DNA from: a virus
Lineage: Duplodnaviria; Caudoviricetes
Strand: one strand, 5' to 3'
IMG/VR virus record: IMGVR_UViG_3300025326_000030
Coordinates: 753-64,752 of that record
DNA: 64,000 nt
Under the pieces are notes generated by a model. The model was not told the origin of the DNA and ran no database searches. It was given only the letters and a program-made list of their open reading frames with translations. Position 1 is the stretch's first letter. Every line of letters starts with the position of its first letter. The position numbers and the translations under genes are program-made. Below, piece by piece: positions 1 to 64,000 of the stretch.

Positions 1-64
1 CTCTTATAGTACAATACAAAACTCTAATCTGTTGTTCTACTATGTTCTAATCGTAAGGGATACA

Positions 65-125
65 TGGCGCACAGTACATAGGCGACGTGAGTTAATCCCC
101 TGTGGTGTTCCCTATGTACGCGCCA
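65..125. repeat. Long imperfect inverted repeat (stem-loop) in the non-coding left end
   Basis: TGGCGC..GTACATAGG (65-82) pairs with CCTATGTAC.GCGCCA (111-125). Confidence 0.6.
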
Positions 126-214
126 CTAAGAGACGAGCGCCCATGCGGGCTACCAGATAGCCATGTCATAGGTATGCTAATGTGTCTGTATGGTACACAA
201 CTAGCCTATACAAC

Positions 215-230
215 AGTAGACTAGTCTACT
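215..230. repeat. Perfect 16-bp palindrome AGTAGACTAGTCTACT
   Basis: Read directly from the sequence. Confidence 0.8.
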
Positions 231-430
231 TTGTTATTCATGTGCTAGTAGGTGAATGATACAAACCAATAGGGCATAGTGAAGTAAGCGCAAACGGGCA
301 AGGCTATAAGCGTGAAAGTTTCAGGAGTGTTAGTAGGGAAAGCTGTTACTGCATCTCAAGCAATCTCTCATTGTTTTTCTCCATTGTTAGTCGCATAATA
401 TAGAAACGGCAATGAGCATAGGAAAGCACA

Positions 431-793
431 ATGACCGAAGAAATTGGGAGTTACTACAAAGAGTTTCAGGATATTTATGAACTTGTTGGAATAATCAATG
501 CCCTATCTTGGGTAGTTGATCATATGACGTATGGTATAACCAATAGCGAAATAGTAGCATCCTATCGAGATGAAACTTTAGTGGATTTTATAATGGATCT
601 TCGAGGGGACATTGACCGCTATAAGGATTATCTAGTTTTTGGACTTTACGATGAGCATAATTTGAGATATAAGGAAAATCTACCAACGATCATTAAGATT
701 CTCAAAGACCACCAAGGGGCACTCGTAAAAAAACAGGAATATGTGGGACGGTTAATTGAAAAGTTGGAAAATGGCGAATCTATACGGTTTTAG
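431..793 (+). CDS. Hypothetical phage protein
   Basis: 120-aa ORF with AGGA ribosome-binding site upstream. Confidence 0.6.
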   Translation: MTEEIGSYYKEFQDIYELVGIINALSWVVDHMTYGITNSEIVASYRDETLVDFIMDLRGDIDRYKDYLVFGLYDEHNLRYKENLPTIIKILKDHQGALVKKQEYVGRLIEKLENGESIRF

Positions 794-1064
794 GGATAGT
801 ATGGAGGAGCAACCCGTCCTCATTGATTTCATAGGAATACCCATAGAGAACCATAAGGGAAGTAGATTCAGGTTCTACGAGGACGATAGAGGGAGCCTGA
901 TAATGCCCACAGCAGCACCCGCAGGTAATGATGCCGAGGGCATTCATACATTGGACATATTCTGCAATGCAAGCATCAACTGCCATAAGATGCCAGCCAC
1001 GAGGGACATAGGGGTTGTTCCGCTGGATAACATAAATAAGTTTGTCGGTTCCCCAAGTGCACAT
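780..1064 (-). CDS. Hypothetical Cys-rich phage protein
   Basis: VDACIA...GIITCGCCCGH motif looks like a real small metal-binding phage protein; preferred over the overlapping plus-strand ORF. Confidence 0.5.
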   Translation of the reverse strand: MCTWGTDKLIYVIQRNNPYVPRGWHLMAVDACIAEYVQCMNALGIITCGCCCGHYQAPSIVLVEPESTSLMVLYGYSYEINEDGLLLHTIPKTV

Positions 1065-1092
1065 GCTTGCATTATACCATTTCCAACCCTGT

Positions 1093-1121
1093 TAGACGCA
1101 AATACGAAATAGTGGTATACT
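1093..1121 (+). promoter_or_regulatory. Sigma70-type promoter
   Basis: TAGACG-17 nt-TATACT with extended -10 TG, upstream of ORF 1150. Confidence 0.5.
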
Positions 1122-1149
1122 TATCTAAGCTGATTAAGGATAAGGTTCT

Positions 1150-1362
1150 ATGTTAGAAGATGAGTTATTAGATTATCAGAAACGGGTAGAGACCATTAAA
1201 GGTGAAGTTACGTTTTTGGAAGATGCTTATTATAGCGGGAATTCAATACGGGGCGCTTATCATTTTGGTGAACTTATACAGGATTTATGCGTTATCTTAA
1301 GTATGATGCGTAAAAATCTAGAAGAGAAGATTGAAGAAGTAAGATACAGGAATACGCAATGA
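1150..1362 (+). CDS. Hypothetical protein
   Basis: 70-aa ORF, TAAGG upstream, ATGA overlap with next gene. Confidence 0.55.
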   Translation: MLEDELLDYQKRVETIKGEVTFLEDAYYSGNSIRGAYHFGELIQDLCVILSMMRKNLEEKIEEVRYRNTQ

Positions 1363-1556
1363 TGAATAAATACACAGGATCACTGATAAGGCTCTTCAAG
1401 GCTACTGTCCGCTGGATTATCTTTTATATTATCCCTTTTCCACTGGAATACCACGAGTACGATGAAGTGCTACCACTAATAGACGGATATTGGCATTTTC
1501 GCGGTTGGGTTATTGCTTTTCAAGACAGGAATGGCAAACTCAATTTTACCTGGTAA
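1359..1556 (+). CDS. Hypothetical protein
   Basis: 65-aa ORF translationally coupled to the previous one. Confidence 0.5.
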   Translation: MMNKYTGSLIRLFKATVRWIIFYIIPFPLEYHEYDEVLPLIDGYWHFRGWVIAFQDRNGKLNFTW

Positions 1557-1569
1557 GTAGGAGGAAACA

Positions 1570-1758
1570 ATGACAACTATCTTTGTGGTAATTGAGGAAT
1601 ACTATAATGAAGAAGAGACTGAGTGGGTAATAGATGACTTATGGTATACACTGGATCGATCCATTGTTGATGAATTCGTTGCTACTCGTAGGACCCTAAA
1701 AAGTGGTTATAAGCGTCGCTGGCGCGAGTATGGCGTAAACGAAATGTCAAACGGATGA
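1570..1758 (+). CDS. Hypothetical protein
   Basis: 62-aa ORF with strong AGGAGG ribosome-binding site. Confidence 0.6.
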   Translation: MTTIFVVIEEYYNEEETEWVIDDLWYTLDRSIVDEFVATRRTLKSGYKRRWREYGVNEMSNG

Positions 1759-1804
1759 CATAGATGTGTTTTTCAGTTCCCCATGCACACATTTGGGGAC
1801 AATC

Positions 1805-2005
1805 CTAAGCATCAATCCGATAGAGGTGGAAGTGTGGACCAATCCTTGATCTAAAGGCAGTACAGCGTGGCGCAATGGTTCTGGCAAATCTGCGCTTGGA
1901 GGCTTCTGTAATATTCCGATGGAAGTGAAGCGTATGCTCTCGCCTAAAGGAAAGAATTGTCATCTCCTTATAATCCAGTACCGCGCTAATCTTTTTCATG
2001 GTCAT
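1805..2005 (-). CDS. Hypothetical basic protein
   Basis: 66-aa ORF with GGAGG immediately upstream. Confidence 0.45.
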   Translation of the reverse strand: MTMKKISAVLDYKEMTILSFRREHTLHFHRNITEASKRRFARTIAPRCTAFRSRIGPHFHLYRIDA

Positions 2006-2091
2006 CCTCCATAATTATCTACTGTATTTAGTTTATCACACTTGTTAGACGCAAAGCAAGAGAGTATACTCATCTGAAAAGGAGAACTACC

Positions 2092-2691
2092 ATGAAACAA
2101 CGAATTGTAATGCTTTTGGACGTAACGGGTTCAATGGGTGCCATTCGAGAGAATACTATTAAGGCATTCAATGAATATGTCAACGGCTTAAAAAAGGACA
2201 GCCCTAAGAAAACGACCTTTTCGCTCATTCTTTTCAGCAGTCTTTGTTTTGATACGCCGGTTGATAATGTGAAGGTTGCTGACATACCAGAACTTACCAA
2301 AGAAACTTATCGTCCCAATGGGTCTACCCCACTGTTGGATTCTGTCGGCAAGGCAGTTAAGCAAACCGAAAATAGCCTGAAGGAAAAAGAAGACATTCTA
2401 TTAGTGGTCTTCACTGATGGAGAAGAAAATTCTTCAATGGAATTCTCAAAGTCTGCGGTTGCTGATTTGGTGAAACGCAAAACTGATGAGGGATGGACTT
2501 TCGTTTTTATGGGTGCAAATATGGACGCTTGGAACGAGGGCGAAAGCATGGCAGTTCCCAAAGGTAATATTCAAGATTGGGAATCTCAGAATGTTGCTAT
2601 AGCGTTTTCGAGTTTGAGCGTGGGAACTAAGCGCCATCTCTATCGTACGGGTGGTCAATCTGCCAGTTCAAACTTCTGGGAAGAAGATTAG
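2092..2691 (+). CDS. von Willebrand factor A (vWA) domain protein
   Basis: MIDAS motif DVTGSM, TPLLDS, FTDGEEN, and F.FMGAN typical of phage vWA proteins; AGGAG ribosome-binding site. Confidence 0.85.
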   Translation: MKQRIVMLLDVTGSMGAIRENTIKAFNEYVNGLKKDSPKKTTFSLILFSSLCFDTPVDNVKVADIPELTKETYRPNGSTPLLDSVGKAVKQTENSLKEKEDILLVVFTDGEENSSMEFSKSAVADLVKRKTDEGWTFVFMGANMDAWNEGESMAVPKGNIQDWESQNVAIAFSSLSVGTKRHLYRTGGQSASSNFWEED

Positions 2692-2705
2692 CTTATAATA
2701 CTTAT

Positions 2706-2779
2706 GGAACTATAGCGCAATTGGCAGAGGCATCTTGCTCAAAACAAGAATGGTGTGGGTTCGAGTCCCACTAGTTCCA
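2706..2779 (+). tRNA. tRNA-Leu(CAA), short variable loop
   Basis: Acceptor GGAACTA/TAGTTCC, anticodon arm TCTTG-CTCAAAA-CAAGA, T arm GTGGG-TTCGAGT-CCCAC; 5-nt variable region; CCA not encoded. Confidence 0.85.
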
Positions 2780-2782
2780 TTA

Positions 2783-2867
2783 GGAAGATTGGCAGAGCGG
2801 TAATGCCGCGGTCTTGAAAACCGTTGACAACCGAGAGGTTGCGGGGGTTCGATCCCTCCATCTTCCG
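2783..2867 (+). tRNA. tRNA-Ser(TGA)
   Basis: Acceptor GGAAGAT/ATCTTCC, anticodon loop CTTGAAA, long variable arm, T loop TTCGATC, discriminator G. Confidence 0.92.
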
Positions 2868-2871
2868 TTGG

Positions 2872-2943
2872 TGACAAGTAGCATAACGGCAATGCGCTCG
2901 CCTGTTAAGCGAGATAATATTGGTTCGATTCCAATCTTGTCAG
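2872..2943 (+). tRNA. tRNA-Asn(GTT)
   Basis: Acceptor TGACAAG/CTTGTCA, anticodon arm CTCGC-CTGTTAA-GCGAG, T arm ATTGG-TTCGATT-CCAAT. Confidence 0.92.
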
Positions 2944-2946
2944 TTG

Positions 2947-3031
2947 GGAAAGTTGGCTGAGTGGCAAAGCACCAGTTTGCTAAACTGTGGTCAATCGTTG
3001 TGTTGCATAGGTTCAATCCCTATACTTTCCG
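2947..3031 (+). tRNA. tRNA-Ser(GCT)
   Basis: Acceptor GGAAAGT/ACTTTCC, anticodon loop TTGCTAA, long variable arm, T arm ATAGG-TTCAATC-CCTAT; one mismatch at the top of the anticodon stem. Confidence 0.85.
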
Positions 3032-3034
3032 CAT

Positions 3035-3113
3035 GTGTTAGAACCCCGATTGGCAGGGGAGCAGTCTGTAAAACTGCGGCTTCGGCGTGTAGGTTCGAGT
3101 CCTACCTAACACA
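3035..3113 (+). tRNA. tRNA-Tyr(GTA)
   Basis: Acceptor GTGTTAG/CTAACAC, anticodon arm GCAGT-CTGTAAA-ACTGC, short variable hairpin, T arm GTAGG-TTCGAGT-CCTAC; A instead of U at position 8. Confidence 0.85.
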
Positions 3114-3117
3114 TTAT

Positions 3118-3192
3118 GCCACTGTAGCCCAATCTGGTAGAGGCGATGGTCTTAGGAACCATGCGGTGAAAGTTCGAGTCTTTCCAGTGGCA
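3118..3192 (+). tRNA. tRNA-Leu(TAG), short variable loop
   Basis: Acceptor GCCACTG/CAGTGGC, anticodon arm ATGGT-CTTAGGA-ACCAT, 5-nt variable region, T arm GAAAG-TTCGAGT-CTTTC. Confidence 0.85.
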
Positions 3193-3243
3193 CTTCCTAG
3201 TTATAATCCTGAATCTGTGATATGATGCTTTTAGAGGTTAGTA

Positions 3244-3438
3244 ATGAAAAATCGTAAAGCAAGATTTGGAATACGAAATGGTAAAGCCATCCTCACCTAC
3301 GAGAAAGTCCGGCAGATTCGCTCGCTTCTTAAGCAGGGACTTTCTCAACAACAAATCGCGGACCGATACCATGTCTCGCGTTCCAATATTGCCCAGATTG
3401 CCACAGGTAGAATATGGAAAGAAGTGAGTCATGAGTGA
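3244..3438 (+). CDS. Small helix-turn-helix DNA-binding protein
   Basis: LSQQQIADRYHVSRSNIAQIATGRIW is an HTH like those at the C-terminus of phage HNH nucleases. Confidence 0.7.
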   Translation: MKNRKARFGIRNGKAILTYEKVRQIRSLLKQGLSQQQIADRYHVSRSNIAQIATGRIWKEVSHE

Positions 3439-3967
3439 TGCTCAAATATGGGTTGCTATTGTAGGCAGCTTGGCTTCCTTTGGATTGGCTTTTCTAAAAC
3501 TCGGACAGTTTATTGCGAAACGCGGATTTGATTACCTTAAGCTAGAATCCCAACAACGCCATTCCCTATTTAAAGAACAGCAAGAAGAGGTCTCTAACCT
3601 TTTTAGAGAGACTCATGAAGATAGTCATCAACTCTCTTTATCGGTGAATGAATTGGTCACAAAGGTTGCTACCAATATTGATGAATTGGGTAAAATAATG
3701 AAGGTCGGTATTACTAACCTTGAGGCACAGAACAAAACTCAGGTCCAGCAAGCAGAAGTGCTAAACAGTTTAAAAGTGGAGATCAAGACCCATGATGCCA
3801 ATGTAACAGGTATCAAGAATGATATTATTGCCGAAATTAAAGTGGTCGCCACCAAACTCGAATCTCTCTTAGAGGTTGCCAATGGACTCTCTGCTGATAT
3901 GACCACCAAAGTTATTCCTGTTCTTCATGAACTTCAAGAGAATTTAAATATGAAGGAAACTGTCTAA
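3431..3967 (+). CDS. Membrane-anchored coiled-coil protein (possible holin-like)
   Basis: N-terminal hydrophobic helix then heptad-rich region; function inferred. Confidence 0.5.
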   Translation: MSDAQIWVAIVGSLASFGLAFLKLGQFIAKRGFDYLKLESQQRHSLFKEQQEEVSNLFRETHEDSHQLSLSVNELVTKVATNIDELGKIMKVGITNLEAQNKTQVQQAEVLNSLKVEIKTHDANVTGIKNDIIAEIKVVATKLESLLEVANGLSADMTTKVIPVLHELQENLNMKETV

Positions 3968-4344
3968 TGTTTTCTCTTTTTCTTGGTCTTTTGTTTGCAC
4001 TCCTTCAAAAAGAAACCGTTCTCTGTACCCATGCCCAGCAACTTACCGAGTGGCAGAACCAGTCTATTCAGATTGCCTATGATGCCACTGTCGAAACCGC
4101 TCAGTTTAAGGACATGCCTACCTTTTATAAAGAATTGGTAGATATTGAAGCGGAAATTCGAGCGGAGGAATACTGCGAGAAAGAACTATTAGAGGTTGAT
4201 CTTACTCTTGAGGCGATTGGTCATCTTCAGCATGGTTTGGCATTCCTCATCTTTCTAAATACTCCCAGTAATTATACCTCTGAAGAATTGATGGGTTTTT
4301 TCAGTGAGGAAGTTCAGCAAGCCATTGACCTCTACAGCATGTAG
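3967..4344 (+). CDS. Hypothetical protein with N-terminal signal/membrane segment
   Basis: TAATG coupling to previous gene; hydrophobic N-terminus. Confidence 0.55.
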   Translation: MFSLFLGLLFALLQKETVLCTHAQQLTEWQNQSIQIAYDATVETAQFKDMPTFYKELVDIEAEIRAEEYCEKELLEVDLTLEAIGHLQHGLAFLIFLNTPSNYTSEELMGFFSEEVQQAIDLYSM

Positions 4345-5837
4345 GGGTTTTTAATTTCCTTAAAGGAACTTCTTATCACATTCTTGGTAAAGAGATAATT
4401 TGCCGCCTGAGCAATAGTGTCTACTGCATCATCTCCCTCAGCACCCGAATTGGGGAAAGAAAGTAGTTGAGACCGCAATTGATTTGCCCAGGATTGTTCC
4501 CAGTCGGCAAAGAACTTCATCCGACTACACAAAACCTCAAAAGACTGTGCCTTCTGTACTTTATCCCCAGGGTAATTCACCCCCAGAACTGGCAGATTGG
4601 AAGTTTCATCAATTACACGCTCAACCACTAGGGTTTGTTGTCCGGCTTTCTCAATAAGAACTTTATCGCAGCGAGCATAACTATGCACTGCATCAGTATG
4701 GATAATCTGAAGCAGAATACTCAAATCCTTGGGATGCAACTTTCGTAGCCATAAGCCCAGAAGATAAAGATTCTGCTGTGCATCTGTTCCGCACAGACAA
4801 ATAGCCGTATAGTTGCTGGCTTTCTTCACGGTTACAGCGGGGTCAACGCTAATTACTACTTGCGTCATTTCTGGAAGGGGTTCGGGCAAATGATTGTTTA
4901 ACCATTCCAGTTGGAAACGCTCACCGGATAAGGCGTTAATATCATTTAGATAGGAAGCGCGATAAAACTTTAGTCCATTGACTTCAATTATCTGGTCAAG
5001 TTTCTCAATAGGGTATTCTTCTTCCCAATTAGAAATGCGCTCTCCTTCTTCATTGGTGTATTCCGCAGGGGTTTCTGTTATGGTATAGACAGAAGGATTG
5101 TTCTTGATGTCACCTGCCAAGTCCCCCGCGTGCCATCGGGTAGTAAGCAGAATGCGTTTGGCACCTCCGATAAAGATGGGCAAATAATTAAAGTGATACC
5201 AATCTATTTTTCTCTGTCTTTTAGTGGGGGAGTAGGCATCTTCAAAATCGTGAATGTCATCAATAATGCCAATCCCATTTACGCGATGTCCTGTAACCGA
5301 ACCGCCCCCTGCTCCGGTCACAAATACACTCGGCGTATTGGGGGTTTTATTTCTAGCTTGCACAAAAGCATTATAAGGAATGCGCGTATCCACAATATTG
5401 ATCTCGGTCTCGTTCCATGCCTTACGGGTATCAGGCTCAATCCAGGGGAAGACGGTTTTATAACGCGGATTGTAGAGAATAATATCCTTGAGAGAAGTTA
5501 ACCGTTTTTTAGCTGCGTCCTCATTACTACAGGTAATGTTATAACTGAAATGAGGGTAGCGACCAATAAACCAGGAAAGCGTTGCAATGGTACAGGTCGT
5601 CTTGGCATATCCACGTGAAGCAATATTGAGAATATAATAAAGCATCGGGTTTTGATAAAGACTAAACCATTCCTTTTGGAAATTGGTTGCTGTAAACCCA
5701 GTAAGAAATTCAAAGTAAAATGCTAGATCATGCTGAGAACGATTGATGACATATTCATGTGCGCGTTGAATAGTAAAAGGAATGTCTTGTTCGCCAACCT
5801 TAATGGTCGGTACTTGAAACTTCTCAATTTCCATCAA
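4332..5837 (-). CDS. terL: Terminase large subunit
   Basis: Walker A-like ASRGYAKT, Walker B GIIDD, TRWH..D motif, nuclease VISVDPA and C-terminal DDAVD. Confidence 0.92.
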   Translation of the reverse strand: MMEIEKFQVPTIKVGEQDIPFTIQRAHEYVINRSQHDLAFYFEFLTGFTATNFQKEWFSLYQNPMLYYILNIASRGYAKTTCTIATLSWFIGRYPHFSYNITCSNEDAAKKRLTSLKDIILYNPRYKTVFPWIEPDTRKAWNETEINIVDTRIPYNAFVQARNKTPNTPSVFVTGAGGGSVTGHRVNGIGIIDDIHDFEDAYSPTKRQRKIDWYHFNYLPIFIGGAKRILLTTRWHAGDLAGDIKNNPSVYTITETPAEYTNEEGERISNWEEEYPIEKLDQIIEVNGLKFYRASYLNDINALSGERFQLEWLNNHLPEPLPEMTQVVISVDPAVTVKKASNYTAICLCGTDAQQNLYLLGLWLRKLHPKDLSILLQIIHTDAVHSYARCDKVLIEKAGQQTLVVERVIDETSNLPVLGVNYPGDKVQKAQSFEVLCSRMKFFADWEQSWANQLRSQLLSFPNSGAEGDDAVDTIAQAANYLFTKNVIRSSFKEIKNPYML

Positions 5838-6309
5838 TAACCTTTAGTGGAGGAAGATAAGTTGGATCAGACTGGGCGGCTTCTAAATACTTGGTGTATT
5901 CTGCGGACCCAGAAGTAAAGACATTAATTTGATTATACTGTCCCTGTTCCTTCTGAATTCCGCTCATATCGTTGTAACTTAAAAGCATTTTGTTCTGCAA
6001 GCTGATATATCGCTCAACGCGGTCAATAGCCGCGTAGTTGGTGCCTTCTTTGCCCTCTACTAAGAAAATTTCTTCCATCAGGCGATCAAGAATGGTCTCG
6101 GTGCGATAATAATTCTTAACCCATAACTCCCTGGCGGTATCTTCGTATTCTAATCTGGCAATCTTTAGCGCATCTACAATAATCTTATTTACGTGTGATA
6201 CGCTCAGTTCAAACTGCTCGGCGATAGCCTTTAAGCCCCTACCATCCTTACTCATTTGAATGATTTGAAGGTTGCGCTCGGTTAATTCTAGTTCCTTGCT
6301 GTTTTTCAT
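5824..6309 (-). CDS. Probable terminase small subunit
   Basis: N-terminal HTH (GLKAIAEQFELSVSHV), helical body, directly upstream of and overlapping terL. Confidence 0.65.
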   Translation of the reverse strand: MKNSKELELTERNLQIIQMSKDGRGLKAIAEQFELSVSHVNKIIVDALKIARLEYEDTARELWVKNYYRTETILDRLMEEIFLVEGKEGTNYAAIDRVERYISLQNKMLLSYNDMSGIQKEQGQYNQINVFTSGSAEYTKYLEAAQSDPTYLPPLKVIDGN

Positions 6310-6383
6310 CTCAACTTAAAACTTTCTTCACTTGCCTATTTCCGAAGTATAAGCTACTCTATAAATAAAGTGATACTAACCTT

Positions 6384-8426
6384 ATGGTAAGTGATAAAGT
6401 GGCAGAAGGCAAGTTAAAACCTGATCAAGAAATCATTCGCAATTTTATTGGTCGAATGCAACTTGTGGCGCAACGACCCATGTTTGCATCGGGTATCACT
6501 TACCAGTCTGCGGTTAAGACCGGAGCGAGTATTCGGGATATTTGGCTGCATCGCTATTCTATTCTCCCTGGCGCAACCAATACCTATATAAATATTGCAA
6601 CCTCAAGAGAGTGGGCAATTCTTGGTTCTCCCCGTCAGGCGTCACGGGTTTTAGATCGCTTGAATCGGACCTACTTTATGGACGAACTGGGTATTCGTCA
6701 TGAAGGATGGGAAGATGTTATGTCCCGTATGTGTATGGACTGGCTCTCTATTGGTCGCTGTATGATTTCTTCCAAGATTCTGGTTGATAATGACTGGGAA
6801 CCCTTAGAATATATAGATTCTGCTGATGTTTTACCCCAAAATTCCAGAAATTCCAGAAAAAACATTATCTGGAACTATAACCATTTGTACTCTGGGTTAA
6901 GAGATATACCTCAAGAAAATATGTTCTTTCTGGATTGTTTTCGCATTGGCAAAACGGGAGTTCCAGTTGGTATTATTCCTTATCTTATCCCTGTTGCTCA
7001 TCTGGATTGGTTACTCCGCGAACATGACTCGATGCAACTGGACGGTAGAAAAATCCGTGATATTTTCTTTGTTGACGAGGGCATGGATGAGAATGTTGAA
7101 AAGGCAATTCTGGCGTCAATGGCAATGTCTAGCGGAGAAGACCCTTCTAAATGGCACATTCCATTAGTTGCCGTAGATCGCACAGATGCTTCAGTACCCC
7201 TTTCTAATTATTTTGCCAGATTTGGACTCTCTGAAATTCCGCGTGACTTTGATCGAGAAGATTTTCTTTCACGTTATGCCAAAGAGATTTCCTCTACACT
7301 TGGATTACCACTGGGACAGTTCTGGCATGATCCGCGTGGAACCAATCGCTCTCTTGAGCAAGTTACACAAGAACGCGCAACCCTCAAAGGTCCAAGTTAT
7401 TTCGTTCGTTCAGTTGAGCGTCTTATCAACAATTCTCCTTTTATGGGTCGTACCCCTAAAACGCGCTGTATTATCCAGTTTGAAGAAGAAACAGATACGA
7501 GCGCCTTACAGAACCAGGCTGCCGCATTCAAGGCTTATCTTGAAGGACTTGAAAAACTCCAAACCATTATGATGAATGCTCCTGAAAGTGAAAAACAGCA
7601 GTTCGATGCGGACCGCTGGATTGGTTTTATTGAAAAAAAGATGTTGATTCCTGCCAATGTAACGTTGGCAGATGTGGTTGCCAGAGAAGAGATGTCCCTT
7701 CAACGCAGTGCCGATGAAACCATGCAGAAGGGATGGGTCCGCATGAATCAGTATGGTTTGATTACCGAACGCAGACCGGATTTCCTAATTTCAAGACCCC
7801 CCATCCGACAAGTAACCGAAGAAGAAGGTATTGAGGGTTATTTCCTGCTTTCTTTTGCTAATTGCCCCGAACTTATCAATGTGGTGAATGAGAAGATTAA
7901 GCCCTTCTTTAGTGGTATTGAATGGGCAAGTCCTGAAACTTACCACTGCACGCTCGTGCATGGCACCTTCTCATGGATGGGACTGTCCCAGATTCAACAA
8001 GCTATGAAGACCTTTAAGGTAGACCACATGGGTTCGGTAGATATAGACCAACTTGGTATCTTCACTAATGAGGAAAATCAACAGACTCTTCACTTAAAGG
8101 TTCTTCCTTCTACCTATGGGTCCGTCCAGAGCAATCTGTTCACCCTTGCTTCACTCTGTGCTGAAAGTATTTCGGAATTTTCGCAACCCGAACTCTGGAA
8201 ACCTCATATCACCCTTGGTAGAGGTATGGATATTGCCATTCCTGAAGTACAGCACTTATTTGATTACTTCTCTGCTCAACCCACAGGAATCATCTTTAAT
8301 ATCGAAATCGCTGACCATCGTTATGAAGTGCTTTCTGCTCTTGGTGGTCAATATCGTAGTATAGACTTAGAAACTATAAAACATGACAGCTTACAACAAG
8401 TTAGCGCCCCAAGCCTCCCACTTTAA
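6384..8426 (+). CDS. Probable portal protein with C-terminal 2H phosphoesterase domain
   Basis: Position between terminase and protease/capsid, portal-like EISSTLGLP segment; C-terminal pair of HxT motifs YHCTL and PHITL. Confidence 0.65.
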   Translation: MVSDKVAEGKLKPDQEIIRNFIGRMQLVAQRPMFASGITYQSAVKTGASIRDIWLHRYSILPGATNTYINIATSREWAILGSPRQASRVLDRLNRTYFMDELGIRHEGWEDVMSRMCMDWLSIGRCMISSKILVDNDWEPLEYIDSADVLPQNSRNSRKNIIWNYNHLYSGLRDIPQENMFFLDCFRIGKTGVPVGIIPYLIPVAHLDWLLREHDSMQLDGRKIRDIFFVDEGMDENVEKAILASMAMSSGEDPSKWHIPLVAVDRTDASVPLSNYFARFGLSEIPRDFDREDFLSRYAKEISSTLGLPLGQFWHDPRGTNRSLEQVTQERATLKGPSYFVRSVERLINNSPFMGRTPKTRCIIQFEEETDTSALQNQAAAFKAYLEGLEKLQTIMMNAPESEKQQFDADRWIGFIEKKMLIPANVTLADVVAREEMSLQRSADETMQKGWVRMNQYGLITERRPDFLISRPPIRQVTEEEGIEGYFLLSFANCPELINVVNEKIKPFFSGIEWASPETYHCTLVHGTFSWMGLSQIQQAMKTFKVDHMGSVDIDQLGIFTNEENQQTLHLKVLPSTYGSVQSNLFTLASLCAESISEFSQPELWKPHITLGRGMDIAIPEVQHLFDYFSAQPTGIIFNIEIADHRYEVLSALGGQYRSIDLETIKHDSLQQVSAPSLPL

Positions 8427-8430
8427 GAGG

Positions 8431-8691
8431 ATGTATTTGCAAACCGATAAACAGCGACAGGTGTTTATCGAAGTTTGTCTGGAAACTGGCTCCATTTCAA
8501 CGGCTGCCTATTTTGTGACTGTTTATATCGAACTCCTGCGTGGTATCCGTAATGCCAAGGAATTGGGCTTTAAAGCCAATATGACCAATAGTGCCAGTCT
8601 TTATCATCTCAAGCGCTTGTCGGTCTATGGCTTTGTCACACGAATTGGTCGCTGTAAATGGCAAATGGAAGAAAAATCCAAACAAATATAA
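8431..8691 (+). CDS. Small winged-helix-like DNA-binding protein
   Basis: NAKELG...SASLYHLKRLSVYGFVTR pattern; start moved to ATG 8431 after the portal stop. Confidence 0.5.
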   Translation: MYLQTDKQRQVFIEVCLETGSISTAAYFVTVYIELLRGIRNAKELGFKANMTNSASLYHLKRLSVYGFVTRIGRCKWQMEEKSKQI

Positions 8692-8763
8692 GACCTTTAT
8701 ACTGTGAGCCTGATGGTATTGTTTATTATAGTAATGTAAGAACAAATGTATGTGTGAGGTTTT

Positions 8764-9945
8764 ATGCCATACGGCGGTCCAAATGACCCCGATTTGCCAA
8801 CTGGTGTCCAAAAACTATCACTTCAGCAGAGAAAGCGATTCGTCGCCGCCTTCAATAATGTGATGGCAGATTGTGGTTCTGGACCAAAGTGTGAAGAAAA
8901 GGCATTCAAGATTGGATATAGTGCAGCTAAAGGTCAAAAAGACATGGAAGATGAGTTCGTGATTGAGCGCGTAGGGGATACCATACGCTGTGTAGGGGGT
9001 TGCTTACAACGCTCAAAGGTGGATGGGAAAATCCATTATTTCGATTATTTGGGTTTTCCGTATGAAGGACCCATGCTCGGAGGATTGGATTTGCACCGAA
9101 CACGCTTTACCCCGAATACTGATTTGGGGTGGCTCGGACATGTCATGCCTGTCTATTTCGATCATGGGCTGTTCCCTGAAATTCGGTCTACCGTGATCGG
9201 GGAAGCAAGAATCGGGGAGGAAACTCCTACTGGAAGATTGGTACAAATTGCTATCGATGAAGCTAATCGTTATTGGGACTTCATTGATGAACTGGATCAC
9301 ATGGGACTCCTTCGTGGCAGTGGACAGGCTATCTCAACACTCTATGAGATAGATGAAAACAGCCGCGAGATTGTCCGCTTTCACCCAGGGGAATACAGTC
9401 TTACCATTCGTCCCTCAAATTTTCTGGCAGAACCCGCACGGAGTGTGTTCACTAAACATGGAGTAAGTTATAAAGGACTGGAAAAAGTCATGGAATCAGA
9501 AGTTCAAGTTGAAGAGACTCGCGCAATGACAGACGAAGAGAAGAAAAAGATGGAAGAGGAAATGGCAAAGAAAGATGCCGGAACCACTCGCCATGCTGAT
9601 GAAGTTGCGGCAGTCTTTAAGCAATCTGAAGAAACTTTGCGTACCGTTGATAATCAGGCAGTTCTGGATTTGCTGAGAACTGTGGAAACTGGTGTTCAGC
9701 AGTTGACGCGGCGATTGGATACGCTTGATAGCGAAATCAAAGACATTAAGACTGCCAATATCGAGAATGCGCGGCATTATGTTGCCGCGATGGAACAGGC
9801 GGTTACTCGTGTACGCGCTATGTCTGGTTCCGAAATTGACGTGGTGCGTTCTCAGTCCGAGCAGTCAGTTCCCGCTCGCACGTCTGTTTCAGGTGCGCGG
9901 TTGGGTTCACCTGGCGCGTATAACACAAGAGGAAATGGACGATGA
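8764..9945 (+). CDS. ChaB-like domain plus prohead protease/scaffold protein
   Basis: N-terminus MPY..DLP..V..L...RFVAAFN...EEKAFKIGYSAAK resembles ChaB; central FDHG protease-like region; C-terminal coiled coil; immediately upstream of capsid. Confidence 0.6.
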   Translation: MPYGGPNDPDLPTGVQKLSLQQRKRFVAAFNNVMADCGSGPKCEEKAFKIGYSAAKGQKDMEDEFVIERVGDTIRCVGGCLQRSKVDGKIHYFDYLGFPYEGPMLGGLDLHRTRFTPNTDLGWLGHVMPVYFDHGLFPEIRSTVIGEARIGEETPTGRLVQIAIDEANRYWDFIDELDHMGLLRGSGQAISTLYEIDENSREIVRFHPGEYSLTIRPSNFLAEPARSVFTKHGVSYKGLEKVMESEVQVEETRAMTDEEKKKMEEEMAKKDAGTTRHADEVAAVFKQSEETLRTVDNQAVLDLLRTVETGVQQLTRRLDTLDSEIKDIKTANIENARHYVAAMEQAVTRVRAMSGSEIDVVRSQSEQSVPARTSVSGARLGSPGAYNTRGNGR

Positions 9946-11432
9946 CCGTTACTCAACTCCCACAGAACTATAATCCTATAGGTCTGCCACAAGAACTTAT
10001 TCATGATTATCTGCGTTATGCGGCGGATCATGGATATAATCTCAAAGACCCTGTAAGCATCAATCGCGCCTGGGGTCAGTTTTCCAATGAGGCGATGGGT
10101 AATAACTGGTATCAATCCGGACAAGAAGCCCGTAATGTTTTAGTGGGTCCCTATACCCAGGCTAATAAGCTCTATGATAGCGGTCCCTTCTCATGGCAGC
10201 AGGAAGATATTCTTTCTGATGTAGTGCCTCCTGGTTCTGATCTGGTCCGGTGGATTCCCACTTCTCAAACCAATGTGCAGAATGCGGTTGTAACGCATAT
10301 TTCATGGGTAGCTCCTAATGGTTGGGGTGGTACAGACTATGCGGCATTTCTGGCAGGTCTGGATATTGCCGAATGCGAATATGGTCCTGACTCAAAATGG
10401 AACGGCTTCCAGTACCAGGTTGGATATGGAACTTTCAGTTTTACTTCTCCTACCTTTCATATCCTTGAAACCCATGTGATGCAGTTCGCCTATGAACGTT
10501 CTCCACGCTTCTACTTCCGAGGTCCCAACGCAGGTCTGAAAATCATGAATGACGAAGACCTGGGCGTGGCAATGACCATGATCAACGCACAGGCTCACTT
10601 GCACTATGTAACCATTTATGGCGACGTGTCCAATTCTGTCATGGAATATGATGGACTGGATACCATTATTGTGAATGGGTATGTGTTAGCTCGTGTGGTG
10701 CCTGGTTCTGGTGGTACGGTAGACTTCGCTAATCCGCTGATCATTGATGGTTCCGTTCTGGCAACCATTGGTGACGTAGTGCAGACTATCCGCCGTGCCG
10801 TTCGTTTCCAGCGCAAACGCCTCTCTATCCGACAAGAAACTCTAAACGATGGTGATATGGCAGTAGTCATGTCCACTGCCCATTGGCACGCGATTGCCGA
10901 ACACCTAGCCGCCAGTCCAATGGTGACGGGAATAGGTGCTGCTCTCTATGTGGTGCCTGGTGATGCTGAAGAGCGTTTGAATCGGCTGATTTCGGATAAG
11001 ACCTTCAATGTAGATGGTCGTCCGGTTGCGGTCCTGATTGAAGATGCGTTGGCAACTGCCAGCAATAATGACACAACCGCTACGGGTGAAATTCAGCTTC
11101 TAGTGCGGTCTATCAGTGGTATGAATATTCTCGAACATGAGTTTATCAATTGGGATGTTGGCAATAACAACAATGCCAATATTCAGATTCAGACCATGCG
11201 TACTGGTCTGGGTGGTATCGCCCGATATGGATGGATTCAGGAAAATCAGGAATGCTACTACTTCTTCGTGAAGATGGGTGGACGCCTCCTGACTCGCGCC
11301 AATCCCTATCAGTGCCGTATCACATCGGTTACGGTGCCTCTGGAAGAACCTGCTATGCTGGAAAGTGCTACCTTTACTGATGGCTACTATGCAACTGTAG
11401 TAGCGGGTGGTGCTTTGGGTGCAGGAGTCTAA
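9942..11432 (+). CDS. Probable major capsid protein
   Basis: 496 aa after scaffold, ATGA coupling, IYGD....EYDGL motif common in HK97-fold capsids. Confidence 0.65.
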   Translation: MTVTQLPQNYNPIGLPQELIHDYLRYAADHGYNLKDPVSINRAWGQFSNEAMGNNWYQSGQEARNVLVGPYTQANKLYDSGPFSWQQEDILSDVVPPGSDLVRWIPTSQTNVQNAVVTHISWVAPNGWGGTDYAAFLAGLDIAECEYGPDSKWNGFQYQVGYGTFSFTSPTFHILETHVMQFAYERSPRFYFRGPNAGLKIMNDEDLGVAMTMINAQAHLHYVTIYGDVSNSVMEYDGLDTIIVNGYVLARVVPGSGGTVDFANPLIIDGSVLATIGDVVQTIRRAVRFQRKRLSIRQETLNDGDMAVVMSTAHWHAIAEHLAASPMVTGIGAALYVVPGDAEERLNRLISDKTFNVDGRPVAVLIEDALATASNNDTTATGEIQLLVRSISGMNILEHEFINWDVGNNNNANIQIQTMRTGLGGIARYGWIQENQECYYFFVKMGGRLLTRANPYQCRITSVTVPLEEPAMLESATFTDGYYATVVAGGALGAGV

Positions 11433-11816
11433 TTGATGGAAATCTATAACCTGGCACATCCCATGCCTGGTCAACCTGTGAAGGCGGGGGGATTAGTTGT
11501 TCTAGTCCCCCCACAGGGGGAATCTACTGGCGATATTGTTCAAGATGAAATTCGCAAGTATAAACCCCAGGATGCCAAGCAAGAACAGGCGTTGCGAAAA
11601 CTGACCGAAAAGCGAATCTTGCAAATTGTGGATTGGACACGGACTAAAGAAGGTAAGATGTTGCTCTCTATCTATCCCCCTGGTTCTAAACAGAACCATC
11701 AGGAAGATGTGGTGACGGAACTGCAACGTCAAATTCAAGAACTTCAAGCAAAACTAAGTGAATCGCCTGCTCCCAAGCGGCGCGGGCGTCCTAAGAAAGA
11801 GGTTGTAAATGGCTGA
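11433..11816 (+). CDS. Hypothetical head-associated protein
   Basis: Follows capsid; C-terminal coiled coil and AT-hook-like KRRGRPKK. Confidence 0.55.
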   Translation: MMEIYNLAHPMPGQPVKAGGLVVLVPPQGESTGDIVQDEIRKYKPQDAKQEQALRKLTEKRILQIVDWTRTKEGKMLLSIYPPGSKQNHQEDVVTELQRQIQELQAKLSESPAPKRRGRPKKEVVNG

Positions 11817-12264
11817 TATTCATTTGTACCCCAATATGCTGTTTGGGCGAAATCGTGATGAACCCGAACTGTGGGTTGGTTATGTTGAGGCTGATGCCGG
11901 AACCGTATCCAGTCCAACCAAGCTAGATTTGGCGCAAACTGATCAGGCAGGTAATCAGGACGATCTGGCAATCACGTTTGATGCCGTAAATAACGAACTG
12001 GATTTAGCAGCCAGTAACGCTTATCTGATTATCATTCAGGTTGATCAAACTGGTGCATCTGGCTCCATCGAAGTCTATAATGTAACGGGTTCTGCTATCC
12101 TCTTTACGACTGCCGATGAAGAGGGCGAAAAGATTCTGGTTCGATATTTGCGAACGACTACGGCTATCTCCATCTCCATCAGGGCAGATGACCAAACCGC
12201 GAATAGCACAGGCGCAGACGAATCCGTAATCATGGTTTATCGTCTTGGTGCAGTGCAGACCTAA
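11809..12264 (+). CDS. Hypothetical virion protein (possible decoration protein)
   Basis: Beta-rich, Ala/Thr/Asp-rich, in head module. Confidence 0.5.
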   Translation: MADIHLYPNMLFGRNRDEPELWVGYVEADAGTVSSPTKLDLAQTDQAGNQDDLAITFDAVNNELDLAASNAYLIIIQVDQTGASGSIEVYNVTGSAILFTTADEEGEKILVRYLRTTTAISISIRADDQTANSTGADESVIMVYRLGAVQT

Positions 12265-12267
12265 TGT

Positions 12268-12576
12268 ATGGCTAATTGCTCGAAATGTCGCAGTCGGCGG
12301 CGTAGTGGTGGCAGACTATCACCCCATTTTGCGGTGAATCCGAATACTGGATTAGAGTCTGCCACCATTATTTTCGATGCAGATCGGGTACTTTGTTCTG
12401 AATCCAACTTTCGTTGTGTAAGGGTTACTCCTAAAGGCGGAAGTGTTGTGGTCTACCTGCGAGACCTGGTTTACTGGATTCAGCATGGCGTATCAGGCAT
12501 TACTTTTGTCCATTCTAAGGAAGAAGCGCGTTTTTTGGCGCTCTATCCAACCATTAGGCAGAGTGATTATGCGTGA
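12268..12576 (+). CDS. Hypothetical protein
   Basis: N-terminal CxxC plus basic stretch; in morphogenesis operon. Confidence 0.55.
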   Translation: MANCSKCRSRRRSGGRLSPHFAVNPNTGLESATIIFDADRVLCSESNFRCVRVTPKGGSVVVYLRDLVYWIQHGVSGITFVHSKEEARFLALYPTIRQSDYA

Positions 12577-12955
12577 ACTTATTCTCTATTTACTAACCAT
12601 TGGTTTCCTTGCACGGATTGCCTCAATCGAGTATGAGGGTCCTCTGGCAAGTTCGGTGAGGACTGTCCTCTGGAAAGACGCAGACCAATTTCCTTTTAGC
12701 AGACCCTTGAATCTATTTGATTGGTTGCGTAGACCATTTGGCATTTATACCATTAATGGTTATGTCTGGGAAGTTAAGGACAAAGTGTATCTGTGGTTTT
12801 GTCCCTTCTGCCTATCTTTTCGTATTAACCTGGTTTTACTGGTTCCCTATTTATTGGTTTCTGCTAACTCTTACAACTTGTTAGAGGTTGTGCTTCTGGT
12901 CTTTGCCCCCTCTGCGTTGGCGGGCTTTATGATAGGGAGTCTAAACCATGAGTGA
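12569..12955 (+). CDS. Membrane protein, DUF1360-like
   Basis: Hydrophobic helices with WFCPFCLS motif; start taken at ATG 12569. Confidence 0.5.
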   Translation: MRELILYLLTIGFLARIASIEYEGPLASSVRTVLWKDADQFPFSRPLNLFDWLRRPFGIYTINGYVWEVKDKVYLWFCPFCLSFRINLVLLVPYLLVSANSYNLLEVVLLVFAPSALAGFMIGSLNHE

Positions 12956-14339
12956 CTTCTTTGATGCTTACAATATCAATCGCCGTATTGTAAAAGATGA
13001 TTTTGAGTTAACTCTCAATGCGCTGCCCGTGAATCTACTGGACTTTGCTCTAATATCCAATATGCGGGAGCGCGTCTATGGTGTTCGCATTTTTGGTGGT
13101 GAGGAATGTTCAAGTTCATGTTGCCTCAATAACAAAGCGCGGCAAGCCCTCTGGCGTATCCTTTTCAATATTCAACAGATGATTATTTCCAAGAAACGAT
13201 TGCTTGCTGGTCCAGCCTATATTCAAGATACGGTTTTTATTGACCATTCGACGCGCTCTATCTATACGCGCCTGAGTGGAGTAGAAACGATTAATGTAGT
13301 AGAAACCCTTGAATTTGTGACCAATCTTGTTATCTCGCCTTTTCTTATTCATGATGTTGAATTGAAACTTGAACCTGATGGTGAATTTGTTGAGGCGCAT
13401 TTTGATAGTACGATTGCCCTAAATCCTCATGAAACGATTCTAAGAGATGCCAGTTCTTATGCTCAATTTGACTGGCAACTTCAGGCTAATTATCCCGCCG
13501 AGGATGGATTCAACTGGGTGATGCCTGTGGGTACTTCCATGCCCCTTAGTTACGCAGCTAATCCAGCGGTAGAGATTAATTTGCAATCCTATGAATATAT
13601 GATGGCAGAAGTTGATCCCATTAGTGGTGTAACCTTGAGCAATTGTGTGGTCATGCACCCCAATACTCAACAGATATTGCCTTTTGCGAAATCACCAGAG
13701 GAAGTATTGAGTCAGGGCAAATTGCGTTGGCGCTTCTGGTTTTATTCCTGGACGCTAGGCAGACCTGAATTTGCCAATGACACAATTGATCTGGTAGAAG
13801 GCGAATTCTACAAATTGTACCGCGTTCTTGAACTCTACGAACGGAAAGAAGAAGAATTAACTGGTACGATTTACTATCAGGAATATCTGAATGACTGCCA
13901 ACCAGAAGAAATCGAGTATAAGTCTGAGGATACTGACTTCCATATCATTGATGGTTATTCGGGCATCGTGAAATATGATGAACTTAGCAATGACGTGTTA
14001 TCGGTTCCCCATAAGCGATACCGCGCCAGAGTTTATTACAAAGTTAACCCCCTGGTTAGAGAAGACCTCTTTCAGGACTCCATAGAGGAATTGCGGAGAG
14101 CGATTGTTGCCAAAACTGCGGCAACCATTAATCTCGAAAGCTGCGATTGCGTGTGTAATGTCGATGGTGAGCATAAGGACTATATCAGTCAAATGCAACA
14201 GTCTTATACTAAGCAATCCTCGAATCCCTTCACGGGTCAAACTACGGTAAACTACTTCTATGGACACCGCGAAGGCGATCTGCTATTCGCTGAAGTGATG
14301 AAGGGTATCAAGTTACGCAATAAAGTGGTAACGATATAA
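12948..14339 (+). CDS. Probable head-tail connector/neck protein
   Basis: 463 aa between head and tail genes; function inferred from position. Confidence 0.4.
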   Translation: MSDFFDAYNINRRIVKDDFELTLNALPVNLLDFALISNMRERVYGVRIFGGEECSSSCCLNNKARQALWRILFNIQQMIISKKRLLAGPAYIQDTVFIDHSTRSIYTRLSGVETINVVETLEFVTNLVISPFLIHDVELKLEPDGEFVEAHFDSTIALNPHETILRDASSYAQFDWQLQANYPAEDGFNWVMPVGTSMPLSYAANPAVEINLQSYEYMMAEVDPISGVTLSNCVVMHPNTQQILPFAKSPEEVLSQGKLRWRFWFYSWTLGRPEFANDTIDLVEGEFYKLYRVLELYERKEEELTGTIYYQEYLNDCQPEEIEYKSEDTDFHIIDGYSGIVKYDELSNDVLSVPHKRYRARVYYKVNPLVREDLFQDSIEELRRAIVAKTAATINLESCDCVCNVDGEHKDYISQMQQSYTKQSSNPFTGQTTVNYFYGHREGDLLFAEVMKGIKLRNKVVTI

Positions 14340-14351
14340 TCGGAGTAACAC

Positions 14352-15887
14352 ATGTCAACGATTAATTCAAGAATTCCCTCTCAGTGGGGTCCAAAAGTCA
14401 CCAATAAGAGTTATGTCTTGTTGATGAAAGATGCGGATTATCATGATCCGGTCATCCCCCTTCCTGGTTTTGCAGTTGGCACGCCTGATCTACAGAGACA
14501 AGATGCGGTAACTATTCGCGACTTCTCTTATACTGGCGGTTATGTGGTGGAACGCGAGTTTTATGCAAAGGCATCCTTCGTTCGTTCTTCTGCCTTCCAG
14601 ATCAACTTTCTTCCAGGTGCAGTGTGGACCCCAATTGACCAGGTGGCAAATGCTGGTCGGCGCGGCGGCGCACCTTGTAAGCGCGATTTTTTTGCGGTTG
14701 CAAAGTGTACCGATGATGATGCGCGTTATGCTCACTTCTATGCTTTCCCTCGATCTGTACTAGATGAATCCGAACAAGCTAATGAATTGATTGTTACTAC
14801 GGGTGACGCAGTAGCAGTAGATCGCCAAGCCATGCTTCATACTCCCCGAACCAATCTCTATTGGGCTTTGGGCGTAGATGAACAGCAGACCGATACTGAA
14901 GCTCTCTATGCGATTGCCTTCCGTTTTGCAGATTGCCAGTCCTGCCCGCTAGACCCGCACCAACTGGGTGTTTATGGTGGTGGCGATGGAACGGGAGTGC
15001 CTATCTATAAATCCACAGATGATCGCTTTGCGACAAGCTCTGCAATCTCCAACTCAATTCCCTCTGGGTCTATCATCACCGATCTATTCACCAACGGTAA
15101 TGTAATTGTAGCGACCTATGCGGATACCATTGATCCTGTGACAGCCACCACTGGTGGCATTGCCTACAGCACAGATGGTGGCACAACGGTTTCTGTGGCT
15201 TCGGGTATCACCAATGCACTTTATGGTGTGACTCAAGGCGCGGGATACTACTGGGCAGTGGGCAAGGATGGCGTTATTGTCCGCGCTCGTAATCTTGCTT
15301 CGTGGTCTACCTTTACACAAACCGTCTTTGCTACGCCCGATGCACTCTATAAGATTGCCCATGATCCAAATACCAACTATCTGTATGTTTGTGGATGGAC
15401 TGGGGCTGATGGTGTGGCAGGTCGCATCAATGGCAACTCCATCACAGACATCAGCACTGATGTGAATGTGACGGGTAAGAAACTATACGATGTGGCAGTT
15501 CTCGGCAATGAAGGCAGCGCACCAATTGAAGACTTCAATCATGTGGTCTTTGTTGGTCAGGCTGGCACCATGCGCGAGAATGAAGATGCTGCCAGTGGCG
15601 GAACCTATACCTCAGTAGCAGTTGCCGCAACCACTGATGACCTCTACTTTGTTGGTGGAGATAAGATACGTACCATCGTAGCAGGCGGAACGCGTGTTTA
15701 TGAGCGTTCACCTCTCTATGAAGACGACACTATTTTCACTGCTCTTCCAGTCAATCCTGGAACTACGGTAACTGGCAACATTCGTGGTGGCGCAACAGGC
15801 GAAACCTGGGAAGGTGCCTCGCACTTTGCTTTTGTCACTTCCACTGGCGAAGTCATTGTAGTAGCGCCGTATACACCTGACGACTAA
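14352..15887 (+). CDS. Probable major tail protein with C-terminal beta-propeller-like domain
   Basis: Upstream of chaperones and tape measure, followed by a terminator; YSTDGG, WAVGKDG, FVGQAG, VAGG repeats typical of BNR/YCF48-like propellers. Confidence 0.5.
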   Translation: MSTINSRIPSQWGPKVTNKSYVLLMKDADYHDPVIPLPGFAVGTPDLQRQDAVTIRDFSYTGGYVVEREFYAKASFVRSSAFQINFLPGAVWTPIDQVANAGRRGGAPCKRDFFAVAKCTDDDARYAHFYAFPRSVLDESEQANELIVTTGDAVAVDRQAMLHTPRTNLYWALGVDEQQTDTEALYAIAFRFADCQSCPLDPHQLGVYGGGDGTGVPIYKSTDDRFATSSAISNSIPSGSIITDLFTNGNVIVATYADTIDPVTATTGGIAYSTDGGTTVSVASGITNALYGVTQGAGYYWAVGKDGVIVRARNLASWSTFTQTVFATPDALYKIAHDPNTNYLYVCGWTGADGVAGRINGNSITDISTDVNVTGKKLYDVAVLGNEGSAPIEDFNHVVFVGQAGTMRENEDAASGGTYTSVAVAATTDDLYFVGGDKIRTIVAGGTRVYERSPLYEDDTIFTALPVNPGTTVTGNIRGGATGETWEGASHFAFVTSTGEVIVVAPYTPDD

Positions 15888-15923
15888 ACCTGTAATTGCC
15901 TAACTAAGAACAACTTGCTACAA

Positions 15924-15959
15924 TAAATCTGAGGAATCCCCTCAGATTTAGTTTTTCTT
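15924..15959 (+). terminator. Intrinsic terminator
   Basis: TAAATCTGAGG-AATCC-CCTCAGATTTA followed by GTTTTTCTT. Confidence 0.75.
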
Positions 15960-15976
15960 AAGGAGTTCTTAAGGTT

Positions 15977-16732
15977 ATGGCAAAGCAAATCAAAAGAAAA
16001 GGCACTTCTCGTAACAAGTCTCTTGAGGTGTTGAATGAGCAAGTGTTTGTAGAAGTAAAAGATATTGGCAAAATAGAAATTTCTCTCAATGAAAAGGCTG
16101 CCAAGCGCATTCAGGATTATTTTGATATTATCTGTGAACAGCGATTGGTTAAGCAAATTAGTCCCGATGCGTTAGTCTCACAATATCAGAATGATGTTAT
16201 TGTAAAGGGATTTATGAGTCAGGGACATGCTTTGGTAGATGCCTTTGAACGCGCAAAGTTATATTATCAAAAGCGAACCAATGAAGCACAGGTTCATGCT
16301 ACAATGGTTGCCCTCATGGATAACAATTTTGAAATCGATAAGGTTTACTCTCCCAGTGGTCGCGTATTATGGAAAGCGCGTCTGCGAAATGATCTGGGGC
16401 AGATAGAATTACCCAATGAAGAGACCGATGAAGAAGAAGAATATATGCGCTCAATGGGTAAGGCTCCCGATTTAAAACATAATCTGGATAATCCGCTGGA
16501 ACAAAAGCTCGCCATTATTGATGAACTGATTCGCCTTCATGCTGAAACAAAATCTACTGCTGAATCTTCCATGATGGATATTGTAATGGATATGTTTACC
16601 CGTATTGCAGAGCGTATTGGTCGGGGCGATTTTACACCGGAGGCAACTGAAGTTGACGAGGCGGGGTTTCAGCCTGAACGATTGGATAACGATTCACTTG
16701 CGGAGATTAATGCCATTAGTGAAACGGTATAA
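15977..16732 (+). CDS. Probable tail assembly chaperone
   Basis: Acidic helical protein between tail tube and tape measure. Confidence 0.5.
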   Translation: MAKQIKRKGTSRNKSLEVLNEQVFVEVKDIGKIEISLNEKAAKRIQDYFDIICEQRLVKQISPDALVSQYQNDVIVKGFMSQGHALVDAFERAKLYYQKRTNEAQVHATMVALMDNNFEIDKVYSPSGRVLWKARLRNDLGQIELPNEETDEEEEYMRSMGKAPDLKHNLDNPLEQKLAIIDELIRLHAETKSTAESSMMDIVMDMFTRIAERIGRGDFTPEATEVDEAGFQPERLDNDSLAEINAISETV

Positions 16733-17075
16733 CGATGACGGCAGTGCATCAATTGAAACCCTTGGGGAACGCTATGAAAGAGTTATCGATCTTATCTGGG
16801 GTGAAAAAGCAGAGGATGAACAGAATAAAAATTACCGCGAACGTCTTCTGGGCCCCGATCTGATAGTCGCGGTTCCCAGTCGATACTCAATTGTTGATTT
16901 CAAGAAACAATACCTTGGAGAGTGGGCCGCAATGAGCTTTGAAGAAAAAGGCGAGTTGATTGCCCACTCAATTTTGAATAATCAAGCGGAATTGGTAAAG
17001 GAACATCTGAGATTACAGTCACAAATTCGGAAAGAAAACGAAGCAAAGGTGCAGCGTGAGCGTAAAGGTAAATAA
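16605..17075 (+). CDS. Probable second tail assembly chaperone ORF (own start at 16710 or frameshift extension)
   Basis: Overlaps the previous ORF in the +1 frame; EWAAMSFEEK motif. Confidence 0.45.
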   Translation: MQSVLVGAILHRRQLKLTRRGFSLNDWITIHLRRLMPLVKRYNDDGSASIETLGERYERVIDLIWGEKAEDEQNKNYRERLLGPDLIVAVPSRYSIVDFKKQYLGEWAAMSFEEKGELIAHSILNNQAELVKEHLRLQSQIRKENEAKVQRERKGK

Positions 17076-17688
17076 GGCAAACCTGGCAGAACTTGTTAGA
17101 GAAGTCAAACAGGATGCTAAACGACTGGTTAAAAAGGACGTAAAACGAATCAACCAGGAGATTAAGGATGTGGTAGATCGCTGGTTTGACGATTTTGGTC
17201 GAAACTGGACACCTACCTACACGCCTATCACCGACTCACGTAACTTTAAGGGTAAGAATGCCGCCAAAATCGCGGGTGTCTTTGACCGACGCCAACAAAT
17301 TTGGCAAGGTATCCAGGTAAATTATGATATTGGGGACAGTCCCCAAGTAAGTCCCATTGCCTTGAATGTAGACTGGGAAATTGGGATTACTGTCCTCAAT
17401 AATGAAGGCAAGACCCATAATCTGTGGTATTGGTTGGATCGAGGAACACAACCCTTTACCCAACAAGCTACCAGTCCTTTTCTAGGTCCCCAATACGCTG
17501 GACCCATAAAAGCAGGAAAAACCAGACCTGCCTTAGAAGCACGTGCATGGTCTTACGATATTAAGGATGCAGTTGTCGCTCATTTCAATCGGATGAAAGG
17601 CACCCTCGAAGATGATGGATGGGTCATCAGGTTTAGAATAGATGACCCAGAATACTCGGTTTATCCTGAAACCAAGGCGATTCGCTAA
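17056..17688 (+). CDS. Hypothetical tail-module protein
   Basis: 210 aa, TAATG coupling with tape measure; WYWLDRGT resembles HK97 gp10-like proteins. Confidence 0.5.
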   Translation: MSVKVNKANLAELVREVKQDAKRLVKKDVKRINQEIKDVVDRWFDDFGRNWTPTYTPITDSRNFKGKNAAKIAGVFDRRQQIWQGIQVNYDIGDSPQVSPIALNVDWEIGITVLNNEGKTHNLWYWLDRGTQPFTQQATSPFLGPQYAGPIKAGKTRPALEARAWSYDIKDAVVAHFNRMKGTLEDDGWVIRFRIDDPEYSVYPETKAIR

Positions 17689-20600
17689 TGGCTGGCTTAA
17701 CCTTTGAACTAAAGAACATTAGACCCTTTGAGGAAGAACTCAAGAATCTTGCTCAGATAGTGGATCGCGTCAATGCCACATTGGTATCTTCTCAAACAGG
17801 GTTTAATAATTTCAGTGAGTTTCTCGATACCGTAAAAGGGAAAATGGCAACCACTGGCGGACTAGATAAATCCACTGCCAACTTTACCCAGGTTTTTGAT
17901 TCTATCGTAGGTTCTCTTAAAGGTGCAGGATTAGTTACTACTGGTAGTTCGACTATTCTCCAAAGTGCCAAGGCAATTCAAATACTAATTTCTAGTATTG
18001 GGCAAATCAACACAGCAATTGCCTCAATGCCTGCCGAAGTCGATGCTGAACGAATTACACGCATGTCTACTATGTTAACTGCTATCTCAAAAGCCTTGTC
18101 AGGATTTTCACAGATTAGCGGTGTTTCTATACAAGGTGTTGGTTCTGGCTTGCAGTCTATTATTTCCGCGCTTCAAGAGATTATGGCATTTTTTACCCAA
18201 TATGCAGTAGTTATTGGTAATCGTTCCTTTCTTGATAGACTATTTGGTAGAAACCCTCAAACCGATCCAGTTGTACAAGCAATACAAAGATTAGGTCCCA
18301 TAGTATCTGTCATTTCAACTGCCTTGATTCCATTATCAAGGTTTAACTTTTCAAATCTAGTTAATGTTGGACCCACATTAAATGGCATCCTAAATTTCTT
18401 AAGAGACTTCGCGCTTTTTTCGTCCAATGTAGAGTTGACCAAAACGGTTCAGACCACGCGCTTCTTTTTTTTCAAAAAGACAACTATCGAAGCGGCTGAT
18501 TTCATCCAATCACTTATACCTGTTATGTCGGTATTGACCAAGGCGCTTTCTGCATTATCGGGAGTGACCATTAGTAGTGGTTCAGCCGCCAATTTTACTA
18601 ACTTATTACATGCCATAAGTCAAATAATTAATACTTTTGCAACACTAGATTTAACTAAGGCAGACACACAAACTTCTCGTGGTGGATTTCTTGGTTTCTT
18701 TAAACGAGAAGCAGGTTCTATTGGTATTATGGTTGAAACCTTTAAAGTTATTGGGAAAGCCCTAGATCAACTGGGATCATCTACCAAAAAATTGGGAACT
18801 AATCAAATCAAAAACTTAGATGATTTATCTAATGTTCTCGGACGCATTGCCAGAGTCTTTGAGAAATTTAAAGGAATAGGTGATGTTTCTGGAATGGCAA
18901 AACAAATTACTCTTGCAATGTCCGAGTTTTCTAAAATTGCTATGCCTACATCTGCAAAAACATCCTTTTCTACTAAATTGCTTGGAGGATTAACTGAAGG
19001 ATTATCGGATATTGTTCGAGTAGGGGGTACTCTTACAAAATTTGGGATAACGGCGACAACAGCAATTGCCAAGGGATTAACTCATCCAACCGTTTTGGGC
19101 GTCTTAAAAAAGGCGGGCAGCTTTCTCTTTGACGATTTTATTCAAGCCGCCAGAGACAAACTTGAAATGAGTTCTCCCTCACGAGTATTTATGCGAATGG
19201 GGACTTCTATAATTGATGGCCTTAGACAAGGTTTGACTGGACTCGCTTCACTTGCTACTGGTATGGCAAAAGGATTTGTAGATGCTTTCACTAACGGTCT
19301 ACGCAGTCTGCAAACGCAAATAGGAAATATAGGACAGTCCCTAACCACTACTGGGCGCAGCATGTTCTACGGAGGGCGAAATCTTGCTATCGCTGGCGGT
19401 ATCGGTGCACTCATTGCGGGTAATCGCACTCAGATGGTTGCCGAGTTTGACCAAACCCTTAATCAGATTCGTATCTTCGGAAACCTTCAGGGTGAAGCCC
19501 TTCAGGAAGTCTCGGATAAGGTTCTTCAGTTTAGTGCTGAAACTATCTTCGACCCACAACAAAGTGCAGCGGCATTCCTTGGTTTACAAAAAGCAGGTCT
19601 GAGCGTAATTGAATCGCTTCGCGTCTTGCCAGAAGTAGGCAATCTGGCAGCGGCGGGCAATATGGACCTGACACAGGCTACTATGGCAGTTGTGAGTGCA
19701 ATGCAAGCCTTTGGGTTATCTGTTGAAAATACTACGGACATCGTAGACAGTTATTCACAGGCAGCTAATCTCTCCACTGCTGAAGTAGCTGGACTTCAAG
19801 AAGGCATGTCTAATGTAGGTCCTATCGCTCACTCTTTTGGCTTATCTTTTGACCAGACGGTAGCAATTCTTTCCATGTTCAACGATGCAGGCGTTCGTGG
19901 TGCTGAAGCAGGCACCCAATTAAAGAGCATGTTGACCAATCTGACTCGTCCAACCAATGATGTGCAAAATGCCTTTAAGGAACTGGGGGTCTCACTTACC
20001 GATTCTGAGGGTAACTTTAAGGGTATCCAGCAGATTATCAATGAACTCTCTCACAGCATGTATGATATGAAAACCATTACGGTACAGGTTGGGGGAGGAA
20101 TTGCTGAAGAAAATAAGCAAATGCTAGAAGATGCGGGTGATGCTTATGCCGCTGCTGATCGACAATTGCGCCTAACCGACGCGGGCTTGCGAACTACTTC
20201 TGCTCGTCGGCGTACAGAACTAGAAGCCATTCGCGTCAATGCAACAGGAGTTATTGCCGAAATTACGGGTAGTCAAGAAAAAGCCCAATATGTTACTACT
20301 CAAATTACTCGCTCTCAGTCTGAGAACTTCCGTACTATTCAGGAGTTGGCAGGTCGCTATGGTCAGATTGGCTTAAGTATTTTGCTCTCTCAAGATGCTG
20401 ATGCAATTGACAAATTCGTAGCTGAAATGGACACGGTTCCCACTGCGGCAAAAGTAGCCTCTGAAATGATGAATACCTTTAAGGGCAGAATCGAATCTCT
20501 CAAGGGTTCTATTCAGACCTTAACTATTAAGGCGTTCATGCCCCTTATGAATCATGTACTGAAACCCATCTTTGATGTTCTGATTCGAGTAGTGAATGCC

Positions 20601-23600
20601 TTTGCATCGTTACCAGGACCGATCTTAGCAATCTTCGCTGGCATTCTTGTATTGGGAGCAGCCCTTACTACCTTTATTGGAATTGGTATGTTGCTAATCA
20701 GTGCTGTATTGATACCATTGGGAATTATGTTTACGGCAGTTAGCATGGCTATTGGTGCAGTTCTCTTTGTTATCACTAACCCATTAGGGTTAATTGCCAT
20801 GTTCGCAGGTGTTGTTTTAGCAGGAGGAGCATTAATCATTTTCTTTACTGCCCTAACAGGCGCAATTGCCTTTGTTGGTGGTGCATTTGCTATTTTCATT
20901 AATGAATTTCGCAAGAGTGAAGAGGCAATGGATTCTCTTAAGCGATTTACAGATGCTATCAAGAATTTCTTTAGTGCCGTGAAGGAGGCTATTAGTACAC
21001 TATTTGATTTTATTGGTGCCTTTAGTGATGTGATGGGACAGTCCTCAAGTGTAAACAATGCAATGCAACCCGTTACCAACTTCTTCGATGGCATTACAGA
21101 GAAAATTAATAAAGCTACTCAGGGCTTACAAGAATTCAAACAATTCCTAGACCTACTATCAGATACTCACGCATTTACTCAGGGCGGTATTCCAGATACA
21201 ACGGCTGCCATTAGTGATCAGATAAATGCACTAGATAGGGCAATTGACGCTTATGACCAATTAGAGGGAGCTACTACGCAAGCCCAGACTACGCAACCAA
21301 CTCATACCGTTGCATCAGGAGAGAGCATTTGGTCAATTGCCCAAGCTAATAACATGACTGTTCCAGAATTACTTGCACTTAATCCAGATATTCCAACTAT
21401 ACAAACACAAGGAACAATTAGCACTTCTCAAGAGGCTGTTCAGGGGTTAACCGCACCAAGAACTATTCCAATTATTCGTCCTGGTCAGCAAATTAATCTC
21501 GCCCCTGCGCAGTCTCAAAATCAGGAATTATCAGACCTGATTAAACAACGACAAGACCTTATTGAAAGACAGCGGTTTATCCAGAAAGACGAAGAGGCTT
21601 TCTACAGCGGCATTTCGGAAGAACAACGTTTTACCACAGGACTGCAATCACGAATTGAGGCTTTCTCGAAAACTGGATTGGGGCAAAAAATATTTGGTAT
21701 GTTTGGTATCAAGGGAGATGATATTGGAAGTTTCCTTTTTGCTCTAGCACCCATAGAAGGAACCTTTAAGGATATTGGTGTCGCAATAGATAAAGTTAAG
21801 AAAAGTATTGTTGGTCTTTTCACTGGGAAAAATGGATTAGGCGATATTGCGCTCAATATACAACGCCTTTTTGGTGAAGGCAGTGTCCTTTTTGAGCAAC
21901 TTACCGGAGCAGATATTTCAGACAGATTACAGAAAATCCTACTTGAGGGAACCACTAAGGATTTGTTGGGATATATTGGCGACATAGTTCTAAACTTCTT
22001 TATTTCACTTGGTGGTCTTATTGTTGAAGGCATGTTATCACTTATCCGTTCTATGGCAAAAAGCTTGATAACTTCTTTAACCAGAATGTTTAGAGAAGCG
22101 GTGGGAGAAGAAGTTTATGGCAATGTTCTGGCTGGCTTTTCGCGGTTAGGTGAAAAATTCAGAGAATTTCGGGATTCACTTGCAGAGTTCGCACAATCTG
22201 AACAAGGGCAAGCACTTATTTGGCTACTTAAACAAATTGGGGCAGGATTACTTATCGTTGCGGGAATTCTTGGCGGTATTCTAATTGTAAATATTACCAT
22301 GATGATGAGTGTTATCCGTCCCATTCTGGACGTATTGGGTAATCTTGCACTTATCATTCAGGGTATTGCTCAGGGAGATTGGACTAAAGTTACAACTGGT
22401 CTGTCTGGACTGGGAGAAGCCCTTATAGACCTGCCTTTGTCCATTCTTGCTGGAATTACTGATGGGCTTTCCATTATCGCAACTTTTCTGGGTGATGAAG
22501 AACTCGCTGGCAAATTTGATCGCGCCGGAGTATCTATCAAAAAGTTTGGCGAGGATGTTAAAGCTACCGCAGGTGAGGGCTTTGATAAGATTATTGCTTT
22601 TGTGGCAGGTCTCAATATTGACTGGGAAGGAATTGGCACGAGCATCAGCGGCTTCTTTGATAAGATAAAAGTTGCGGTTGGCGAATTTGATTTTGGATAC
22701 AACTGGACTAAGCTTAAAGAGTTTGTCAGTGCGGTTGGTGATTATGTCAGCACCCTAAATCTTGAAAAACTGGGAACTGATATTGCCACCTTCTTTACAG
22801 CTATCAAAAATTCAGTTGCGACCATTAATTTTGGGGACGCATGGGGAGATGTAAAAGAATTCCTTAGTGGTATGCTAACTGCAATTAGTGGGTTTACATT
22901 ACCAGTTGGCATAAGTGATTTGTCTGGGGTACTGGCTCCTATTTCGAGTTTTATTGATACCCTTCAGGGCATTATTGATAAAGTTGATGATACCTTTATA
23001 GCAGGTTTCAATGAAGTTAAAGGCGTTATCAATAGCGCAAGCGGATTATTGGGCTTGGGCGGGGGAGTAGAGGAAAGACCACAAGGTCCTAGACAACCTA
23101 CTACTGGCATAGACACCTTTGCGCTGGCAACTCAAGGAATAACAACCTTGATAGATCAGGAATCTATTGACGCAGCTATGCAACCTCTCATTGATAAGCT
23201 AATAGAAATTGGCACTCTCGCAGATACGACAGTCTCTAACATTTTAACTTACTTCTTCAATATGCCCACCAGTCTGACCATTAGCGTGGATAATATTAGC
23301 GCCACACTGCAACCACTTATCACCAAGTTTCAGGCGGTTGAATCGGCAGTGCGCGGAGCAGCAGATTCTATTAATCTCTTCCGACAACTAATGGGCGGCG
23401 GGGCAACTGTTCCTATTCCACAACATGCCTATGGCGGCAGTATTCCAGCAGGTCAATTAGTTGAGTTTAATGAACAACGCAAGAATGTACCTTTTGAAAC
23501 CTTTCAGGTTGGTAATCGCAATTATCTGCTTTCCTCACAACCTGGGTATATGCACTCACCTTTAGGGGGAGGCATGACTGGCGGTAACATTACTGGGGAT

Positions 23601-23744
23601 ACCTATTATTCCGAAACTGTTCAAGTAGAGATTAATGGGACCAACCTATCACCCGATCAGTTGGCTTCTGCGGTAGAAGAAGGTATCAATCGCAGAAATC
23701 AGCGCGATCCGGCGCGTTTGAGATTGCTGAGGGCAGGAAAATGA
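17688..23744 (+). CDS. Tape measure protein with internal LysM domain
   Basis: 2018 aa, TP901-type core (GVRGAEAGTQLKSML, LGVSLTDSEGNFK), hydrophobic segment, amphipathic repeats; HTVASGESIWSIAQANNMTVPELLALNP LysM. Confidence 0.92.
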   Translation: MAGLTFELKNIRPFEEELKNLAQIVDRVNATLVSSQTGFNNFSEFLDTVKGKMATTGGLDKSTANFTQVFDSIVGSLKGAGLVTTGSSTILQSAKAIQILISSIGQINTAIASMPAEVDAERITRMSTMLTAISKALSGFSQISGVSIQGVGSGLQSIISALQEIMAFFTQYAVVIGNRSFLDRLFGRNPQTDPVVQAIQRLGPIVSVISTALIPLSRFNFSNLVNVGPTLNGILNFLRDFALFSSNVELTKTVQTTRFFFFKKTTIEAADFIQSLIPVMSVLTKALSALSGVTISSGSAANFTNLLHAISQIINTFATLDLTKADTQTSRGGFLGFFKREAGSIGIMVETFKVIGKALDQLGSSTKKLGTNQIKNLDDLSNVLGRIARVFEKFKGIGDVSGMAKQITLAMSEFSKIAMPTSAKTSFSTKLLGGLTEGLSDIVRVGGTLTKFGITATTAIAKGLTHPTVLGVLKKAGSFLFDDFIQAARDKLEMSSPSRVFMRMGTSIIDGLRQGLTGLASLATGMAKGFVDAFTNGLRSLQTQIGNIGQSLTTTGRSMFYGGRNLAIAGGIGALIAGNRTQMVAEFDQTLNQIRIFGNLQGEALQEVSDKVLQFSAETIFDPQQSAAAFLGLQKAGLSVIESLRVLPEVGNLAAAGNMDLTQATMAVVSAMQAFGLSVENTTDIVDSYSQAANLSTAEVAGLQEGMSNVGPIAHSFGLSFDQTVAILSMFNDAGVRGAEAGTQLKSMLTNLTRPTNDVQNAFKELGVSLTDSEGNFKGIQQIINELSHSMYDMKTITVQVGGGIAEENKQMLEDAGDAYAAADRQLRLTDAGLRTTSARRRTELEAIRVNATGVIAEITGSQEKAQYVTTQITRSQSENFRTIQELAGRYGQIGLSILLSQDADAIDKFVAEMDTVPTAAKVASEMMNTFKGRIESLKGSIQTLTIKAFMPLMNHVLKPIFDVLIRVVNAFASLPGPILAIFAGILVLGAALTTFIGIGMLLISAVLIPLGIMFTAVSMAIGAVLFVITNPLGLIAMFAGVVLAGGALIIFFTALTGAIAFVGGAFAIFINEFRKSEEAMDSLKRFTDAIKNFFSAVKEAISTLFDFIGAFSDVMGQSSSVNNAMQPVTNFFDGITEKINKATQGLQEFKQFLDLLSDTHAFTQGGIPDTTAAISDQINALDRAIDAYDQLEGATTQAQTTQPTHTVASGESIWSIAQANNMTVPELLALNPDIPTIQTQGTISTSQEAVQGLTAPRTIPIIRPGQQINLAPAQSQNQELSDLIKQRQDLIERQRFIQKDEEAFYSGISEEQRFTTGLQSRIEAFSKTGLGQKIFGMFGIKGDDIGSFLFALAPIEGTFKDIGVAIDKVKKSIVGLFTGKNGLGDIALNIQRLFGEGSVLFEQLTGADISDRLQKILLEGTTKDLLGYIGDIVLNFFISLGGLIVEGMLSLIRSMAKSLITSLTRMFREAVGEEVYGNVLAGFSRLGEKFREFRDSLAEFAQSEQGQALIWLLKQIGAGLLIVAGILGGILIVNITMMMSVIRPILDVLGNLALIIQGIAQGDWTKVTTGLSGLGEALIDLPLSILAGITDGLSIIATFLGDEELAGKFDRAGVSIKKFGEDVKATAGEGFDKIIAFVAGLNIDWEGIGTSISGFFDKIKVAVGEFDFGYNWTKLKEFVSAVGDYVSTLNLEKLGTDIATFFTAIKNSVATINFGDAWGDVKEFLSGMLTAISGFTLPVGISDLSGVLAPISSFIDTLQGIIDKVDDTFIAGFNEVKGVINSASGLLGLGGGVEERPQGPRQPTTGIDTFALATQGITTLIDQESIDAAMQPLIDKLIEIGTLADTTVSNILTYFFNMPTSLTISVDNISATLQPLITKFQAVESAVRGAADSINLFRQLMGGGATVPIPQHAYGGSIPAGQLVEFNEQRKNVPFETFQVGNRNYLLSSQPGYMHSPLGGGMTGGNITGDTYYSETVQVEINGTNLSPDQLASAVEEGINRRNQRDPARLRLLRAGK

Positions 23745-24853
23745 TTCGTCTTTTTCAAATCGGACATGTTCGCCTTACCCATACCATGTTCCCATCAGAC
23801 CAATATGATTTGGTCTATGCACCACGAATCAGTGCTTTGGGACAGTCCCAGGATATGAGTTGGACACCCAACAAGCGCCTTTCTTTTGGTGGTCGTGGAT
23901 TTAAGAGCGAATCTTTTACCATTAGAGAAGTGCTTATCAATAACAGTCGCTATATGGCTGATCAGCGCAAGGCTAAATTTGACCAACTTATTGGCTTGCC
24001 AGTAGTAGACTTTATCGCCTATATTCCTCTTAATGAATGTGCCGAATGGGATATATTGGGAAATTATGATGCACTTTATGATGCTGGTGTTCTATGGGTT
24101 TATAACACAGGATATATAAAGTCGGTAAAACCAGACCATAAGAACCATTCAATTGAGATAGAATGCGAGGTTCAGAATTTCTGGGAACCCATCAATCGTT
24201 TCTTATGGCAATTTACTCCTACTCCTGGTGGAATGGCATTTAGTTCAGAGGACGGAACACTTTCTGCATTGCCCATCACCTACAACGATTTTACTTTTGC
24301 AGCAGATTGGATGTGGTCGAGGAAGTTTTATGAGAATGCTTTTTACTTATTTGACCCTGATATTTGGGAAACTTGGCATACTGAATTGCCAGAAGGGTAT
24401 CCTATTACTGGATGGGGAACCAATTGGACCACTGAAACAGCTTTCTCATTTACCAATCCTTTTAGCGGTTTATTTGCTGGACTTTCTCGTTCGCTTTATC
24501 AGTGGACGGGATTACCTGACGGTGGGTCTATTATACTTTCTGTCACGCATGGTGAGAATTTATGGAATACACGTACCTCTATTGCCTCTTTGCATCTCGG
24601 CATTTTGAATACGGACTTGAATGATGCGGGATATACTGGCTTGTTAGATGACGATATTCTTGTGGTTGCGAATTATAACCAATACAATTCCTTTGTGCTT
24701 CGAGATAATGTTATCATTACTGAGGTGTATCCGCGTTGGAATTATAACTCGCCGCTCTTGGGATCAACCGGAATGGGAAATAATATCCTTTCACTTACTT
24801 ATCCAATTGAGGGTGTCTTAAGCGCCCAATTGCATAACTTCAGAATTATTTAG
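23741..24853 (+). CDS. Probable distal tail protein
   Basis: Immediately after tape measure with ATGA coupling. Confidence 0.5.
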   Translation: MIRLFQIGHVRLTHTMFPSDQYDLVYAPRISALGQSQDMSWTPNKRLSFGGRGFKSESFTIREVLINNSRYMADQRKAKFDQLIGLPVVDFIAYIPLNECAEWDILGNYDALYDAGVLWVYNTGYIKSVKPDHKNHSIEIECEVQNFWEPINRFLWQFTPTPGGMAFSSEDGTLSALPITYNDFTFAADWMWSRKFYENAFYLFDPDIWETWHTELPEGYPITGWGTNWTTETAFSFTNPFSGLFAGLSRSLYQWTGLPDGGSIILSVTHGENLWNTRTSIASLHLGILNTDLNDAGYTGLLDDDILVVANYNQYNSFVLRDNVIITEVYPRWNYNSPLLGSTGMGNNILSLTYPIEGVLSAQLHNFRII

Positions 24854-24863
24854 GACTGTCCCC

Positions 24864-27800
24864 ATGCTATATGCTTATGTTGGCGATGTGTTTTGCGAGG
24901 CAGAGAATGTCAAAATTGAGCGTTCCATTGATGGCGTTGGAACCTGTAGTTTTACTGCATCGGCTTATCGGTTTTTGAATGATGATGATCCGGCTAAAAT
25001 ACTTAGTTTGCCACGACAATTGCAAAATCAGGTCTATACACTCTACTTTGGCAATACATTAGTATCCAGTGGCATTGTCGAAAATGGAGTTCCAACCTTT
25101 ATTGAAAGTAGCGATATAGATACTATCCAATTTAATTGTACGGCTGAGTTGGGATTGCTTTATAGAGAGCGCGGATTCTCAGGCGCAAGTTATAATGATG
25201 AACCCGTGTTATTTATTGTTGCAGACTTGCTATCGCAATCTGAAGAATCAGATTGGCAGGTCGGATATTTTGAGGGTTTGGATGAGACTATTGTCACTAC
25301 AATAGACTTACGAGACAAAGAAACACTTTATGCTCAACTAAAAGCCTTGACTGAGCGTGTACCAGAATTTTACATTCGTTATGGTAGTATTTTTGAGGGA
25401 TTTTATCGTCTTGATGTAGGACCATTAGGAGATAAGTCTGGGGCTAGTTTTATTCAGGGGCTTAATCTGGTTAGTTCTAAGCAAATTGCACTTGCCAAGA
25501 AGCAACTTTATGAAATAGAAGCCTTTGGCGGTAGTGCGGTTAGCAGAGAAGTTTACCTTAAAGATGCTTACGATTATGACAACGCGCTTGCAACTCACTA
25601 CCGTTATCCAGTGGTTGAGAAAGATGATGGCACATGGGTAGTTCGAGATTTGCTTTTTTCTGATGGAGACAAAGTTATTAAACGCTTCAAAGATATTGTA
25701 CCTGCCAATCTGGATCGCCTGATTCCCAGTGCAGTTCAGGCAGCGGGATATGGATTATGGCAAGCCTGTGTAAATGAGTTCATTTCTGTTAACGGAGAGA
25801 TTGAAAATTACACCATTGAAATTGTCGAGAGTCCATCTGAGGGTAATACCAATGTTCTAAGTAGTGACATTGATTACATCGTTAATGACACAAATGACTA
25901 CATCTCAAATGATGATGGAGATTTACTTGCGCGGTTAGGTAGTGGAAGTTATAGCACGGTTACATTATCATCTTCCACTCTGGGAGAACACAATTCTGAA
26001 ATCATGGTGGATACCGATGTGTTTCTAATGGGGAATGTATTGGATGAAACCTATGCCAGTGCTAATCAAGACACTGATACCAACTTGACTCGTGCAACTT
26101 CTTATCTAGATAAATTAGCTCAACCCGTTTCTATTGGTACGGCGCAAAATATTACACAGATTCGCCTCTGGATGAAGAAGATTGGTTCTCCAACTGGAAC
26201 CATGACTCTACGACTTGAAACCAATAGTGCGGGAGAACCATCAGGTACGCTTGCCCATGCGAATGCTACTACTACTGTTGCCGAAAGCGGCTTGGCAGTT
26301 GGATATGACTGGATTGCTTTTGATTTTACGGATTTTTCTGTATCTGCTGGTACTTATTGGTTAGTGCTTACTACTACCCGCGCACCTTCAGCCACAAACT
26401 ATATCGCATGGGGAACTGACGCAAGTGCTCCAAGTTATGCCAGTGGCGGAATGCTTGGCAGAGATGCGCGATACATTTGGTCGGATAGTCATGGAACCAA
26501 TCATCTCTCTGACGTTACTGGCGTTTTCCCAACTACAGGCATTCAAGGCAATGCCGCGCAGTTCGTGGCGGCGAATACGAATTATTTGTACTGCGCCTCA
26601 AATGCGGATTTAGCGGGCGCAGATGCAAAATTTGCTTTTATTGGGTGGGTCAATTTTGATTCACTTGCTACACTGCAATGTATTCTGAGCAAGTATGGCA
26701 ACGCGGGTGATAGAGAATATCTTCTTTGGATGGATCAAAGCACCAGTAAAATGCGATTCACCGTCAGCAACGATGGCACGGCAACCAGTGGGGTTGTCTC
26801 TACGGTCGTGCTTGCACCCAGCACAAATTATTTAGTGGCGGCGTGGCATGATTCGGTGGCAAATGTACTAGGAATAGCAGTGAATGGCACAATCACAACC
26901 GCTTCCTATAGCAACGGTGTCTGGACTGGAACTTACAATTTTCAGATTGGCAAATATGCAGCCGCTTCGGGTTATCTTGGTGCTCATCTAGATGAGTGGG
27001 GAAAATGGAATGGTTGGGTACCAGATGCGACAGCCTTAGCCGCGCTCTACAATGGCGGGGCGGGCGTGACCTATGCAGAATTAGCGGGGTTGGGACTGGA
27101 CACCGGGCTGGTAAGCTATTGGAAGCTAGATGATACCAATCCTAATCCCTATACTGTTCTTGCTGTAGATGGATGTTTTGAGATCTATTCATCACTAAGT
27201 GGATTAGCTCAATCTTTTACTCTTAGTTCTTCAAAAACCATTGACAGGTTAAGATTGTGGCTAAAGAAGATTGCTCTTCCAACAGGAATAGCAACCATCG
27301 AGGTCCAAACTAATAATGCAGGGGTGCCTTCGGGAACCCTGGTAGACACTAATGCCACAACCACAGTAAATGAGACCGATCTGGATACTGCCTATGAGTG
27401 GATTCTGGCAAATTTTAGCAATTTTAATCTTGATGCTGGAATTTACTGGATTGTATTAACTACTGATAGGGCATTAGACGCTGCTAATTATATTGCGTGG
27501 GGGACGGTAGCTACTACGCCTGCTTATTCTGGGGGAGAGATGAAATCTTATACATCTCTATGGTCTGCCGAAAACAAGGATGCCGCGTTTGGGGTTTTCT
27601 ATATTCTTTCAGAATCTATTACACTTTTTCTTGCTCAGACATTTACCTTTGATTCCAATTTGGTTAATGAACTTAGCAATCCGGTTCTTACCTTACAACC
27701 CGCCAGTGATGCCTATTTCCACAGCCTGTTACAGGTTCCATTGTTCAATCTTCATACACAATCCTACCAATGGATTGATATGTTAGAGATTAATGATTAC

Positions 27801-28727
27801 TTTCCTATTGCGAACATAAAGTTGGAATTTACCAAAGAACAGTTAATCAAAGTAACCATCACCACGGGCATTGAATCATTAGAGAAACTATTTGATACTG
27901 ATCTGGTTTTAGCCGAACGACAGAAGGCGGAATCGTCTTCTATATTGGGAATTGGCGAATATCCGTTGCCCAACAGTGTGGTATGCGAAATAGTTTCTGA
28001 TACAGCTTCAATGGTTCCACCTGATACCATGATGAGCGATGGGGCAGATGGCAAACTATTTTCTTTGGCTATTCCATCTCATCCTACTGGTGGGTCTTTG
28101 GCTTCGGGAGTAGTGCTTTTAACCAATGCAGTAGTGGGGACTTTTACGGGTTATTATAATATGGTCGCTCAACCCTTCACACTTGGTGGTAGGCTTACCA
28201 CTCTTAGTTTTAAATTGGGGGCAGCGGTAAATAGTCCTGAGAATTCTCTCACCTGGGAGATTCGACGAGATGAAAATGGATTGCCAGGACTCATTTTACA
28301 AACAGGCAGTTTTACACCTGTGGCAAGTTCAACCAATACCATTACGATTGAGCATGGCGTTGGGCTTAAGGATGCTACTCAATATTGGGCAGTTTTGCGA
28401 ACCACTTCTAATCAGGCAGTAGAAATTGGAGGCAGTCGATATTGGATATGGGAAGTTTCCAATGCCAGTTCGTTGGGGTCTTATGCAGTAAGCCCAGATG
28501 GAGCAACTTGGATAGAAGTGCCAGGGTCTACCGATCTTATTTTTTCAGTTGAAACTGATTTGCCAAGCCTACTATTCAGTGTCTTTTCTCCCAACAAGAA
28601 TGTTATAATTGAAACTGTTCAAGCTCCCAGTTCACCGTTGGGAGGATGGATTGGCAAAGTTGCCTTTCCTGGTGGATGGACTAGTAATTCCGAAGCGACT
28701 GTAAGGGGATTATTTATCTTCAAATGA
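24864..28727 (+). CDS. Tail tip/hub protein with repeated beta domains and a LamG-like domain
   Basis: 1287 aa; three related AQ.F...YW.VL domains; LamG-like region (FIGWVNF...HLDEWGKW...LYNGGAG...LVSYWKLDD). Confidence 0.7.
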   Translation: MLYAYVGDVFCEAENVKIERSIDGVGTCSFTASAYRFLNDDDPAKILSLPRQLQNQVYTLYFGNTLVSSGIVENGVPTFIESSDIDTIQFNCTAELGLLYRERGFSGASYNDEPVLFIVADLLSQSEESDWQVGYFEGLDETIVTTIDLRDKETLYAQLKALTERVPEFYIRYGSIFEGFYRLDVGPLGDKSGASFIQGLNLVSSKQIALAKKQLYEIEAFGGSAVSREVYLKDAYDYDNALATHYRYPVVEKDDGTWVVRDLLFSDGDKVIKRFKDIVPANLDRLIPSAVQAAGYGLWQACVNEFISVNGEIENYTIEIVESPSEGNTNVLSSDIDYIVNDTNDYISNDDGDLLARLGSGSYSTVTLSSSTLGEHNSEIMVDTDVFLMGNVLDETYASANQDTDTNLTRATSYLDKLAQPVSIGTAQNITQIRLWMKKIGSPTGTMTLRLETNSAGEPSGTLAHANATTTVAESGLAVGYDWIAFDFTDFSVSAGTYWLVLTTTRAPSATNYIAWGTDASAPSYASGGMLGRDARYIWSDSHGTNHLSDVTGVFPTTGIQGNAAQFVAANTNYLYCASNADLAGADAKFAFIGWVNFDSLATLQCILSKYGNAGDREYLLWMDQSTSKMRFTVSNDGTATSGVVSTVVLAPSTNYLVAAWHDSVANVLGIAVNGTITTASYSNGVWTGTYNFQIGKYAAASGYLGAHLDEWGKWNGWVPDATALAALYNGGAGVTYAELAGLGLDTGLVSYWKLDDTNPNPYTVLAVDGCFEIYSSLSGLAQSFTLSSSKTIDRLRLWLKKIALPTGIATIEVQTNNAGVPSGTLVDTNATTTVNETDLDTAYEWILANFSNFNLDAGIYWIVLTTDRALDAANYIAWGTVATTPAYSGGEMKSYTSLWSAENKDAAFGVFYILSESITLFLAQTFTFDSNLVNELSNPVLTLQPASDAYFHSLLQVPLFNLHTQSYQWIDMLEINDYFPIANIKLEFTKEQLIKVTITTGIESLEKLFDTDLVLAERQKAESSSILGIGEYPLPNSVVCEIVSDTASMVPPDTMMSDGADGKLFSLAIPSHPTGGSLASGVVLLTNAVVGTFTGYYNMVAQPFTLGGRLTTLSFKLGAAVNSPENSLTWEIRRDENGLPGLILQTGSFTPVASSTNTITIEHGVGLKDATQYWAVLRTTSNQAVEIGGSRYWIWEVSNASSLGSYAVSPDGATWIEVPGSTDLIFSVETDLPSLLFSVFSPNKNVIIETVQAPSSPLGGWIGKVAFPGGWTSNSEATVRGLFIFK

Positions 28728-29791
28728 GTACCGTTAATGGAATCGCAGTCACCAATCTGCGTGGTTTGCAATATGAGATTCAAGCCAATCAACCACGCAT
28801 TGAATCAGACGTAGACCACGAGGTCTGGTATCGCGGTCCTACAAGTTGGTCCACCCTTGATGAAAACGGTGATGTTCTACGTCTTGTTCCCAAACATAAT
28901 TTAGATGCAAGTGCCGCGCCTCTCGTTACAGATGACAGCGGAGATGGATATGATGTTGGTTCCCTATGGATTTATAGTGGGGCAATCTATTTTTGCACAG
29001 ACGCTACTGTTGGTGCGGCAGTTTGGGAAAACGTCACCGGATTTGGGACCGCTACCGCCAATACAGTCTTTGCGGGTCCTTCAACTGGCGGACCAGCGAC
29101 ACCAGGTTTTCGCGCTCTAGTTGCCAGTGATCTCGCCAGTGCCTTGGCTATTCCCCCTGCCATTGGTGGCACTACACCTTCTACGGGCAAATTCACCACT
29201 ATAGAAACCACTAGCAATGCCAGCTTTGGGGCTGGCGCAGCGCCTTCTGCTAGGGTGCATATCATTCGCACAACAGAACAATTGCGAGTAGGATATGATG
29301 GTAGCAATTACCTTTCGGTTACAATTGGCGCAACGGGGAATGCGACTATGGCTCCTACCGGAAGTACAACGGTTCTCACCAAACAGACCACATTACGAAC
29401 GACCGATGCCGCAACCAATACAATCGTCTATCCGTTGGCTATTAATCATGATTCAAGTGATACTCCAACAGTGGGCTTTGGCACCGGAGTGTCTATCACT
29501 GGAAAATCCAGTACAACCTCTACTCAATCCATGTTTTTACAAAATGTATATTGGACCGAAGCTACCCACGCCACCAGAAAAGCGCGTGTTGATTTTCGTG
29601 TATTTGATACCGCATCTCGATTAGCTTTTTCCATCGCCGCTGATGGCAGCGTCGCCAATGTGGGATTCTACGGAACTGCCCCCGCAGTTAAGCAAGAGGT
29701 TACGGGCTCTCGTGGTGGCAATGTGGCATTGGCAAGCCTCTTGACAGGTTTAGCAACAATTGGTCTAATTACCGACAGTAGTTCAGCATAA
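28724..29791 (+). CDS. Tail fibre-like protein
   Basis: Thr/Gly/Ala-rich; DDSGDGYDVGSLW...DATVGAAVW, FRALVASD and VTGSRGGNVALASLL segments typical of phage fibres. Confidence 0.7.
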   Translation: MSTVNGIAVTNLRGLQYEIQANQPRIESDVDHEVWYRGPTSWSTLDENGDVLRLVPKHNLDASAAPLVTDDSGDGYDVGSLWIYSGAIYFCTDATVGAAVWENVTGFGTATANTVFAGPSTGGPATPGFRALVASDLASALAIPPAIGGTTPSTGKFTTIETTSNASFGAGAAPSARVHIIRTTEQLRVGYDGSNYLSVTIGATGNATMAPTGSTTVLTKQTTLRTTDAATNTIVYPLAINHDSSDTPTVGFGTGVSITGKSSTTSTQSMFLQNVYWTEATHATRKARVDFRVFDTASRLAFSIAADGSVANVGFYGTAPAVKQEVTGSRGGNVALASLLTGLATIGLITDSSSA

Positions 29792-29804
29792 AAAGGAAAT
29801 TCTA

Positions 29805-30086
29805 ATGGCACAACAAGCTCAAGTTGATAATCTCGTTACCCTCACCAAGCAACAGTTGGTCCAGTTTTTAGCAACTGCTGTTCACCTTCAGGCAATCTCA
29901 GATATGTACACCGCCGTGAAGACTGCCGATCCAGATATTTTTATCGACAATCCGCCCGCTGGCGAGAATTCAAATGTCAATGACGCCAATCTTGCTAACA
30001 TCGTGGCGCATATTAATGCTGTATTGGCAGACATTGATGGTCGCAAGGCTGCCTTTTCTGAAATCATTGATACGGTACCATTCTGA
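29805..30086 (+). CDS. Hypothetical protein
   Basis: 93 aa with AAGGA ribosome-binding site. Confidence 0.55.
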   Translation: MAQQAQVDNLVTLTKQQLVQFLATAVHLQAISDMYTAVKTADPDIFIDNPPAGENSNVNDANLANIVAHINAVLADIDGRKAAFSEIIDTVPF

Positions 30087-30286
30087 TGAAAGACACTTCA
30101 GTTGTGTCCGCCTCGAAAGGGGCGGACTTACTTGAACTAAACAAGCAGGCATTTTTGAAAGAACTGGATAACCTTTGTAAGAAGTATCTGGTACGCCTTG
30201 AGGTTGAGTTGCTTCACGAAACTCCTAATGCTCAAATGATTATTACTCGACCTGTTGTAAAATGGATATTTGAGGACCCGCTATGA
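30086..30286 (+). CDS. Hypothetical protein
   Basis: TGATG coupling to previous gene. Confidence 0.5.
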   Translation: MKDTSVVSASKGADLLELNKQAFLKELDNLCKKYLVRLEVELLHETPNAQMIITRPVVKWIFEDPL

Positions 30287-31116
30287 GCTTTCTTTCATGG
30301 TTGCAAGGTTTTGGTAATCCGCCCAGTGATTATCGTCAATTTGTTCCTTGGGGAGAAACCCTCAAAAACAACCTAGGGAATTATTTGGTTCAGGTTCGCC
30401 GTGTGGCAGGTGGTACTGCCTCGGCAGATTTTGACCTACAGTGGACTAATTATGGGTTTGCTGTTCCCGATGTGGCAATTGTGGTAGAGGGTGATAATCA
30501 CTGGCATACCTATGACAATGGCGCAAATTGGAGTCCCGCAACAGCAGCAGACGCCGAACAAACTGGACACATGCGTATTAGCCTGGATACGACTCTCAAA
30601 ACTGGATACCTATGGTGTGATAGTTCAGCACAACTCATAGCCAGTTATAGTGACCTCAATGACTATCTGATTGCGAATTTGGCAGATGATGAACTTCGCA
30701 GATGGATCACTCAGGCAACCTGGACAAGTACCTCGGAGGCAACTTTTGATCTGCGTCGTCCGATGGATGGCATGGCAAACGCTGATATAATTGACCTCTA
30801 CTGGAATAGTGGAACCGCCTCACGCTTAGGCATGGATGCCGATACTGTCACGACTAGCAGTTTCGGGTTAAGTGGCGGTGTTGGAGATGCCATTCCCAAT
30901 GATGTGGGCAGCGATTTCCAATTCCAGTTTGGGTCAACCAAATTTCTGCTACCTGACTACCGAGAATTACTACTCATGGGGGCTTCCGCCTTTGGTGGTG
31001 GAACTGACGTTGCTCAAAATGCCCTCTTTGGGGTAGATGCGATTCTTTCACCAGCGGGCAAAGGGAATAAGACGCCCTCCTTCCTTGGTGGCATTTCTGT
31101 TCAAATTAGGGCTTAG
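30283..31116 (+). CDS. Hypothetical virion protein (fibre/collar-like)
   Basis: GYLWCD...FLLPDYR resembles tail collar motifs. Confidence 0.5.
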   Translation: MSFLSWLQGFGNPPSDYRQFVPWGETLKNNLGNYLVQVRRVAGGTASADFDLQWTNYGFAVPDVAIVVEGDNHWHTYDNGANWSPATAADAEQTGHMRISLDTTLKTGYLWCDSSAQLIASYSDLNDYLIANLADDELRRWITQATWTSTSEATFDLRRPMDGMANADIIDLYWNSGTASRLGMDADTVTTSSFGLSGGVGDAIPNDVGSDFQFQFGSTKFLLPDYRELLLMGASAFGGGTDVAQNALFGVDAILSPAGKGNKTPSFLGGISVQIRA

Positions 31117-31127
31117 GAGAACTGTTC

Positions 31128-31565
31128 ATGGGTATACCTATTGGTGGAATATGGGGGTCCTATCCCAAACCCTTTTTTGAGGCATATATAAGCGGGTCCG
31201 TACAGAACCTAACCTCTGGGGTAGAGTTGGGTAAATTCAGCACCATATTGGTAGATAGTCTGGGCTATTATATAGGTGCTTCTTCTTGGCGCTATACACC
31301 CCTTGTGGCGGGTTACTACAAACTTTATGTACGAATGCGTATAGATGGGGGCGGGACCATTGACAACTGGGGAATTTACAAAAACGCAGGCATTATCACT
31401 GATACTCTCTCAGTAGTCGCTTCGGGATACCATATTGTCTTGCACAAAATGGTTCATGCAGATGGTGTTACAGACTTTTTCGATACCCGCATCGAACTTA
31501 CTGCGGGTGCATGTAACATTGCAATCAATTCGGTCTTTGGCGGTTATTATTTGGGCAATCCCTAA
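31128..31565 (+). CDS. C1q/TNF-like beta-sandwich protein
   Basis: WRYTPLVAGYY and FGGYYLG motifs. Confidence 0.5.
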   Translation: MGIPIGGIWGSYPKPFFEAYISGSVQNLTSGVELGKFSTILVDSLGYYIGASSWRYTPLVAGYYKLYVRMRIDGGGTIDNWGIYKNAGIITDTLSVVASGYHIVLHKMVHADGVTDFFDTRIELTAGACNIAINSVFGGYYLGNP

Positions 31566-31667
31566 GTAGAAGGTCTTTATACTGAGAAGCACCATTAAGG
31601 TTTTACAATGAGAACCATCGTAAACCCTATAGTAACAGGAGGCGGCGCGAAAGCGCCCTGAACCCTA

Positions 31668-32036
31668 ATGAATAGTGGTGCATTTCTATACCCCCGTACT
31701 CTCATTTTTGATGCTGGCGAAAACGTAACGGACGAATATGTTCGCTTTCTTACCCCTGGTGATATTAACGGTGATGCGACCTGGCATTGTCGTCGGACCA
31801 CTGGGGCATGGACAGCCGCGACGCTTGGTATTCAAGGATCGGTTGACGGATTGAGCTATTTCCCACTGAAGAGTGGGGCTGATTACATTGGTGGCAGTCT
31901 GGTAACGGACGAGTGGCTATCTTTTGATGCCCCCGTTTTCCCATTCATGCGCCTGTGGAGTCACAATGGTAGTGGGGTTAGTGTTAACCAAATTGCTGAA
32001 GAGCAAGTGCAAGTTTATCTAACCTACGCCGAATAG
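31668..32036 (+). CDS. Hypothetical virion protein
   Basis: IQGSVDG.SY and PFMRL pattern seen in small phage structural proteins. Confidence 0.5.
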   Translation: MNSGAFLYPRTLIFDAGENVTDEYVRFLTPGDINGDATWHCRRTTGAWTAATLGIQGSVDGLSYFPLKSGADYIGGSLVTDEWLSFDAPVFPFMRLWSHNGSGVSVNQIAEEQVQVYLTYAE

Positions 32037-32044
32037 ATTGTTTT

Positions 32045-32075
32045 GAGGTCTCTTTCTGAGAGACCTCCATTTTCT
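32045..32075 (+). terminator. Intrinsic terminator ending the morphogenesis block
   Basis: GAGGTCTCT-TTCTG-AGAGACCTC followed by CATTTTCT. Confidence 0.7.
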
Positions 32076-32090
32076 AAATAGAGGTTTACG

Positions 32091-33245
32091 ATGAAGATTT
32101 TTATACTTTCTGATAATCCATTCTCAAAATCCGCCTATGCCCAATCTGCTGTGGGACTGTCCCACAAATTGCTCCAATGGGGACATGATGTTTTGTACAT
32201 GGGAGCATCCTATTATGGGACAGACCACGAGGTAAACGGGCTGAAGATTTGTGGCAATAATAAGTTGCACGAAAATCGCCTCACGCTTTCTCCCCATCTG
32301 GAACGTTTTCAACCCGATATTATAGTAACCATTGCAGACCCGCTGAGATTTCCCATTGAACTCTTTGCACGATACCGAGTTCCTTGGGTTTCTTTTTGCG
32401 CTACGGATACCGAACCCTTGCCAATTTCGCTAGAGCATGAATATCGTGGTGTCTATCGTGTATTAACCCCAAGCAAATTCATTCAGTCCCAACTGAAGAA
32501 TGAACTGGATTGTAAGGCGGATTATTGTCCGCTCTGGTTAGATGCGGCTTACAAAGCCGGAGACAAAAAGTCTCTACGCGAGAAGTTGCATATTCCACAG
32601 GACGACTTTGTGGTTTGCATGGTGGCAGACAATAAGGAATATCCATCTCGTAAAAACTTTGAACCATTGCTCATTGCGTGGGCTTCGTTCATACATGAAT
32701 ATCCTAAAAGTAGGCTCATCCTTCATACCAATCTGGGAGCAGAGGCAGGTGGTGTAAATCTGTATCCACTGATTGAGATTTTCAAAATTCCGCAATATAA
32801 CATTCTAGCGCCAAATCAAAATGCCTATCCACTGGAATTTGATAATGAGTACATGGCAAGTATGTATCAAGTTTCTGATGTATTCATTACCCCCTCTGGC
32901 GGCGAGGGTTTCTGTTCGCCTATTATTGAAGCATCTGCTTGTGGGATACCCGTAATCGCCTCACACTTTACTGCGATGCGAGATCATCAGGTCGCCTGGT
33001 GGTTAGAAGATGGAGAAACCATTTGGAATCATCGCTATAACGCATTCCGTTATTTACCGACCAAGAAGGCAATTTATCAGAGGTTGCTTGATGCACTGGA
33101 AGCCAAGGCAAGTGGCACTATTGAGGCGAAGGGGCAAGAAGCCCTCGCGTATGCTCAAAATTTTGAGAAGGAGAAGGTCTTAGAGACTTACTGGAAACCT
33201 GTCTTTGAGGATATTCAAAAATGCCTAGAGGGAGGATTAGTATGA
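32091..33245 (+). CDS. Glycosyltransferase, GT4 family
   Basis: RKN motif and EGFCSPIIEASACGIPVI signature. Confidence 0.9.
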   Translation: MKIFILSDNPFSKSAYAQSAVGLSHKLLQWGHDVLYMGASYYGTDHEVNGLKICGNNKLHENRLTLSPHLERFQPDIIVTIADPLRFPIELFARYRVPWVSFCATDTEPLPISLEHEYRGVYRVLTPSKFIQSQLKNELDCKADYCPLWLDAAYKAGDKKSLREKLHIPQDDFVVCMVADNKEYPSRKNFEPLLIAWASFIHEYPKSRLILHTNLGAEAGGVNLYPLIEIFKIPQYNILAPNQNAYPLEFDNEYMASMYQVSDVFITPSGGEGFCSPIIEASACGIPVIASHFTAMRDHQVAWWLEDGETIWNHRYNAFRYLPTKKAIYQRLLDALEAKASGTIEAKGQEALAYAQNFEKEKVLETYWKPVFEDIQKCLEGGLV

Positions 33246-34204
33246 ACATCGTCTATATTGGAAAATCCACAGATGATGGGTCTGCTTATGGAATTATCAA
33301 CCACAATTTTATCTTTTCCCTACTAAAGATGGGACACAACATTTTTCGCAATTGGCATAATCAGGGAATGGAGGTTCCCGATATTGCAATTGCTAACCAA
33401 TATCCACCCCAACCTCTCAACTATTGGCATGAGTTCAATGTTTGTCTGACCAATTGGGAATTTGCTACCCCTGAAGGGTATCCCCGGCGCAAAGTAGAGG
33501 CAATCAATCAGTATCATTTGCTTTGTGTCCCTTGCGAGTGGACCAAGGAACAGATCGGACCCGCGCTAGACATACCCATAGGGGTTATCCGCTATGGTGT
33601 GGATAGCAACCTCTACCATCCTTACAACTCCACCTATGAATTTGAAGGCGTACCACAGGATGCTATCAAAGTCCTGTGGGTAGGCGGAACTGATAAGCGA
33701 CATGGTTTTGATATTGCCCTTGAGGTTTTGGATCGCCTACCAGATAACTATTATCTGATTGCCAAACAAAGCACCCATTACCCAGAACATGAAGCAGAAC
33801 ACCCGCGCCTGAAGATTTTACGAGAAGAATTTAAGAATCTCGCCTTTCTCTATAATGCCTGTGATTTGTTTCTCCAATCGGGTAGAGGAGTTGGGTTTTG
33901 CTTGCCAGCATTAGAGGCATTGGCTTGTGGACTGCCTGTAGTAAGTACGCCATTGCCACCCTTAAAAGAATTCCAACACTGTCAGATTCATTTTAGTTCT
34001 GGTGGTCAATGGGAACGAACACAACATAACCTTTTTGATGACTGCTCGCCTTCATGGTTCGAGCCTGATGTAGAAGACCTGTTGGGGACTGTCCTCAAAT
34101 CACCCTTAGAAAAACAAAAGCCCACAAAGGAATTCGTGGACTTCTATTCTTGGGAAAGTGCAACTCAAAGATTATTGGACGTGATTACTGAGGCTAAGGG
34201 TTAG
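33242..34204 (+). CDS. Glycosyltransferase, GT4 family
   Basis: GFCLPALEALACGLPVV; start at ATG 33242 after GGAGG. Confidence 0.88.
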   Translation: MNIVYIGKSTDDGSAYGIINHNFIFSLLKMGHNIFRNWHNQGMEVPDIAIANQYPPQPLNYWHEFNVCLTNWEFATPEGYPRRKVEAINQYHLLCVPCEWTKEQIGPALDIPIGVIRYGVDSNLYHPYNSTYEFEGVPQDAIKVLWVGGTDKRHGFDIALEVLDRLPDNYYLIAKQSTHYPEHEAEHPRLKILREEFKNLAFLYNACDLFLQSGRGVGFCLPALEALACGLPVVSTPLPPLKEFQHCQIHFSSGGQWERTQHNLFDDCSPSWFEPDVEDLLGTVLKSPLEKQKPTKEFVDFYSWESATQRLLDVITEAKG

Positions 34205-34928
34205 CTTCCACTACGGCAATATACTTGCCTGATTCGGGTTCGGGAATAAATGCGCGTTGCGCATCTTCCTTGGGGTAGATTTTGTTTTCACCACCACGAC
34301 GATTGATTCCGCCTAGACCCCAATTGGGGTCATGGACGCGAACATCATCTTCCATCCACTGCAAAACTACCAACCAATGCCATCCTCTGAACCCCTTATC
34401 CTGGACATGCTCTCTGTCTAATCCGCCATAATACATGAGCCAAATGGCGGGCAGCGGAATATCTGCAATATCTGAAACAACCATTGTCTTGAGGGGCAGT
34501 CCGATTTTCTTCCCATTCTTCACCAATTGCGCTCCATTGGTGTACCCCTTCTGACTGCGATAGGGTAAGTCATTAATATGGACTTTAATGCCATACCACG
34601 AGGCAAACATGCCTACACAAGCAGGTCCGCAGTCAGAAGGATCGCCATTAGCGTCGGGGTCCCATTGAGAACGGTAGGGAGGCTCGGCAAGGACTTTAAA
34701 GCTCGTTACAATAGGTTCGGCAAGTTCCTTTACCACACTTTCGTGGACATATCCCCCCTCCACGAGAATCCACCACAAACCCTCAGTGGTTGCCAGAACA
34801 TTAACTGCCAATACTTCAGTTCCCCTTTTTTTAATCCATCTCAAGAGGTTTTTGTTGGGCGGTTGGGTAAACTCTGGCGTACTACGTACTCGGACCTTAT
34901 CGTAAAGGGTTTTGATAACACTGCTCAT
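34194..34928 (-). CDS. C39-like cysteine peptidase with N-terminal SH3-like domain (candidate cell-wall hydrolase)
   Basis: YRSQWD, DCGPACV, HWLVV, VHDP papain-like motifs; VRVRSTP...WW...GYV N-terminus. Confidence 0.7.
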   Translation of the reverse strand: MSSVIKTLYDKVRVRSTPEFTQPPNKNLLRWIKKRGTEVLAVNVLATTEGLWWILVEGGYVHESVVKELAEPIVTSFKVLAEPPYRSQWDPDANGDPSDCGPACVGMFASWYGIKVHINDLPYRSQKGYTNGAQLVKNGKKIGLPLKTMVVSDIADIPLPAIWLMYYGGLDREHVQDKGFRGWHWLVVLQWMEDDVRVHDPNWGLGGINRRGGENKIYPKEDAQRAFIPEPESGKYIAVVEANP

Positions 34929-35614
34929 TTAAAAACTCCTTTGTCTTTCCACTTGGCGGCAAATTTTATACGGTTCTTAAGGTATTGATTATCTCCTCGA
35001 TTCCAAGTCCCACCCCAGTCATGGCGAATACCCAAGGGGATTTGATGGACTTCTAAACCTGCATTCCAGAATTGAGCGCACCAATCATCATCCTCTGCGC
35101 CGCCATAGTTGTAAGATTCGTCAATGGCAATATTATGGCGTTCTATATCCTTGCGTCTGAAAAATTGGCAGAAACCGCTGACAATGGCAACTGGACCTGT
35201 AAAGTCTTCGGGCATAGGTTCGACGTTCCACTTGGTTGTGAGATGATGACCGCCTTTTCCCGCTAACCCTATTTTATGGTCGCTTAATAGATAATTAGTG
35301 ACTTGCTCTAACCACTGGTGGTCAAGCACTTCTACGTCTGTATCCAGAAAACCAAGTATCGGAGCGGAGGCGCGTTTCAACAATTCAATCCGTCCGCCTG
35401 CTACCCCAAGATTATCTGAGGATAACAGTACCTTTACTTGAGGAAAATATTTGTCTTGCACTTTCAGCAACCATTGGGAAGTTTGGTCCGTGCTGCAATT
35501 GTCCAGAATAAGCCAAGAGACTTGACTATTGGTGAGTGTGTGTGCCATTGAAGTTAAACAGCGCATCGTGACGCCCAGTCGATTGTAAGTAAGAAAAAGT
35601 AATTCAGTTCTCAT
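34925..35614 (-). CDS. Glycosyltransferase, GT2 family
   Basis: LTYNR, LDNCSTD, NLGVAGG, FLDTD, EDDD. Confidence 0.9.
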   Translation of the reverse strand: MRTELLFLTYNRLGVTMRCLTSMAHTLTNSQVSWLILDNCSTDQTSQWLLKVQDKYFPQVKVLLSSDNLGVAGGRIELLKRASAPILGFLDTDVEVLDHQWLEQVTNYLLSDHKIGLAGKGGHHLTTKWNVEPMPEDFTGPVAIVSGFCQFFRRKDIERHNIAIDESYNYGGAEDDDWCAQFWNAGLEVHQIPLGIRHDWGGTWNRGDNQYLKNRIKFAAKWKDKGVFK

Positions 35615-35924
35615 TTTGCTCTTTCCGAATAAGGGATAAAAACTTTAGGTATGGCATATCACCTCTCCGAGTGTTGCAAGATGCACAAGCAATCACCAGA
35701 TTATAGAGCCTATCTGTTCCGCCCCGACTTATAGGTTTCTTGTGGTCAAGTGTTAGGCGCTGATACTCATTCAAAATTCTCAGCGACCTATAATATTCTA
35801 AAGGCAATCCATCATCACGTAAACTTAGCTTCTTGCCACAGTAGTGACATTTCAGACCATCTCTTTTGATAAGTGCCCTTATTTTTTGCCGAAGCTCACT
35901 ACCACCAATGGTGCTATTTGACAT
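35604..35924 (-). CDS. HNH endonuclease
   Basis: RDG.KCHYCG...TLDHKKP.SRGG...NLVIACASCN; start taken at ATG 35924. Confidence 0.9.
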   Translation of the reverse strand: MSNSTIGGSELRQKIRALIKRDGLKCHYCGKKLSLRDDGLPLEYYRSLRILNEYQRLTLDHKKPISRGGTDRLYNLVIACASCNTRRGDMPYLKFLSLIRKEQNEN

Positions 35925-36093
35925 TTTTCTTCCTTTCTTTAGGGTGTTTCCATCTCCCACAGAATATCCTGATCATAACCTTTGGGGTCTTTCTCTTCAA
36001 AATTAGTCTTGGTAAAGACGTAGACCGTCGCATCGGCACATTCAGCATTTCCTAGGTCTACAGATATGATATAGGCTTTCTCTTGGTTTTCGG

Positions 36094-37416
36094 TCATAGC
36101 AATTCTCTCCATACCATTGCTGAATATATATTCAAGTTAGACGCTCCCCCAATAGGCATAACTGCCAATACCATACTATCTGGAACACCCGCAATAGTTG
36201 ATCCCAAAGCCAGTGCATTGATTATAGATTCTGTTAGAGAAGATTGCTCGGCGGCATATCCCGAATTGATAAGCGTACCACCAGATACAGTATTGGCAGT
36301 TGCGCCTGCGGCTCTCTGGCACGCGCTATTGGTGATGTCAGCATAATTGAAGGTGCCTGCTACGGTAGGATTCAACAACAATTGCCAGTGAAAATAATCA
36401 TTGGCAGTAGTTCCCATGATGCTCATTGATAGATTCACGATGGTGGCAGATAGATGAGTTGATTTTAGTCTCAATCCCAAGCAAGCATATAATGTCCCCG
36501 CCACATTTGCATCAATGTGGGTGTTTCCATTGGAAGTGCTAAGAACAAGTCCATTGAATTCCTGTCCGCCTTCCGAGATAACGGTGCTACAAATATGAAT
36601 GAGAGAAGAAGCGCCCCCCGTTCCATCATTGCTAATTTCATATCTTAAGGGAAGGTTCGGGGTACTCATATAAACAGTTGCCAGCGCATTGGCATTTAAC
36701 ATTTCATGGCAATAGACTAACATGCCATCTACCACAAAACCAAAACGAGCACGTCCAACACCAAGCCACTCGAAATCAATAACTAAAATCTGTGTCTTGG
36801 TGGTATCTAGGTCAATGCCACTTGTTCCTTCACCATCAAGGGTATCCAGATTCCAATTTGCCTGAGTAACAACAGTGTCTACGGGAGAACCACTGGTTTT
36901 AGTGCGCCGCCCTACACTGAGGACTGTCCCAGAAAGTTGGAAGAACAATCCATTGTTTTCATCAAAATATCCTACACGGCGAGTGATACCCGAAGCACCC
37001 GCGCCAAGTACGCCAGTCATGAATATCAACTGTCCTTTTCCTGGTTGATAATTGAATCGCCGCTTGGTCTGTCTCACGCGTTGCCCTGCGGTACTGGCTC
37101 CTACGCTCATAGTGGTAGCCGCCAGATCAACGCTATGCACCGATGAGGTTCCACTCCCAGAGGTTTCTGCGTCATCCCAAAAAAGCGGGGCGGCATCGTA
37201 GAGTTGCTTGCTATCGAACACTGTGTAAGGTGCCGAGGTTCGCAACCGACCAAAGGGATCAATGATAGGACTGTCCCCATAGGTGATTCCTACTGGGATG
37301 ACCGCCTCTAGGGTTACTGCCACTGGAACATCAAGTGATACAGAGAGAGGAGTATTATCAACAGAAACAGAAAGAGGAATGTTTTCAACAGTTACTACTT
37401 TTGCGGTCATATCCAA
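36094..37416 (-). CDS. Probable virion structural protein
   Basis: DPFGRLRTS, RQTKRRFNYQPGK, DFEWLGVG, TPNLPLRYEI motifs; beta-rich Thr/Ser/Gly composition. Confidence 0.6.
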   Translation of the reverse strand: MDMTAKVVTVENIPLSVSVDNTPLSVSLDVPVAVTLEAVIPVGITYGDSPIIDPFGRLRTSAPYTVFDSKQLYDAAPLFWDDAETSGSGTSSVHSVDLAATTMSVGASTAGQRVRQTKRRFNYQPGKGQLIFMTGVLGAGASGITRRVGYFDENNGLFFQLSGTVLSVGRRTKTSGSPVDTVVTQANWNLDTLDGEGTSGIDLDTTKTQILVIDFEWLGVGRARFGFVVDGMLVYCHEMLNANALATVYMSTPNLPLRYEISNDGTGGASSLIHICSTVISEGGQEFNGLVLSTSNGNTHIDANVAGTLYACLGLRLKSTHLSATIVNLSMSIMGTTANDYFHWQLLLNPTVAGTFNYADITNSACQRAAGATANTVSGGTLINSGYAAEQSSLTESIINALALGSTIAGVPDSMVLAVMPIGGASNLNIYSAMVWRELL

Positions 37417-37521
37417 AACTTTCTTCTCCCTGTTGGTTCGGCGTATCTACGATAGGGAAAGTAAAAGGAAAAGTTGATTTATTTTACCACAAAAAGGCAG
37501 CGGCTACCCGCCGCCGTCGTC

Positions 37522-37857
37522 CTATGCAAACCCCATATTTGAGCTAATCAGCACCCACTTGTTTTTTTCATGCCGCTGGTAAATTTCGCCATGTAGCGGG
37601 CCGTAGAATTCCACTCGCCAATCGTGATCAGGGTCGCGCCGCGCCTTGTTCTCGAATTTGCGTAGCGTGGGTGGTTCGGGATCATCAGGTCTACCGATAT
37701 ACTCGAACACAGTCTCGCCATCTTTCTTGACTGTTACCTGCCCAAAGCCTACATCCAAAACGCGGCTGAGAGGACAGGTTAATTCAATATGGCTACAGTT
37801 TAGGCAACCATGATGAATCCGTTTAGGGTCTAGTGACAATTCTTTCTTCCAATTCAT
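37522..37857 (-). CDS. Hypothetical protein
   Basis: 111 aa with GGAG ribosome-binding site. Confidence 0.6.
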   Translation of the reverse strand: MNWKKELSLDPKRIHHGCLNCSHIELTCPLSRVLDVGFGQVTVKKDGETVFEYIGRPDDPEPPTLRKFENKARRDPDHDWRVEFYGPLHGEIYQRHEKNKWVLISSNMGFA

Positions 37858-37915
37858 TTCAGACTCCTTTTTACTTATGTGAGAGTACGTATAAGGGCAC
37901 CACTACTGCGAACCA

Positions 37916-38107
37916 TTATTGATGCTCATCATAAGAATCAAGCTCGTCGTCGTAGTCGTTGTTGTCACGAATATTGATCGGATTGCCGCCGCCATCGAGT
38001 TCCCATTCGTGGTCACAATGAGGGCAGTTAAACCATACCAGCGAAGCCCTTTCAGATCGGCGAATATCAGCATTGCCACATACTGGACAGATTCCTTTTG
38101 CCATCAC
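37916..38107 (-). CDS. Small zinc-ribbon protein
   Basis: CPVCG...CPHCD. Confidence 0.55.
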   Translation of the reverse strand: MMAKGICPVCGNADIRRSERASLVWFNCPHCDHEWELDGGGNPINIRDNNDYDDELDSYDEHQ

Positions 38108-38406
38108 CCATCTCCTTCCAACTCTTTCAGTAGCGCGGCGGCGGATTCTAAATCTACCAAGTCTAGAATTGCGCGCCCCGACCGAGTAATCACGGCTATA
38201 GAACCATAGCCTTCATCAAATGAAGTTGCATCATCAAGCGCAAACGGGCGCAATACCTCGCATACCCGCGCTATCAGGGCAGTGTGTTCATTCTGTAAAG
38301 CCTTCGTAAACTTAACCCATTTCTCATAATCATCAACTGACATGGCGAGTTCACCTTCAGCGCGTTGAATGGTTTTTATGGTTATAGGTTGCAGATATTT
38401 ATTCAT
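38104..38406 (-). CDS. Hypothetical protein
   Basis: 100 aa with GGAGG ribosome-binding site. Confidence 0.55.
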   Translation of the reverse strand: MNKYLQPITIKTIQRAEGELAMSVDDYEKWVKFTKALQNEHTALIARVCEVLRPFALDDATSFDEGYGSIAVITRSGRAILDLVDLESAAALLKELEGDG

Positions 38407-38426
38407 TTTTCTTTCCCTCCTATGGG

Positions 38427-39239
38427 TTATTCTTCTTTTTGCAAAACTACCGAGACGGGTATTAGATGATACCCATTGTAATCCAGAGCAATATGTGGTG
38501 TGGGAACATCCTGTTCCTGACGAATCAGATCATCCGTCAACGTAAGGGTGATAAGCGTATCACGGGTATCCTGATCCACATGATAATCAGGTTCGTCCAC
38601 CACAAAGCATTCAGAGGGGTCAATGATGAGTTCATAAAGGCTTTCAGGGGTGAACATATAGGTATTGGGTATCCATCCCGCCTTGTCGTTAATTTTGAAT
38701 TCTGTGGAAAGGGCGATGATACCACCAGGTTTGAGGACCCGATACATCTCGCGCACTGCCTGTTGAATATCTTCTGGTTCTCCAAAATGCTCGATGGAAC
38801 TACTGCTATAGATTGCGTCAAAGGTTTCATCACGAAACTTGAGATAGCGTCCATCCATTGCTTTCACCACAAGGCGTTTTTCTTCATAGGGATAAGGCGC
38901 ATATTTGCCAGGATTCTCAGGCATGTCCTTGGGAGACCAAGCATTCCATACTTCTTGGTCATAAATGTCAGTTGCTACCACTTGCTTGACGTGTTTGGTC
39001 AAGTAAAAGGAGGTGACTCCTGCGCCAGCACCAACCCCCAGAATGGTTGCCTTGCGGGTGAGTTTGTCATAGCGGTCAAAGGCTCGAATTGCCATCGTGT
39101 TTTCCCACAGCTTACGATACCGATAATCGCCTTGCACATGGGGGAAAACATGCCGTTCGGCAAAATGGGGAAAGATTTCCTTAATGTCTTCTAAGAGGAA
39201 ATCAAAGTCGGATAGATTACACACTTTGTTGAAATTCAT
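38427..39239 (-). CDS. Class I SAM-dependent methyltransferase
   Basis: ILGVGAGAG, FDAIYSSSSIEHFG, RVLKPGG. Confidence 0.9.
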   Translation of the reverse strand: MNFNKVCNLSDFDFLLEDIKEIFPHFAERHVFPHVQGDYRYRKLWENTMAIRAFDRYDKLTRKATILGVGAGAGVTSFYLTKHVKQVVATDIYDQEVWNAWSPKDMPENPGKYAPYPYEEKRLVVKAMDGRYLKFRDETFDAIYSSSSIEHFGEPEDIQQAVREMYRVLKPGGIIALSTEFKINDKAGWIPNTYMFTPESLYELIIDPSECFVVDEPDYHVDQDTRDTLITLTLTDDLIRQEQDVPTPHIALDYNGYHLIPVSVVLQKEE

Positions 39240-39961
39240 GGAAGCTCTCTCTCAAATTTCACTACGCGCTGATTTTCCCAAATGGAACGATACAGCACAC
39301 GATTCTTTTCAAATGCCCCAACCCCCTTATTGGTGGTTCCGGCATAGGTATGCTGGATGGGCAGACTGGCAACTTGCCAAACCTCATATCCAGCTTGGAT
39401 TGCTACAGCACAGGCATTGTCATCCCCGCTGCCACAATATCCACCTTTATCATACCTTATGTCCATAAAATCTGGGAGGTTAAACACAGGAGACCGGACT
39501 GCCATACAATATCCCGATACGCAATCTACTGCACCCGTAAGGTCTAGCGGCGCTTCATCTTTCCACCAGTCCGGTCTAACAAACCAACCATGTGCGCCTG
39601 TAATTCCTATTTGGGGACTGTCCCCAAAGGGAGCAAGAAGGCGATCCAACCATGAGTCGTCCAGAAAGAGAACGTCACTATCAAGGAATATTATGAAGTC
39701 CATAGCTTTGGCAAAATATATAAGTTCCATTCGTCTGCGATGGGCATTCAGGGTAAACTGATAAAGATGAACATCCATTTTTGCCAATGGGTAAATGAAT
39801 GGCAAGTCTGCCACATGTTCTTCAGTTCCGTCTCCCGATCCGTCATCCATTACGAATGTCGTAATATTCTTGCGCTGCATCGTGGGATAGAGAGAGTGGA
39901 AGCAACGTTTTACCAAATCTAATCGATTGAAGGTCGAGATACATAATCCGATATTTACCAT
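39236..39961 (-). CDS. Glycosyltransferase, GT2 family
   Basis: STFNR, DDGSGDGT, FLDSD; start taken at ATG 39961. Confidence 0.88.
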   Translation of the reverse strand: MVNIGLCISTFNRLDLVKRCFHSLYPTMQRKNITTFVMDDGSGDGTEEHVADLPFIYPLAKMDVHLYQFTLNAHRRRMELIYFAKAMDFIIFLDSDVLFLDDSWLDRLLAPFGDSPQIGITGAHGWFVRPDWWKDEAPLDLTGAVDCVSGYCMAVRSPVFNLPDFMDIRYDKGGYCGSGDDNACAVAIQAGYEVWQVASLPIQHTYAGTTNKGVGAFEKNRVLYRSIWENQRVVKFERELP

Positions 39962-40494
39962 GCTTTTCTCAGCATTCTTAAACCCGCCCACGCGGACCCA
40001 TAACTGTCATTGTTCCCATAGATACTGAGAATACCGCAATCCACAAAACCATCAAGGTTATCGTCAATGGCTCTTTTAATGGCTTCATGGAAAGCATCAT
40101 GGAAAATCAGAACTGCTTTGGGGGTACACAACGGACGACAAGCCTGAATATCGGCGGTCACGCCTGCGCAAGAGTGATCGCCATCAATGAAGAAGAAGTC
40201 AAAGTTAACGCCAAGCGCGGGGATTACTTCACTACTGTTCCCAATATGCAATTCTGCCCATCGTAATCCCTCAATGGTTTTTCTTCCTTCATTTACGGGG
40301 TTAATATCCACACACCATAAATGTCCCTTTCCATTGGCAATCATAGCGGCATGAATAAGTTGAGCAGACCCCCCATAAAAGGAACCAATCTCCAAAAGGT
40401 TGGTAGGACGCAAACCCCGAACCAGTGCATAAAGCATTAGACGTTCTTCCCACAGAAGTTGGGCGGGTGTATTTAGCACATCATTGAGACTCAT
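39955..40494 (-). CDS. Class I SAM methyltransferase (Methyltransf_24-like)
   Basis: LEIGSFYGGS, FIDGDHS, FHD. Confidence 0.88.
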   Translation of the reverse strand: MSLNDVLNTPAQLLWEERLMLYALVRGLRPTNLLEIGSFYGGSAQLIHAAMIANGKGHLWCVDINPVNEGRKTIEGLRWAELHIGNSSEVIPALGVNFDFFFIDGDHSCAGVTADIQACRPLCTPKAVLIFHDAFHEAIKRAIDDNLDGFVDCGILSIYGNNDSYGSAWAGLRMLRKAW

Positions 40495-40766
40495 GGTTCA
40501 GACTCTTTTCCGAGATATAGATATTGAAACCAAGATGCGCCCAAATCGTTTCGGTTGGTGTAACCTGTTAACAACACAACATCCCCATCTTGCAATTCCG
40601 AATCTGCGTTTTCTACTGTTCTTATAGGAATAAACCCATAATCTTCAGTCAAGAACGCATCATACATTAGATCATTATATAAGCAAGTGATTGCTCGAAT
40701 AACGGATCGGCGCAAATTAGGATGTGCCTTGTAGAAATCGTAGACCTCTTTAAGTTTCTCGTTCAT
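40491..40766 (-). CDS. Hypothetical protein
   Basis: Coupled overlaps with both neighbours. Confidence 0.55.
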   Translation of the reverse strand: MNEKLKEVYDFYKAHPNLRRSVIRAITCLYNDLMYDAFLTEDYGFIPIRTVENADSELQDGDVVLLTGYTNRNDLGASWFQYLYLGKESEP

Positions 40767-40999
40767 TCTTGCAACTCCGCCAACTTATTTTTTAGATAGT
40801 TTATGTACTTTTCCATTTTGACCTTATCTTCTCGCATAGCATCTTGCTTCAACGCTTCTTGTATCACTATTTTCGTAGCCTCTTCTTTTCTCTGAACGCT
40901 ATAGGCGTAAGCCTCCGTACTTCTTATGAACAGAAGGTTGTAATGTTCAAGTTGACCACGAATGATAAGTTCCGCAATTGCCTTGTTATCAACTTCCAT
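40763..40999 (-). CDS. Hypothetical coiled-coil protein, paralogue of the adjacent gene
   Basis: MEVDNK...IIRGQ versus METDNK...LIRGR. Confidence 0.55.
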   Translation of the reverse strand: MEVDNKAIAELIIRGQLEHYNLLFIRSTEAYAYSVQRKEEATKIVIQEALKQDAMREDKVKMEKYINYLKNKLAELQE

Positions 41000-41231
41000 T
41001 TTCAGCTTCCCCCAGAGCGGCTTTCATTGCTTTTATTACTCCTTCAAGTACGGCATTTTCTTTTTCAAGGGATTCTTGTTTCTCGCGCTCACGAACTAGA
41101 AACTCAATGGCATCTTTTTCTAATCGTCGGCTCCGATCAAGTTCGTACCTATTCCTCATAAGCATAATGCCGTAATCATCAATACGACCACGAATCAGGA
41201 ATTCCAGAACCGTCTTGTTATCGGTTTCCAT
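40989..41231 (-). CDS. Hypothetical coiled-coil protein
   Basis: Start taken at METDNK (41231); paralogous to 40763-40999. Confidence 0.55.
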   Translation of the reverse strand: METDNKTVLEFLIRGRIDDYGIMLMRNRYELDRSRRLEKDAIEFLVREREKQESLEKENAVLEGVIKAMKAALGEAENGS

Positions 41232-41604
41232 TTTCAGCTTCCTTATACTTGATAAATTGTTCACAAAGGAACAGTGCGGCGTCTTCTCTTCTCAACCCAT
41301 AAAGATGAACCATGTCCTTAGTGGTTAATCGGTCGTTCTGTAGATACCACAAGAGTTCCCATGCAGCATCTAGGCTCTGGGTATAATGAGGCAATAATCT
41401 ATATTCTTTCCCATTATCAGTAACGTAAACATCCACTGTATATTCCCAACTATGAACCGGAAAGCTAACTTTCAATCCAGATAATTCTGCAACTCTTATA
41501 TCAATTTTTCTTTCCTGTCTAAGAAGTTCGATCTCTTTTTCTTCTGCCTCTTTGGTATAAATTTTCTGTCTCATTTCAGCCTCAACATTCTCAGACCACC
41601 CCAA
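41218..41604 (-). CDS. Hypothetical protein, phage ABA-sandwich-like
   Basis: IDIRVAE...PHYTQSLDAAW...A.FLC pattern. Confidence 0.5.
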   Translation of the reverse strand: MGWSENVEAEMRQKIYTKEAEEKEIELLRQERKIDIRVAELSGLKVSFPVHSWEYTVDVYVTDNGKEYRLLPHYTQSLDAAWELLWYLQNDRLTTKDMVHLYGLRREDAALFLCEQFIKYKEAENGNR

Positions 41605-42128
41605 GTGGTATTGGTATTCTTATCTACGGGTGCATGAACTGTCAAGATTCCGCAATCTACCCCGAAGTAGTGCAATGAATCACTAATGGCACGCTTAACT
41701 TCTGGATTATGAGCATCATGGAAGAGCAGCACTGCCCCCAGTTCTGACATTGAAAGCGCACACTCAATATCTTGCTTCACCCCTCGATAGGAATGGTCGC
41801 CATCAATGAACACGAAGTCAAATAGAATATTAGCCTCAGTATCTCGTCGGCTTGCATACAAGTCCCAGCTACTACCCTTAATCAGGGCAACATCGGGTAA
41901 GGCGTCGACAAAAACTTCCAATTCTGGCTGCGGGTTAATATCTACGCAATGCAGATTCCCGCAACCATTAGCAAGCATAGCTTGATGTATGATTCTGGCA
42001 GACCCGCCAAAGGCAGAACCAATTTCAAGGATATTTGTTGGTCGCAGTCCTCGAACCAATGCGTAGAGCATAATCTTCTCATCGGGTTCAAGTAAGGCGC
42101 GAATGTCTAAAATTTTATTTATATCCAT
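41571..42128 (-). CDS. Class I SAM methyltransferase (Methyltransf_24-like), paralogue of 39955-40494
   Basis: MLYALVRGLRPTN.LEIGS shared; FIDGDHS; FHD. Confidence 0.88.
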   Translation of the reverse strand: MDINKILDIRALLEPDEKIMLYALVRGLRPTNILEIGSAFGGSARIIHQAMLANGCGNLHCVDINPQPELEVFVDALPDVALIKGSSWDLYASRRDTEANILFDFVFIDGDHSYRGVKQDIECALSMSELGAVLLFHDAHNPEVKRAISDSLHYFGVDCGILTVHAPVDKNTNTTWGGLRMLRLK

Positions 42129-42517
42129 TTTGCCAAATCCTCTTTAATCCTCGCTAGAGTTTCACCCGCCAGGCACTTTGTTTTAAGCCACTCAATAGCA
42201 TCCTCAGATGTCCAAAAGCTATGCTCAACTGCTACCTTAAGAGCATCAAACAGTTCTTCGGTCTCTTCATTGGTAAGGCGCATAATCAATTTAATTTCGC
42301 CTTTGGTTTGTTCCCATCTGGAATAAATGGGATGACTAAAGACAAAAACAGGAATGGCGAATGCGCTAGTAATTAGTTCAGTAACCTTCTTTTCAAATTC
42401 ATTTCTGTCGAAACCTTCTGGTGGTTCCGGAAGTCCTATCTCCAAGAGAATGTCATTCATAGCGGCTTTTTCTACTATTGGTATAGTAATTGTTGAGAAA
42501 ACCCCATGACCAAACAA
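42119..42517 (-). CDS. Hypothetical protein
   Basis: ORF in tightly packed operon; true start may be downstream at MNDIL. Confidence 0.5.
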   Translation of the reverse strand: MFGHGVFSTITIPIVEKAAMNDILLEIGLPEPPEGFDRNEFEKKVTELITSAFAIPVFVFSHPIYSRWEQTKGEIKLIMRLTNEETEELFDALKVAVEHSFWTSEDAIEWLKTKCLAGETLARIKEDLAKWI

Positions 42518-42638
42518 CTATCAATGCCCACCAAGGGCGATCTGATGCTACCAAAAACGCTGGTATGCCATAAGCAATTGCGAGATTGAAGACCAATACT
42601 GACACAATTATCATTATTGCTTGTGTTTTATCTATCAT
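42453..42638 (-). CDS. Small membrane protein
   Basis: Two hydrophobic segments. Confidence 0.5.
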   Translation of the reverse strand: MIDKTQAIMIIVSVLVFNLAIAYGIPAFLVASDRPWWALIVVWSWGFLNNYYTNSRKSRYE

Positions 42639-42832
42639 AACCCCATAAATCCTTCCGACTTAACTTCAAACAAGATATTTTGCAACACTGATTTTTTCAT
42701 CTCTCTATTAAGTGGACAAAGCATCCTATGAGTATAGCGCAACCACAGGGGAAGTTGCCCACGCTTCTGAATGTCTGCCAGTAAATACCACCGATGAATT
42801 GCCGCGAGCAATTCTGGGGTGAATGCCATCAT
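42635..42832 (-). CDS. Hypothetical protein
   Basis: ATGA coupling at both ends. Confidence 0.5.
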   Translation of the reverse strand: MMAFTPELLAAIHRWYLLADIQKRGQLPLWLRYTHRMLCPLNREMKKSVLQNILFEVKSEGFMGL

Positions 42833-43131
42833 TTATCTTCTCCGTTCATAATGGAGTTAACGACATCCTTAGCAATCTCTTGGGCAAGACTTTGCAATGC
42901 TGATACTGCTGCTAGTATTGCCCTTATCTGATTTTCTCGGTTGTTGGAATCATATCCATCTGGTACGCCATACATCTTAATGAAATTCTTCAAGAATAAC
43001 TTACCCTTAGCAGTCATTTCTATAGGTCTTTCCCCTTTGGAAAAGATAATATATCCGAGAGCGTATGCCTGTAAGAGTAATTCTACTTGTCGTTTCTTAT
43101 TCATCATACCAACTCCAACAAAACCAAGCAC
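42829..43131 (-). CDS. Hypothetical protein
   Basis: Packed operon ORF. Confidence 0.5.
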   Translation of the reverse strand: MLGFVGVGMMNKKRQVELLLQAYALGYIIFSKGERPIEMTAKGKLFLKNFIKMYGVPDGYDSNNRENQIRAILAAVSALQSLAQEIAKDVVNSIMNGEDK

Positions 43132-43391
43132 AATTCCTGCATTTCTTTGAGGGTTAAGTCTGTTCGTATAGCGCCAATTCCACCACGATAAACCAGGAGT
43201 TTAGCTTTTTGTTCGGTGCTGTATTTAGAGATTTCAATATATCCAGTTCCTTCTGTATCGCGTCGATAATAAAGGCTTCCATCAGGGACATATCCACTAC
43301 CATGACAAAACCCGCAAAAAGATATGGGTTCTCCTTCCTCTGGGTGACATTTAGGACACTGCATTTTTCCTAATCCATTCCTCTCCATCAA
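43104..43391 (-). CDS. Hypothetical protein with DnaJ-type zinc finger
   Basis: CPKC...CGFCHGSG. Confidence 0.55.
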   Translation of the reverse strand: MMERNGLGKMQCPKCHPEEGEPISFCGFCHGSGYVPDGSLYYRRDTEGTGYIEISKYSTEQKAKLLVYRGGIGAIRTDLTLKEMQELCLVLLELV

Positions 43392-43623
43392 TAAAGATAC
43401 TTAACAACCATTCGTACTCATGCAAAGATTCATCTAATTCCCATACACAGATAGCATCCTCTGGTTCAATCCCTGAAATTTCGAGCGCGTAACTACGAGC
43501 AACCTCAAGGTCCAAAAAGGCTTCACTCCAAGAAGCACCCATCACAATATCATCAACTAAATACGCTGTGCGACCATGCTTCTGGATTGCCGCCTCTGTC
43601 TGAAATTCCTTTGCGGTTAACAT
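43351..43623 (-). CDS. Hypothetical protein
   Basis: TAATG coupling with upstream gene. Confidence 0.55.
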   Translation of the reverse strand: MLTAKEFQTEAAIQKHGRTAYLVDDIVMGASWSEAFLDLEVARSYALEISGIEPEDAICVWELDESLHEYEWLLSIFIDGEEWIRKNAVS

Positions 43624-44423
43624 TAGAACATCTTCTCCTGTTTAGTTTCTCTTAATTCTTGCGGGTATTCTTCGCGCCAGTGGGCGAGGACAGTCCCCAG
43701 AGAGGGCTTCAGATTACCCTTGAAAAAAACTTTGGTCTTATGCCCATCTAGCACGGATAATACATTTCGAAGGTGTTGTGGATCAGGTTGGTAATATGTA
43801 TTTCCCCGACTGGCAGCACCAACCACTGCCCATTGGATACAATCAGATGCTTTGCGGTTTAGGACGATACTCATATCCCATGAAAATGGTTCAATAGAGA
43901 GCCAGCGGACCGCTACGGGCAATTTCGCCAAAATGTCCAAGATATAATCCAGAAATTTCTCTTGTTTGTGCAAGGTTAATTTTTTACCATTAATCTCGCT
44001 TGGGGGTACTGATGCGCCAAGCCACACATTTGGCGGAAACTTGAAATCTCTATATCTTAAAGGGTTTTTGGTCAAGAAAAGAAAAGTGTGCCAATGAGCG
44101 CGTTCGCACATATCTAAGATTTGCTGAATTTGCCATTCGGGCACCCACCAACCAAATACATCAGCCATTGAACCATTAAAGATACGAGCAGGCTCCTTAA
44201 CCTTTAAAGGTTCTTCTATCCGATTAGGATGCCAGTAATGATGAGCAAACCCCTGTGGGTAAAAAGGAGAAGCCACGCCTTCTGCAATATCTTCTGCATA
44301 ACAATTGGCAGACTGACCATCAGGCATAGTCCAATGACAATCATGCTGACAACCTGCCACAATGTTATGCGTATAATGAACGTATTCAATTCCACGTCCC
44401 TTATTGGTCTGTTGTTTCTGCAT
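43623..44423 (-). CDS. DUF5131 / phage Gp37-Gp68 family radical-SAM-like protein
   Basis: IEY...N..AGC..DC...NCYA, IF.GSMAD.FG, HTFLFLTKNP, NVWLG, WLSIEP, W.VVGA. Confidence 0.85.
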   Translation of the reverse strand: MQKQQTNKGRGIEYVHYTHNIVAGCQHDCHWTMPDGQSANCYAEDIAEGVASPFYPQGFAHHYWHPNRIEEPLKVKEPARIFNGSMADVFGWWVPEWQIQQILDMCERAHWHTFLFLTKNPLRYRDFKFPPNVWLGASVPPSEINGKKLTLHKQEKFLDYILDILAKLPVAVRWLSIEPFSWDMSIVLNRKASDCIQWAVVGAASRGNTYYQPDPQHLRNVLSVLDGHKTKVFFKGNLKPSLGTVLAHWREEYPQELRETKQEKMF

Positions 44424-44730
44424 CTTTCCCCCCTGATTCATTACCCTCAGTATCCTTTTCCGCAAAGGCTTGTAACGGATCGACTTTCTTAATGGTTTCT
44501 TCTGGGTAGAAGATCACACCATCAAAACAAATCGCTATCATGCGTTTATCTTCTTTAGCGGGGGGGTGCCAAATAGTGCTTTCCTCAATAAGAAGACAAA
44601 CACCATTGGGATCATAGCGAATCTTTTCTACTGCCTTCAGAACCATAATGCGTTCTGCTTCCGTGTTGTCTGTTACATCAGCTAGAATACAAGGGTCTTC
44701 GCCAACAAATTCGATACTAACTCTGCTCAT
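44401..44730 (-). CDS. Hypothetical protein
   Basis: Packed operon ORF. Confidence 0.5.
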   Translation of the reverse strand: MSRVSIEFVGEDPCILADVTDNTEAERIMVLKAVEKIRYDPNGVCLLIEESTIWHPPAKEDKRMIAICFDGVIFYPEETIKKVDPLQAFAEKDTEGNESGGKDAETTDQ

Positions 44731-45776
44731 TTTCTTTCTCCATGAACCACTAAGCGTTTATAATCCGCCGAACGATAACTCTTTAGAATTTCAAAGTGCT
44801 TCTCTACCCATTGCATTCCTTCCTCTTGCTCAGAAGCGTGAAACTCACAGATAATTCGCTTCTGAGCAACTCGCCTTACCCATTGGGGAAGACCAATGTG
44901 ATGCGATACGTTCAGGAATAATACGAGATCATATTGCTCAAAGGGTCCAGCTTGGTACTGGTTCAAATCTTCTGCTTGATAATCCACGTTCCACGCACCA
45001 GTAAAAATAGAGTATTCTCTAGCTGCCTCAATAGTCTTGGCGTGGTCAATTCCCAAACCGCGCCCAAAGTAATTAAGGAACATACCACCAGAACACCCCA
45101 CATCTAAGATGCGTTCTGGCACAAATCCAAGATTATCCAATCCCAAGTCACTGATGCGCGTCCGTGTATCCCGACAGGTATCTACTTCCCCCACATCCTC
45201 TAAGGGGTATTGATAGGGGCGATCTCCAAATTTGGTGCTTGCCCAAAAGCGGTTCATCATGCGCCATTCATAGTCTGGCGCAAGCCTAAACCCCTGAAAA
45301 TCAACCCACTTACCACCAACAAAGTTGACTACACTGTTATCAAAGCCAGGATAAGTAAATCCAAGCAAGTCTCCCAACTGCATGATTTGGTCGTAGACTG
45401 TCTTCGCACTATCAACAGAAGCAGACCAATCGGATTCTCCGGCGTCTTCAACTACTTGCACCGGACGCCTCATGCCGTAGTGGTCAGTCCATGTTTCAAG
45501 TCCATACACTCGTGGCGCAAGTCCGCGCATCGCGCAAAGATTTTGTACCACAAGGGTTTCTCTTAAGGGTGAATACTGGGCTTCTGGCAAATAGAAGGTT
45601 CCCCATAGGTATTCTTCCATAGTTTCATCTGGTCTTAGGGGTCGATGATGAATCTTGAGTGCGATATTCTTTCGGTTATATTTCTGACTAACCTTTTCTA
45701 CGCCTTCTCCTCGGTACATAAAAGCCCATGTGCCAACTTGTAAGGGAAGCGTAATGACATCATTCAGTCTTAGCAT
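44727..45776 (-). CDS. Kinase-like domain fused to class I methyltransferase
   Basis: N-terminal ALK...E...GLAPRVY...D....N....VDF kinase-like motifs; C-terminal ILDVGCSGG, YDLVLFL. Confidence 0.65.
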   Translation of the reverse strand: MLRLNDVITLPLQVGTWAFMYRGEGVEKVSQKYNRKNIALKIHHRPLRPDETMEEYLWGTFYLPEAQYSPLRETLVVQNLCAMRGLAPRVYGLETWTDHYGMRRPVQVVEDAGESDWSASVDSAKTVYDQIMQLGDLLGFTYPGFDNSVVNFVGGKWVDFQGFRLAPDYEWRMMNRFWASTKFGDRPYQYPLEDVGEVDTCRDTRTRISDLGLDNLGFVPERILDVGCSGGMFLNYFGRGLGIDHAKTIEAAREYSIFTGAWNVDYQAEDLNQYQAGPFEQYDLVLFLNVSHHIGLPQWVRRVAQKRIICEFHASEQEEGMQWVEKHFEILKSYRSADYKRLVVHGERK

Positions 45777-46782
45777 TAGTTGGCTCCGTATTATCTGGGA
45801 TTAAGAATTGCCAGTTCACAATAGTGGTGGCATAAGACCCATGTTCTACCCGAAAGAATGTGCCACGAGTCATCAGGAAATTAGCTACACCGATGCTTCC
45901 TGAATATTCGTAGTAACCCCGAAGGAGTTCGGCATAGACTTCCAGATTTCCCTTGAGGTATTCTCCCGTCTTGTACCCAGTGGGGGCAAGTACACTGGCT
46001 TGTTTCTGGGGAACGCTGATTGCATTGGTAGCATGGTTAGATGGATCGGGCTTTTCCTCAAGATAATCATAGGCAACTTGCCATGCTATTTCATAGATTT
46101 GATTGTAACTTTCGGTGCTGATAAGGGCTGTGTGCTGACTGTTGATTGCCCATTTGTCTGTACCGCCAAGCCAACTTGCAACAGATTCCCACTTTGCATT
46201 GAGTACGGCGAAATAGAGGTCATCACCTCCAACCTGATAAACGTGTCTGGTGGTTGCCAAAGCGTTAAACACGACCCAAGAGAGCATTGCACTAAAGCCA
46301 TCTCCAAATTCTCCTTCACTCGACTCATGGTAAACCACCAAAGCAACAAGTCTCACCTCTTTTTCGGAAAGAGACAGTAAGCGACTGGGAGTTTTGAGGA
46401 CAGTCCTATTGTATTGGTCTATGCCTCTCCCATATTCAAACCCCGAAGCCGCTTCGCGCAAGACCAACAGCTTCACTTGCTCTGGGGTGAGGTCATCCAC
46501 ATCTCTCAAGGCGCGATTTCCGAAAGCCATCGCACATTGATAGGGGAAATACAGCTTGGGCATAACCATTGTTTCCTGTTCCCACTCCTGGTTCGATTCC
46601 CCTGCGGTATCTTCTGCCAACTTAATCTCATCTCCCATTTGCAAGGAAAGATAATATTGCTGCCAGTATTCGTAGGGGTTATACGAAAATTGTGGAACAG
46701 ATTCAATCTTGCACCAATCACCATTAATGGTCATGTTCTGCGGTCCAACTAGTAAAGATAGGATAAGCATCCATTTCAGCAA
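45760..46782 (-). CDS. Secreted protein with SleB/Hydrolase_2-like region
   Basis: Signal-like N-terminus; VALVVYHESSEGE and DPSNHATN resemble cell-wall hydrolase motifs. Confidence 0.4.
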   Translation of the reverse strand: MLKWMLILSLLVGPQNMTINGDWCKIESVPQFSYNPYEYWQQYYLSLQMGDEIKLAEDTAGESNQEWEQETMVMPKLYFPYQCAMAFGNRALRDVDDLTPEQVKLLVLREAASGFEYGRGIDQYNRTVLKTPSRLLSLSEKEVRLVALVVYHESSEGEFGDGFSAMLSWVVFNALATTRHVYQVGGDDLYFAVLNAKWESVASWLGGTDKWAINSQHTALISTESYNQIYEIAWQVAYDYLEEKPDPSNHATNAISVPQKQASVLAPTGYKTGEYLKGNLEVYAELLRGYYEYSGSIGVANFLMTRGTFFRVEHGSYATTIVNWQFLIPDNTEPTNAKTE

Positions 46783-47310
46783 CTACAATTCCTTCGGAAT
46801 CGTCACCTTGGTTTTGGGGACGGTCTTCACTTCAAGATTCGCTTGTATTTCAGGAGCAAGTCTGGATAGAATATCCTTGACTTCCTTCTCGTCCAACTTC
46901 ACACATGCCCACAGGTTTTGTTCCAAGAGATACGCAATTAGCCTGGGGGTATTGTATGAATACTCCAACTCGATATAAACCTCTAGGGGCGCGGGAACTT
47001 CTTCGCCATTCTCGTGGGCTTTGGCTGCCAGAGAGCGAACATTGCGCTCTTCTGACGTTACGAGTTTCGTAATAAAATCCTTTTCTGCTTCCAACTTTTT
47101 GAGTTGGGGAATTTCTTCATAAATATCATGAATTTCCTGATTCACAATCATTTTGTGGGTACGCGCATAGCGTAAAGAGACCAAGGCACCCTCAAGCGGA
47201 TCGGCTGCCACCAAGCCAATTTGGGCTTTGACAATTTCGCCATCGGGGGTGAAATATTTCCCATCTTGTTCGAGCAGATATTCATTATCTTCTGTTTTAT
47301 AGACTCTCAT
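46783..47310 (-). CDS. Hypothetical protein
   Basis: Start at MRVYK after GAGGAG. Confidence 0.55.
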   Translation of the reverse strand: MRVYKTEDNEYLLEQDGKYFTPDGEIVKAQIGLVAADPLEGALVSLRYARTHKMIVNQEIHDIYEEIPQLKKLEAEKDFITKLVTSEERNVRSLAAKAHENGEEVPAPLEVYIELEYSYNTPRLIAYLLEQNLWACVKLDEKEVKDILSRLAPEIQANLEVKTVPKTKVTIPKEL

Positions 47311-47728
47311 TTTTACTCTCCTCTTGATAATCCCTAAACAACAGCCACGCCTCGCACAAGGCGCGGGCAGCATTAGAGTTGTTGGTATATCCTATTGTGT
47401 ATTCATTTCCACTTTTCGTTTTGTAAATAAACGCCTCTGTGTCATGTCCTTCCCGCTGTTCAAGTCGGTGCTTACAACCAATAGCAAGTGGCAAACTCCA
47501 TGCCATATCCAATTCCTGCGTATGATTGCCTTGTACATCATAATGGCGATACCAAAAATCATCTGGCTTAGGTATTCCCTCAATTGGCTCCCGCCACCTA
47601 TCTTTACCTTCTGGATTAACTAGAAACCAGTTATACGCATCGGTACGAAGCGTCCAGCCCAAGCGCGTCAATACCTCGCGCTCAAGTTCCCAATCTTCTA
47701 ATTGACTATATTTATTGGCTATTACCAT
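47297..47728 (-). CDS. Hypothetical protein, phage ABA-sandwich-like
   Basis: LEDWELEREVL..LGW...AARALCEAWL. Confidence 0.6.
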   Translation of the reverse strand: MVIANKYSQLEDWELEREVLTRLGWTLRTDAYNWFLVNPEGKDRWREPIEGIPKPDDFWYRHYDVQGNHTQELDMAWSLPLAIGCKHRLEQREGHDTEAFIYKTKSGNEYTIGYTNNSNAARALCEAWLLFRDYQEESKNESL

Positions 47729-47740
47729 TTTCCCTCTCCT

Positions 47741-47977
47741 CTAACTTGGGCAAGCCTGATGAAAACCAACAGAAGTATCGGTAATGCCTTCTCCATCGCG
47801 GTTTATTTCAATACGCTGAGTCATGTAATTACAAACCCATGTTTGATGGTCCTGTGTTGCTTCTATCCTCTGGATCAGGATAAAGAACATGAGACCGATG
47901 AACACCAACAGGAAACACATCATGAGATACATCTCTGATGGTTCACGCGAATGAAGGATTACTGGTTCGTTTTCCAT
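47741..47977 (-). CDS. Small membrane protein
   Basis: One hydrophobic helix. Confidence 0.45.
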   Translation of the reverse strand: MENEPVILHSREPSEMYLMMCFLLVFIGLMFFILIQRIEATQDHQTWVCNYMTQRIEINRDGEGITDTSVGFHQACPS

Positions 47978-48315
47978 TAGTTCACATTCTTTTCTCTAGC
48001 ATAGATATTGGCTAACATTAAAAGCTCAAGAGAAACCACAAAGAAAATCCTCGTGTTCTGTGAGCGCAGTGCTTGTTGAAGCGCATAGCAATCCAATTTC
48101 TTAAGGCATTGATGCGCCGCTTCGTGAGGGGTCCTATAGGCATACTCCTCAATAGACAATAGGAAACTGAGATCAACATTTTTATCACCTTCATATCCAG
48201 TTTCTACTGAATAGAGACCCCTATCGTCTTCTGTCACCTCAAAGTGAATGGCTATCACGCTTTGGCTCATACTGCTGGTCAGGATGCTCCTCATTGTAAA
48301 TATCAATAACCACAA
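47977..48315 (-). CDS. Hypothetical protein
   Basis: Packed operon ORF; start uncertain. Confidence 0.45.
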   Translation of the reverse strand: MWLLIFTMRSILTSSMSQSVIAIHFEVTEDDRGLYSVETGYEGDKNVDLSFLLSIEEYAYRTPHEAAHQCLKKLDCYALQQALRSQNTRIFFVVSLELLMLANIYAREKNVN

Positions 48316-48508
48316 GGTGCAAGAGATATTTCTCCGGTAGGCTCAACTTTAAGAACGAATAAAGAATAGCTATCGGTTCTCCCTCACGGTTGATTCGAAT
48401 TTCATCCGGCGCATCCAATGGAACGTCAACCGCCGTAATGCTTGCGCTGTCTTCTACGCCCTCTGATTCAAGGTAGTTTTCATTTTCGTAAACGTAGTAA
48501 GTGGTCAT
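48239..48508 (-). CDS. Hypothetical protein
   Basis: ATGA coupling. Confidence 0.5.
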   Translation of the reverse strand: MTTYYVYENENYLESEGVEDSASITAVDVPLDAPDEIRINREGEPIAILYSFLKLSLPEKYLLHLVVIDIYNEEHPDQQYEPKRDSHSL

Positions 48509-48723
48509 GACTTAAACTTCCCTTCGGTTAGGATAACGAAGTTAACCCAGACCACTATGAGAGTGAAGATAATATTGATAACCACAATCACGGCAGTCAA
48601 AAAGGCGAAGCGACCTAGCGAAAGCCTATTGGTGATGTAGTAAATCAAAACTATTACTTCTACAAGCCACGCGGGAATAGATACCGCAATGGCTTCCAAC
48701 AAGGATAAGGTTCGTTCGGTCAT
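48505..48723 (-). CDS. Small membrane protein
   Basis: Two transmembrane-like segments. Confidence 0.5.
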   Translation of the reverse strand: MTERTLSLLEAIAVSIPAWLVEVIVLIYYITNRLSLGRFAFLTAVIVVINIIFTLIVVWVNFVILTEGKFKS

Positions 48724-48968
48724 GCTTTTTCCTTAATGGCTACTAGCACCTCTAGCCCCAAATCAGATAAGAAATAATGGGCTGCTTTGTTGTCTCCCGA
48801 ACGCTCCAACATGCCCGCCGCCTCTAAACCATAAACAATCTTCCTGGCTTGAGACTGTGACATGTCCCACTTCTGGTAGAAGTCGTGGGCAAAGCGTTCG
48901 GTTCGCACACCAGCCTTATTATAAAACCATTCCAAAACTTCGATTAACTTTTGTCGGTCTTTGTTCAC
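48720..48968 (-). CDS. Winged-helix DNA-binding protein
   Basis: MSQSQARKIVYGLEAAGMLER...YFLSDLG. Confidence 0.6.
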   Translation of the reverse strand: MNKDRQKLIEVLEWFYNKAGVRTERFAHDFYQKWDMSQSQARKIVYGLEAAGMLERSGDNKAAHYFLSDLGLEVLVAIKEKA

Positions 48969-49996
48969 TTCATTTTCTCCTTTAACGCTGTCAATACTTG
49001 CTCTCGTAGGGGCACATTTTCATAGAGAAGGGATACGGTGGCATCCCGACCCACAGCCAATTCCGTTTCACCAAAGAGCCACTTGGCATTCCCTGAAATC
49101 TTCTCCCCATCCTTATTGGTGAACACCATAAGTTCCTTGCTAATATCCACTGCCTCTGCCACATAGTCAAAGTCTAAACCATGTGAGAATTGGCGCAAGT
49201 ACACTTCGGATTCGCTCACCAACAGTGGCGCAGTTTTGTTCTTGGTTGCTCGTGCCTTGAAGATATATCCCTGAATTACATCAGATTCAATGGTCTTTGG
49301 CTTACCATTCACCACAAGGGTAGTTCGGTCTCGGAGGATTTCAGGTTTGTTCAGGCGGACCCGAACAGAAAAGTAGTGCTGCTTGGCTTGCCCCCCTGGT
49401 GTGGTAGTGGGGTCCCCTCCCATTACACCAATCTTATAACGCATCTGATTGGTAAAGATGAGACAGGCTTTGTAATCCAGACCCATGATACGAGGAAAGA
49501 ACTTCTGGCTTAGAAGTCGAGCCAAGAGGGAAATACTACTATCTCCCATTGTCTTATCTTCTACCTCGGAAGGCGAGAGTGCGGCAATACTATCCAGAAT
49601 GATGAGGTCGAACAAATCTTCTTTGACAAGAGCAATTAATTCCTCAAGGGTATCTTCAGCAGTTTGTTTGCCACGTTTAACCACAAAGCGGTCAATGTCG
49701 GCACCATAGCGTTTCTCTAATTCCTCACGAGTGAGAGACCCTTCTACATCAAAGTAAGCTACCGTTGCTTGGGGGTCCGAGCGCAGCAGATGAGCCGCAC
49801 TCGTTCCCAGTAGGGTAGACTTCCCATAGCTCTCAAAGCCAAAGACTTCTATCATACGACCACGAGGAAATCCGCCGCCAAGCAGGTGGTTGAAGGCAAT
49901 ACTACCCGTATCAATACGTTCCACATGGTCGTATCGGTCAATGGTTTGTAATGCCTTCAGGCGCTTCTGAATGGCTTCAGACAGTTGGTTTGACAT
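48965..49996 (-). CDS. recA: RecA-family recombinase
   Basis: TGSIAFNHLLGGGFPRGRMIEVFG.ESYGKST, ILDSIAAL, FTNQMR.KIG, TPGG, KNKTAP. Confidence 0.95.
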   Translation of the reverse strand: MSNQLSEAIQKRLKALQTIDRYDHVERIDTGSIAFNHLLGGGFPRGRMIEVFGFESYGKSTLLGTSAAHLLRSDPQATVAYFDVEGSLTREELEKRYGADIDRFVVKRGKQTAEDTLEELIALVKEDLFDLIILDSIAALSPSEVEDKTMGDSSISLLARLLSQKFFPRIMGLDYKACLIFTNQMRYKIGVMGGDPTTTPGGQAKQHYFSVRVRLNKPEILRDRTTLVVNGKPKTIESDVIQGYIFKARATKNKTAPLLVSESEVYLRQFSHGLDFDYVAEAVDISKELMVFTNKDGEKISGNAKWLFGETELAVGRDATVSLLYENVPLREQVLTALKEKMK

Positions 49997-50402
49997 AATC
50001 TTTGGTGAACTCTTCCCAGAGAACCTTTAGTGCAGATACGAAGTCTTCATTAGAAACTGAGATACTTGTACCCTCTCGACCATGTTCCACATCTACAATG
50101 GGTTCTTTAAGGGTAGATACTTTTGCCATCTCTAAGAACCGAATATAGCACTTGGAATAAAAGATATAAAGGTCAATTGACTCAAGGGTCTCGACAACTA
50201 CGTCAATGCCTACTGCGTCATGTAAAGCGTTAATGACAAAGACAGACGCTTCATCAAACCCTTCGCTGACGCGCATATCGAACTTAGCTTTCTTAAAACT
50301 CACTTCATCGAACATTTCGTCAGCGATTCCTTGAGCAAGCTGATGAATAAGGTCCTCTACTGTTTCAGATAATTCAACCGAGTTTTGCGAGATTTTCTTC
50401 AT
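49977..50402 (-). CDS. Hypothetical protein
   Basis: GGAGG upstream; packed operon. Confidence 0.55.
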   Translation of the reverse strand: MKKISQNSVELSETVEDLIHQLAQGIADEMFDEVSFKKAKFDMRVSEGFDEASVFVINALHDAVGIDVVVETLESIDLYIFYSKCYIRFLEMAKVSTLKEPIVDVEHGREGTSISVSNEDFVSALKVLWEEFTKDYVKPTV

Positions 50403-50808
50403 TTAATTCCTCCATTATTTCAAAGTAAACTTTTAGACCTGAACAATAGGGCTTCAGGGTTTCCAGAGCCTTGAGGACAGTCCCATAACCACAGGACTGA
50501 ATCTTCAGACTCAAGATCGCCTTCTGCCCACTTCTCGTGTGCGCTTTATCATGGCACACACGGCATAACACACAGCTTAATTCGGGGACAAAGCTCAACC
50601 TTCTCGCTTCCCCAGTGGTTCTCCCCCGATTGACAATCTCATGGAGATCGTCAGCGGGGACAGTCCCACACCATTCACAGAGACCAGCAGACTCACGCAG
50701 GAGTTTCGACTTCAGCTTCATGCGTTGGTAAGCAAGTGCGGAGTTCTTCATTCGGTATCCATTTCTGCTGGTCTTGGTCATAAATATAGAAGGTTCGGAA
50801 AATGGCAA
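50374..50808 (-). CDS. HNH-like zinc-binding nuclease
   Basis: CEWCG...DLHEI...LCRVCH. Confidence 0.6.
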   Translation of the reverse strand: MPFSEPSIFMTKTSRNGYRMKNSALAYQRMKLKSKLLRESAGLCEWCGTVPADDLHEIVNRGRTTGEARRLSFVPELSCVLCRVCHDKAHTRSGQKAILSLKIQSCGYGTVLKALETLKPYCSGLKVYFEIMEELNEENLAKLG

Positions 50809-51073
50809 TTGCCTCTGCTAACTTCAGGCTCTTGGTGGTCGAAATATCAGCACCAATAAGGTCAGCGAGGAACACTAACCGCTCTGCTCGATCCACATGA
50901 ACAAAAATTTGATTCACCATGAGCAACCAGTAGCGAGATGCGCTAGTGGGCAAATCCCGTAACAGAACATCAGGATTGTCACACTGCCCCTTAGCAACTT
51001 CATAGTGGGTTTTATAAATCTTCTGAAGGTCTAGCATAAATACTCTCCTTATAGATTTAATTATATACTGCAT
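50693..51073 (-). CDS. Hypothetical protein
   Basis: Likely start MLDLQ after AGGAG. Confidence 0.5.
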   Translation of the reverse strand: MQYIIKSIRRVFMLDLQKIYKTHYEVAKGQCDNPDVLLRDLPTSASRYWLLMVNQIFVHVDRAERLVFLADLIGADISTTKSLKLAEAIAIFRTFYIYDQDQQKWIPNEELRTCLPTHEAEVETPA

Positions 51074-51084
51074 TCAGAACTGGG

Positions 51085-52560
51085 TCAATAACCAACTTTG
51101 GGAAAAGTAAAATACTCATTAATGGTACGAATTGGATGGGGCAGTTTCCCCTTCTTGATGTTATTCCCGATGTAGAAGTTGAAGACCAAGAAGGATTCCC
51201 AATCGCCTTCCTTGTGCCAGAACATCTCTTCGCCGAGAGCGTTTCTGGCTATCTTGCCTCTTTTACGGTCTTCTGCGGTTTCATAGAAAGGCAGGTCTTT
51301 CAGGGCGACTAACCGCTCGATACGAAGAATAGCTTGCGCTCGGATAGCAGCATCTTTGGCATAGCGGATAGAAATTTCATCGGTTTCGTAGTTGGTTTTG
51401 GGATCACCCTGAGCAGACATGATAATAGGAACGTCATGAATTTCAGCCAATTCCTTCACTGCGCTGGCAACCTGATTAGTGCCTTCCACTATGTCTTTGG
51501 AATACTGCTGCCAACGTATCAGTTGGTAGTAGTCAATCATCACCACGAGGATGCGTCCCTTGGCTTCTGCCAGCAGTTTACGCTTGGCAATTTCCACACT
51601 TATATCCTCTGGGGTGGCACCCACACAATGGAAGTAACTAATGGCTCCCATTGTTTTCTCGGCGCGGGCAATGTCTTCGTCCAACTTATCTGCCAACTCT
51701 TTCCAGGGTGGCGCTCCAAGGTCGAGGAATATCTGTTCTCCATTTTTGTAGTAGAACCCTTGCTCAAGGTAGTTAAAGGGGATTTTCATGCGACGGGACA
51801 TATAGCGACTGTGCATGGTGAGCGCATCAGTTTCGAGGTGGCAGAACAATACATCGAAACCACCAAGGCGATGGGCAATATAGTCTGCCGAATACGCCAT
51901 GATGTTGGTCTTCCCCATTTTGGAGATGGCTTCGATGATAAGGACTTCCTTGCGCTTGATGAAAGGCACGATTTCCCATGTGGCTTCAAAGGGTAGGCGT
52001 GGACCAATGGCATTTCCAGCACGCGCTTGCGCCAGATTGCCCGCTACATACTTTCGCCAGTCTTTTGCCAGATCATGCCCACCAACTGAAGAAAAAGACT
52101 TCTTCTTAGGTGCGGCTTTGTGAAGTCCCGTTACCAACTTATCATAAGCAGCAGTAATCCCCACCTTGCCATCTTCAAGGTCTGCAATCCCCTTTTCGAG
52201 GACTGTCCTCAAACGAATGGCTTCCTGATAATCTCTGAAGGCAATTACGTAAGAAGTGATAAGTCCGTCAGTGGTGGAAAAACCAAGAAGGGTTTCCAAT
52301 AAAACCCTTCCATTCTCTTGCCAGTGAGGGTCATTATCCAGAAAGGGGATAACCTCTTTGGGTAAGGGTATCCCCCCTGCCGCAGCAAGTTTGAGCAAGA
52401 CCTCAAAGACAAAGCGTTCAAATGCCATGTCTGAGGGGAAAATGTCGGGGTCAAGTTGGCGCAACTCATAGAGCTTGGTAGTATCCTCCCCAAAAGAGTT
52501 CGCCAACATCCTCTTAAGGTTCTCTTTTTGGTTATCGGTTAACATCATTTTCTGATTCAT
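51085..52560 (-). CDS. DnaB-like replicative helicase
   Basis: Walker A AISKMGKT, HLET, Walker B MIDYYQL, KELA...VPIIMSAQ. Confidence 0.85.
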   Translation of the reverse strand: MNQKMMLTDNQKENLKRMLANSFGEDTTKLYELRQLDPDIFPSDMAFERFVFEVLLKLAAAGGIPLPKEVIPFLDNDPHWQENGRVLLETLLGFSTTDGLITSYVIAFRDYQEAIRLRTVLEKGIADLEDGKVGITAAYDKLVTGLHKAAPKKKSFSSVGGHDLAKDWRKYVAGNLAQARAGNAIGPRLPFEATWEIVPFIKRKEVLIIEAISKMGKTNIMAYSADYIAHRLGGFDVLFCHLETDALTMHSRYMSRRMKIPFNYLEQGFYYKNGEQIFLDLGAPPWKELADKLDEDIARAEKTMGAISYFHCVGATPEDISVEIAKRKLLAEAKGRILVVMIDYYQLIRWQQYSKDIVEGTNQVASAVKELAEIHDVPIIMSAQGDPKTNYETDEISIRYAKDAAIRAQAILRIERLVALKDLPFYETAEDRKRGKIARNALGEEMFWHKEGDWESFLVFNFYIGNNIKKGKLPHPIRTINEYFTFPKVGY

Positions 52561-52720
52561 GCGGAGTGTGTTCTTTCACATATGCTTCGGCAAGAACAAG
52601 GATTTCTTCTAATTGCTCAGTTCGGAGTCTGATATACGGAACATCCAAACCAACCAACACGCGCATCTGACGGACATGCCGTATAACGTCATTGTTTAGA
52701 AACTCTGGATTACTGTCCAT
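52532..52720 (-). CDS. Hypothetical protein
   Basis: Short ORF between coupled genes. Confidence 0.45.
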   Translation of the reverse strand: MDSNPEFLNNDVIRHVRQMRVLVGLDVPYIRLRTEQLEEILVLAEAYVKEHTPHESENDVNR

Positions 52721-53098
52721 TTATTTCAACTCAAGATTAATAGTTGCCCATCGAATTCCTTCTTTTTCTTGGAGGGCTTTACGCAAGAGAACCTCAATTT
52801 CATATTTGAGATCGCGGCATTCCTGTTCTATTTCACGATAGTTGCTGTGTTCATCGCTTTCACGAAGCCTCTGCATTTCTTCTTCAACGCGATAAACACA
52901 GCAACTATCGTGAAATAGGCGTTTTTCTAGCACTTCCATTTGAGACCGATAGGCAACCCTAAGTTGTTCCAATCGCGCATCAGCATTTCGCCATTTTGCC
53001 AACAGGCTCTCATAAGTTTGCGTATCAGCATCATCAAGCATTATGTCATTCATTTTCTTCCTCTCCATTTTAACCACGCCAAACATATTGCAAGACAT
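52721..53098 (-). CDS. Hypothetical coiled-coil protein
   Basis: Heptad-rich; likely start MNDIM. Confidence 0.5.
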   Translation of the reverse strand: MSCNMFGVVKMERKKMNDIMLDDADTQTYESLLAKWRNADARLEQLRVAYRSQMEVLEKRLFHDSCCVYRVEEEMQRLRESDEHSNYREIEQECRDLKYEIEVLLRKALQEKEGIRWATINLELK

Positions 53099-53448
53099 GG
53101 ATCATCATTATCTACTTCAACCAAGGGAAAGTTAAATTGAGCGTGCCAATAATATTCTCGTTTGCCATCAACAAGAAAATGAGGTTCTCGAACAAGGCGG
53201 AAAGGATTGTCGCCCACCAGAGAAAGCGCCTCTTCCATGTTGTCGGTGTAGTTGTTCTGGCAAACTACCCAGTGGCGCTTCCATGCACCATCAAGAGTAT
53301 TCTCAGGCACATCATGAATTTCAACATATTTATTTCCATTAGGGTCAACCAAGAAGAAAGAATCCATGTTGGAATCCTTAACACTCCACCCCAGTGCTTT
53401 CAGAACTTCTCGTTCGAGTTCCCAATCTTCAAGTTTAGAGTAATTCAT
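53050..53448 (-). CDS. Hypothetical protein, phage ABA-sandwich-like, paralogue of 47297-47728
   Basis: YSKLEDWELEREVLKALGW...PCLAICLAWL; start at MNYSK after AGGAG. Confidence 0.6.
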   Translation of the reverse strand: MNYSKLEDWELEREVLKALGWSVKDSNMDSFFLVDPNGNKYVEIHDVPENTLDGAWKRHWVVCQNNYTDNMEEALSLVGDNPFRLVREPHFLVDGKREYYWHAQFNFPLVEVDNDDPCLAICLAWLKWRGRK

Positions 53449-53785
53449 TTTCTTTCTCCTTTTCTTGGGGACTGTCCTCAACCACAAAGCGCATTAAGTC
53501 ATTAAGAATGTCTTCCATGAGAGATTGCATTTCTTCAAGTGCGCTGATAACACACAGGTCATATTCAGGGGAATTGCGAAATTCTTCTTCGCCCCATCCC
53601 TCAAAACTAGGTTCGCTGTCTACGGCAAGAGACCCATAACGACAACTTACCCAGTAAATGTGAGGCTCCTGTACGGTCTGCAAACGGATACTCACGCACA
53701 CATCGTTAGGGGTTAATTTACGGATTCGCATTGTATCACTCATTCTTTCGGACTTGTTGCTCATCGTCAACGGCAACCGCTTCAT
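53435..53785 (-). CDS. Hypothetical protein
   Basis: Packed operon ORF; start uncertain. Confidence 0.45.
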   Translation of the reverse strand: MKRLPLTMSNKSERMSDTMRIRKLTPNDVCVSIRLQTVQEPHIYWVSCRYGSLAVDSEPSFEGWGEEEFRNSPEYDLCVISALEEMQSLMEDILNDLMRFVVEDSPQEKEKENELL

Positions 53786-53878
53786 CGCAAAGTTTTTCTA
53801 ACTCTTCGCCGTAATCATTCAAGAAGATATTTAGAGTAGTTACGGCATTAATCGCTTCCTTAAAACGCTCAAGGGGCA

Positions 53879-54484
53879 TCATTCTATTTCTCTCCCATAA
53901 TTCAGTAAATACTTCACATATTCACTTGGTTCCTTTGGTTCTTGTGGTTTTTTTGAACTCAATGCAAGAACTTCTTCGGCTAAATATTCTAGCTGGTCTA
54001 ACGAAATGATTGTAACAACTCCATCAACAGAGTAAAGCACTTCGTAAGTCCACGATTTAACACCATAAGACTGTCCCATATCACTGACTGTCATATAGTG
54101 AGGTTGTTTGCGAAGTGTAATAGTACGGATTTCGCCACTGGGGAATCGAGCAGTCAATTGGGCAGTTTCATCTGCCATTTCAATCCGAGGACAATTCCGA
54201 TAATAGTCACCTAATGGATAACTAAGAATAACCAGATGGTTATACCCCCAATCGTTATAAATAGTTAAGCTAATCCAATTGGGGCTGAGTTTTTCCTTGA
54301 TTTCCAGAACGCGTTCTGCTTTGTGATAGACAGTACAATCAGCATTTTCGCATTGCCCATCCCTAAGCGAAGCATAGCAAAATCCGCAGCAAGATTGTCC
54401 TGTAGTCGGATGGGATACCTGTGTAGGACAGTCCTCTAGGTGTTTCAATTCTTCATGCAACTGAATAAAAGTTTCTTGGTTCAT
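53879..54484 (-). CDS. Hypothetical protein with Cys cluster
   Basis: CCGFC...C...C; GGAGGAG ribosome-binding site. Confidence 0.6.
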   Translation of the reverse strand: MNQETFIQLHEELKHLEDCPTQVSHPTTGQSCCGFCYASLRDGQCENADCTVYHKAERVLEIKEKLSPNWISLTIYNDWGYNHLVILSYPLGDYYRNCPRIEMADETAQLTARFPSGEIRTITLRKQPHYMTVSDMGQSYGVKSWTYEVLYSVDGVVTIISLDQLEYLAEEVLALSSKKPQEPKEPSEYVKYLLNYGREIE

Positions 54485-55056
54485 TCTATTTCTCCTCCGT
54501 AATGGTCTTCTAATTCTTGTCTCATTCTATCCTCAAGGTCCCGTTTCGCATAGTAGGCTTCAAGCTGAAGTTCCTGATTACGCCTTGAAGTTAATTGGGC
54601 ATAATCGAAAAATAAACCACGAACTGCCTGAATGATTGATTTGCGTTCTTTTAGGAACTCCATTGCCTTAACTGAGCGCCTATTCATGCGTGTGATAATC
54701 GCTGCAACAGTTTCCTCGTCGAAGAAAGTCAACTCAACTTCACGACCAGACCGATCACGACTTAACAATCTGTTAAGTGACACGAATTCTGACAAATCGC
54801 TTTCCATAAGACGCTTAATCGCCATTGCAATAGCAGGTTCGCTCATGTCAGTAGCACGAGCAATTTCCGCCTCGTTCATCCAAATCTGACCCGCACTATC
54901 AAAAAGTACCTTTGCTCCACGTACTTCTGCTAGATAGAAAACATGAAACTCCTGAGTTTCTTGATTAAGCAGTTCTATCTTCTGAAGAAATTCAATACCC
55001 CGAAGGTGCTGAAGCTCAGAAAAGACTGATTCTATAAGAGTTAATTCGTTTACCAT
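54481..55056 (-). CDS. DNA-binding protein, antirepressor/RhuM-N-like
   Basis: IWMNEAEIA...IAMAIKR...SGREV..FFDEETVAAI..R....KA.EF; start taken at MVNEL. Confidence 0.5.
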   Translation of the reverse strand: MVNELTLIESVFSELQHLRGIEFLQKIELLNQETQEFHVFYLAEVRGAKVLFDSAGQIWMNEAEIARATDMSEPAIAMAIKRLMESDLSEFVSLNRLLSRDRSGREVELTFFDEETVAAIITRMNRRSVKAMEFLKERKSIIQAVRGLFFDYAQLTSRRNQELQLEAYYAKRDLEDRMRQELEDHYGGEIE

Positions 55057-55251
55057 CGCATTATCCTTTTGTTCCGATTGCTTTTCGTCGCTGGATAAGG
55101 TAAACTCCTTGCTACCTCGTAATTGAAATCTAGCGACTAACCGCACCTAGCGGTTCTTTGTTTTATGGTTCTATCTGAACAAGTGAGTGATTCAGGTTCG
55201 TTTACAAGGCGAAGTAGTCCAAATCTTCGGCTCAGATACCAATAAGGATAC

Positions 55252-55282
55252 CAAAAAGAACTTGCGTATGCAAGTCCTCTTT
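55252..55282 (-). terminator. Intrinsic terminator after the TROVE gene, overlapping a promoter
   Basis: Minus strand GGACTTGC-ATAC-GCAAGTTC-TTTTT; same bases give TTGCAT-17 nt-TATCCT. Confidence 0.65.
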
Positions 55283-55324
55283 GTGGTAGGTAAAGCCCAA
55301 ATAAAGAATTCAGAGATGATTATA

Positions 55325-56893
55325 TCAGAGTTCGTACTTATTTACAGCATCTACCTGTGTACCCAGACCATTAGCGGTTAGCGCAATGAACTTTAGGATG
55401 CTATCACTCCATCCGTAGATGTAATACACATCTGGCTCGTTTTGTGGTGCAACCGCATGGCGATAGGGAGCCAACTGGATCAAGAAGGCTTTTGCCTTGG
55501 GCGAAACATGGCGCTTATACTGCTGCCACAGTTCCACGAAGCCACTGCCTACCCATTCCGCGCTGTCGGTGATACCAATGAAAATGTCCACTTTGGTCCG
55601 ATCATCTATCAATTGTTTGATGGGCGCACTCAGACTAGTACCCCCGCCACCAATGGCGGCAAGGCGATTAGCAGTAGTCATCATGCTATCCTGTGCGGAG
55701 AGCTTGATAGGCACCACGCGAGACTCAAAGGGCAAGACCAAGCTCATCTTGCTCTTCTTCAGGAGCGCAGCCGCGAAAATACCCGCCACGTCAATGAAGC
55801 GCGTAGCACCCTTATCAGTCAGTTGCCCACTCATGCTCCCGCTTACGTCTGGGGCAATGCAGATTACGCCCTCAAGGTCAGGCAGGTTCACAAAACTTTT
55901 GTCAATTGCACTGACCAACGACTCACTAACCGCCTGCTCAACATGATTCTGAGGGTTGAACATCTTATAAGCCGTGAACAAACGGAAGGGCAGAATCTTG
56001 GCTTTATGGATATTCTCTGCGTCATTCATGCGCGTTGCCACATACGCGGCGTTATCTTGATCTGCCAAGACCCCTGCCTTTTGCAAGGTATTCAGGTGGC
56101 GCATGAGTGCCATATAAGGCATTTGACGCATGAGAGAAGACCACAGGGATTTGTCGGGTTGAATCACCCCCGTGACAATCTCGTAGGGCAGCTTGCCAGA
56201 GGCAATCAATCCCTCGTATTCGTCAGGGGGTGATTTCTTAAGCATTTCAAATGCCTCTAGCTGAGGCGTAAGTGCGCGACTGCGGGTATCAAGCCACTTA
56301 TCGGGTTGAGTTAGATACATGAAAATAGTGTTCTGCTTCTCACTGGTGGTCTTGGGATGCACTAGACGCAGAATATCCCGAATAGCATACCCCTGACCAC
56401 CTGTAGCGTACTTCAGGGCGTGGTATTCACTCAAATTCAGAAGCCAATTGGCAATCATGCGTTTAATGGCACGTCCCATGCCCTTAGAGCCCACCACGCC
56501 ACCCCGAACAATCTCCACGAAGTCCGCCAGATCACCAGGAGTTAGAATCACACGACTGAAAATCTGTCGGGCAATCTGGGGGTGTCGTTTAGCCAGATGC
56601 GCCAACCCAATAACGGGTTGCATACGCATCAATCCCTCATTGCGGGCATAGACAATTGCCTTTGCCGCAAACTGGGGACTGTCCTGCGTCATTTGGGCAT
56701 GGAGACCCAGAGATTCTCGGAGCAACTTCTCTTCAGACGCATAGAACGTACCCCCAAGCGTATTGGTGAGAAGCACCTGAAGGTAAGCCTCTTCATCACT
56801 GCGTTGGAAAGTAGGAAACCCTTCATAATTCACCTCAGTGGTTGCATCGTAAGGATTCAAATTTTTAACGAACTTATTTTGTACGCGCCCCAT
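55325..56893 (-). CDS. rsr: Ro60/TROVE domain RNA-binding protein with C-terminal vWA domain
   Basis: N.EG...F, GTFYAS, YARNEG.MR, KY...GY..RDILRLVHPK, QMPYMALMRHLNTL, ILPFR...AY, MIDAS DVSGSM, GGGT, ITD, YGWSD. Confidence 0.95.
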   Translation of the reverse strand: MGRVQNKFVKNLNPYDATTEVNYEGFPTFQRSDEEAYLQVLLTNTLGGTFYASEEKLLRESLGLHAQMTQDSPQFAAKAIVYARNEGLMRMQPVIGLAHLAKRHPQIARQIFSRVILTPGDLADFVEIVRGGVVGSKGMGRAIKRMIANWLLNLSEYHALKYATGGQGYAIRDILRLVHPKTTSEKQNTIFMYLTQPDKWLDTRSRALTPQLEAFEMLKKSPPDEYEGLIASGKLPYEIVTGVIQPDKSLWSSLMRQMPYMALMRHLNTLQKAGVLADQDNAAYVATRMNDAENIHKAKILPFRLFTAYKMFNPQNHVEQAVSESLVSAIDKSFVNLPDLEGVICIAPDVSGSMSGQLTDKGATRFIDVAGIFAAALLKKSKMSLVLPFESRVVPIKLSAQDSMMTTANRLAAIGGGGTSLSAPIKQLIDDRTKVDIFIGITDSAEWVGSGFVELWQQYKRHVSPKAKAFLIQLAPYRHAVAPQNEPDVYYIYGWSDSILKFIALTANGLGTQVDAVNKYEL

Positions 56894-56987
56894 GTTAACC
56901 TTCCTTTTGGGGTATAATCAAACCGAACCTTAGATAATTGCCTTATTCTCTATTGTGACGCCACTGTAAGGCGTTCTCTTGATGATT

Positions 56988-57092
56988 GCGCCATGAAGAA
57001 GGTTTTTTGAGAATCATTGCGGATTTGAACCGCTAATGGCATAGAGCCATTCGTTAACCGATACGAAGCAGACCCCCAACTCACCTCATGGT
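56988..57092 (-). ncRNA. Y RNA-like gene D
   Basis: Terminal stem CCAUGAGG/CUUCAUGG, inner stem UUGGGGGUC/GAUUCUCAA, two hairpins and T arm GCGG-UUCAAAU-CCGC. Confidence 0.8.
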
Positions 57093-57099
57093 GATAATA

Positions 57100-57239
57100 C
57101 CGCTACGAAGAAGTTGTCTGTACAGGACTTTCATAACCGCTGCTTTGAAGACTTAGCTACATCCCAATTTGGAATGGACGGATTTCATACCGTCGATCAC
57201 GGTTTGTCGTCGAAGCACCCCATACATGCACCTCGTAGT
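57100..57239 (-). ncRNA. Y RNA-like gene C (YrlA-type permuted tRNA domain)
   Basis: Terminal stem CUACGAGG/CUUCGUAG; AACCGU/GCGGUU closes T-like arm GACGG/CCGUC, looped acceptor CAUUCCA/UGGGAUG, UA, D-like arm GCU/AGC. Confidence 0.85.
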
Positions 57240-57251
57240 TCTTAAATAATT

Positions 57252-57327
57252 GCGCTGTGAAGAATTGTGTGTGGAGAGGCACATTTTGATTTTCAGTCGG
57301 AGTAGCCCCGTCCATTCGCCTCACAGT
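57252..57327 (-). ncRNA. Y RNA-like gene B (minimal)
   Basis: Terminal stem CUGUGAGG/CUUCACAG, GGCGAAUG on 5' strand, inner stem, loop containing GA-CUGAAAA-UC. Confidence 0.75.
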
Positions 57328-57349
57328 CGTGAATCTAAACCATATAATA

Positions 57350-57479
57350 GCGCCATGAAGAAGTTGGTTCGGAAACAGCTTTTTATGCTCTGCCGATTGA
57401 GCTACGCATTTCTGCGGCGAGACTCGAACTCGCATACTTCGATTAACAGTCGATGAAGTCCCCGATAGCACCTCATGGT
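57350..57479 (-). ncRNA. Y RNA-like gene A (circularly permuted tRNA-Asn-like domain)
   Basis: Terminal stem CCAUGAGG/CUUCAUGG; UCGA-CUGUUAA-UCGA, T arm GCGAG-UUCGAGU-CUCGC, CGCA-GAAA-UGCG, UA, D arm GCUC-AAUCGGCA-GAGC. Confidence 0.88.
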
Positions 57480-57485
57480 ATCACC

Positions 57486-57515
57486 AATATAACACATTTG
57501 TATTTGCACCTGCAA
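57486..57515 (-). promoter_or_regulatory. Promoter for the Y RNA array and Ro60 gene
   Basis: TTGCAG-18 nt-TATATT with TG extension; predicted +1 coincides with the first base of RNA A. Confidence 0.6.
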
Positions 57516-57533
57516 GGGTCAATTTGGTATACT
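57504..57533 (+). promoter_or_regulatory. Overlapping divergent promoter
   Basis: TTGCAC-18 nt-TATACT with TG extension. Confidence 0.45.
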
Positions 57534-57569
57534 CACCCTTGAAGGTACGATAAACGACAGTGTTCAAGG

Positions 57570-57595
57570 ATTCCACAGATGTGGAGTTTTTATTT
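57570..57595 (+). terminator. Intrinsic terminator on plus strand
   Basis: ATTCCAC-AGAT-GTGGAGT followed by TTTTATTT. Confidence 0.5.
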
Positions 57596-57874
57596 ACCCT
57601 TAAGGGTTAACTCATCTAACCGCATTAGAGCAACAGACTGTCGTTCATCTAATTCGGCAAGTTCCTCTTTTAGCATGGCGATTTCACGCTGATGATCGAG
57701 ATCGAGGTCAAGCGCAGCTTGCTCAGCAAACAATTTGCCTAGTTCCTCAAGGGTTGTGGCGCTTCTAACGATAACGGTAGAACGCGCATCGCGCAATTGG
57801 AAAGGCATCGGATCATCGGGATCATAAAGAACGTGATACCAATTAGTAGCGTTTGCTTTATCAGATTCATTCAT
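57590..57874 (-). CDS. Hypothetical protein
   Basis: AGGAG ribosome-binding site; C-terminal coiled coil. Confidence 0.55.
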   Translation of the reverse strand: MNESDKANATNWYHVLYDPDDPMPFQLRDARSTVIVRSATTLEELGKLFAEQAALDLDLDHQREIAMLKEELAELDERQSVALMRLDELTLKGK

Positions 57875-58244
57875 GTTTACTTTCTCCTAATTCTATTTTA
57901 CGGTCTGTGGGACTGTCCTCAGATGGGTCTTCACTATCATAAAAATCGTCAGGCGGACTACAGGGGGTACGCATTTCAAGGACGCGAACACAATTGTCTT
58001 TAGAAAAAAGATTCGACAAGTCCTTAACCATCCACGCATCCCTGAATTCATGCCATTCTTGTAATACCCTGGTGGTTTTAGGCAATTTACTGGCTTCTAC
58101 CTGTCCTTTGGGTGTCATGTGATCAACCAAGTGGCACCTAGAGACAAGGTATTCATCTACCATGTCAGGGACAGAAATCCCTAGATGGACAAGTTCCTCT
58201 AAGAAATCCAAGAAATCTTTTCTGAAAAAACTCTCTTCGCTCAT
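57867..58244 (-). CDS. Hypothetical protein
   Basis: ATGA coupling to initiator gene. Confidence 0.55.
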   Translation of the reverse strand: MSEESFFRKDFLDFLEELVHLGISVPDMVDEYLVSRCHLVDHMTPKGQVEASKLPKTTRVLQEWHEFRDAWMVKDLSNLFSKDNCVRVLEMRTPCSPPDDFYDSEDPSEDSPTDRKIELGESKHE

Positions 58245-59260
58245 TCTGCAAACGCATCCTCTACACTCATAAACAGTTCTTCTCGTTCTTGACCCTGAAG
58301 GTAACGTTGTAAACCACTAAAGCGAGTTGTGTCTCTCACAAGTTGATCTATAAACTTGTCGTGACCCACGCGCCCACTTTCTTTATGGCGCATCTTTAAT
58401 ACTTTTGGCTTAACAACTTGTTCTACAAATGTTCTGTATTCTTCGCACTCGTCATATAGGATATTAAGGTTAATGGTGACGTGTTCCTTTTTTGTCGTAT
58501 CGTAATCTGTCACCATAAGGAGCTTATCAGCATGTTTCCATTCTAATCGACTGGCAACGGCTAACCGCAAAATCATCTTTTCCAAATTCGAGAAATTGCC
58601 TGCTTTATATTTGCCCGAACGCCTTGTGGGTTGAATTTGAGAACTATCCCCATTAATTCCTATTGGTTTTAGTCCAGAAAATGTATTCTTGGTGTAATTT
58701 GTTTCATTCATACATTCCTCTGAGATTAATTGTACCTGCTCAATTTGGTAATCACCATTAGGAAGTTGAGGGTGATCATTAATGTAATCTTTGTCTGTAT
58801 TCTCTGATGTATTCTCTGTATATAGAAGAGCGTCGGGATTCCCGACAATCGTTTGTGGCGTTTCACCACAATCGTTTGTGGCATTTCCCGACAATCGGTT
58901 ATTAATTTCTGTCGAAATGGCATCGATTATCTTTTCCATTATTGGACGATAATGAGTGGTCGGAGCGCCCTTAAACATCTTCTTTTGGGTCTGAATCCAT
59001 CCCTTGCTTTTTAGCTGTTGGGTAATACGCATTACGGCGTCACGAGGAATTGCCAATTCATCAAACCATTCTTTTTGGCTTTTGGCAAACCACCCATTCC
59101 CCATTGTGCTACGATCTGACCAGTAAATACATTGATTTAAGAAGGACGCCATTCGGTGATCGTATTCACAGATGACGATATAGATTCTGGGAATAACGAT
59201 AATGTTAGCTTGCCCAGAAAAAGATACCATTATTGATTTGATTGTCTCTTGATTAGTCAT
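58241..59260 (-). CDS. Phage replication initiator (replisome organiser-like)
   Basis: FSGQ.N.I.IPR.YI...FLNQ.IYWS...WF.KS..EW..E winged-helix N-terminus, TENTSENT linker, internal iterons. Confidence 0.75.
   Translation of the reverse strand: MTNQETIKSIMVSFSGQANIIVIPRIYIVICEYDHRMASFLNQCIYWSDRSTMGNGWFAKSQKEWFDELAIPRDAVMRITQQLKSKGWIQTQKKMFKGAPTTHYRPIMEKIIDAISTEINNRLSGNATNDCGETPQTIVGNPDALLYTENTSENTDKDYINDHPQLPNGDYQIEQVQLISEECMNETNYTKNTFSGLKPIGINGDSSQIQPTRRSGKYKAGNFSNLEKMILRLAVASRLEWKHADKLLMVTDYDTTKKEHVTINLNILYDECEEYRTFVEQVVKPKVLKMRHKESGRVGHDKFIDQLVRDTTRFSGLQRYLQGQEREELFMSVEDAFAE
58832..58898. repeat. Iteron-like direct repeats (probable replication origin)
   Basis: ACAATCG(TTTGTGGC.TTTC) at 58845, 58868 and 58891, 23-bp period; GTCGGGA-T-TCCCGAC inverted repeat at 58832-58846. 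Confidence 0.75.
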
Positions 59261-59263
59261 TGC

Positions 59264-60040
59264 TTATCTCTTTGCTAATTTTGATGCTTGGTGAAAAATT
59301 GAATGGCATGATTCGCACAAAGTAATTAGATCATCATCTCTTTCGTGACCTCTCCGCTCATAAGTGCGGTGATGAACATTCAGTTTTGTCCTAGAGTTAC
59401 ACAATTGGCAGCGGTGTTTTGCTCTTTTAATTGCTTGTTTTCTACAATCTTGCCAATGATCAGTCTTGAGATACTCTTGATATGGCATTGTTCTCAATTC
59501 TTTAATGTAGTCCAATTGCTCTTTGTCTAAATGGGACATATACCATTTATCGGCAATTTCTGCCCAACAAATATCGCAAAAGTGTTCTCGTGCGTGATGG
59601 ATTAAATATTCCGTGATTTCTGGTTCGCCGTTGTTCTCAAAATTTTCGTGATCATTCCAAAATTTATCTCTTGCTTCTATAGAATCTGCAAAAAAGTAAA
59701 TGTCTTCTTGGCACGACAAGCATTCGGAAGTGAAATAATCACCCACCAATGGTTCAATTTCGGAACCATGAACTCCAATCGAACACGCCATTTCGTTAAT
59801 GGACATTATTTGGTCGAAATAAACCAATGTAATGAGTTTTCTAAATGTTTGGGGGTCATGTCTAAATTGTAGTGACAATTGCGCAAATAAAGATTTGGTG
59901 TTTTCTAGATTTTGGGCGTTTCTATCAGAACCTAATTTGCAAATAGACTGAATCAATTTGCTTATCGCATCATATTTATTCATGGTTTTTTGAGGCTCCT
60001 GTTGGTATAATCCGTATCGACAAACTTGGATTTTACGCAT
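59264..60040 (-). CDS. HNH endonuclease with N-terminal extension
   Basis: YQEYLKT.HW...RCQLCN...LNVHHRTYER.GHE...DL.TLCESCH. Confidence 0.85.
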   Translation of the reverse strand: MRKIQVCRYGLYQQEPQKTMNKYDAISKLIQSICKLGSDRNAQNLENTKSLFAQLSLQFRHDPQTFRKLITLVYFDQIMSINEMACSIGVHGSEIEPLVGDYFTSECLSCQEDIYFFADSIEARDKFWNDHENFENNGEPEITEYLIHHAREHFCDICWAEIADKWYMSHLDKEQLDYIKELRTMPYQEYLKTDHWQDCRKQAIKRAKHRCQLCNSRTKLNVHHRTYERRGHERDDDLITLCESCHSIFHQASKLAKR

Positions 60041-60218
60041 CCCGCCATCGAGCGGTTTTTGCGTTTATCTGTTATCACCATTGAGGTGAGCTATCACAGT
60101 TAAAGACCATTATAGATCACCTCTCTGTAAATGAAAAGTCCCTTTCGCCGGAGAGTGGGGAGCGTTAGGGGCAGGTAATTTCTCTTAGTTTATAGGAGGG
60201 AAAGAAAAATGTAATCCT

Positions 60219-60254
60219 AGTATAACAAAAACAACAAAGGGCTGGCAAGCCCTT
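60219..60254 (-). promoter_or_regulatory. Promoter overlapping a terminator-like hairpin
   Basis: Minus strand AAGGGCT-TGCC-AGCCCTT then TGTTGTTTTTG; same bases give TTGCCA-18 nt-TATACT. Confidence 0.55.
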
Positions 60255-60317
60255 GAAGTCCGTTTCATATTTTAGTTGGAGTATAGATAGCTGTTGAGAA
60301 GCCTACTCCTTATGGTA

Positions 60318-60345
60318 ACAAACCACAAAGCCCCTGTGAAGGGGC
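60318..60345 (-). terminator. Possible intrinsic terminator
   Basis: GCCCC-TTCACA-GGGGC then TTTGTGGTTTGT, downstream of 60379-60876. Confidence 0.5.
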
Positions 60346-60378
60346 AATGTGTCTTGTTTAGAAAGGGTCTGGGTTATT

Positions 60379-60876
60379 CTACGCCTTGGTGGTTCCCTTA
60401 CGCAAGATGGAAGCTAACACAGTAAGCTCGTGTACGGCGAAAGAGCCACCTGCCACCAAGAAACCAGAGGCAACGTAGAAGGTCAGATCAGAGCCGTATC
60501 CAAGCAGTTCGGGGAATTCGGTTAGCAGATTGACTTGGCGAGAAACCGCGTAACCAACTGCCACCACGAAAACCAGAAGGCGAATCAGGAAGCCGTATCC
60601 CTTAGTGTTTTCGTCAAAGCCATAAGCGCGGGCACCAGACTTCACAAATTCCACACCAATTTTGATGACCACGCCAGCCGCGAGCATGTTTTCAATCAGA
60701 TTTGCCAAACGGACCACCACATTCTCTACAGGAGAGGGTTCGTCGGGAACAACAATGATCGGAGGTTGTACAACCACTGGGGGTTCATCATCGCCTTGAG
60801 CCAAAGCGACCACAGGAAAAGCAAATAGCACAGGGAGTACCAATGCTACGAGTGCGAACTTAAATTTCTTCAACAT
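60379..60876 (-). CDS. Membrane protein, holin-like
   Basis: Signal-like N-terminus plus several transmembrane helices; SG..VAGGS.AVHE pattern. Confidence 0.55.
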   Translation of the reverse strand: MLKKFKFALVALVLPVLFAFPVVALAQGDDEPPVVVQPPIIVVPDEPSPVENVVVRLANLIENMLAAGVVIKIGVEFVKSGARAYGFDENTKGYGFLIRLLVFVVAVGYAVSRQVNLLTEFPELLGYGSDLTFYVASGFLVAGGSFAVHELTVLASILRKGTTKA

Positions 60877-60920
60877 TTTATTGCTCCACTTAAGTGAACG
60901 TTAACGTTCGCCTAAGTGTA

Positions 60921-61331
60921 TTACAGAATGGGTTCAATATCAATTACATAACCCTTAGAGGCGAGAAAATTCAGAATGACCTTGCGGTGACATTTGTCGT
61001 AATACTTACATGCGCACATGACCACTATGTGAGCGCGGGGACTGTTATCCTCAAGTAATCTTTCAAATTTTGCAAGACCCATAGAGGGATTGGCAATTTT
61101 GATGGTCCCTTTTTCGCGGTAGTTCACATTGCCCCACTCAGGTAAATGGGCATACATCGAGGGCAATGCCTCCACAAGTTGCTTCTTGTTCCAATGGGGC
61201 AACCATTGGGACTTGGCGGTTGTGCGAATGTCCAACAAGAGTCCGTTATTCAGGGTTAACCACTTGAATAATTCCTTAAGATCGGACTCGCCTTTTCCGT
61301 AGTATCCGTATTGGTGGATGATGGGCTTCAT
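60921..61331 (-). CDS. DUF488-like protein
   Basis: GY, LLDIR, WNK..L, Y.HL.EWGN, MCA......CHR. Confidence 0.75.
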   Translation of the reverse strand: MKPIIHQYGYYGKGESDLKELFKWLTLNNGLLLDIRTTAKSQWLPHWNKKQLVEALPSMYAHLPEWGNVNYREKGTIKIANPSMGLAKFERLLEDNSPRAHIVVMCACKYYDKCHRKVILNFLASKGYVIDIEPIL

Positions 61332-61798
61332 TTTGTGCCTGTTTTCAGGTTAAGTTCTCTAAGAACGACCTCAGCTTCCTCTATCGGTTCTAGGGTCTGT
61401 GTAGCCAGCGCATCTTCTTGTGGTTCTGATTTCTGGGATGTGAAAGTATTCCACAAGGGAATGAGATGGTCATTCAGTGCAACTTCTAAATAGGCGCGAG
61501 TTACAAAACCTTCCGTTTTATTGGTTACAAAAAATGCGAAAGGGTGATTGAAAAGGTTGTCTTTCGCTTCCGAGAGGGCGGAGCGCGTGTAAGACTTTAC
61601 TTCCCCAATTACGAATAGGTCATGTTGACGCCACGCCCGAATGTTTTCGGGCATGTGACCAATATACGCATTGCACTCAATGATGAGAGTTTTCTTCGCG
61701 CCCTTATCGGTAGTAATTTCGGTGCGTTGTTGCCGAAAGAAAATCTTATGTAGTTTTGTCTTAACTGCCTTATCCATTTTTCTTCTCCTTATGGTCAA
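61328..61798 (-). CDS. Hypothetical protein
   Basis: Likely start MDKAV after AGGAG. Confidence 0.55.
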   Translation of the reverse strand: MTIRRRKMDKAVKTKLHKIFFRQQRTEITTDKGAKKTLIIECNAYIGHMPENIRAWRQHDLFVIGEVKSYTRSALSEAKDNLFNHPFAFFVTNKTEGFVTRAYLEVALNDHLIPLWNTFTSQKSEPQEDALATQTLEPIEEAEVVLRELNLKTGTK

Positions 61799-61942
61799 TC
61801 GTAATGAAAATATAGAGACTGAGCAAATTCAACATCGCAATACCCACATTTGCATCTTGGGACGCGATCCACACAATTGCGGTAAGTCCATAGCAAGTGG
61901 CCACTACAACCTTAAGCAACATTATATTTACTCTCCTTATGG

Positions 61943-62209
61943 TTAATGGCTGTAATCCCAAATCCACTTCCAGAACAATTGCACAGAATATACTGCGCCA
62001 ACGAAAGGAAGTGCGGGAATTATATACGGCGAGAATACACACACTAGGAACAGCATTCCCAAAATGGTTTTGGGTCTGAGCGGGGGGCGATACGTATATC
62101 GCATAAAAGTTTTAATTTCCTCTTCCGATTTTACGACAAAAAACGCAAACGGAATTGCCATGAGAAGATAGTAAAATGGCAATCCCTTGATAATATCTGA
62201 CATTTTCAC
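61943..62209 (-). CDS. Small membrane protein
   Basis: Hydrophobic segments; AGGAG upstream. Confidence 0.5.
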   Translation of the reverse strand: MKMSDIIKGLPFYYLLMAIPFAFFVVKSEEEIKTFMRYTYRPPLRPKTILGMLFLVCVFSPYIIPALPFVGAVYSVQLFWKWIWDYSH

Positions 62210-62226
62210 TCTCCTATTTTATTGGT

Positions 62227-63489
62227 TTATTCCTTATTCATTTTATCCAAGAGAAGGGTGAGCTTCTCTAACACAACTGCAAGCTGAACCATCATGGCAG
62301 ACATATTGCTGATTGCCGTGATGAAGGCTTGCATAATTTCGGGTTGAACCACAGGAGGAACAGAGGGTGTTACCACTGGCGGTTCCTCTATTGGTTCTGT
62401 AGGGGTGACTACCGGAGGCTCTACAATCACCACAGGTGGGGTCTCAGGCTCTTTTGGTGGTATATCCGTAACCAATAGGGCGGCATACTTGTCTAAAACG
62501 CTAGTGCCGCGAATGTCGAAAGCTGCCCAATCCGAATTTGGATCAGACCCATAGGTAAATACCGCGCCGCCTACACAGAAGTCCTTGTAGGTTTCCATCT
62601 GGTCATGTGCGTATTTTAATTCTTCGGCATAGACCTGTTTGGGGTCATTGCCAAAACCAAGGCGCGACCAATCTTCTCCCCAAGTGCGCCATGACCGTCT
62701 TCCCTGACCGCCAGTATAGAGCGTATAGGTTTCACGTCCGGCATTGTCAATGCCCAACTCGGTAAGGACAAACTTCAAATCGCCATACCCCATTTGCTTC
62801 AGGGTTTCGTGGTCTCTCACAAAGCGAAAGGTTAACCATGAATCCATTACTTCGGGTCCGAGAATGGACCTGTTTTCACGATACCACTGGGGAGGTTTCA
62901 GCAACTTGTAATCATTGGGAGAACTGATTGCTTGCGCCATGCCGTGCCAGAGATTAATCATCATTCCAGCATAGCCATGATAACCAATAAGGCTATCGGT
63001 ATCTCGAATGGCATCTAGTAGTCCGCTTTCTTTTGCCCATTGCCAATTGCGGTCATTGCCTACGGCAGTATTCAGAACAACGGACTTCAGCCCATAGCGA
63101 TCTCTTAGGGTTCTCGCCCGCGCAGCTTCAAAATCATAATACTGACGGATGTTCCCGATTTCGTTATGACCTTCTACATAGAACTGGTTTACATGACTAG
63201 AGATAGATAAGGTGGCAATATCGCCCCTTACCCAATTGAGCCAGGTTTCTACCCCGTCCTGGGGGTTTGTGTAAGTTACGAACTGATCGGGATTATCGCC
63301 ACTGCCTGAAACGCCCCACCAACATCTCTCAATTAGTTTAGTGGTTGGGGGTACTTGCTTGGCAATTTCATCTAAATATCCAGCATTGCCCAAAGACTTT
63401 GCTACAGTACACCCTAAGCGATTCACCTCTGTGGCAACCTCAAGGGCATTTGGGTAGTGCATGATCCCTAGACCAACGTAGCTTTTCAT
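62227..63489 (-). CDS. Glycoside hydrolase-like TIM-barrel protein with Pro-rich linker
   Basis: Clan A-like NE (EGHNEI), H.Y (YHGY), TE.G (LTELG) motifs; PPVV repeats; start taken at MKSYV. Confidence 0.6.
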   Translation of the reverse strand: MKSYVGLGIMHYPNALEVATEVNRLGCTVAKSLGNAGYLDEIAKQVPPTTKLIERCWWGVSGSGDNPDQFVTYTNPQDGVETWLNWVRGDIATLSISSHVNQFYVEGHNEIGNIRQYYDFEAARARTLRDRYGLKSVVLNTAVGNDRNWQWAKESGLLDAIRDTDSLIGYHGYAGMMINLWHGMAQAISSPNDYKLLKPPQWYRENRSILGPEVMDSWLTFRFVRDHETLKQMGYGDLKFVLTELGIDNAGRETYTLYTGGQGRRSWRTWGEDWSRLGFGNDPKQVYAEELKYAHDQMETYKDFCVGGAVFTYGSDPNSDWAAFDIRGTSVLDKYAALLVTDIPPKEPETPPVVIVEPPVVTPTEPIEEPPVVTPSVPPVVQPEIMQAFITAISNMSAMMVQLAVVLEKLTLLLDKMNKE

Positions 63490-63490
63490 A

Positions 63491-64000
63491 TTAAATCTCC
63501 AAGTCATTGAACTCATCTTCGCTTGGGGGTTCAAGTTGTGGAACGTCCATCTTCTTCAAACCACCAGGAAGCGAGTCAGGTAGCATACCTACCTTTTGTC
63601 CATATTGTATCATTTCTGGTGGCAAATGGTCATACTTTCCTAATAGCTTCGCCATTGAGATGTGCGCATTCCAATCGGGGTGTTCGTCGGCGCTTTTGGT
63701 GGCAGTGGTAATTTGAAGTTGGTCAGCCTTGAATTCTTCAATCTCGCTTCGGGGTCTAGGGGTGAATTGTTCCTGTGGGACTGTCCCCAAGACATTCACC
63801 TGCACTTGCTGGCTTTGTTGATTGACCACTAGAAGTCGGATACCTTCAAGGAAAGCCTGGACGAGATTGGCGTTGGCTGAACCCAGTTGGGCAATCGCCT
63901 CCTTCATTTCCTCAAGGTGAATTTTCTGGAATTCCATGAATGCCTGCTGATTAGCATTAAGGTGAGCGAAAATGGCTTCATCACGGGTATAGAAGTAGGC
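63491..64000 (-). CDS. Hypothetical protein, probably truncated by the window edge
   Basis: Frame of ORF 63491-63937 stays open to position 64000. Confidence 0.5.
   Translation of the reverse strand, partial: AYFYTRDEAIFAHLNANQQAFMEFQKIHLEEMKEAIAQLGSANANLVQAFLEGIRLLVVNQQSQQVQVNVLGTVPQEQFTPRPRSEIEEFKADQLQITTATKSADEHPDWNAHISMAKLLGKYDHLPPEMIQYGQKVGMLPDSLPGGLKKMDVPQLEPPSEDEFNDLEI

Follow-up and report, generated by a model that had tools for sequence, protein, structure and literature searches.

What maintains 22 exact copies of a short palindrome, nearly all inside genes, in the DNA of an uncultured soil phage? The window, that is, the whole stretch of 64,000 nucleotides that was analyzed, comprises bases 753-64752 of a 64,752-base IMG/VR record whose completeness is about 53% according to CheckV. 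It contains 22 exact matches to RGGACWGTCCY where 0.05 are expected; the core GGACWGTCC is also present 22 times, against an expectation of 0.28 (100 dinucleotide shuffles, maximum 2), and is the most frequent 9-mer of the whole record. No further copy is present in the remaining 752 bases of the record, and a reversed control pattern gave 0 matches in the record. The pattern count returned all 22 coordinates and sequences listed in the original prediction (Table 1), as well as the over-representation claimed there. Eight positions of the core are invariant, and the centre is A or T in all 22 sites. Flank counts bear out the purine and pyrimidine ends at every copy (G 12 and A 10 at position -1; C 13 and T 9 at +1), G or T at -2 in 22 of 22 (G 12, T 10), and A or C at +2 in 20 of 22 (C 13, A 7, T 1, G 1), and there is a weaker T-T ... 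A-A preference further out. The symmetry extends to 17-19 bp at three copies, also as claimed.

Table 1. Positions in the window of the 22 palindrome cores and of the candidate binders
Feature	Position	Strand	Context
Copy 1 (GGGACTGTCCC)	7980..7988	.	phase 0, portal-like gene 6384-8426; 403 nt upstream of winged-helix gene
Copy 2	12660..12668	.	phase 1 (RTVL), ORF 12443-12955
Copy 3	17334..17342	.	phase 2 (GDSP), ORF 17056-17688; perfect 17-bp palindrome
Copy 4	19332..19340	.	phase 0 (GQS), 2018-aa ORF 17688-23744 (probable tape measure, from its size)
Copy 5	21036..21044	.	phase 0 (GQS), ORF 17688-23744
Copy 6	23840..23848	.	phase 0 (GQS), ORF 23741-24853
Copy 7	24853..24861	.	last stop-codon base of 23741-24853 and gap before 24864-28727
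Copy 8	32154..32162	.	phase 0 (GLS), ORF 32091-33245; perfect 17-bp palindrome, non-consensus flanks
Copy 9	34086..34094	.	phase 1 (GTVL), ORF 33221-34204
Copy 10	36921..36929	.	phase 1 (GTVL), virion protein gene 36094-37416(-)
Copy 11	37268..37276	.	phase 2 (GDSP), 36094-37416(-); N-terminal stretch gapped in homologues
Copy 12	39615..39623	.	phase 2 (GDSP), glycosyltransferase gene 39236-39991(-); perfect 19-bp palindrome
Copy 13	43688..43696	.	phase 1 (GTVL), DUF5131 gene 43623-44465(-)
Copy 14	46398..46406	.	phase 1 (RTVL), ORF 45760-46782(-)
Copy 15	50475..50483	.	phase 1 (GTVL), ORF 50374-50808(-)
Copy 16	50658..50666	.	phase 1 (GTVP), ORF 50374-50808(-); 183 nt from copy 15
Copy 17	52200..52208	.	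phase 1 (RTVL), DnaB-like helicase gene 51085-52560(-)
Copy 18	53469..53477	.	overlap of ORFs 53050-53487(-) and 53435-53785(-)
Copy 19	54426..54434	.	phase 2 (EDCP), ORF 53879-54484(-)
Copy 20	56676..56684	.	phase 2 (QDSP), Ro60/TROVE gene 55325-56893(-)
Copy 21	57910..57918	.	phase 2 (EDSP), ORF 57867-58244(-)
Copy 22	63778..63786	.	phase 1 (GTVP), ORF off window end (63491-64000, -)
Candidate binder, best	8383..8691	+	102-aa winged-helix protein, ArsR/MarR-like fold; directly after portal-like gene
Candidate binder, second	3244..3438	+	64-aa HTH protein by Pfam
Candidate binder, third, weak	48720..48968	-	82-aa protein; adjoins RecA gene

The selective constraint on the palindrome acts at the level of DNA. 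When the synonymous codons were shuffled with proteins and codon usage kept (n=300), the sites averaged 1.5 and never exceeded 4, and shuffling the codon order (n=300) gave a mean of 1.2 and again a maximum of 4; one site persists in every shuffle because it lies in intergenic DNA, which was not shuffled. Furthermore, 21 of the 22 sites lie within ORFs and all three phases are used, the copy at 24853 being the only one outside an ORF body, as the original prediction had it. Depending on the phase, the sites encode G[QL]S, [GR]TV[LP] or xD[SC]P. All 10 [RGW]TV[LPHQR] peptides and 7 of the 8 xD[SC]P peptides of the proteome are encoded by the motif, where 0.1-0.2 is predicted from codon usage, and these peptides are 3.3-3.6 times more frequent than amino-acid composition predicts. 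The earlier claim of selection on DNA and not on protein is therefore upheld by the shuffles and by this saturation of the encodable peptides. It could be argued that the sites are transcribed, and that a palindrome, being identical on both strands, might serve as a motif in peptides or as a hairpin in RNA; this is hardly credible, because the three frames yield three unrelated peptides, one copy is intergenic, and a stem of 4-5 bp with a loop of 1-3 nt would probably be too weak to fold. Moreover, complementarity between left and right flanks does not exceed expectation at any of the 8 flank positions and no covariation extends the stem. Thus, each half-site varies on its own, and there is no selection for hairpin potential.

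Recognition of the site appears to be strict. Variants with a single mismatch do not exceed chance (10 in the window versus 14.1 +/- 3.4 in shuffles), and no alternative half-site spacings were found in the window. The motif holds about 20.9 bits of information. Picking 22 sites in the phage alone takes 11.5 bits, and 17-18 bits are needed if 5-8 Mb of host DNA is also present; with this much information, the motif would hardly occur in a several-Mb host genome. The mean density is one site per 2.9 kb, and the nearest two copies are 183 nt apart, so that the window holds no doublets. Statistical support is marginal both for regular spacing (CV 0.70, P=0.047) and for the lack of sites in the first 8.7 kb (P=0.04). 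The copy at 52200 is retained in a 320-nt contig from another run, despite 13 differences. The homologues also offer a view of how sites arise: the copy at 36921 lies in a gap-free alignment with cyanophage homologues and so arose by substitution, whereas that at 37268 falls in a stretch gapped in the homologues.

Two relatives were compared, L085 (17.4 kb) and L086 (3.3 kb). L085, whose TerL is 45% identical and whose packaging/head module is syntenic, is the closest relative identified. The motif of the window itself is not shared with it, as GGACWGTCC has 0 copies in its 17.4 kb, but a palindrome of like architecture is: AGTACSGTACT is present 7 times, versus 0 in 200 shuffles, at a density of one per 2.5 kb. 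Both motifs fit the frame RG-N-AC-N-GT-N-CY and are distinguished by a single half-site position and the centre. L085 also has one AGGACGGTCCC, and L086 contains one AGTACAGTACT, for which about 0.003 are expected. Since the difference is so limited, divergence of a single recognition protein fits better than unrelated host motifs, and the combination of a different palindrome with the same architecture and density favours, without proving, sites of the phage lineage for a dimeric protein. The independent flanks support this, as they are what would be expected if two subunits each made base-specific contacts. Based on this, we give about an even chance to the reading that the 22 palindromes are lineage-encoded sites for a dimeric, sequence-specific binder of the phage, maintained at about one every 3 kb at a cost to the protein sequences that they overlap.

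On the other hand, the palindrome could be a host motif, either iterated as HIP1 is or read by a Chi-type or nucleoid factor of the host, with the phage sharing the pressure; related phages on different hosts would then carry different palindromes. The phage avoids restriction palindromes very broadly, which suggests a host with many restriction systems, and such a host, we assume, would fit a filamentous cyanobacterium. In L085, the asymmetric 7-mer CCGCAAA (40 copies versus 3.4 expected) resembles a genome-wide compositional signature rather than a set of operators. In addition, HIP1 variants are present in coding and non-coding DNA, selected and lineage-specific, according to the sections of the HIP1 study drawn on here (PMC5861425). 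The search for the motif in bacteria, which the original prediction had proposed as a pointer to the host, gave a divided answer. RGGACWGTCCY is highly iterated in 4 of the 5 bacterial genomes tested (66-153 copies), and the 17-mer TTGGGGACWGTCCCCAA occurs in >120 stretches of bacterial genomes of several phyla, being REP-like in Coriobacteriia, Bacillaceae, Aminicenantes and others. However, the bacterial 17-mers reach at most about one per 15 kb, several times below the phage, and are mostly intergenic inverted doublets 33-40 bp apart. Three cyanobacterial plasmids (260-408 kb) hold one copy (Oscillatoria nigro-viridis PCC 7112), one copy (Nostoc PCC 7120) and none (N. punctiforme), and show no CCGCAAA excess. 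The phage lacks HIP1 (0 GCGATCGC, 0 CGATCG), unrelated viral and metagenome loci contain 3 core copies in 1.02 Mb, and the IMG/VR records with the 17-mer have a single copy each (5 of 5 tested). Together with the closeness of the two phage motifs, this makes a host origin less likely than a binder of the phage lineage. The same bacterial repeats raise the possibility that miniature mobile palindromes (REP/REPIN-like or tiny dispersed repeats), mobilized by a Y1/RAYT-type transposase, were inserted into the phage: TTGGGGACWGTCCCCAA flanks an IS200-like gene in 4 of 120 loci (Y1_Tnp E 6e-15 in the one scanned), the L085 copy at 2682 sits in a 10-aa insertion relative to the portal-like protein of the window, L085 encodes a TnpB gene, and the window copy at 37268 lies in sequence that homologues do not have. 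Yet the bacterial copies nearly all read GGGAC...GTCCC where the phage has R and Y, and the phage copies are almost all in ORFs, conserved over 9-11 bp only and never paired. As the flanks show no hairpin covariation either, the copy at 36921 arose by substitution, and no Y1_Tnp was found in the record (~53% complete), we regard insertion as very unlikely.

An enzyme that must mark or cut DNA at intervals, such as a methyltransferase or base modifier, a nicking or homing-type nuclease or a recombinase, would also produce all-or-none recognition, with 22 exact copies and one-mismatch variants at chance. The information is compact, in the central 9-11 bp with R...Y ends, which is closer to type II recognition sequences than to operators, and the phage encodes two HNH nucleases, several SAM methyltransferases, two glycosyltransferases and a DUF488 protein. 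However, these methyltransferases match small-molecule or sugar O-methyltransferase families, none of the DNA methyltransferase families PF01555, PF00145 and PF02086 was found in the record (~53% complete), nicking at a symmetric site leads to double-strand breaks, and phages are usually depleted, not enriched, in sites for restriction-type enzymes. We therefore consider an enzyme site rather improbable.

Returning to a dimeric binder of the phage, the best of the small HTH proteins put forward in the original prediction is the winged-helix protein beside the portal-like gene (start 8383, listed there as 8431), so classed from both its family and its fold. Its family is small (24 matches at E<=1e-3 among 1.84 billion representatives), and of 17 members aligned, 7 match MarR_2 and 6 match HTH_24. 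The AlphaFold model has a pLDDT of 88.8, and in Foldseek it matches best to repressors that act as dimers (ArsR/SmtB and MarR), along with TubR and AspA, which bind centromeres (E 3e-3 to 2e-2). The homologue in L085 (2027-2566) is a tandem double domain and likewise follows the portal-like gene directly; a palindrome lies 116 nt upstream of its start. A homodimer is predicted with a score of 0.48 versus 0.23 for the best control. Among proteins of solved structure, 20 of 30 paired ones and 1 of 23 single-chain ones attained that mark. At least 68% of contacts recur between runs, and the partner pLDDT is at least 85, although the pass may stem from ArsR/MarR dimer structures that the predictor had already learned. 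Two points count against this protein. ArsR/MarR winged-helix dimers usually read bases about 4-8 bp from a free centre, whereas here most of the information lies in the central 9 bp. Furthermore, the two L085 domains share only about a quarter of their residues, and a perfectly symmetric palindrome fits a homodimer better than such a pseudo-dimer. The protein is a credible candidate, with a circumstantial link to the palindrome. Among the others proposed, the protein at 3244 is indeed HTH by Pfam and is also conserved in L085, where it makes up the C-terminal part of 10883-11296, but that at 48720 gave sub-threshold winged-helix matches only. It should be noted that, as the record is ~53% complete, the actual binder, or an enzyme, may be encoded in the other half of the genome.

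If the sites are those of a dimeric binder, a two-fold symmetric protein of the phage lineage would recognize them on double-stranded DNA, each subunit reading one half-site (T-T-K-R-G-G-A-C) and the central base having merely to be A or T, and selection would have written the sites into the chromosome about every 3 kb. The 102-aa protein may bind as a homodimer; in L085, where the palindrome reads AGTAC-S-GTACT, the corresponding gene encodes two such domains as a covalent tandem. The location of the gene in a structural, presumably late, operon and the high information of the motif suggest that the protein would mark phage DNA, as opposed to host DNA, late in infection. Such marking might organize or condense the chromosome for packaging, or protect or silence phage DNA.

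Several known systems resemble this arrangement. The stoperators of Cluster A mycobacteriophages, about 25-35 copies of a short motif bound by one phage protein, are similarly present in tens on both genome arms, and motif and protein co-diverge between related phages. However, stoperators lack symmetry, follow the direction of transcription, lie mostly between genes and belong to temperate phages with an immunity repressor, whereas the site of the window is a perfect palindrome within genes and no integrase (PF00589) was found in the record, which covers ~53% of the genome. REPs, for their part, are extragenic, longer and hairpin-forming, usually form inverted doublets and are associated with RAYT (Y1) transposases. 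The identical 17-mer is REP-like in bacteria at 66-153 copies per genome, but those of the phage are single, lie within genes and have degenerate flanks that do not covary, and no RAYT was found in the record (~53% complete). The matS/MatP, Noc and SlmA systems use tens of palindromes of 12-14 bp, many of them intragenic, whose dimeric readers organize or protect the chromosome and do not regulate the genes holding the sites; they differ in acting on cellular chromosomes with known binders, and no ParB_N domain was found in the record (~53% complete). HIP1 and HIP1-like palindromes of cyanobacteria, for which the sections drawn on here suspect a role in chromosome organization, are likewise exact, in vast excess within genes (in every frame) as well as between them, conserved by selection and variable between lineages (PMC5861425). 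According to the same sections, HIP1 is an even palindrome of 8 bp on cellular chromosomes, with up to >1 copy per gene; the phage motif is odd, spans 9-17 bp, occurs once per 2.9 kb of a phage genome and is not enriched in the three cyanobacterial plasmids.

By analogy, the closest known system would be the 17-bp dyad repeats (TGTTCGGNNNCCGAACA) of Cluster O mycobacteriophages, Corndog and its relatives (PMC4351075). In the parts of that report used here, its authors propose sites for a dimeric protein, judge a transcriptional role unlikely and leave the function unexplained. Like the sites of the window, the repeats number in the tens over a genome of ~65-70 kb (34 in Corndog), have invariant half-sites, few near-misses and no meaningful orientation, and lie in some cases within coding regions; these parts also describe them as not present in the host genome (PMC4351075). 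The sequence is a different one, with half-sites and spacer of 7-3-7 versus 4(8)-1-4(8), and 14 of the 34 Corndog repeats are intergenic and another 10 are near gene starts (PMC4351075), versus 21 of 22 in ORFs here. As far as those parts allow the comparison, the window adds an unrelated phage lineage and host, sites that use all reading frames and visibly enrich the encoded peptides, and a distant relative in which the motif has changed.

The palindrome GGACWGTCC occurs 22 times in the window, with start coordinates running from 7980 to 63778 exactly where the original prediction had placed the copies, against 0.28 expected. All 22 sites are retained when the purine and pyrimidine flanks are included (RGGACWGTCCY; 0.05 expected), and the flank statistics given with that prediction were correct on recount. 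Among the 9-mers of the record (all 64,752 bases) the motif ranks first in frequency, and its density in the window is one per 2.9 kb. The excess also stood up to the codon-preserving test that had been proposed: synonymous shuffles keeping both the proteins and the codon usage yielded a mean of 1.5 copies and a maximum of 4 (n = 300), and codon-order shuffles 1.2 copies on average and again no more than 4, versus the 22 observed.

Recognition of the core appears to be all-or-none. Its eight bases are invariant in 22 of 22 sites, and the centre is T in 13 and A in nine, never C or G, without strand bias in either arm. GGAC and GTCC are never found at the other spacings between 0 and 7, and one-mismatch variants are at chance level, both in the record (11 versus 15.5 in a base-composition model) and in the window (10 versus 14.1 +/- 3.4 in codon shuffles). 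Beyond the core the information is graded, R/Y being followed by K/M and then by a T-T/A-A preference, which gives the 17-bp consensus T-T-K-R-GGACWGTCC-Y-M-A-A with a total of about 20.9 bits; the core term of this total is inflated because sites were defined by an exact match to the core, and the lack of near-misses indicates that this inflation is small. At each of the eight flanking positions, complementarity between left and right flanks does not exceed what independent sampling would produce. Thus, the half-sites vary independently, and it is base identity that is kept, not the ability to form a hairpin. The sites, the closest pair of which are 183 nt apart, are spaced a little more evenly than expected at random (CV 0.70 versus 0.96, P = 0.047), and none lies in the first 8.7 kb of the record (P = 0.04); both effects are marginal. 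A repair ratchet of the very-short-patch type was considered and rejected, since C-to-T-type changes are present among the one-mismatch variants (4 of 11; the numbers are small) and there is thus no sign of it.

As had been predicted, copies lie in all three phases and in genes of both arms. Twenty-one of the 22 are inside ORFs and one is intergenic; coding sequence makes up 94.8% of the window. We counted, in the predicted proteome, every place whose amino-acid sequence could encode the core. The motif encodes 10 of 10 such places in phase 1 ([RGW]TV[LPHQR]), seven of eight in phase 2 (xD[SC]P) and five of 22 in phase 0 (G[QL]S), where amino-acid composition predicts 2.8, 2.4 and 12.0 places, respectively, and from codon usage alone 0.1-0.2 realised sites would be expected in each phase. 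In phases 1 and 2 the peptides themselves exceed the number expected from amino-acid composition 3.3-3.6-fold, so the motif has been put in place by both non-synonymous and synonymous changes. Site 36921 can be aligned gap-free with the cyanophage homologues and therefore arose by substitution; site 37268 lies in a stretch that is missing from the cyanophage homologues. Since nearly all copies are intragenic and the encoded peptides are measurably enriched, the constraint acts at the DNA level and overrides protein sequence. We conclude that the palindrome set is a real, strongly selected DNA-level feature.

The IMG/VR record that carries these sites, of which the window covers bases 753-64752, is linear and about 53% complete according to CheckV, and the G+C content of the window is 42-47%. 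Its genes form two arms, rightward up to about 34.2 kb, save for the leftward TerS/TerL pair, and leftward beyond; the features with coordinates are collected in the table. Other gene products include a DnaB-like helicase, RecA, DUF5131, two family-2 glycosyltransferases, two HNH nucleases, a C39-like peptidase, DUF488 and four SAM methyltransferase-like proteins, all of non-DNA families. A 2018-aa ORF is, judged by its size, probably the tape measure, and the best relatives of one virion protein are found in Synechococcus cyanomyoviruses (36% identity). In the record, at its completeness of about 53%, there was no match to the DNA methyltransferase families PF01555, PF00145 and PF02086, to ParB_N (PF02195), to the tyrosine integrase PF00589 or to the Y1 transposase PF01797; in the window, no Y RNA or any other Rfam family besides tRNAs reached threshold. 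The leftward block from 34194 may serve glycan modification of the virion or cell surface, and the paper on Cluster O mycobacteriophages likewise mentions an O-methyltransferase and two glycosyltransferases (PMC4351075).

Features of the window and of the related contig L085, with coordinates
Feature	Sequence	Coordinates	Strand	Remarks
Separate VWA protein	window	2092-2691	+	
Six tRNA genes	window	2705-3193	+	Leu-CAA, Ser-TGA, Asn-GTT, Ser-GCT, Tyr-GTA, Leu-TAG
HTH protein	window	3244-3438		64 aa; Pfam HTH_3, HTH_7; candidate binder
TerL	window	4332-5837	-	
TerS-like HTH protein	window	5824-6309	-	
Portal-like gene	window	6384-8426		label inferred from position and synteny only; Pfam and PHROGs without match
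Predicted winged-helix protein	window	8383-8691		102 aa; directly after the portal-like gene; candidate binder
Possible glycan-modification block	window	34194-47373	-	two family-2 glycosyltransferases, two Methyltransf_24, one Methyltransf_11, one more methyltransferase-like gene, C39-like peptidase, DUF5131
Third candidate binder	window	48720-48968		
Divergent stretch	window	51970-52081		13 differences in ~110 nt, within otherwise identical contigs of other runs
Ro60/TROVE protein with its vWA domain	window	55325-56893	-	
Divergent stretch	window	63394-63451		~19 differences and two indels in ~60 nt, in otherwise identical contigs of other runs
Tandem winged-helix-type domains	L085	2027-2566		same position as 8383-8691 of the window
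TnpB (OrfB_IS605 with Cas12f-like TNB domain)	L085	7502-8611	-	adjoins TerL; no counterpart there in the window
Homologue of the 64-aa HTH protein	L085	10883-11296		similarity in its C-terminal part

A megablast of 12 kb against the public phage collection found nothing close at the nucleotide level, TerL matches the best isolates in that collection at about 25% identity (tblastn), and no IMG/VR match above 25% identity was obtained with TerL as a single protein or as a profile. DNA of the window is present in runs labelled as soil and groundwater metagenomes, and no RNA runs were among the listed runs carrying it. Contigs from four of the other runs are nearly identical to the window and hence provide no useful test of site conservation. 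A 320-nt contig with 13 differences retains site 52200, but as the sole divergent piece covering a site it means little alone. The two divergent stretches listed in the table may reflect mosaic exchange with a related strain.

More informative are the relatives of TerL, of which there are six in a database of 5.8 billion proteins. Two relatives with DNA were found, from a metagenome scan only, namely L085 (17.4 kb, TerL 45% identical), which is syntenic with window positions 3244-11432, and L086 (3.3 kb, TerL 44% identical). As to the motif in related phages, which the original prediction had proposed to look for, L085 contains no GGACWGTCC at all, and it carries instead the variant palindrome AGTACSGTACT in seven copies (0 in 200 shuffles). 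According to our own ORF reading, four of these are in ORFs and three between, and their density of one per 2.5 kb is close to that of the window sites (one per 2.9 kb). The two words share the joint form RG-N-AC-N-GT-N-CY and differ only at the third half-site base (G versus T) and at the centre (W versus S). L086 has one AGTACAGTACT in its 3.3 kb (about 0.003 expected), and AGGACGGTCCC is present in L085 as a single copy. No conservation of position was seen at the intergenic region between portal and TerS, where L086 has a copy but neither the window nor L085 does. A one-step change of word, with architecture and density unchanged, between phages whose terminases are 45% identical is what a recognition protein diverging together with its site set would give. 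The window 17-mer occurs in eight IMG/VR stretches, and the five of these eight that were tested have one core copy each; the L085 15-mer occurs in 65 stretches, 61 of which have a single GTACNGTAC, and none of the 65 has more than one AGTACSGTACT.

L085 (1-17429) also has a second, asymmetric word, CCGCAAA, present 40 times in 17.4 kb (3.4 expected), in every frame and on either strand. Three of the seven palindromes, at 2692, 14687 and 15772, lie within 3 nt of a copy. The window record has only 10 copies of CCGCAAA in 64.7 kb, and three cyanobacterial plasmids show no excess of it.

As for the protein that might read the palindrome, the module shared by the window and L085 conserves only two small DNA-binding candidates, the 64-aa HTH protein, which is 38% identical to its L085 homologue, and the portal-adjacent protein. 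Both had been named in the original prediction, and both kept their standing, the former by its Pfam matches and the latter by its predicted fold; the third protein named there, at 48720, has sub-threshold winged-helix matches only. The portal-adjacent protein has no Pfam match itself and belongs to a small family: an exhaustive profile search of 1.84 billion representatives retrieved 24 proteins at E<=1e-3. Among the aligned members, seven of 17 match MarR_2 and six of 17 HTH_24, and others match ArsR/IclR-type models. An AlphaFold model built with the family alignment (pLDDT 88.8) has a helix-turn-helix and a beta wing; a poor single-sequence fold (pLDDT 56) was set aside. The best Foldseek matches of this model are homodimeric ArsR/SmtB and MarR repressors (CzrA, CadC, HlyU, SmtB and MarR proteins) and also the centromere binders TubR and AspA, with weak E-values (3e-3 to 2e-2) and a probability of about 1, and protein-atlas leads agree, below their reliability bar. 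A winged helix-turn-helix fold is thus predicted for this protein.

A homodimer was also predicted, scoring 0.48 versus 0.23 for the best control, and this passes a mark that 20 of 30 solved pairs and one of 23 single chains reach, a pass that solved dimers of the family may explain; at least 68% of contacts recur between runs, with a partner pLDDT of at least 85. At the same position, L085 has two tandem copies of this type of domain, and dimers are commonly hard-wired by such a tandem arrangement. A palindrome lies upstream of the winged-helix gene in both phages, at 403 nt in the window and 116 nt in L085. Two points speak against this candidate. A motif whose information is concentrated at its centre, as here, is not typical of the winged-helix ArsR/MarR-type fold, and the two L085 domains are dissimilar, yet the site is symmetric. 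Single-protein scans with two relatives (P0009 and P0010) gave no more family members with DNA context. A word-based protein search found only P0007, a variant with four substitutions in its N-terminal part; as it is 96% identical, it represents a close sister strain sampled elsewhere.

The main rival to a phage-encoded system is that the motif derives from a host. The same 17-mer, TTGGGGACWGTCCCCAA, is found in more than 120 bacterial stretches (Coriobacteriia, Clostridia, Bacillaceae, Aminicenantes, Sphingomonadales and others), and RGGACWGTCCY occurs 66, 100, 145, 153 and 10 times in five bacterial genomes tested; its iteration in bacteria keeps a host origin alive, though it is not evidence of one. 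The bacterial sites inspected are intergenic and often form inverted doublets 33-40 bp apart (e.g. L128:5472-5528), and in four loci among at least 120 listed the 17-mer flanks an IS200-like Y1 transposase (Y1_Tnp) gene (e.g. L204:6183-7184). These bacterial copies are REP/REPIN-like elements with a RAYT. Whereas REP/REPIN elements are extragenic, form hairpins, commonly occur as inverted doublets and flank their cognate Y1/RAYT gene, the phage copies are, with one exception, singletons inside ORFs, with degenerate, non-covarying flanks, in a record without a PF01797 match. Furthermore, the phage sites are at least five times denser than those of any tested bacterial genome. The identity of the phage word with the bacterial REP-like word is possibly coincidental. 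That one REP word is common to several phyla is notable in itself.

The comparison with L085 bears on the same question, because unrelated host motifs are not expected to show a one-step word change at unchanged architecture and density. Three large cyanobacterial plasmids, taken as proxies of a host, have 1, 1 and 0 copies of the palindrome, no cyanobacteria were among the bacterial genome matches listed for the 17-mer, and a phage glycosyltransferase queried against plasmids gave no cyanobacterial match. Nor was the host revealed by Shine-Dalgarno usage (48 of 89 genes). Short restriction-type palindromes are avoided extremely broadly across the window. GGCC occurs five times versus about 155-166 expected, and the following are absent (expected number in brackets): CYCGRG (39), GATATC (26), CCATGG (24), GGCGCC (18), ATGCAT (15-19), CGATCG (12), GACNNNGTC (12), CAGCTG (12), CTGCAG (10-12), GGTNACC (14) and CCTNAGG (10). 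L085 avoids likewise (GGCC 0 versus 36 expected). Going by enzyme lists, this pattern is in keeping with a host that carries many restriction systems, for example a filamentous cyanobacterium.

Taken together, the 22 sites most likely form the set for a dimeric protein encoded by the phage lineage, and the winged-helix protein next to the portal-like gene is the leading candidate for this putative binder. A bolder reading, which we put forward tentatively and consider rather unlikely to be right in full, is that this soil-phage lineage maintains a private, information-rich palindrome about every 3 kb in its own coding sequence, that the head-operon winged-helix protein would read it, and that mark and reader would co-diverge (GGAC-W-GTCC to GTAC-S-GTAC) in the way immunity specificities do. 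Such marking would serve to distinguish the phage's DNA from that of the host, be it for organising the chromosome, for packaging or for co-injected protection. If true, this would be a bar-code system of the phage chromosome strong enough to reshape protein sequences, it would mean that phages can mark self DNA independently of base modification, and the unexplained Cluster O repeats would gain a mechanism. The case is unusually clean, as recognition is all-or-none, the copies are nearly all in genes and the encoded peptides are enriched. Moreover, a distant relative provides a one-step variant of the motif along with a rearranged version of one candidate reader, which opens the question to direct experiment.

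Palindromes iterated across a whole genome have been described for a few phages (Cluster O repeats and stoperators) and for cyanobacteria (HIP1), and we know of no established function for those that are symmetric and not promoters. HIP1 (GCGATCGC) is an octamer of cyanobacteria, whereas the window motif is a phage feature of odd length; HIP1 itself is absent from the record (0 GCGATCGC, 0 CGATCG). Cluster A stoperators are asymmetric, oriented with transcription and mostly located in short intergenic regions, and belong to temperate phages with an integrase and an immunity repressor. The window site, on the other hand, is a perfect palindrome that is intergenic once in 22 copies and shows no strand bias at its centre. 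Full-text searches with the motif strings, in the articles accessible to us, returned only eukaryotic primers and the like and no description in a prokaryote or phage, and the two papers found there on highly iterated palindromes and cyanophages do not, judged by title and abstract, deal with palindromes of phages. In the Cluster O paper, the mycobacteriophage Corndog is described as having 34 invariant copies of a 17-bp dyad repeat that is absent from the host and partly intragenic; the copies were proposed to be sites for a dimeric protein, a transcriptional role was judged unlikely and the function was left open (PMC4351075). The window set is like these repeats in its invariant inverted half-sites, short free spacer and tens of copies genome-wide, and unlike them (TGTTCGGNNNCCGAACA) in word, spacer and phage lineage. 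The Cluster O repeat is the nearest described thing, and the palindrome set of the window works alike without being a member of it, going beyond it in that the copies are almost wholly intragenic and leave a measurable imprint on the proteome.
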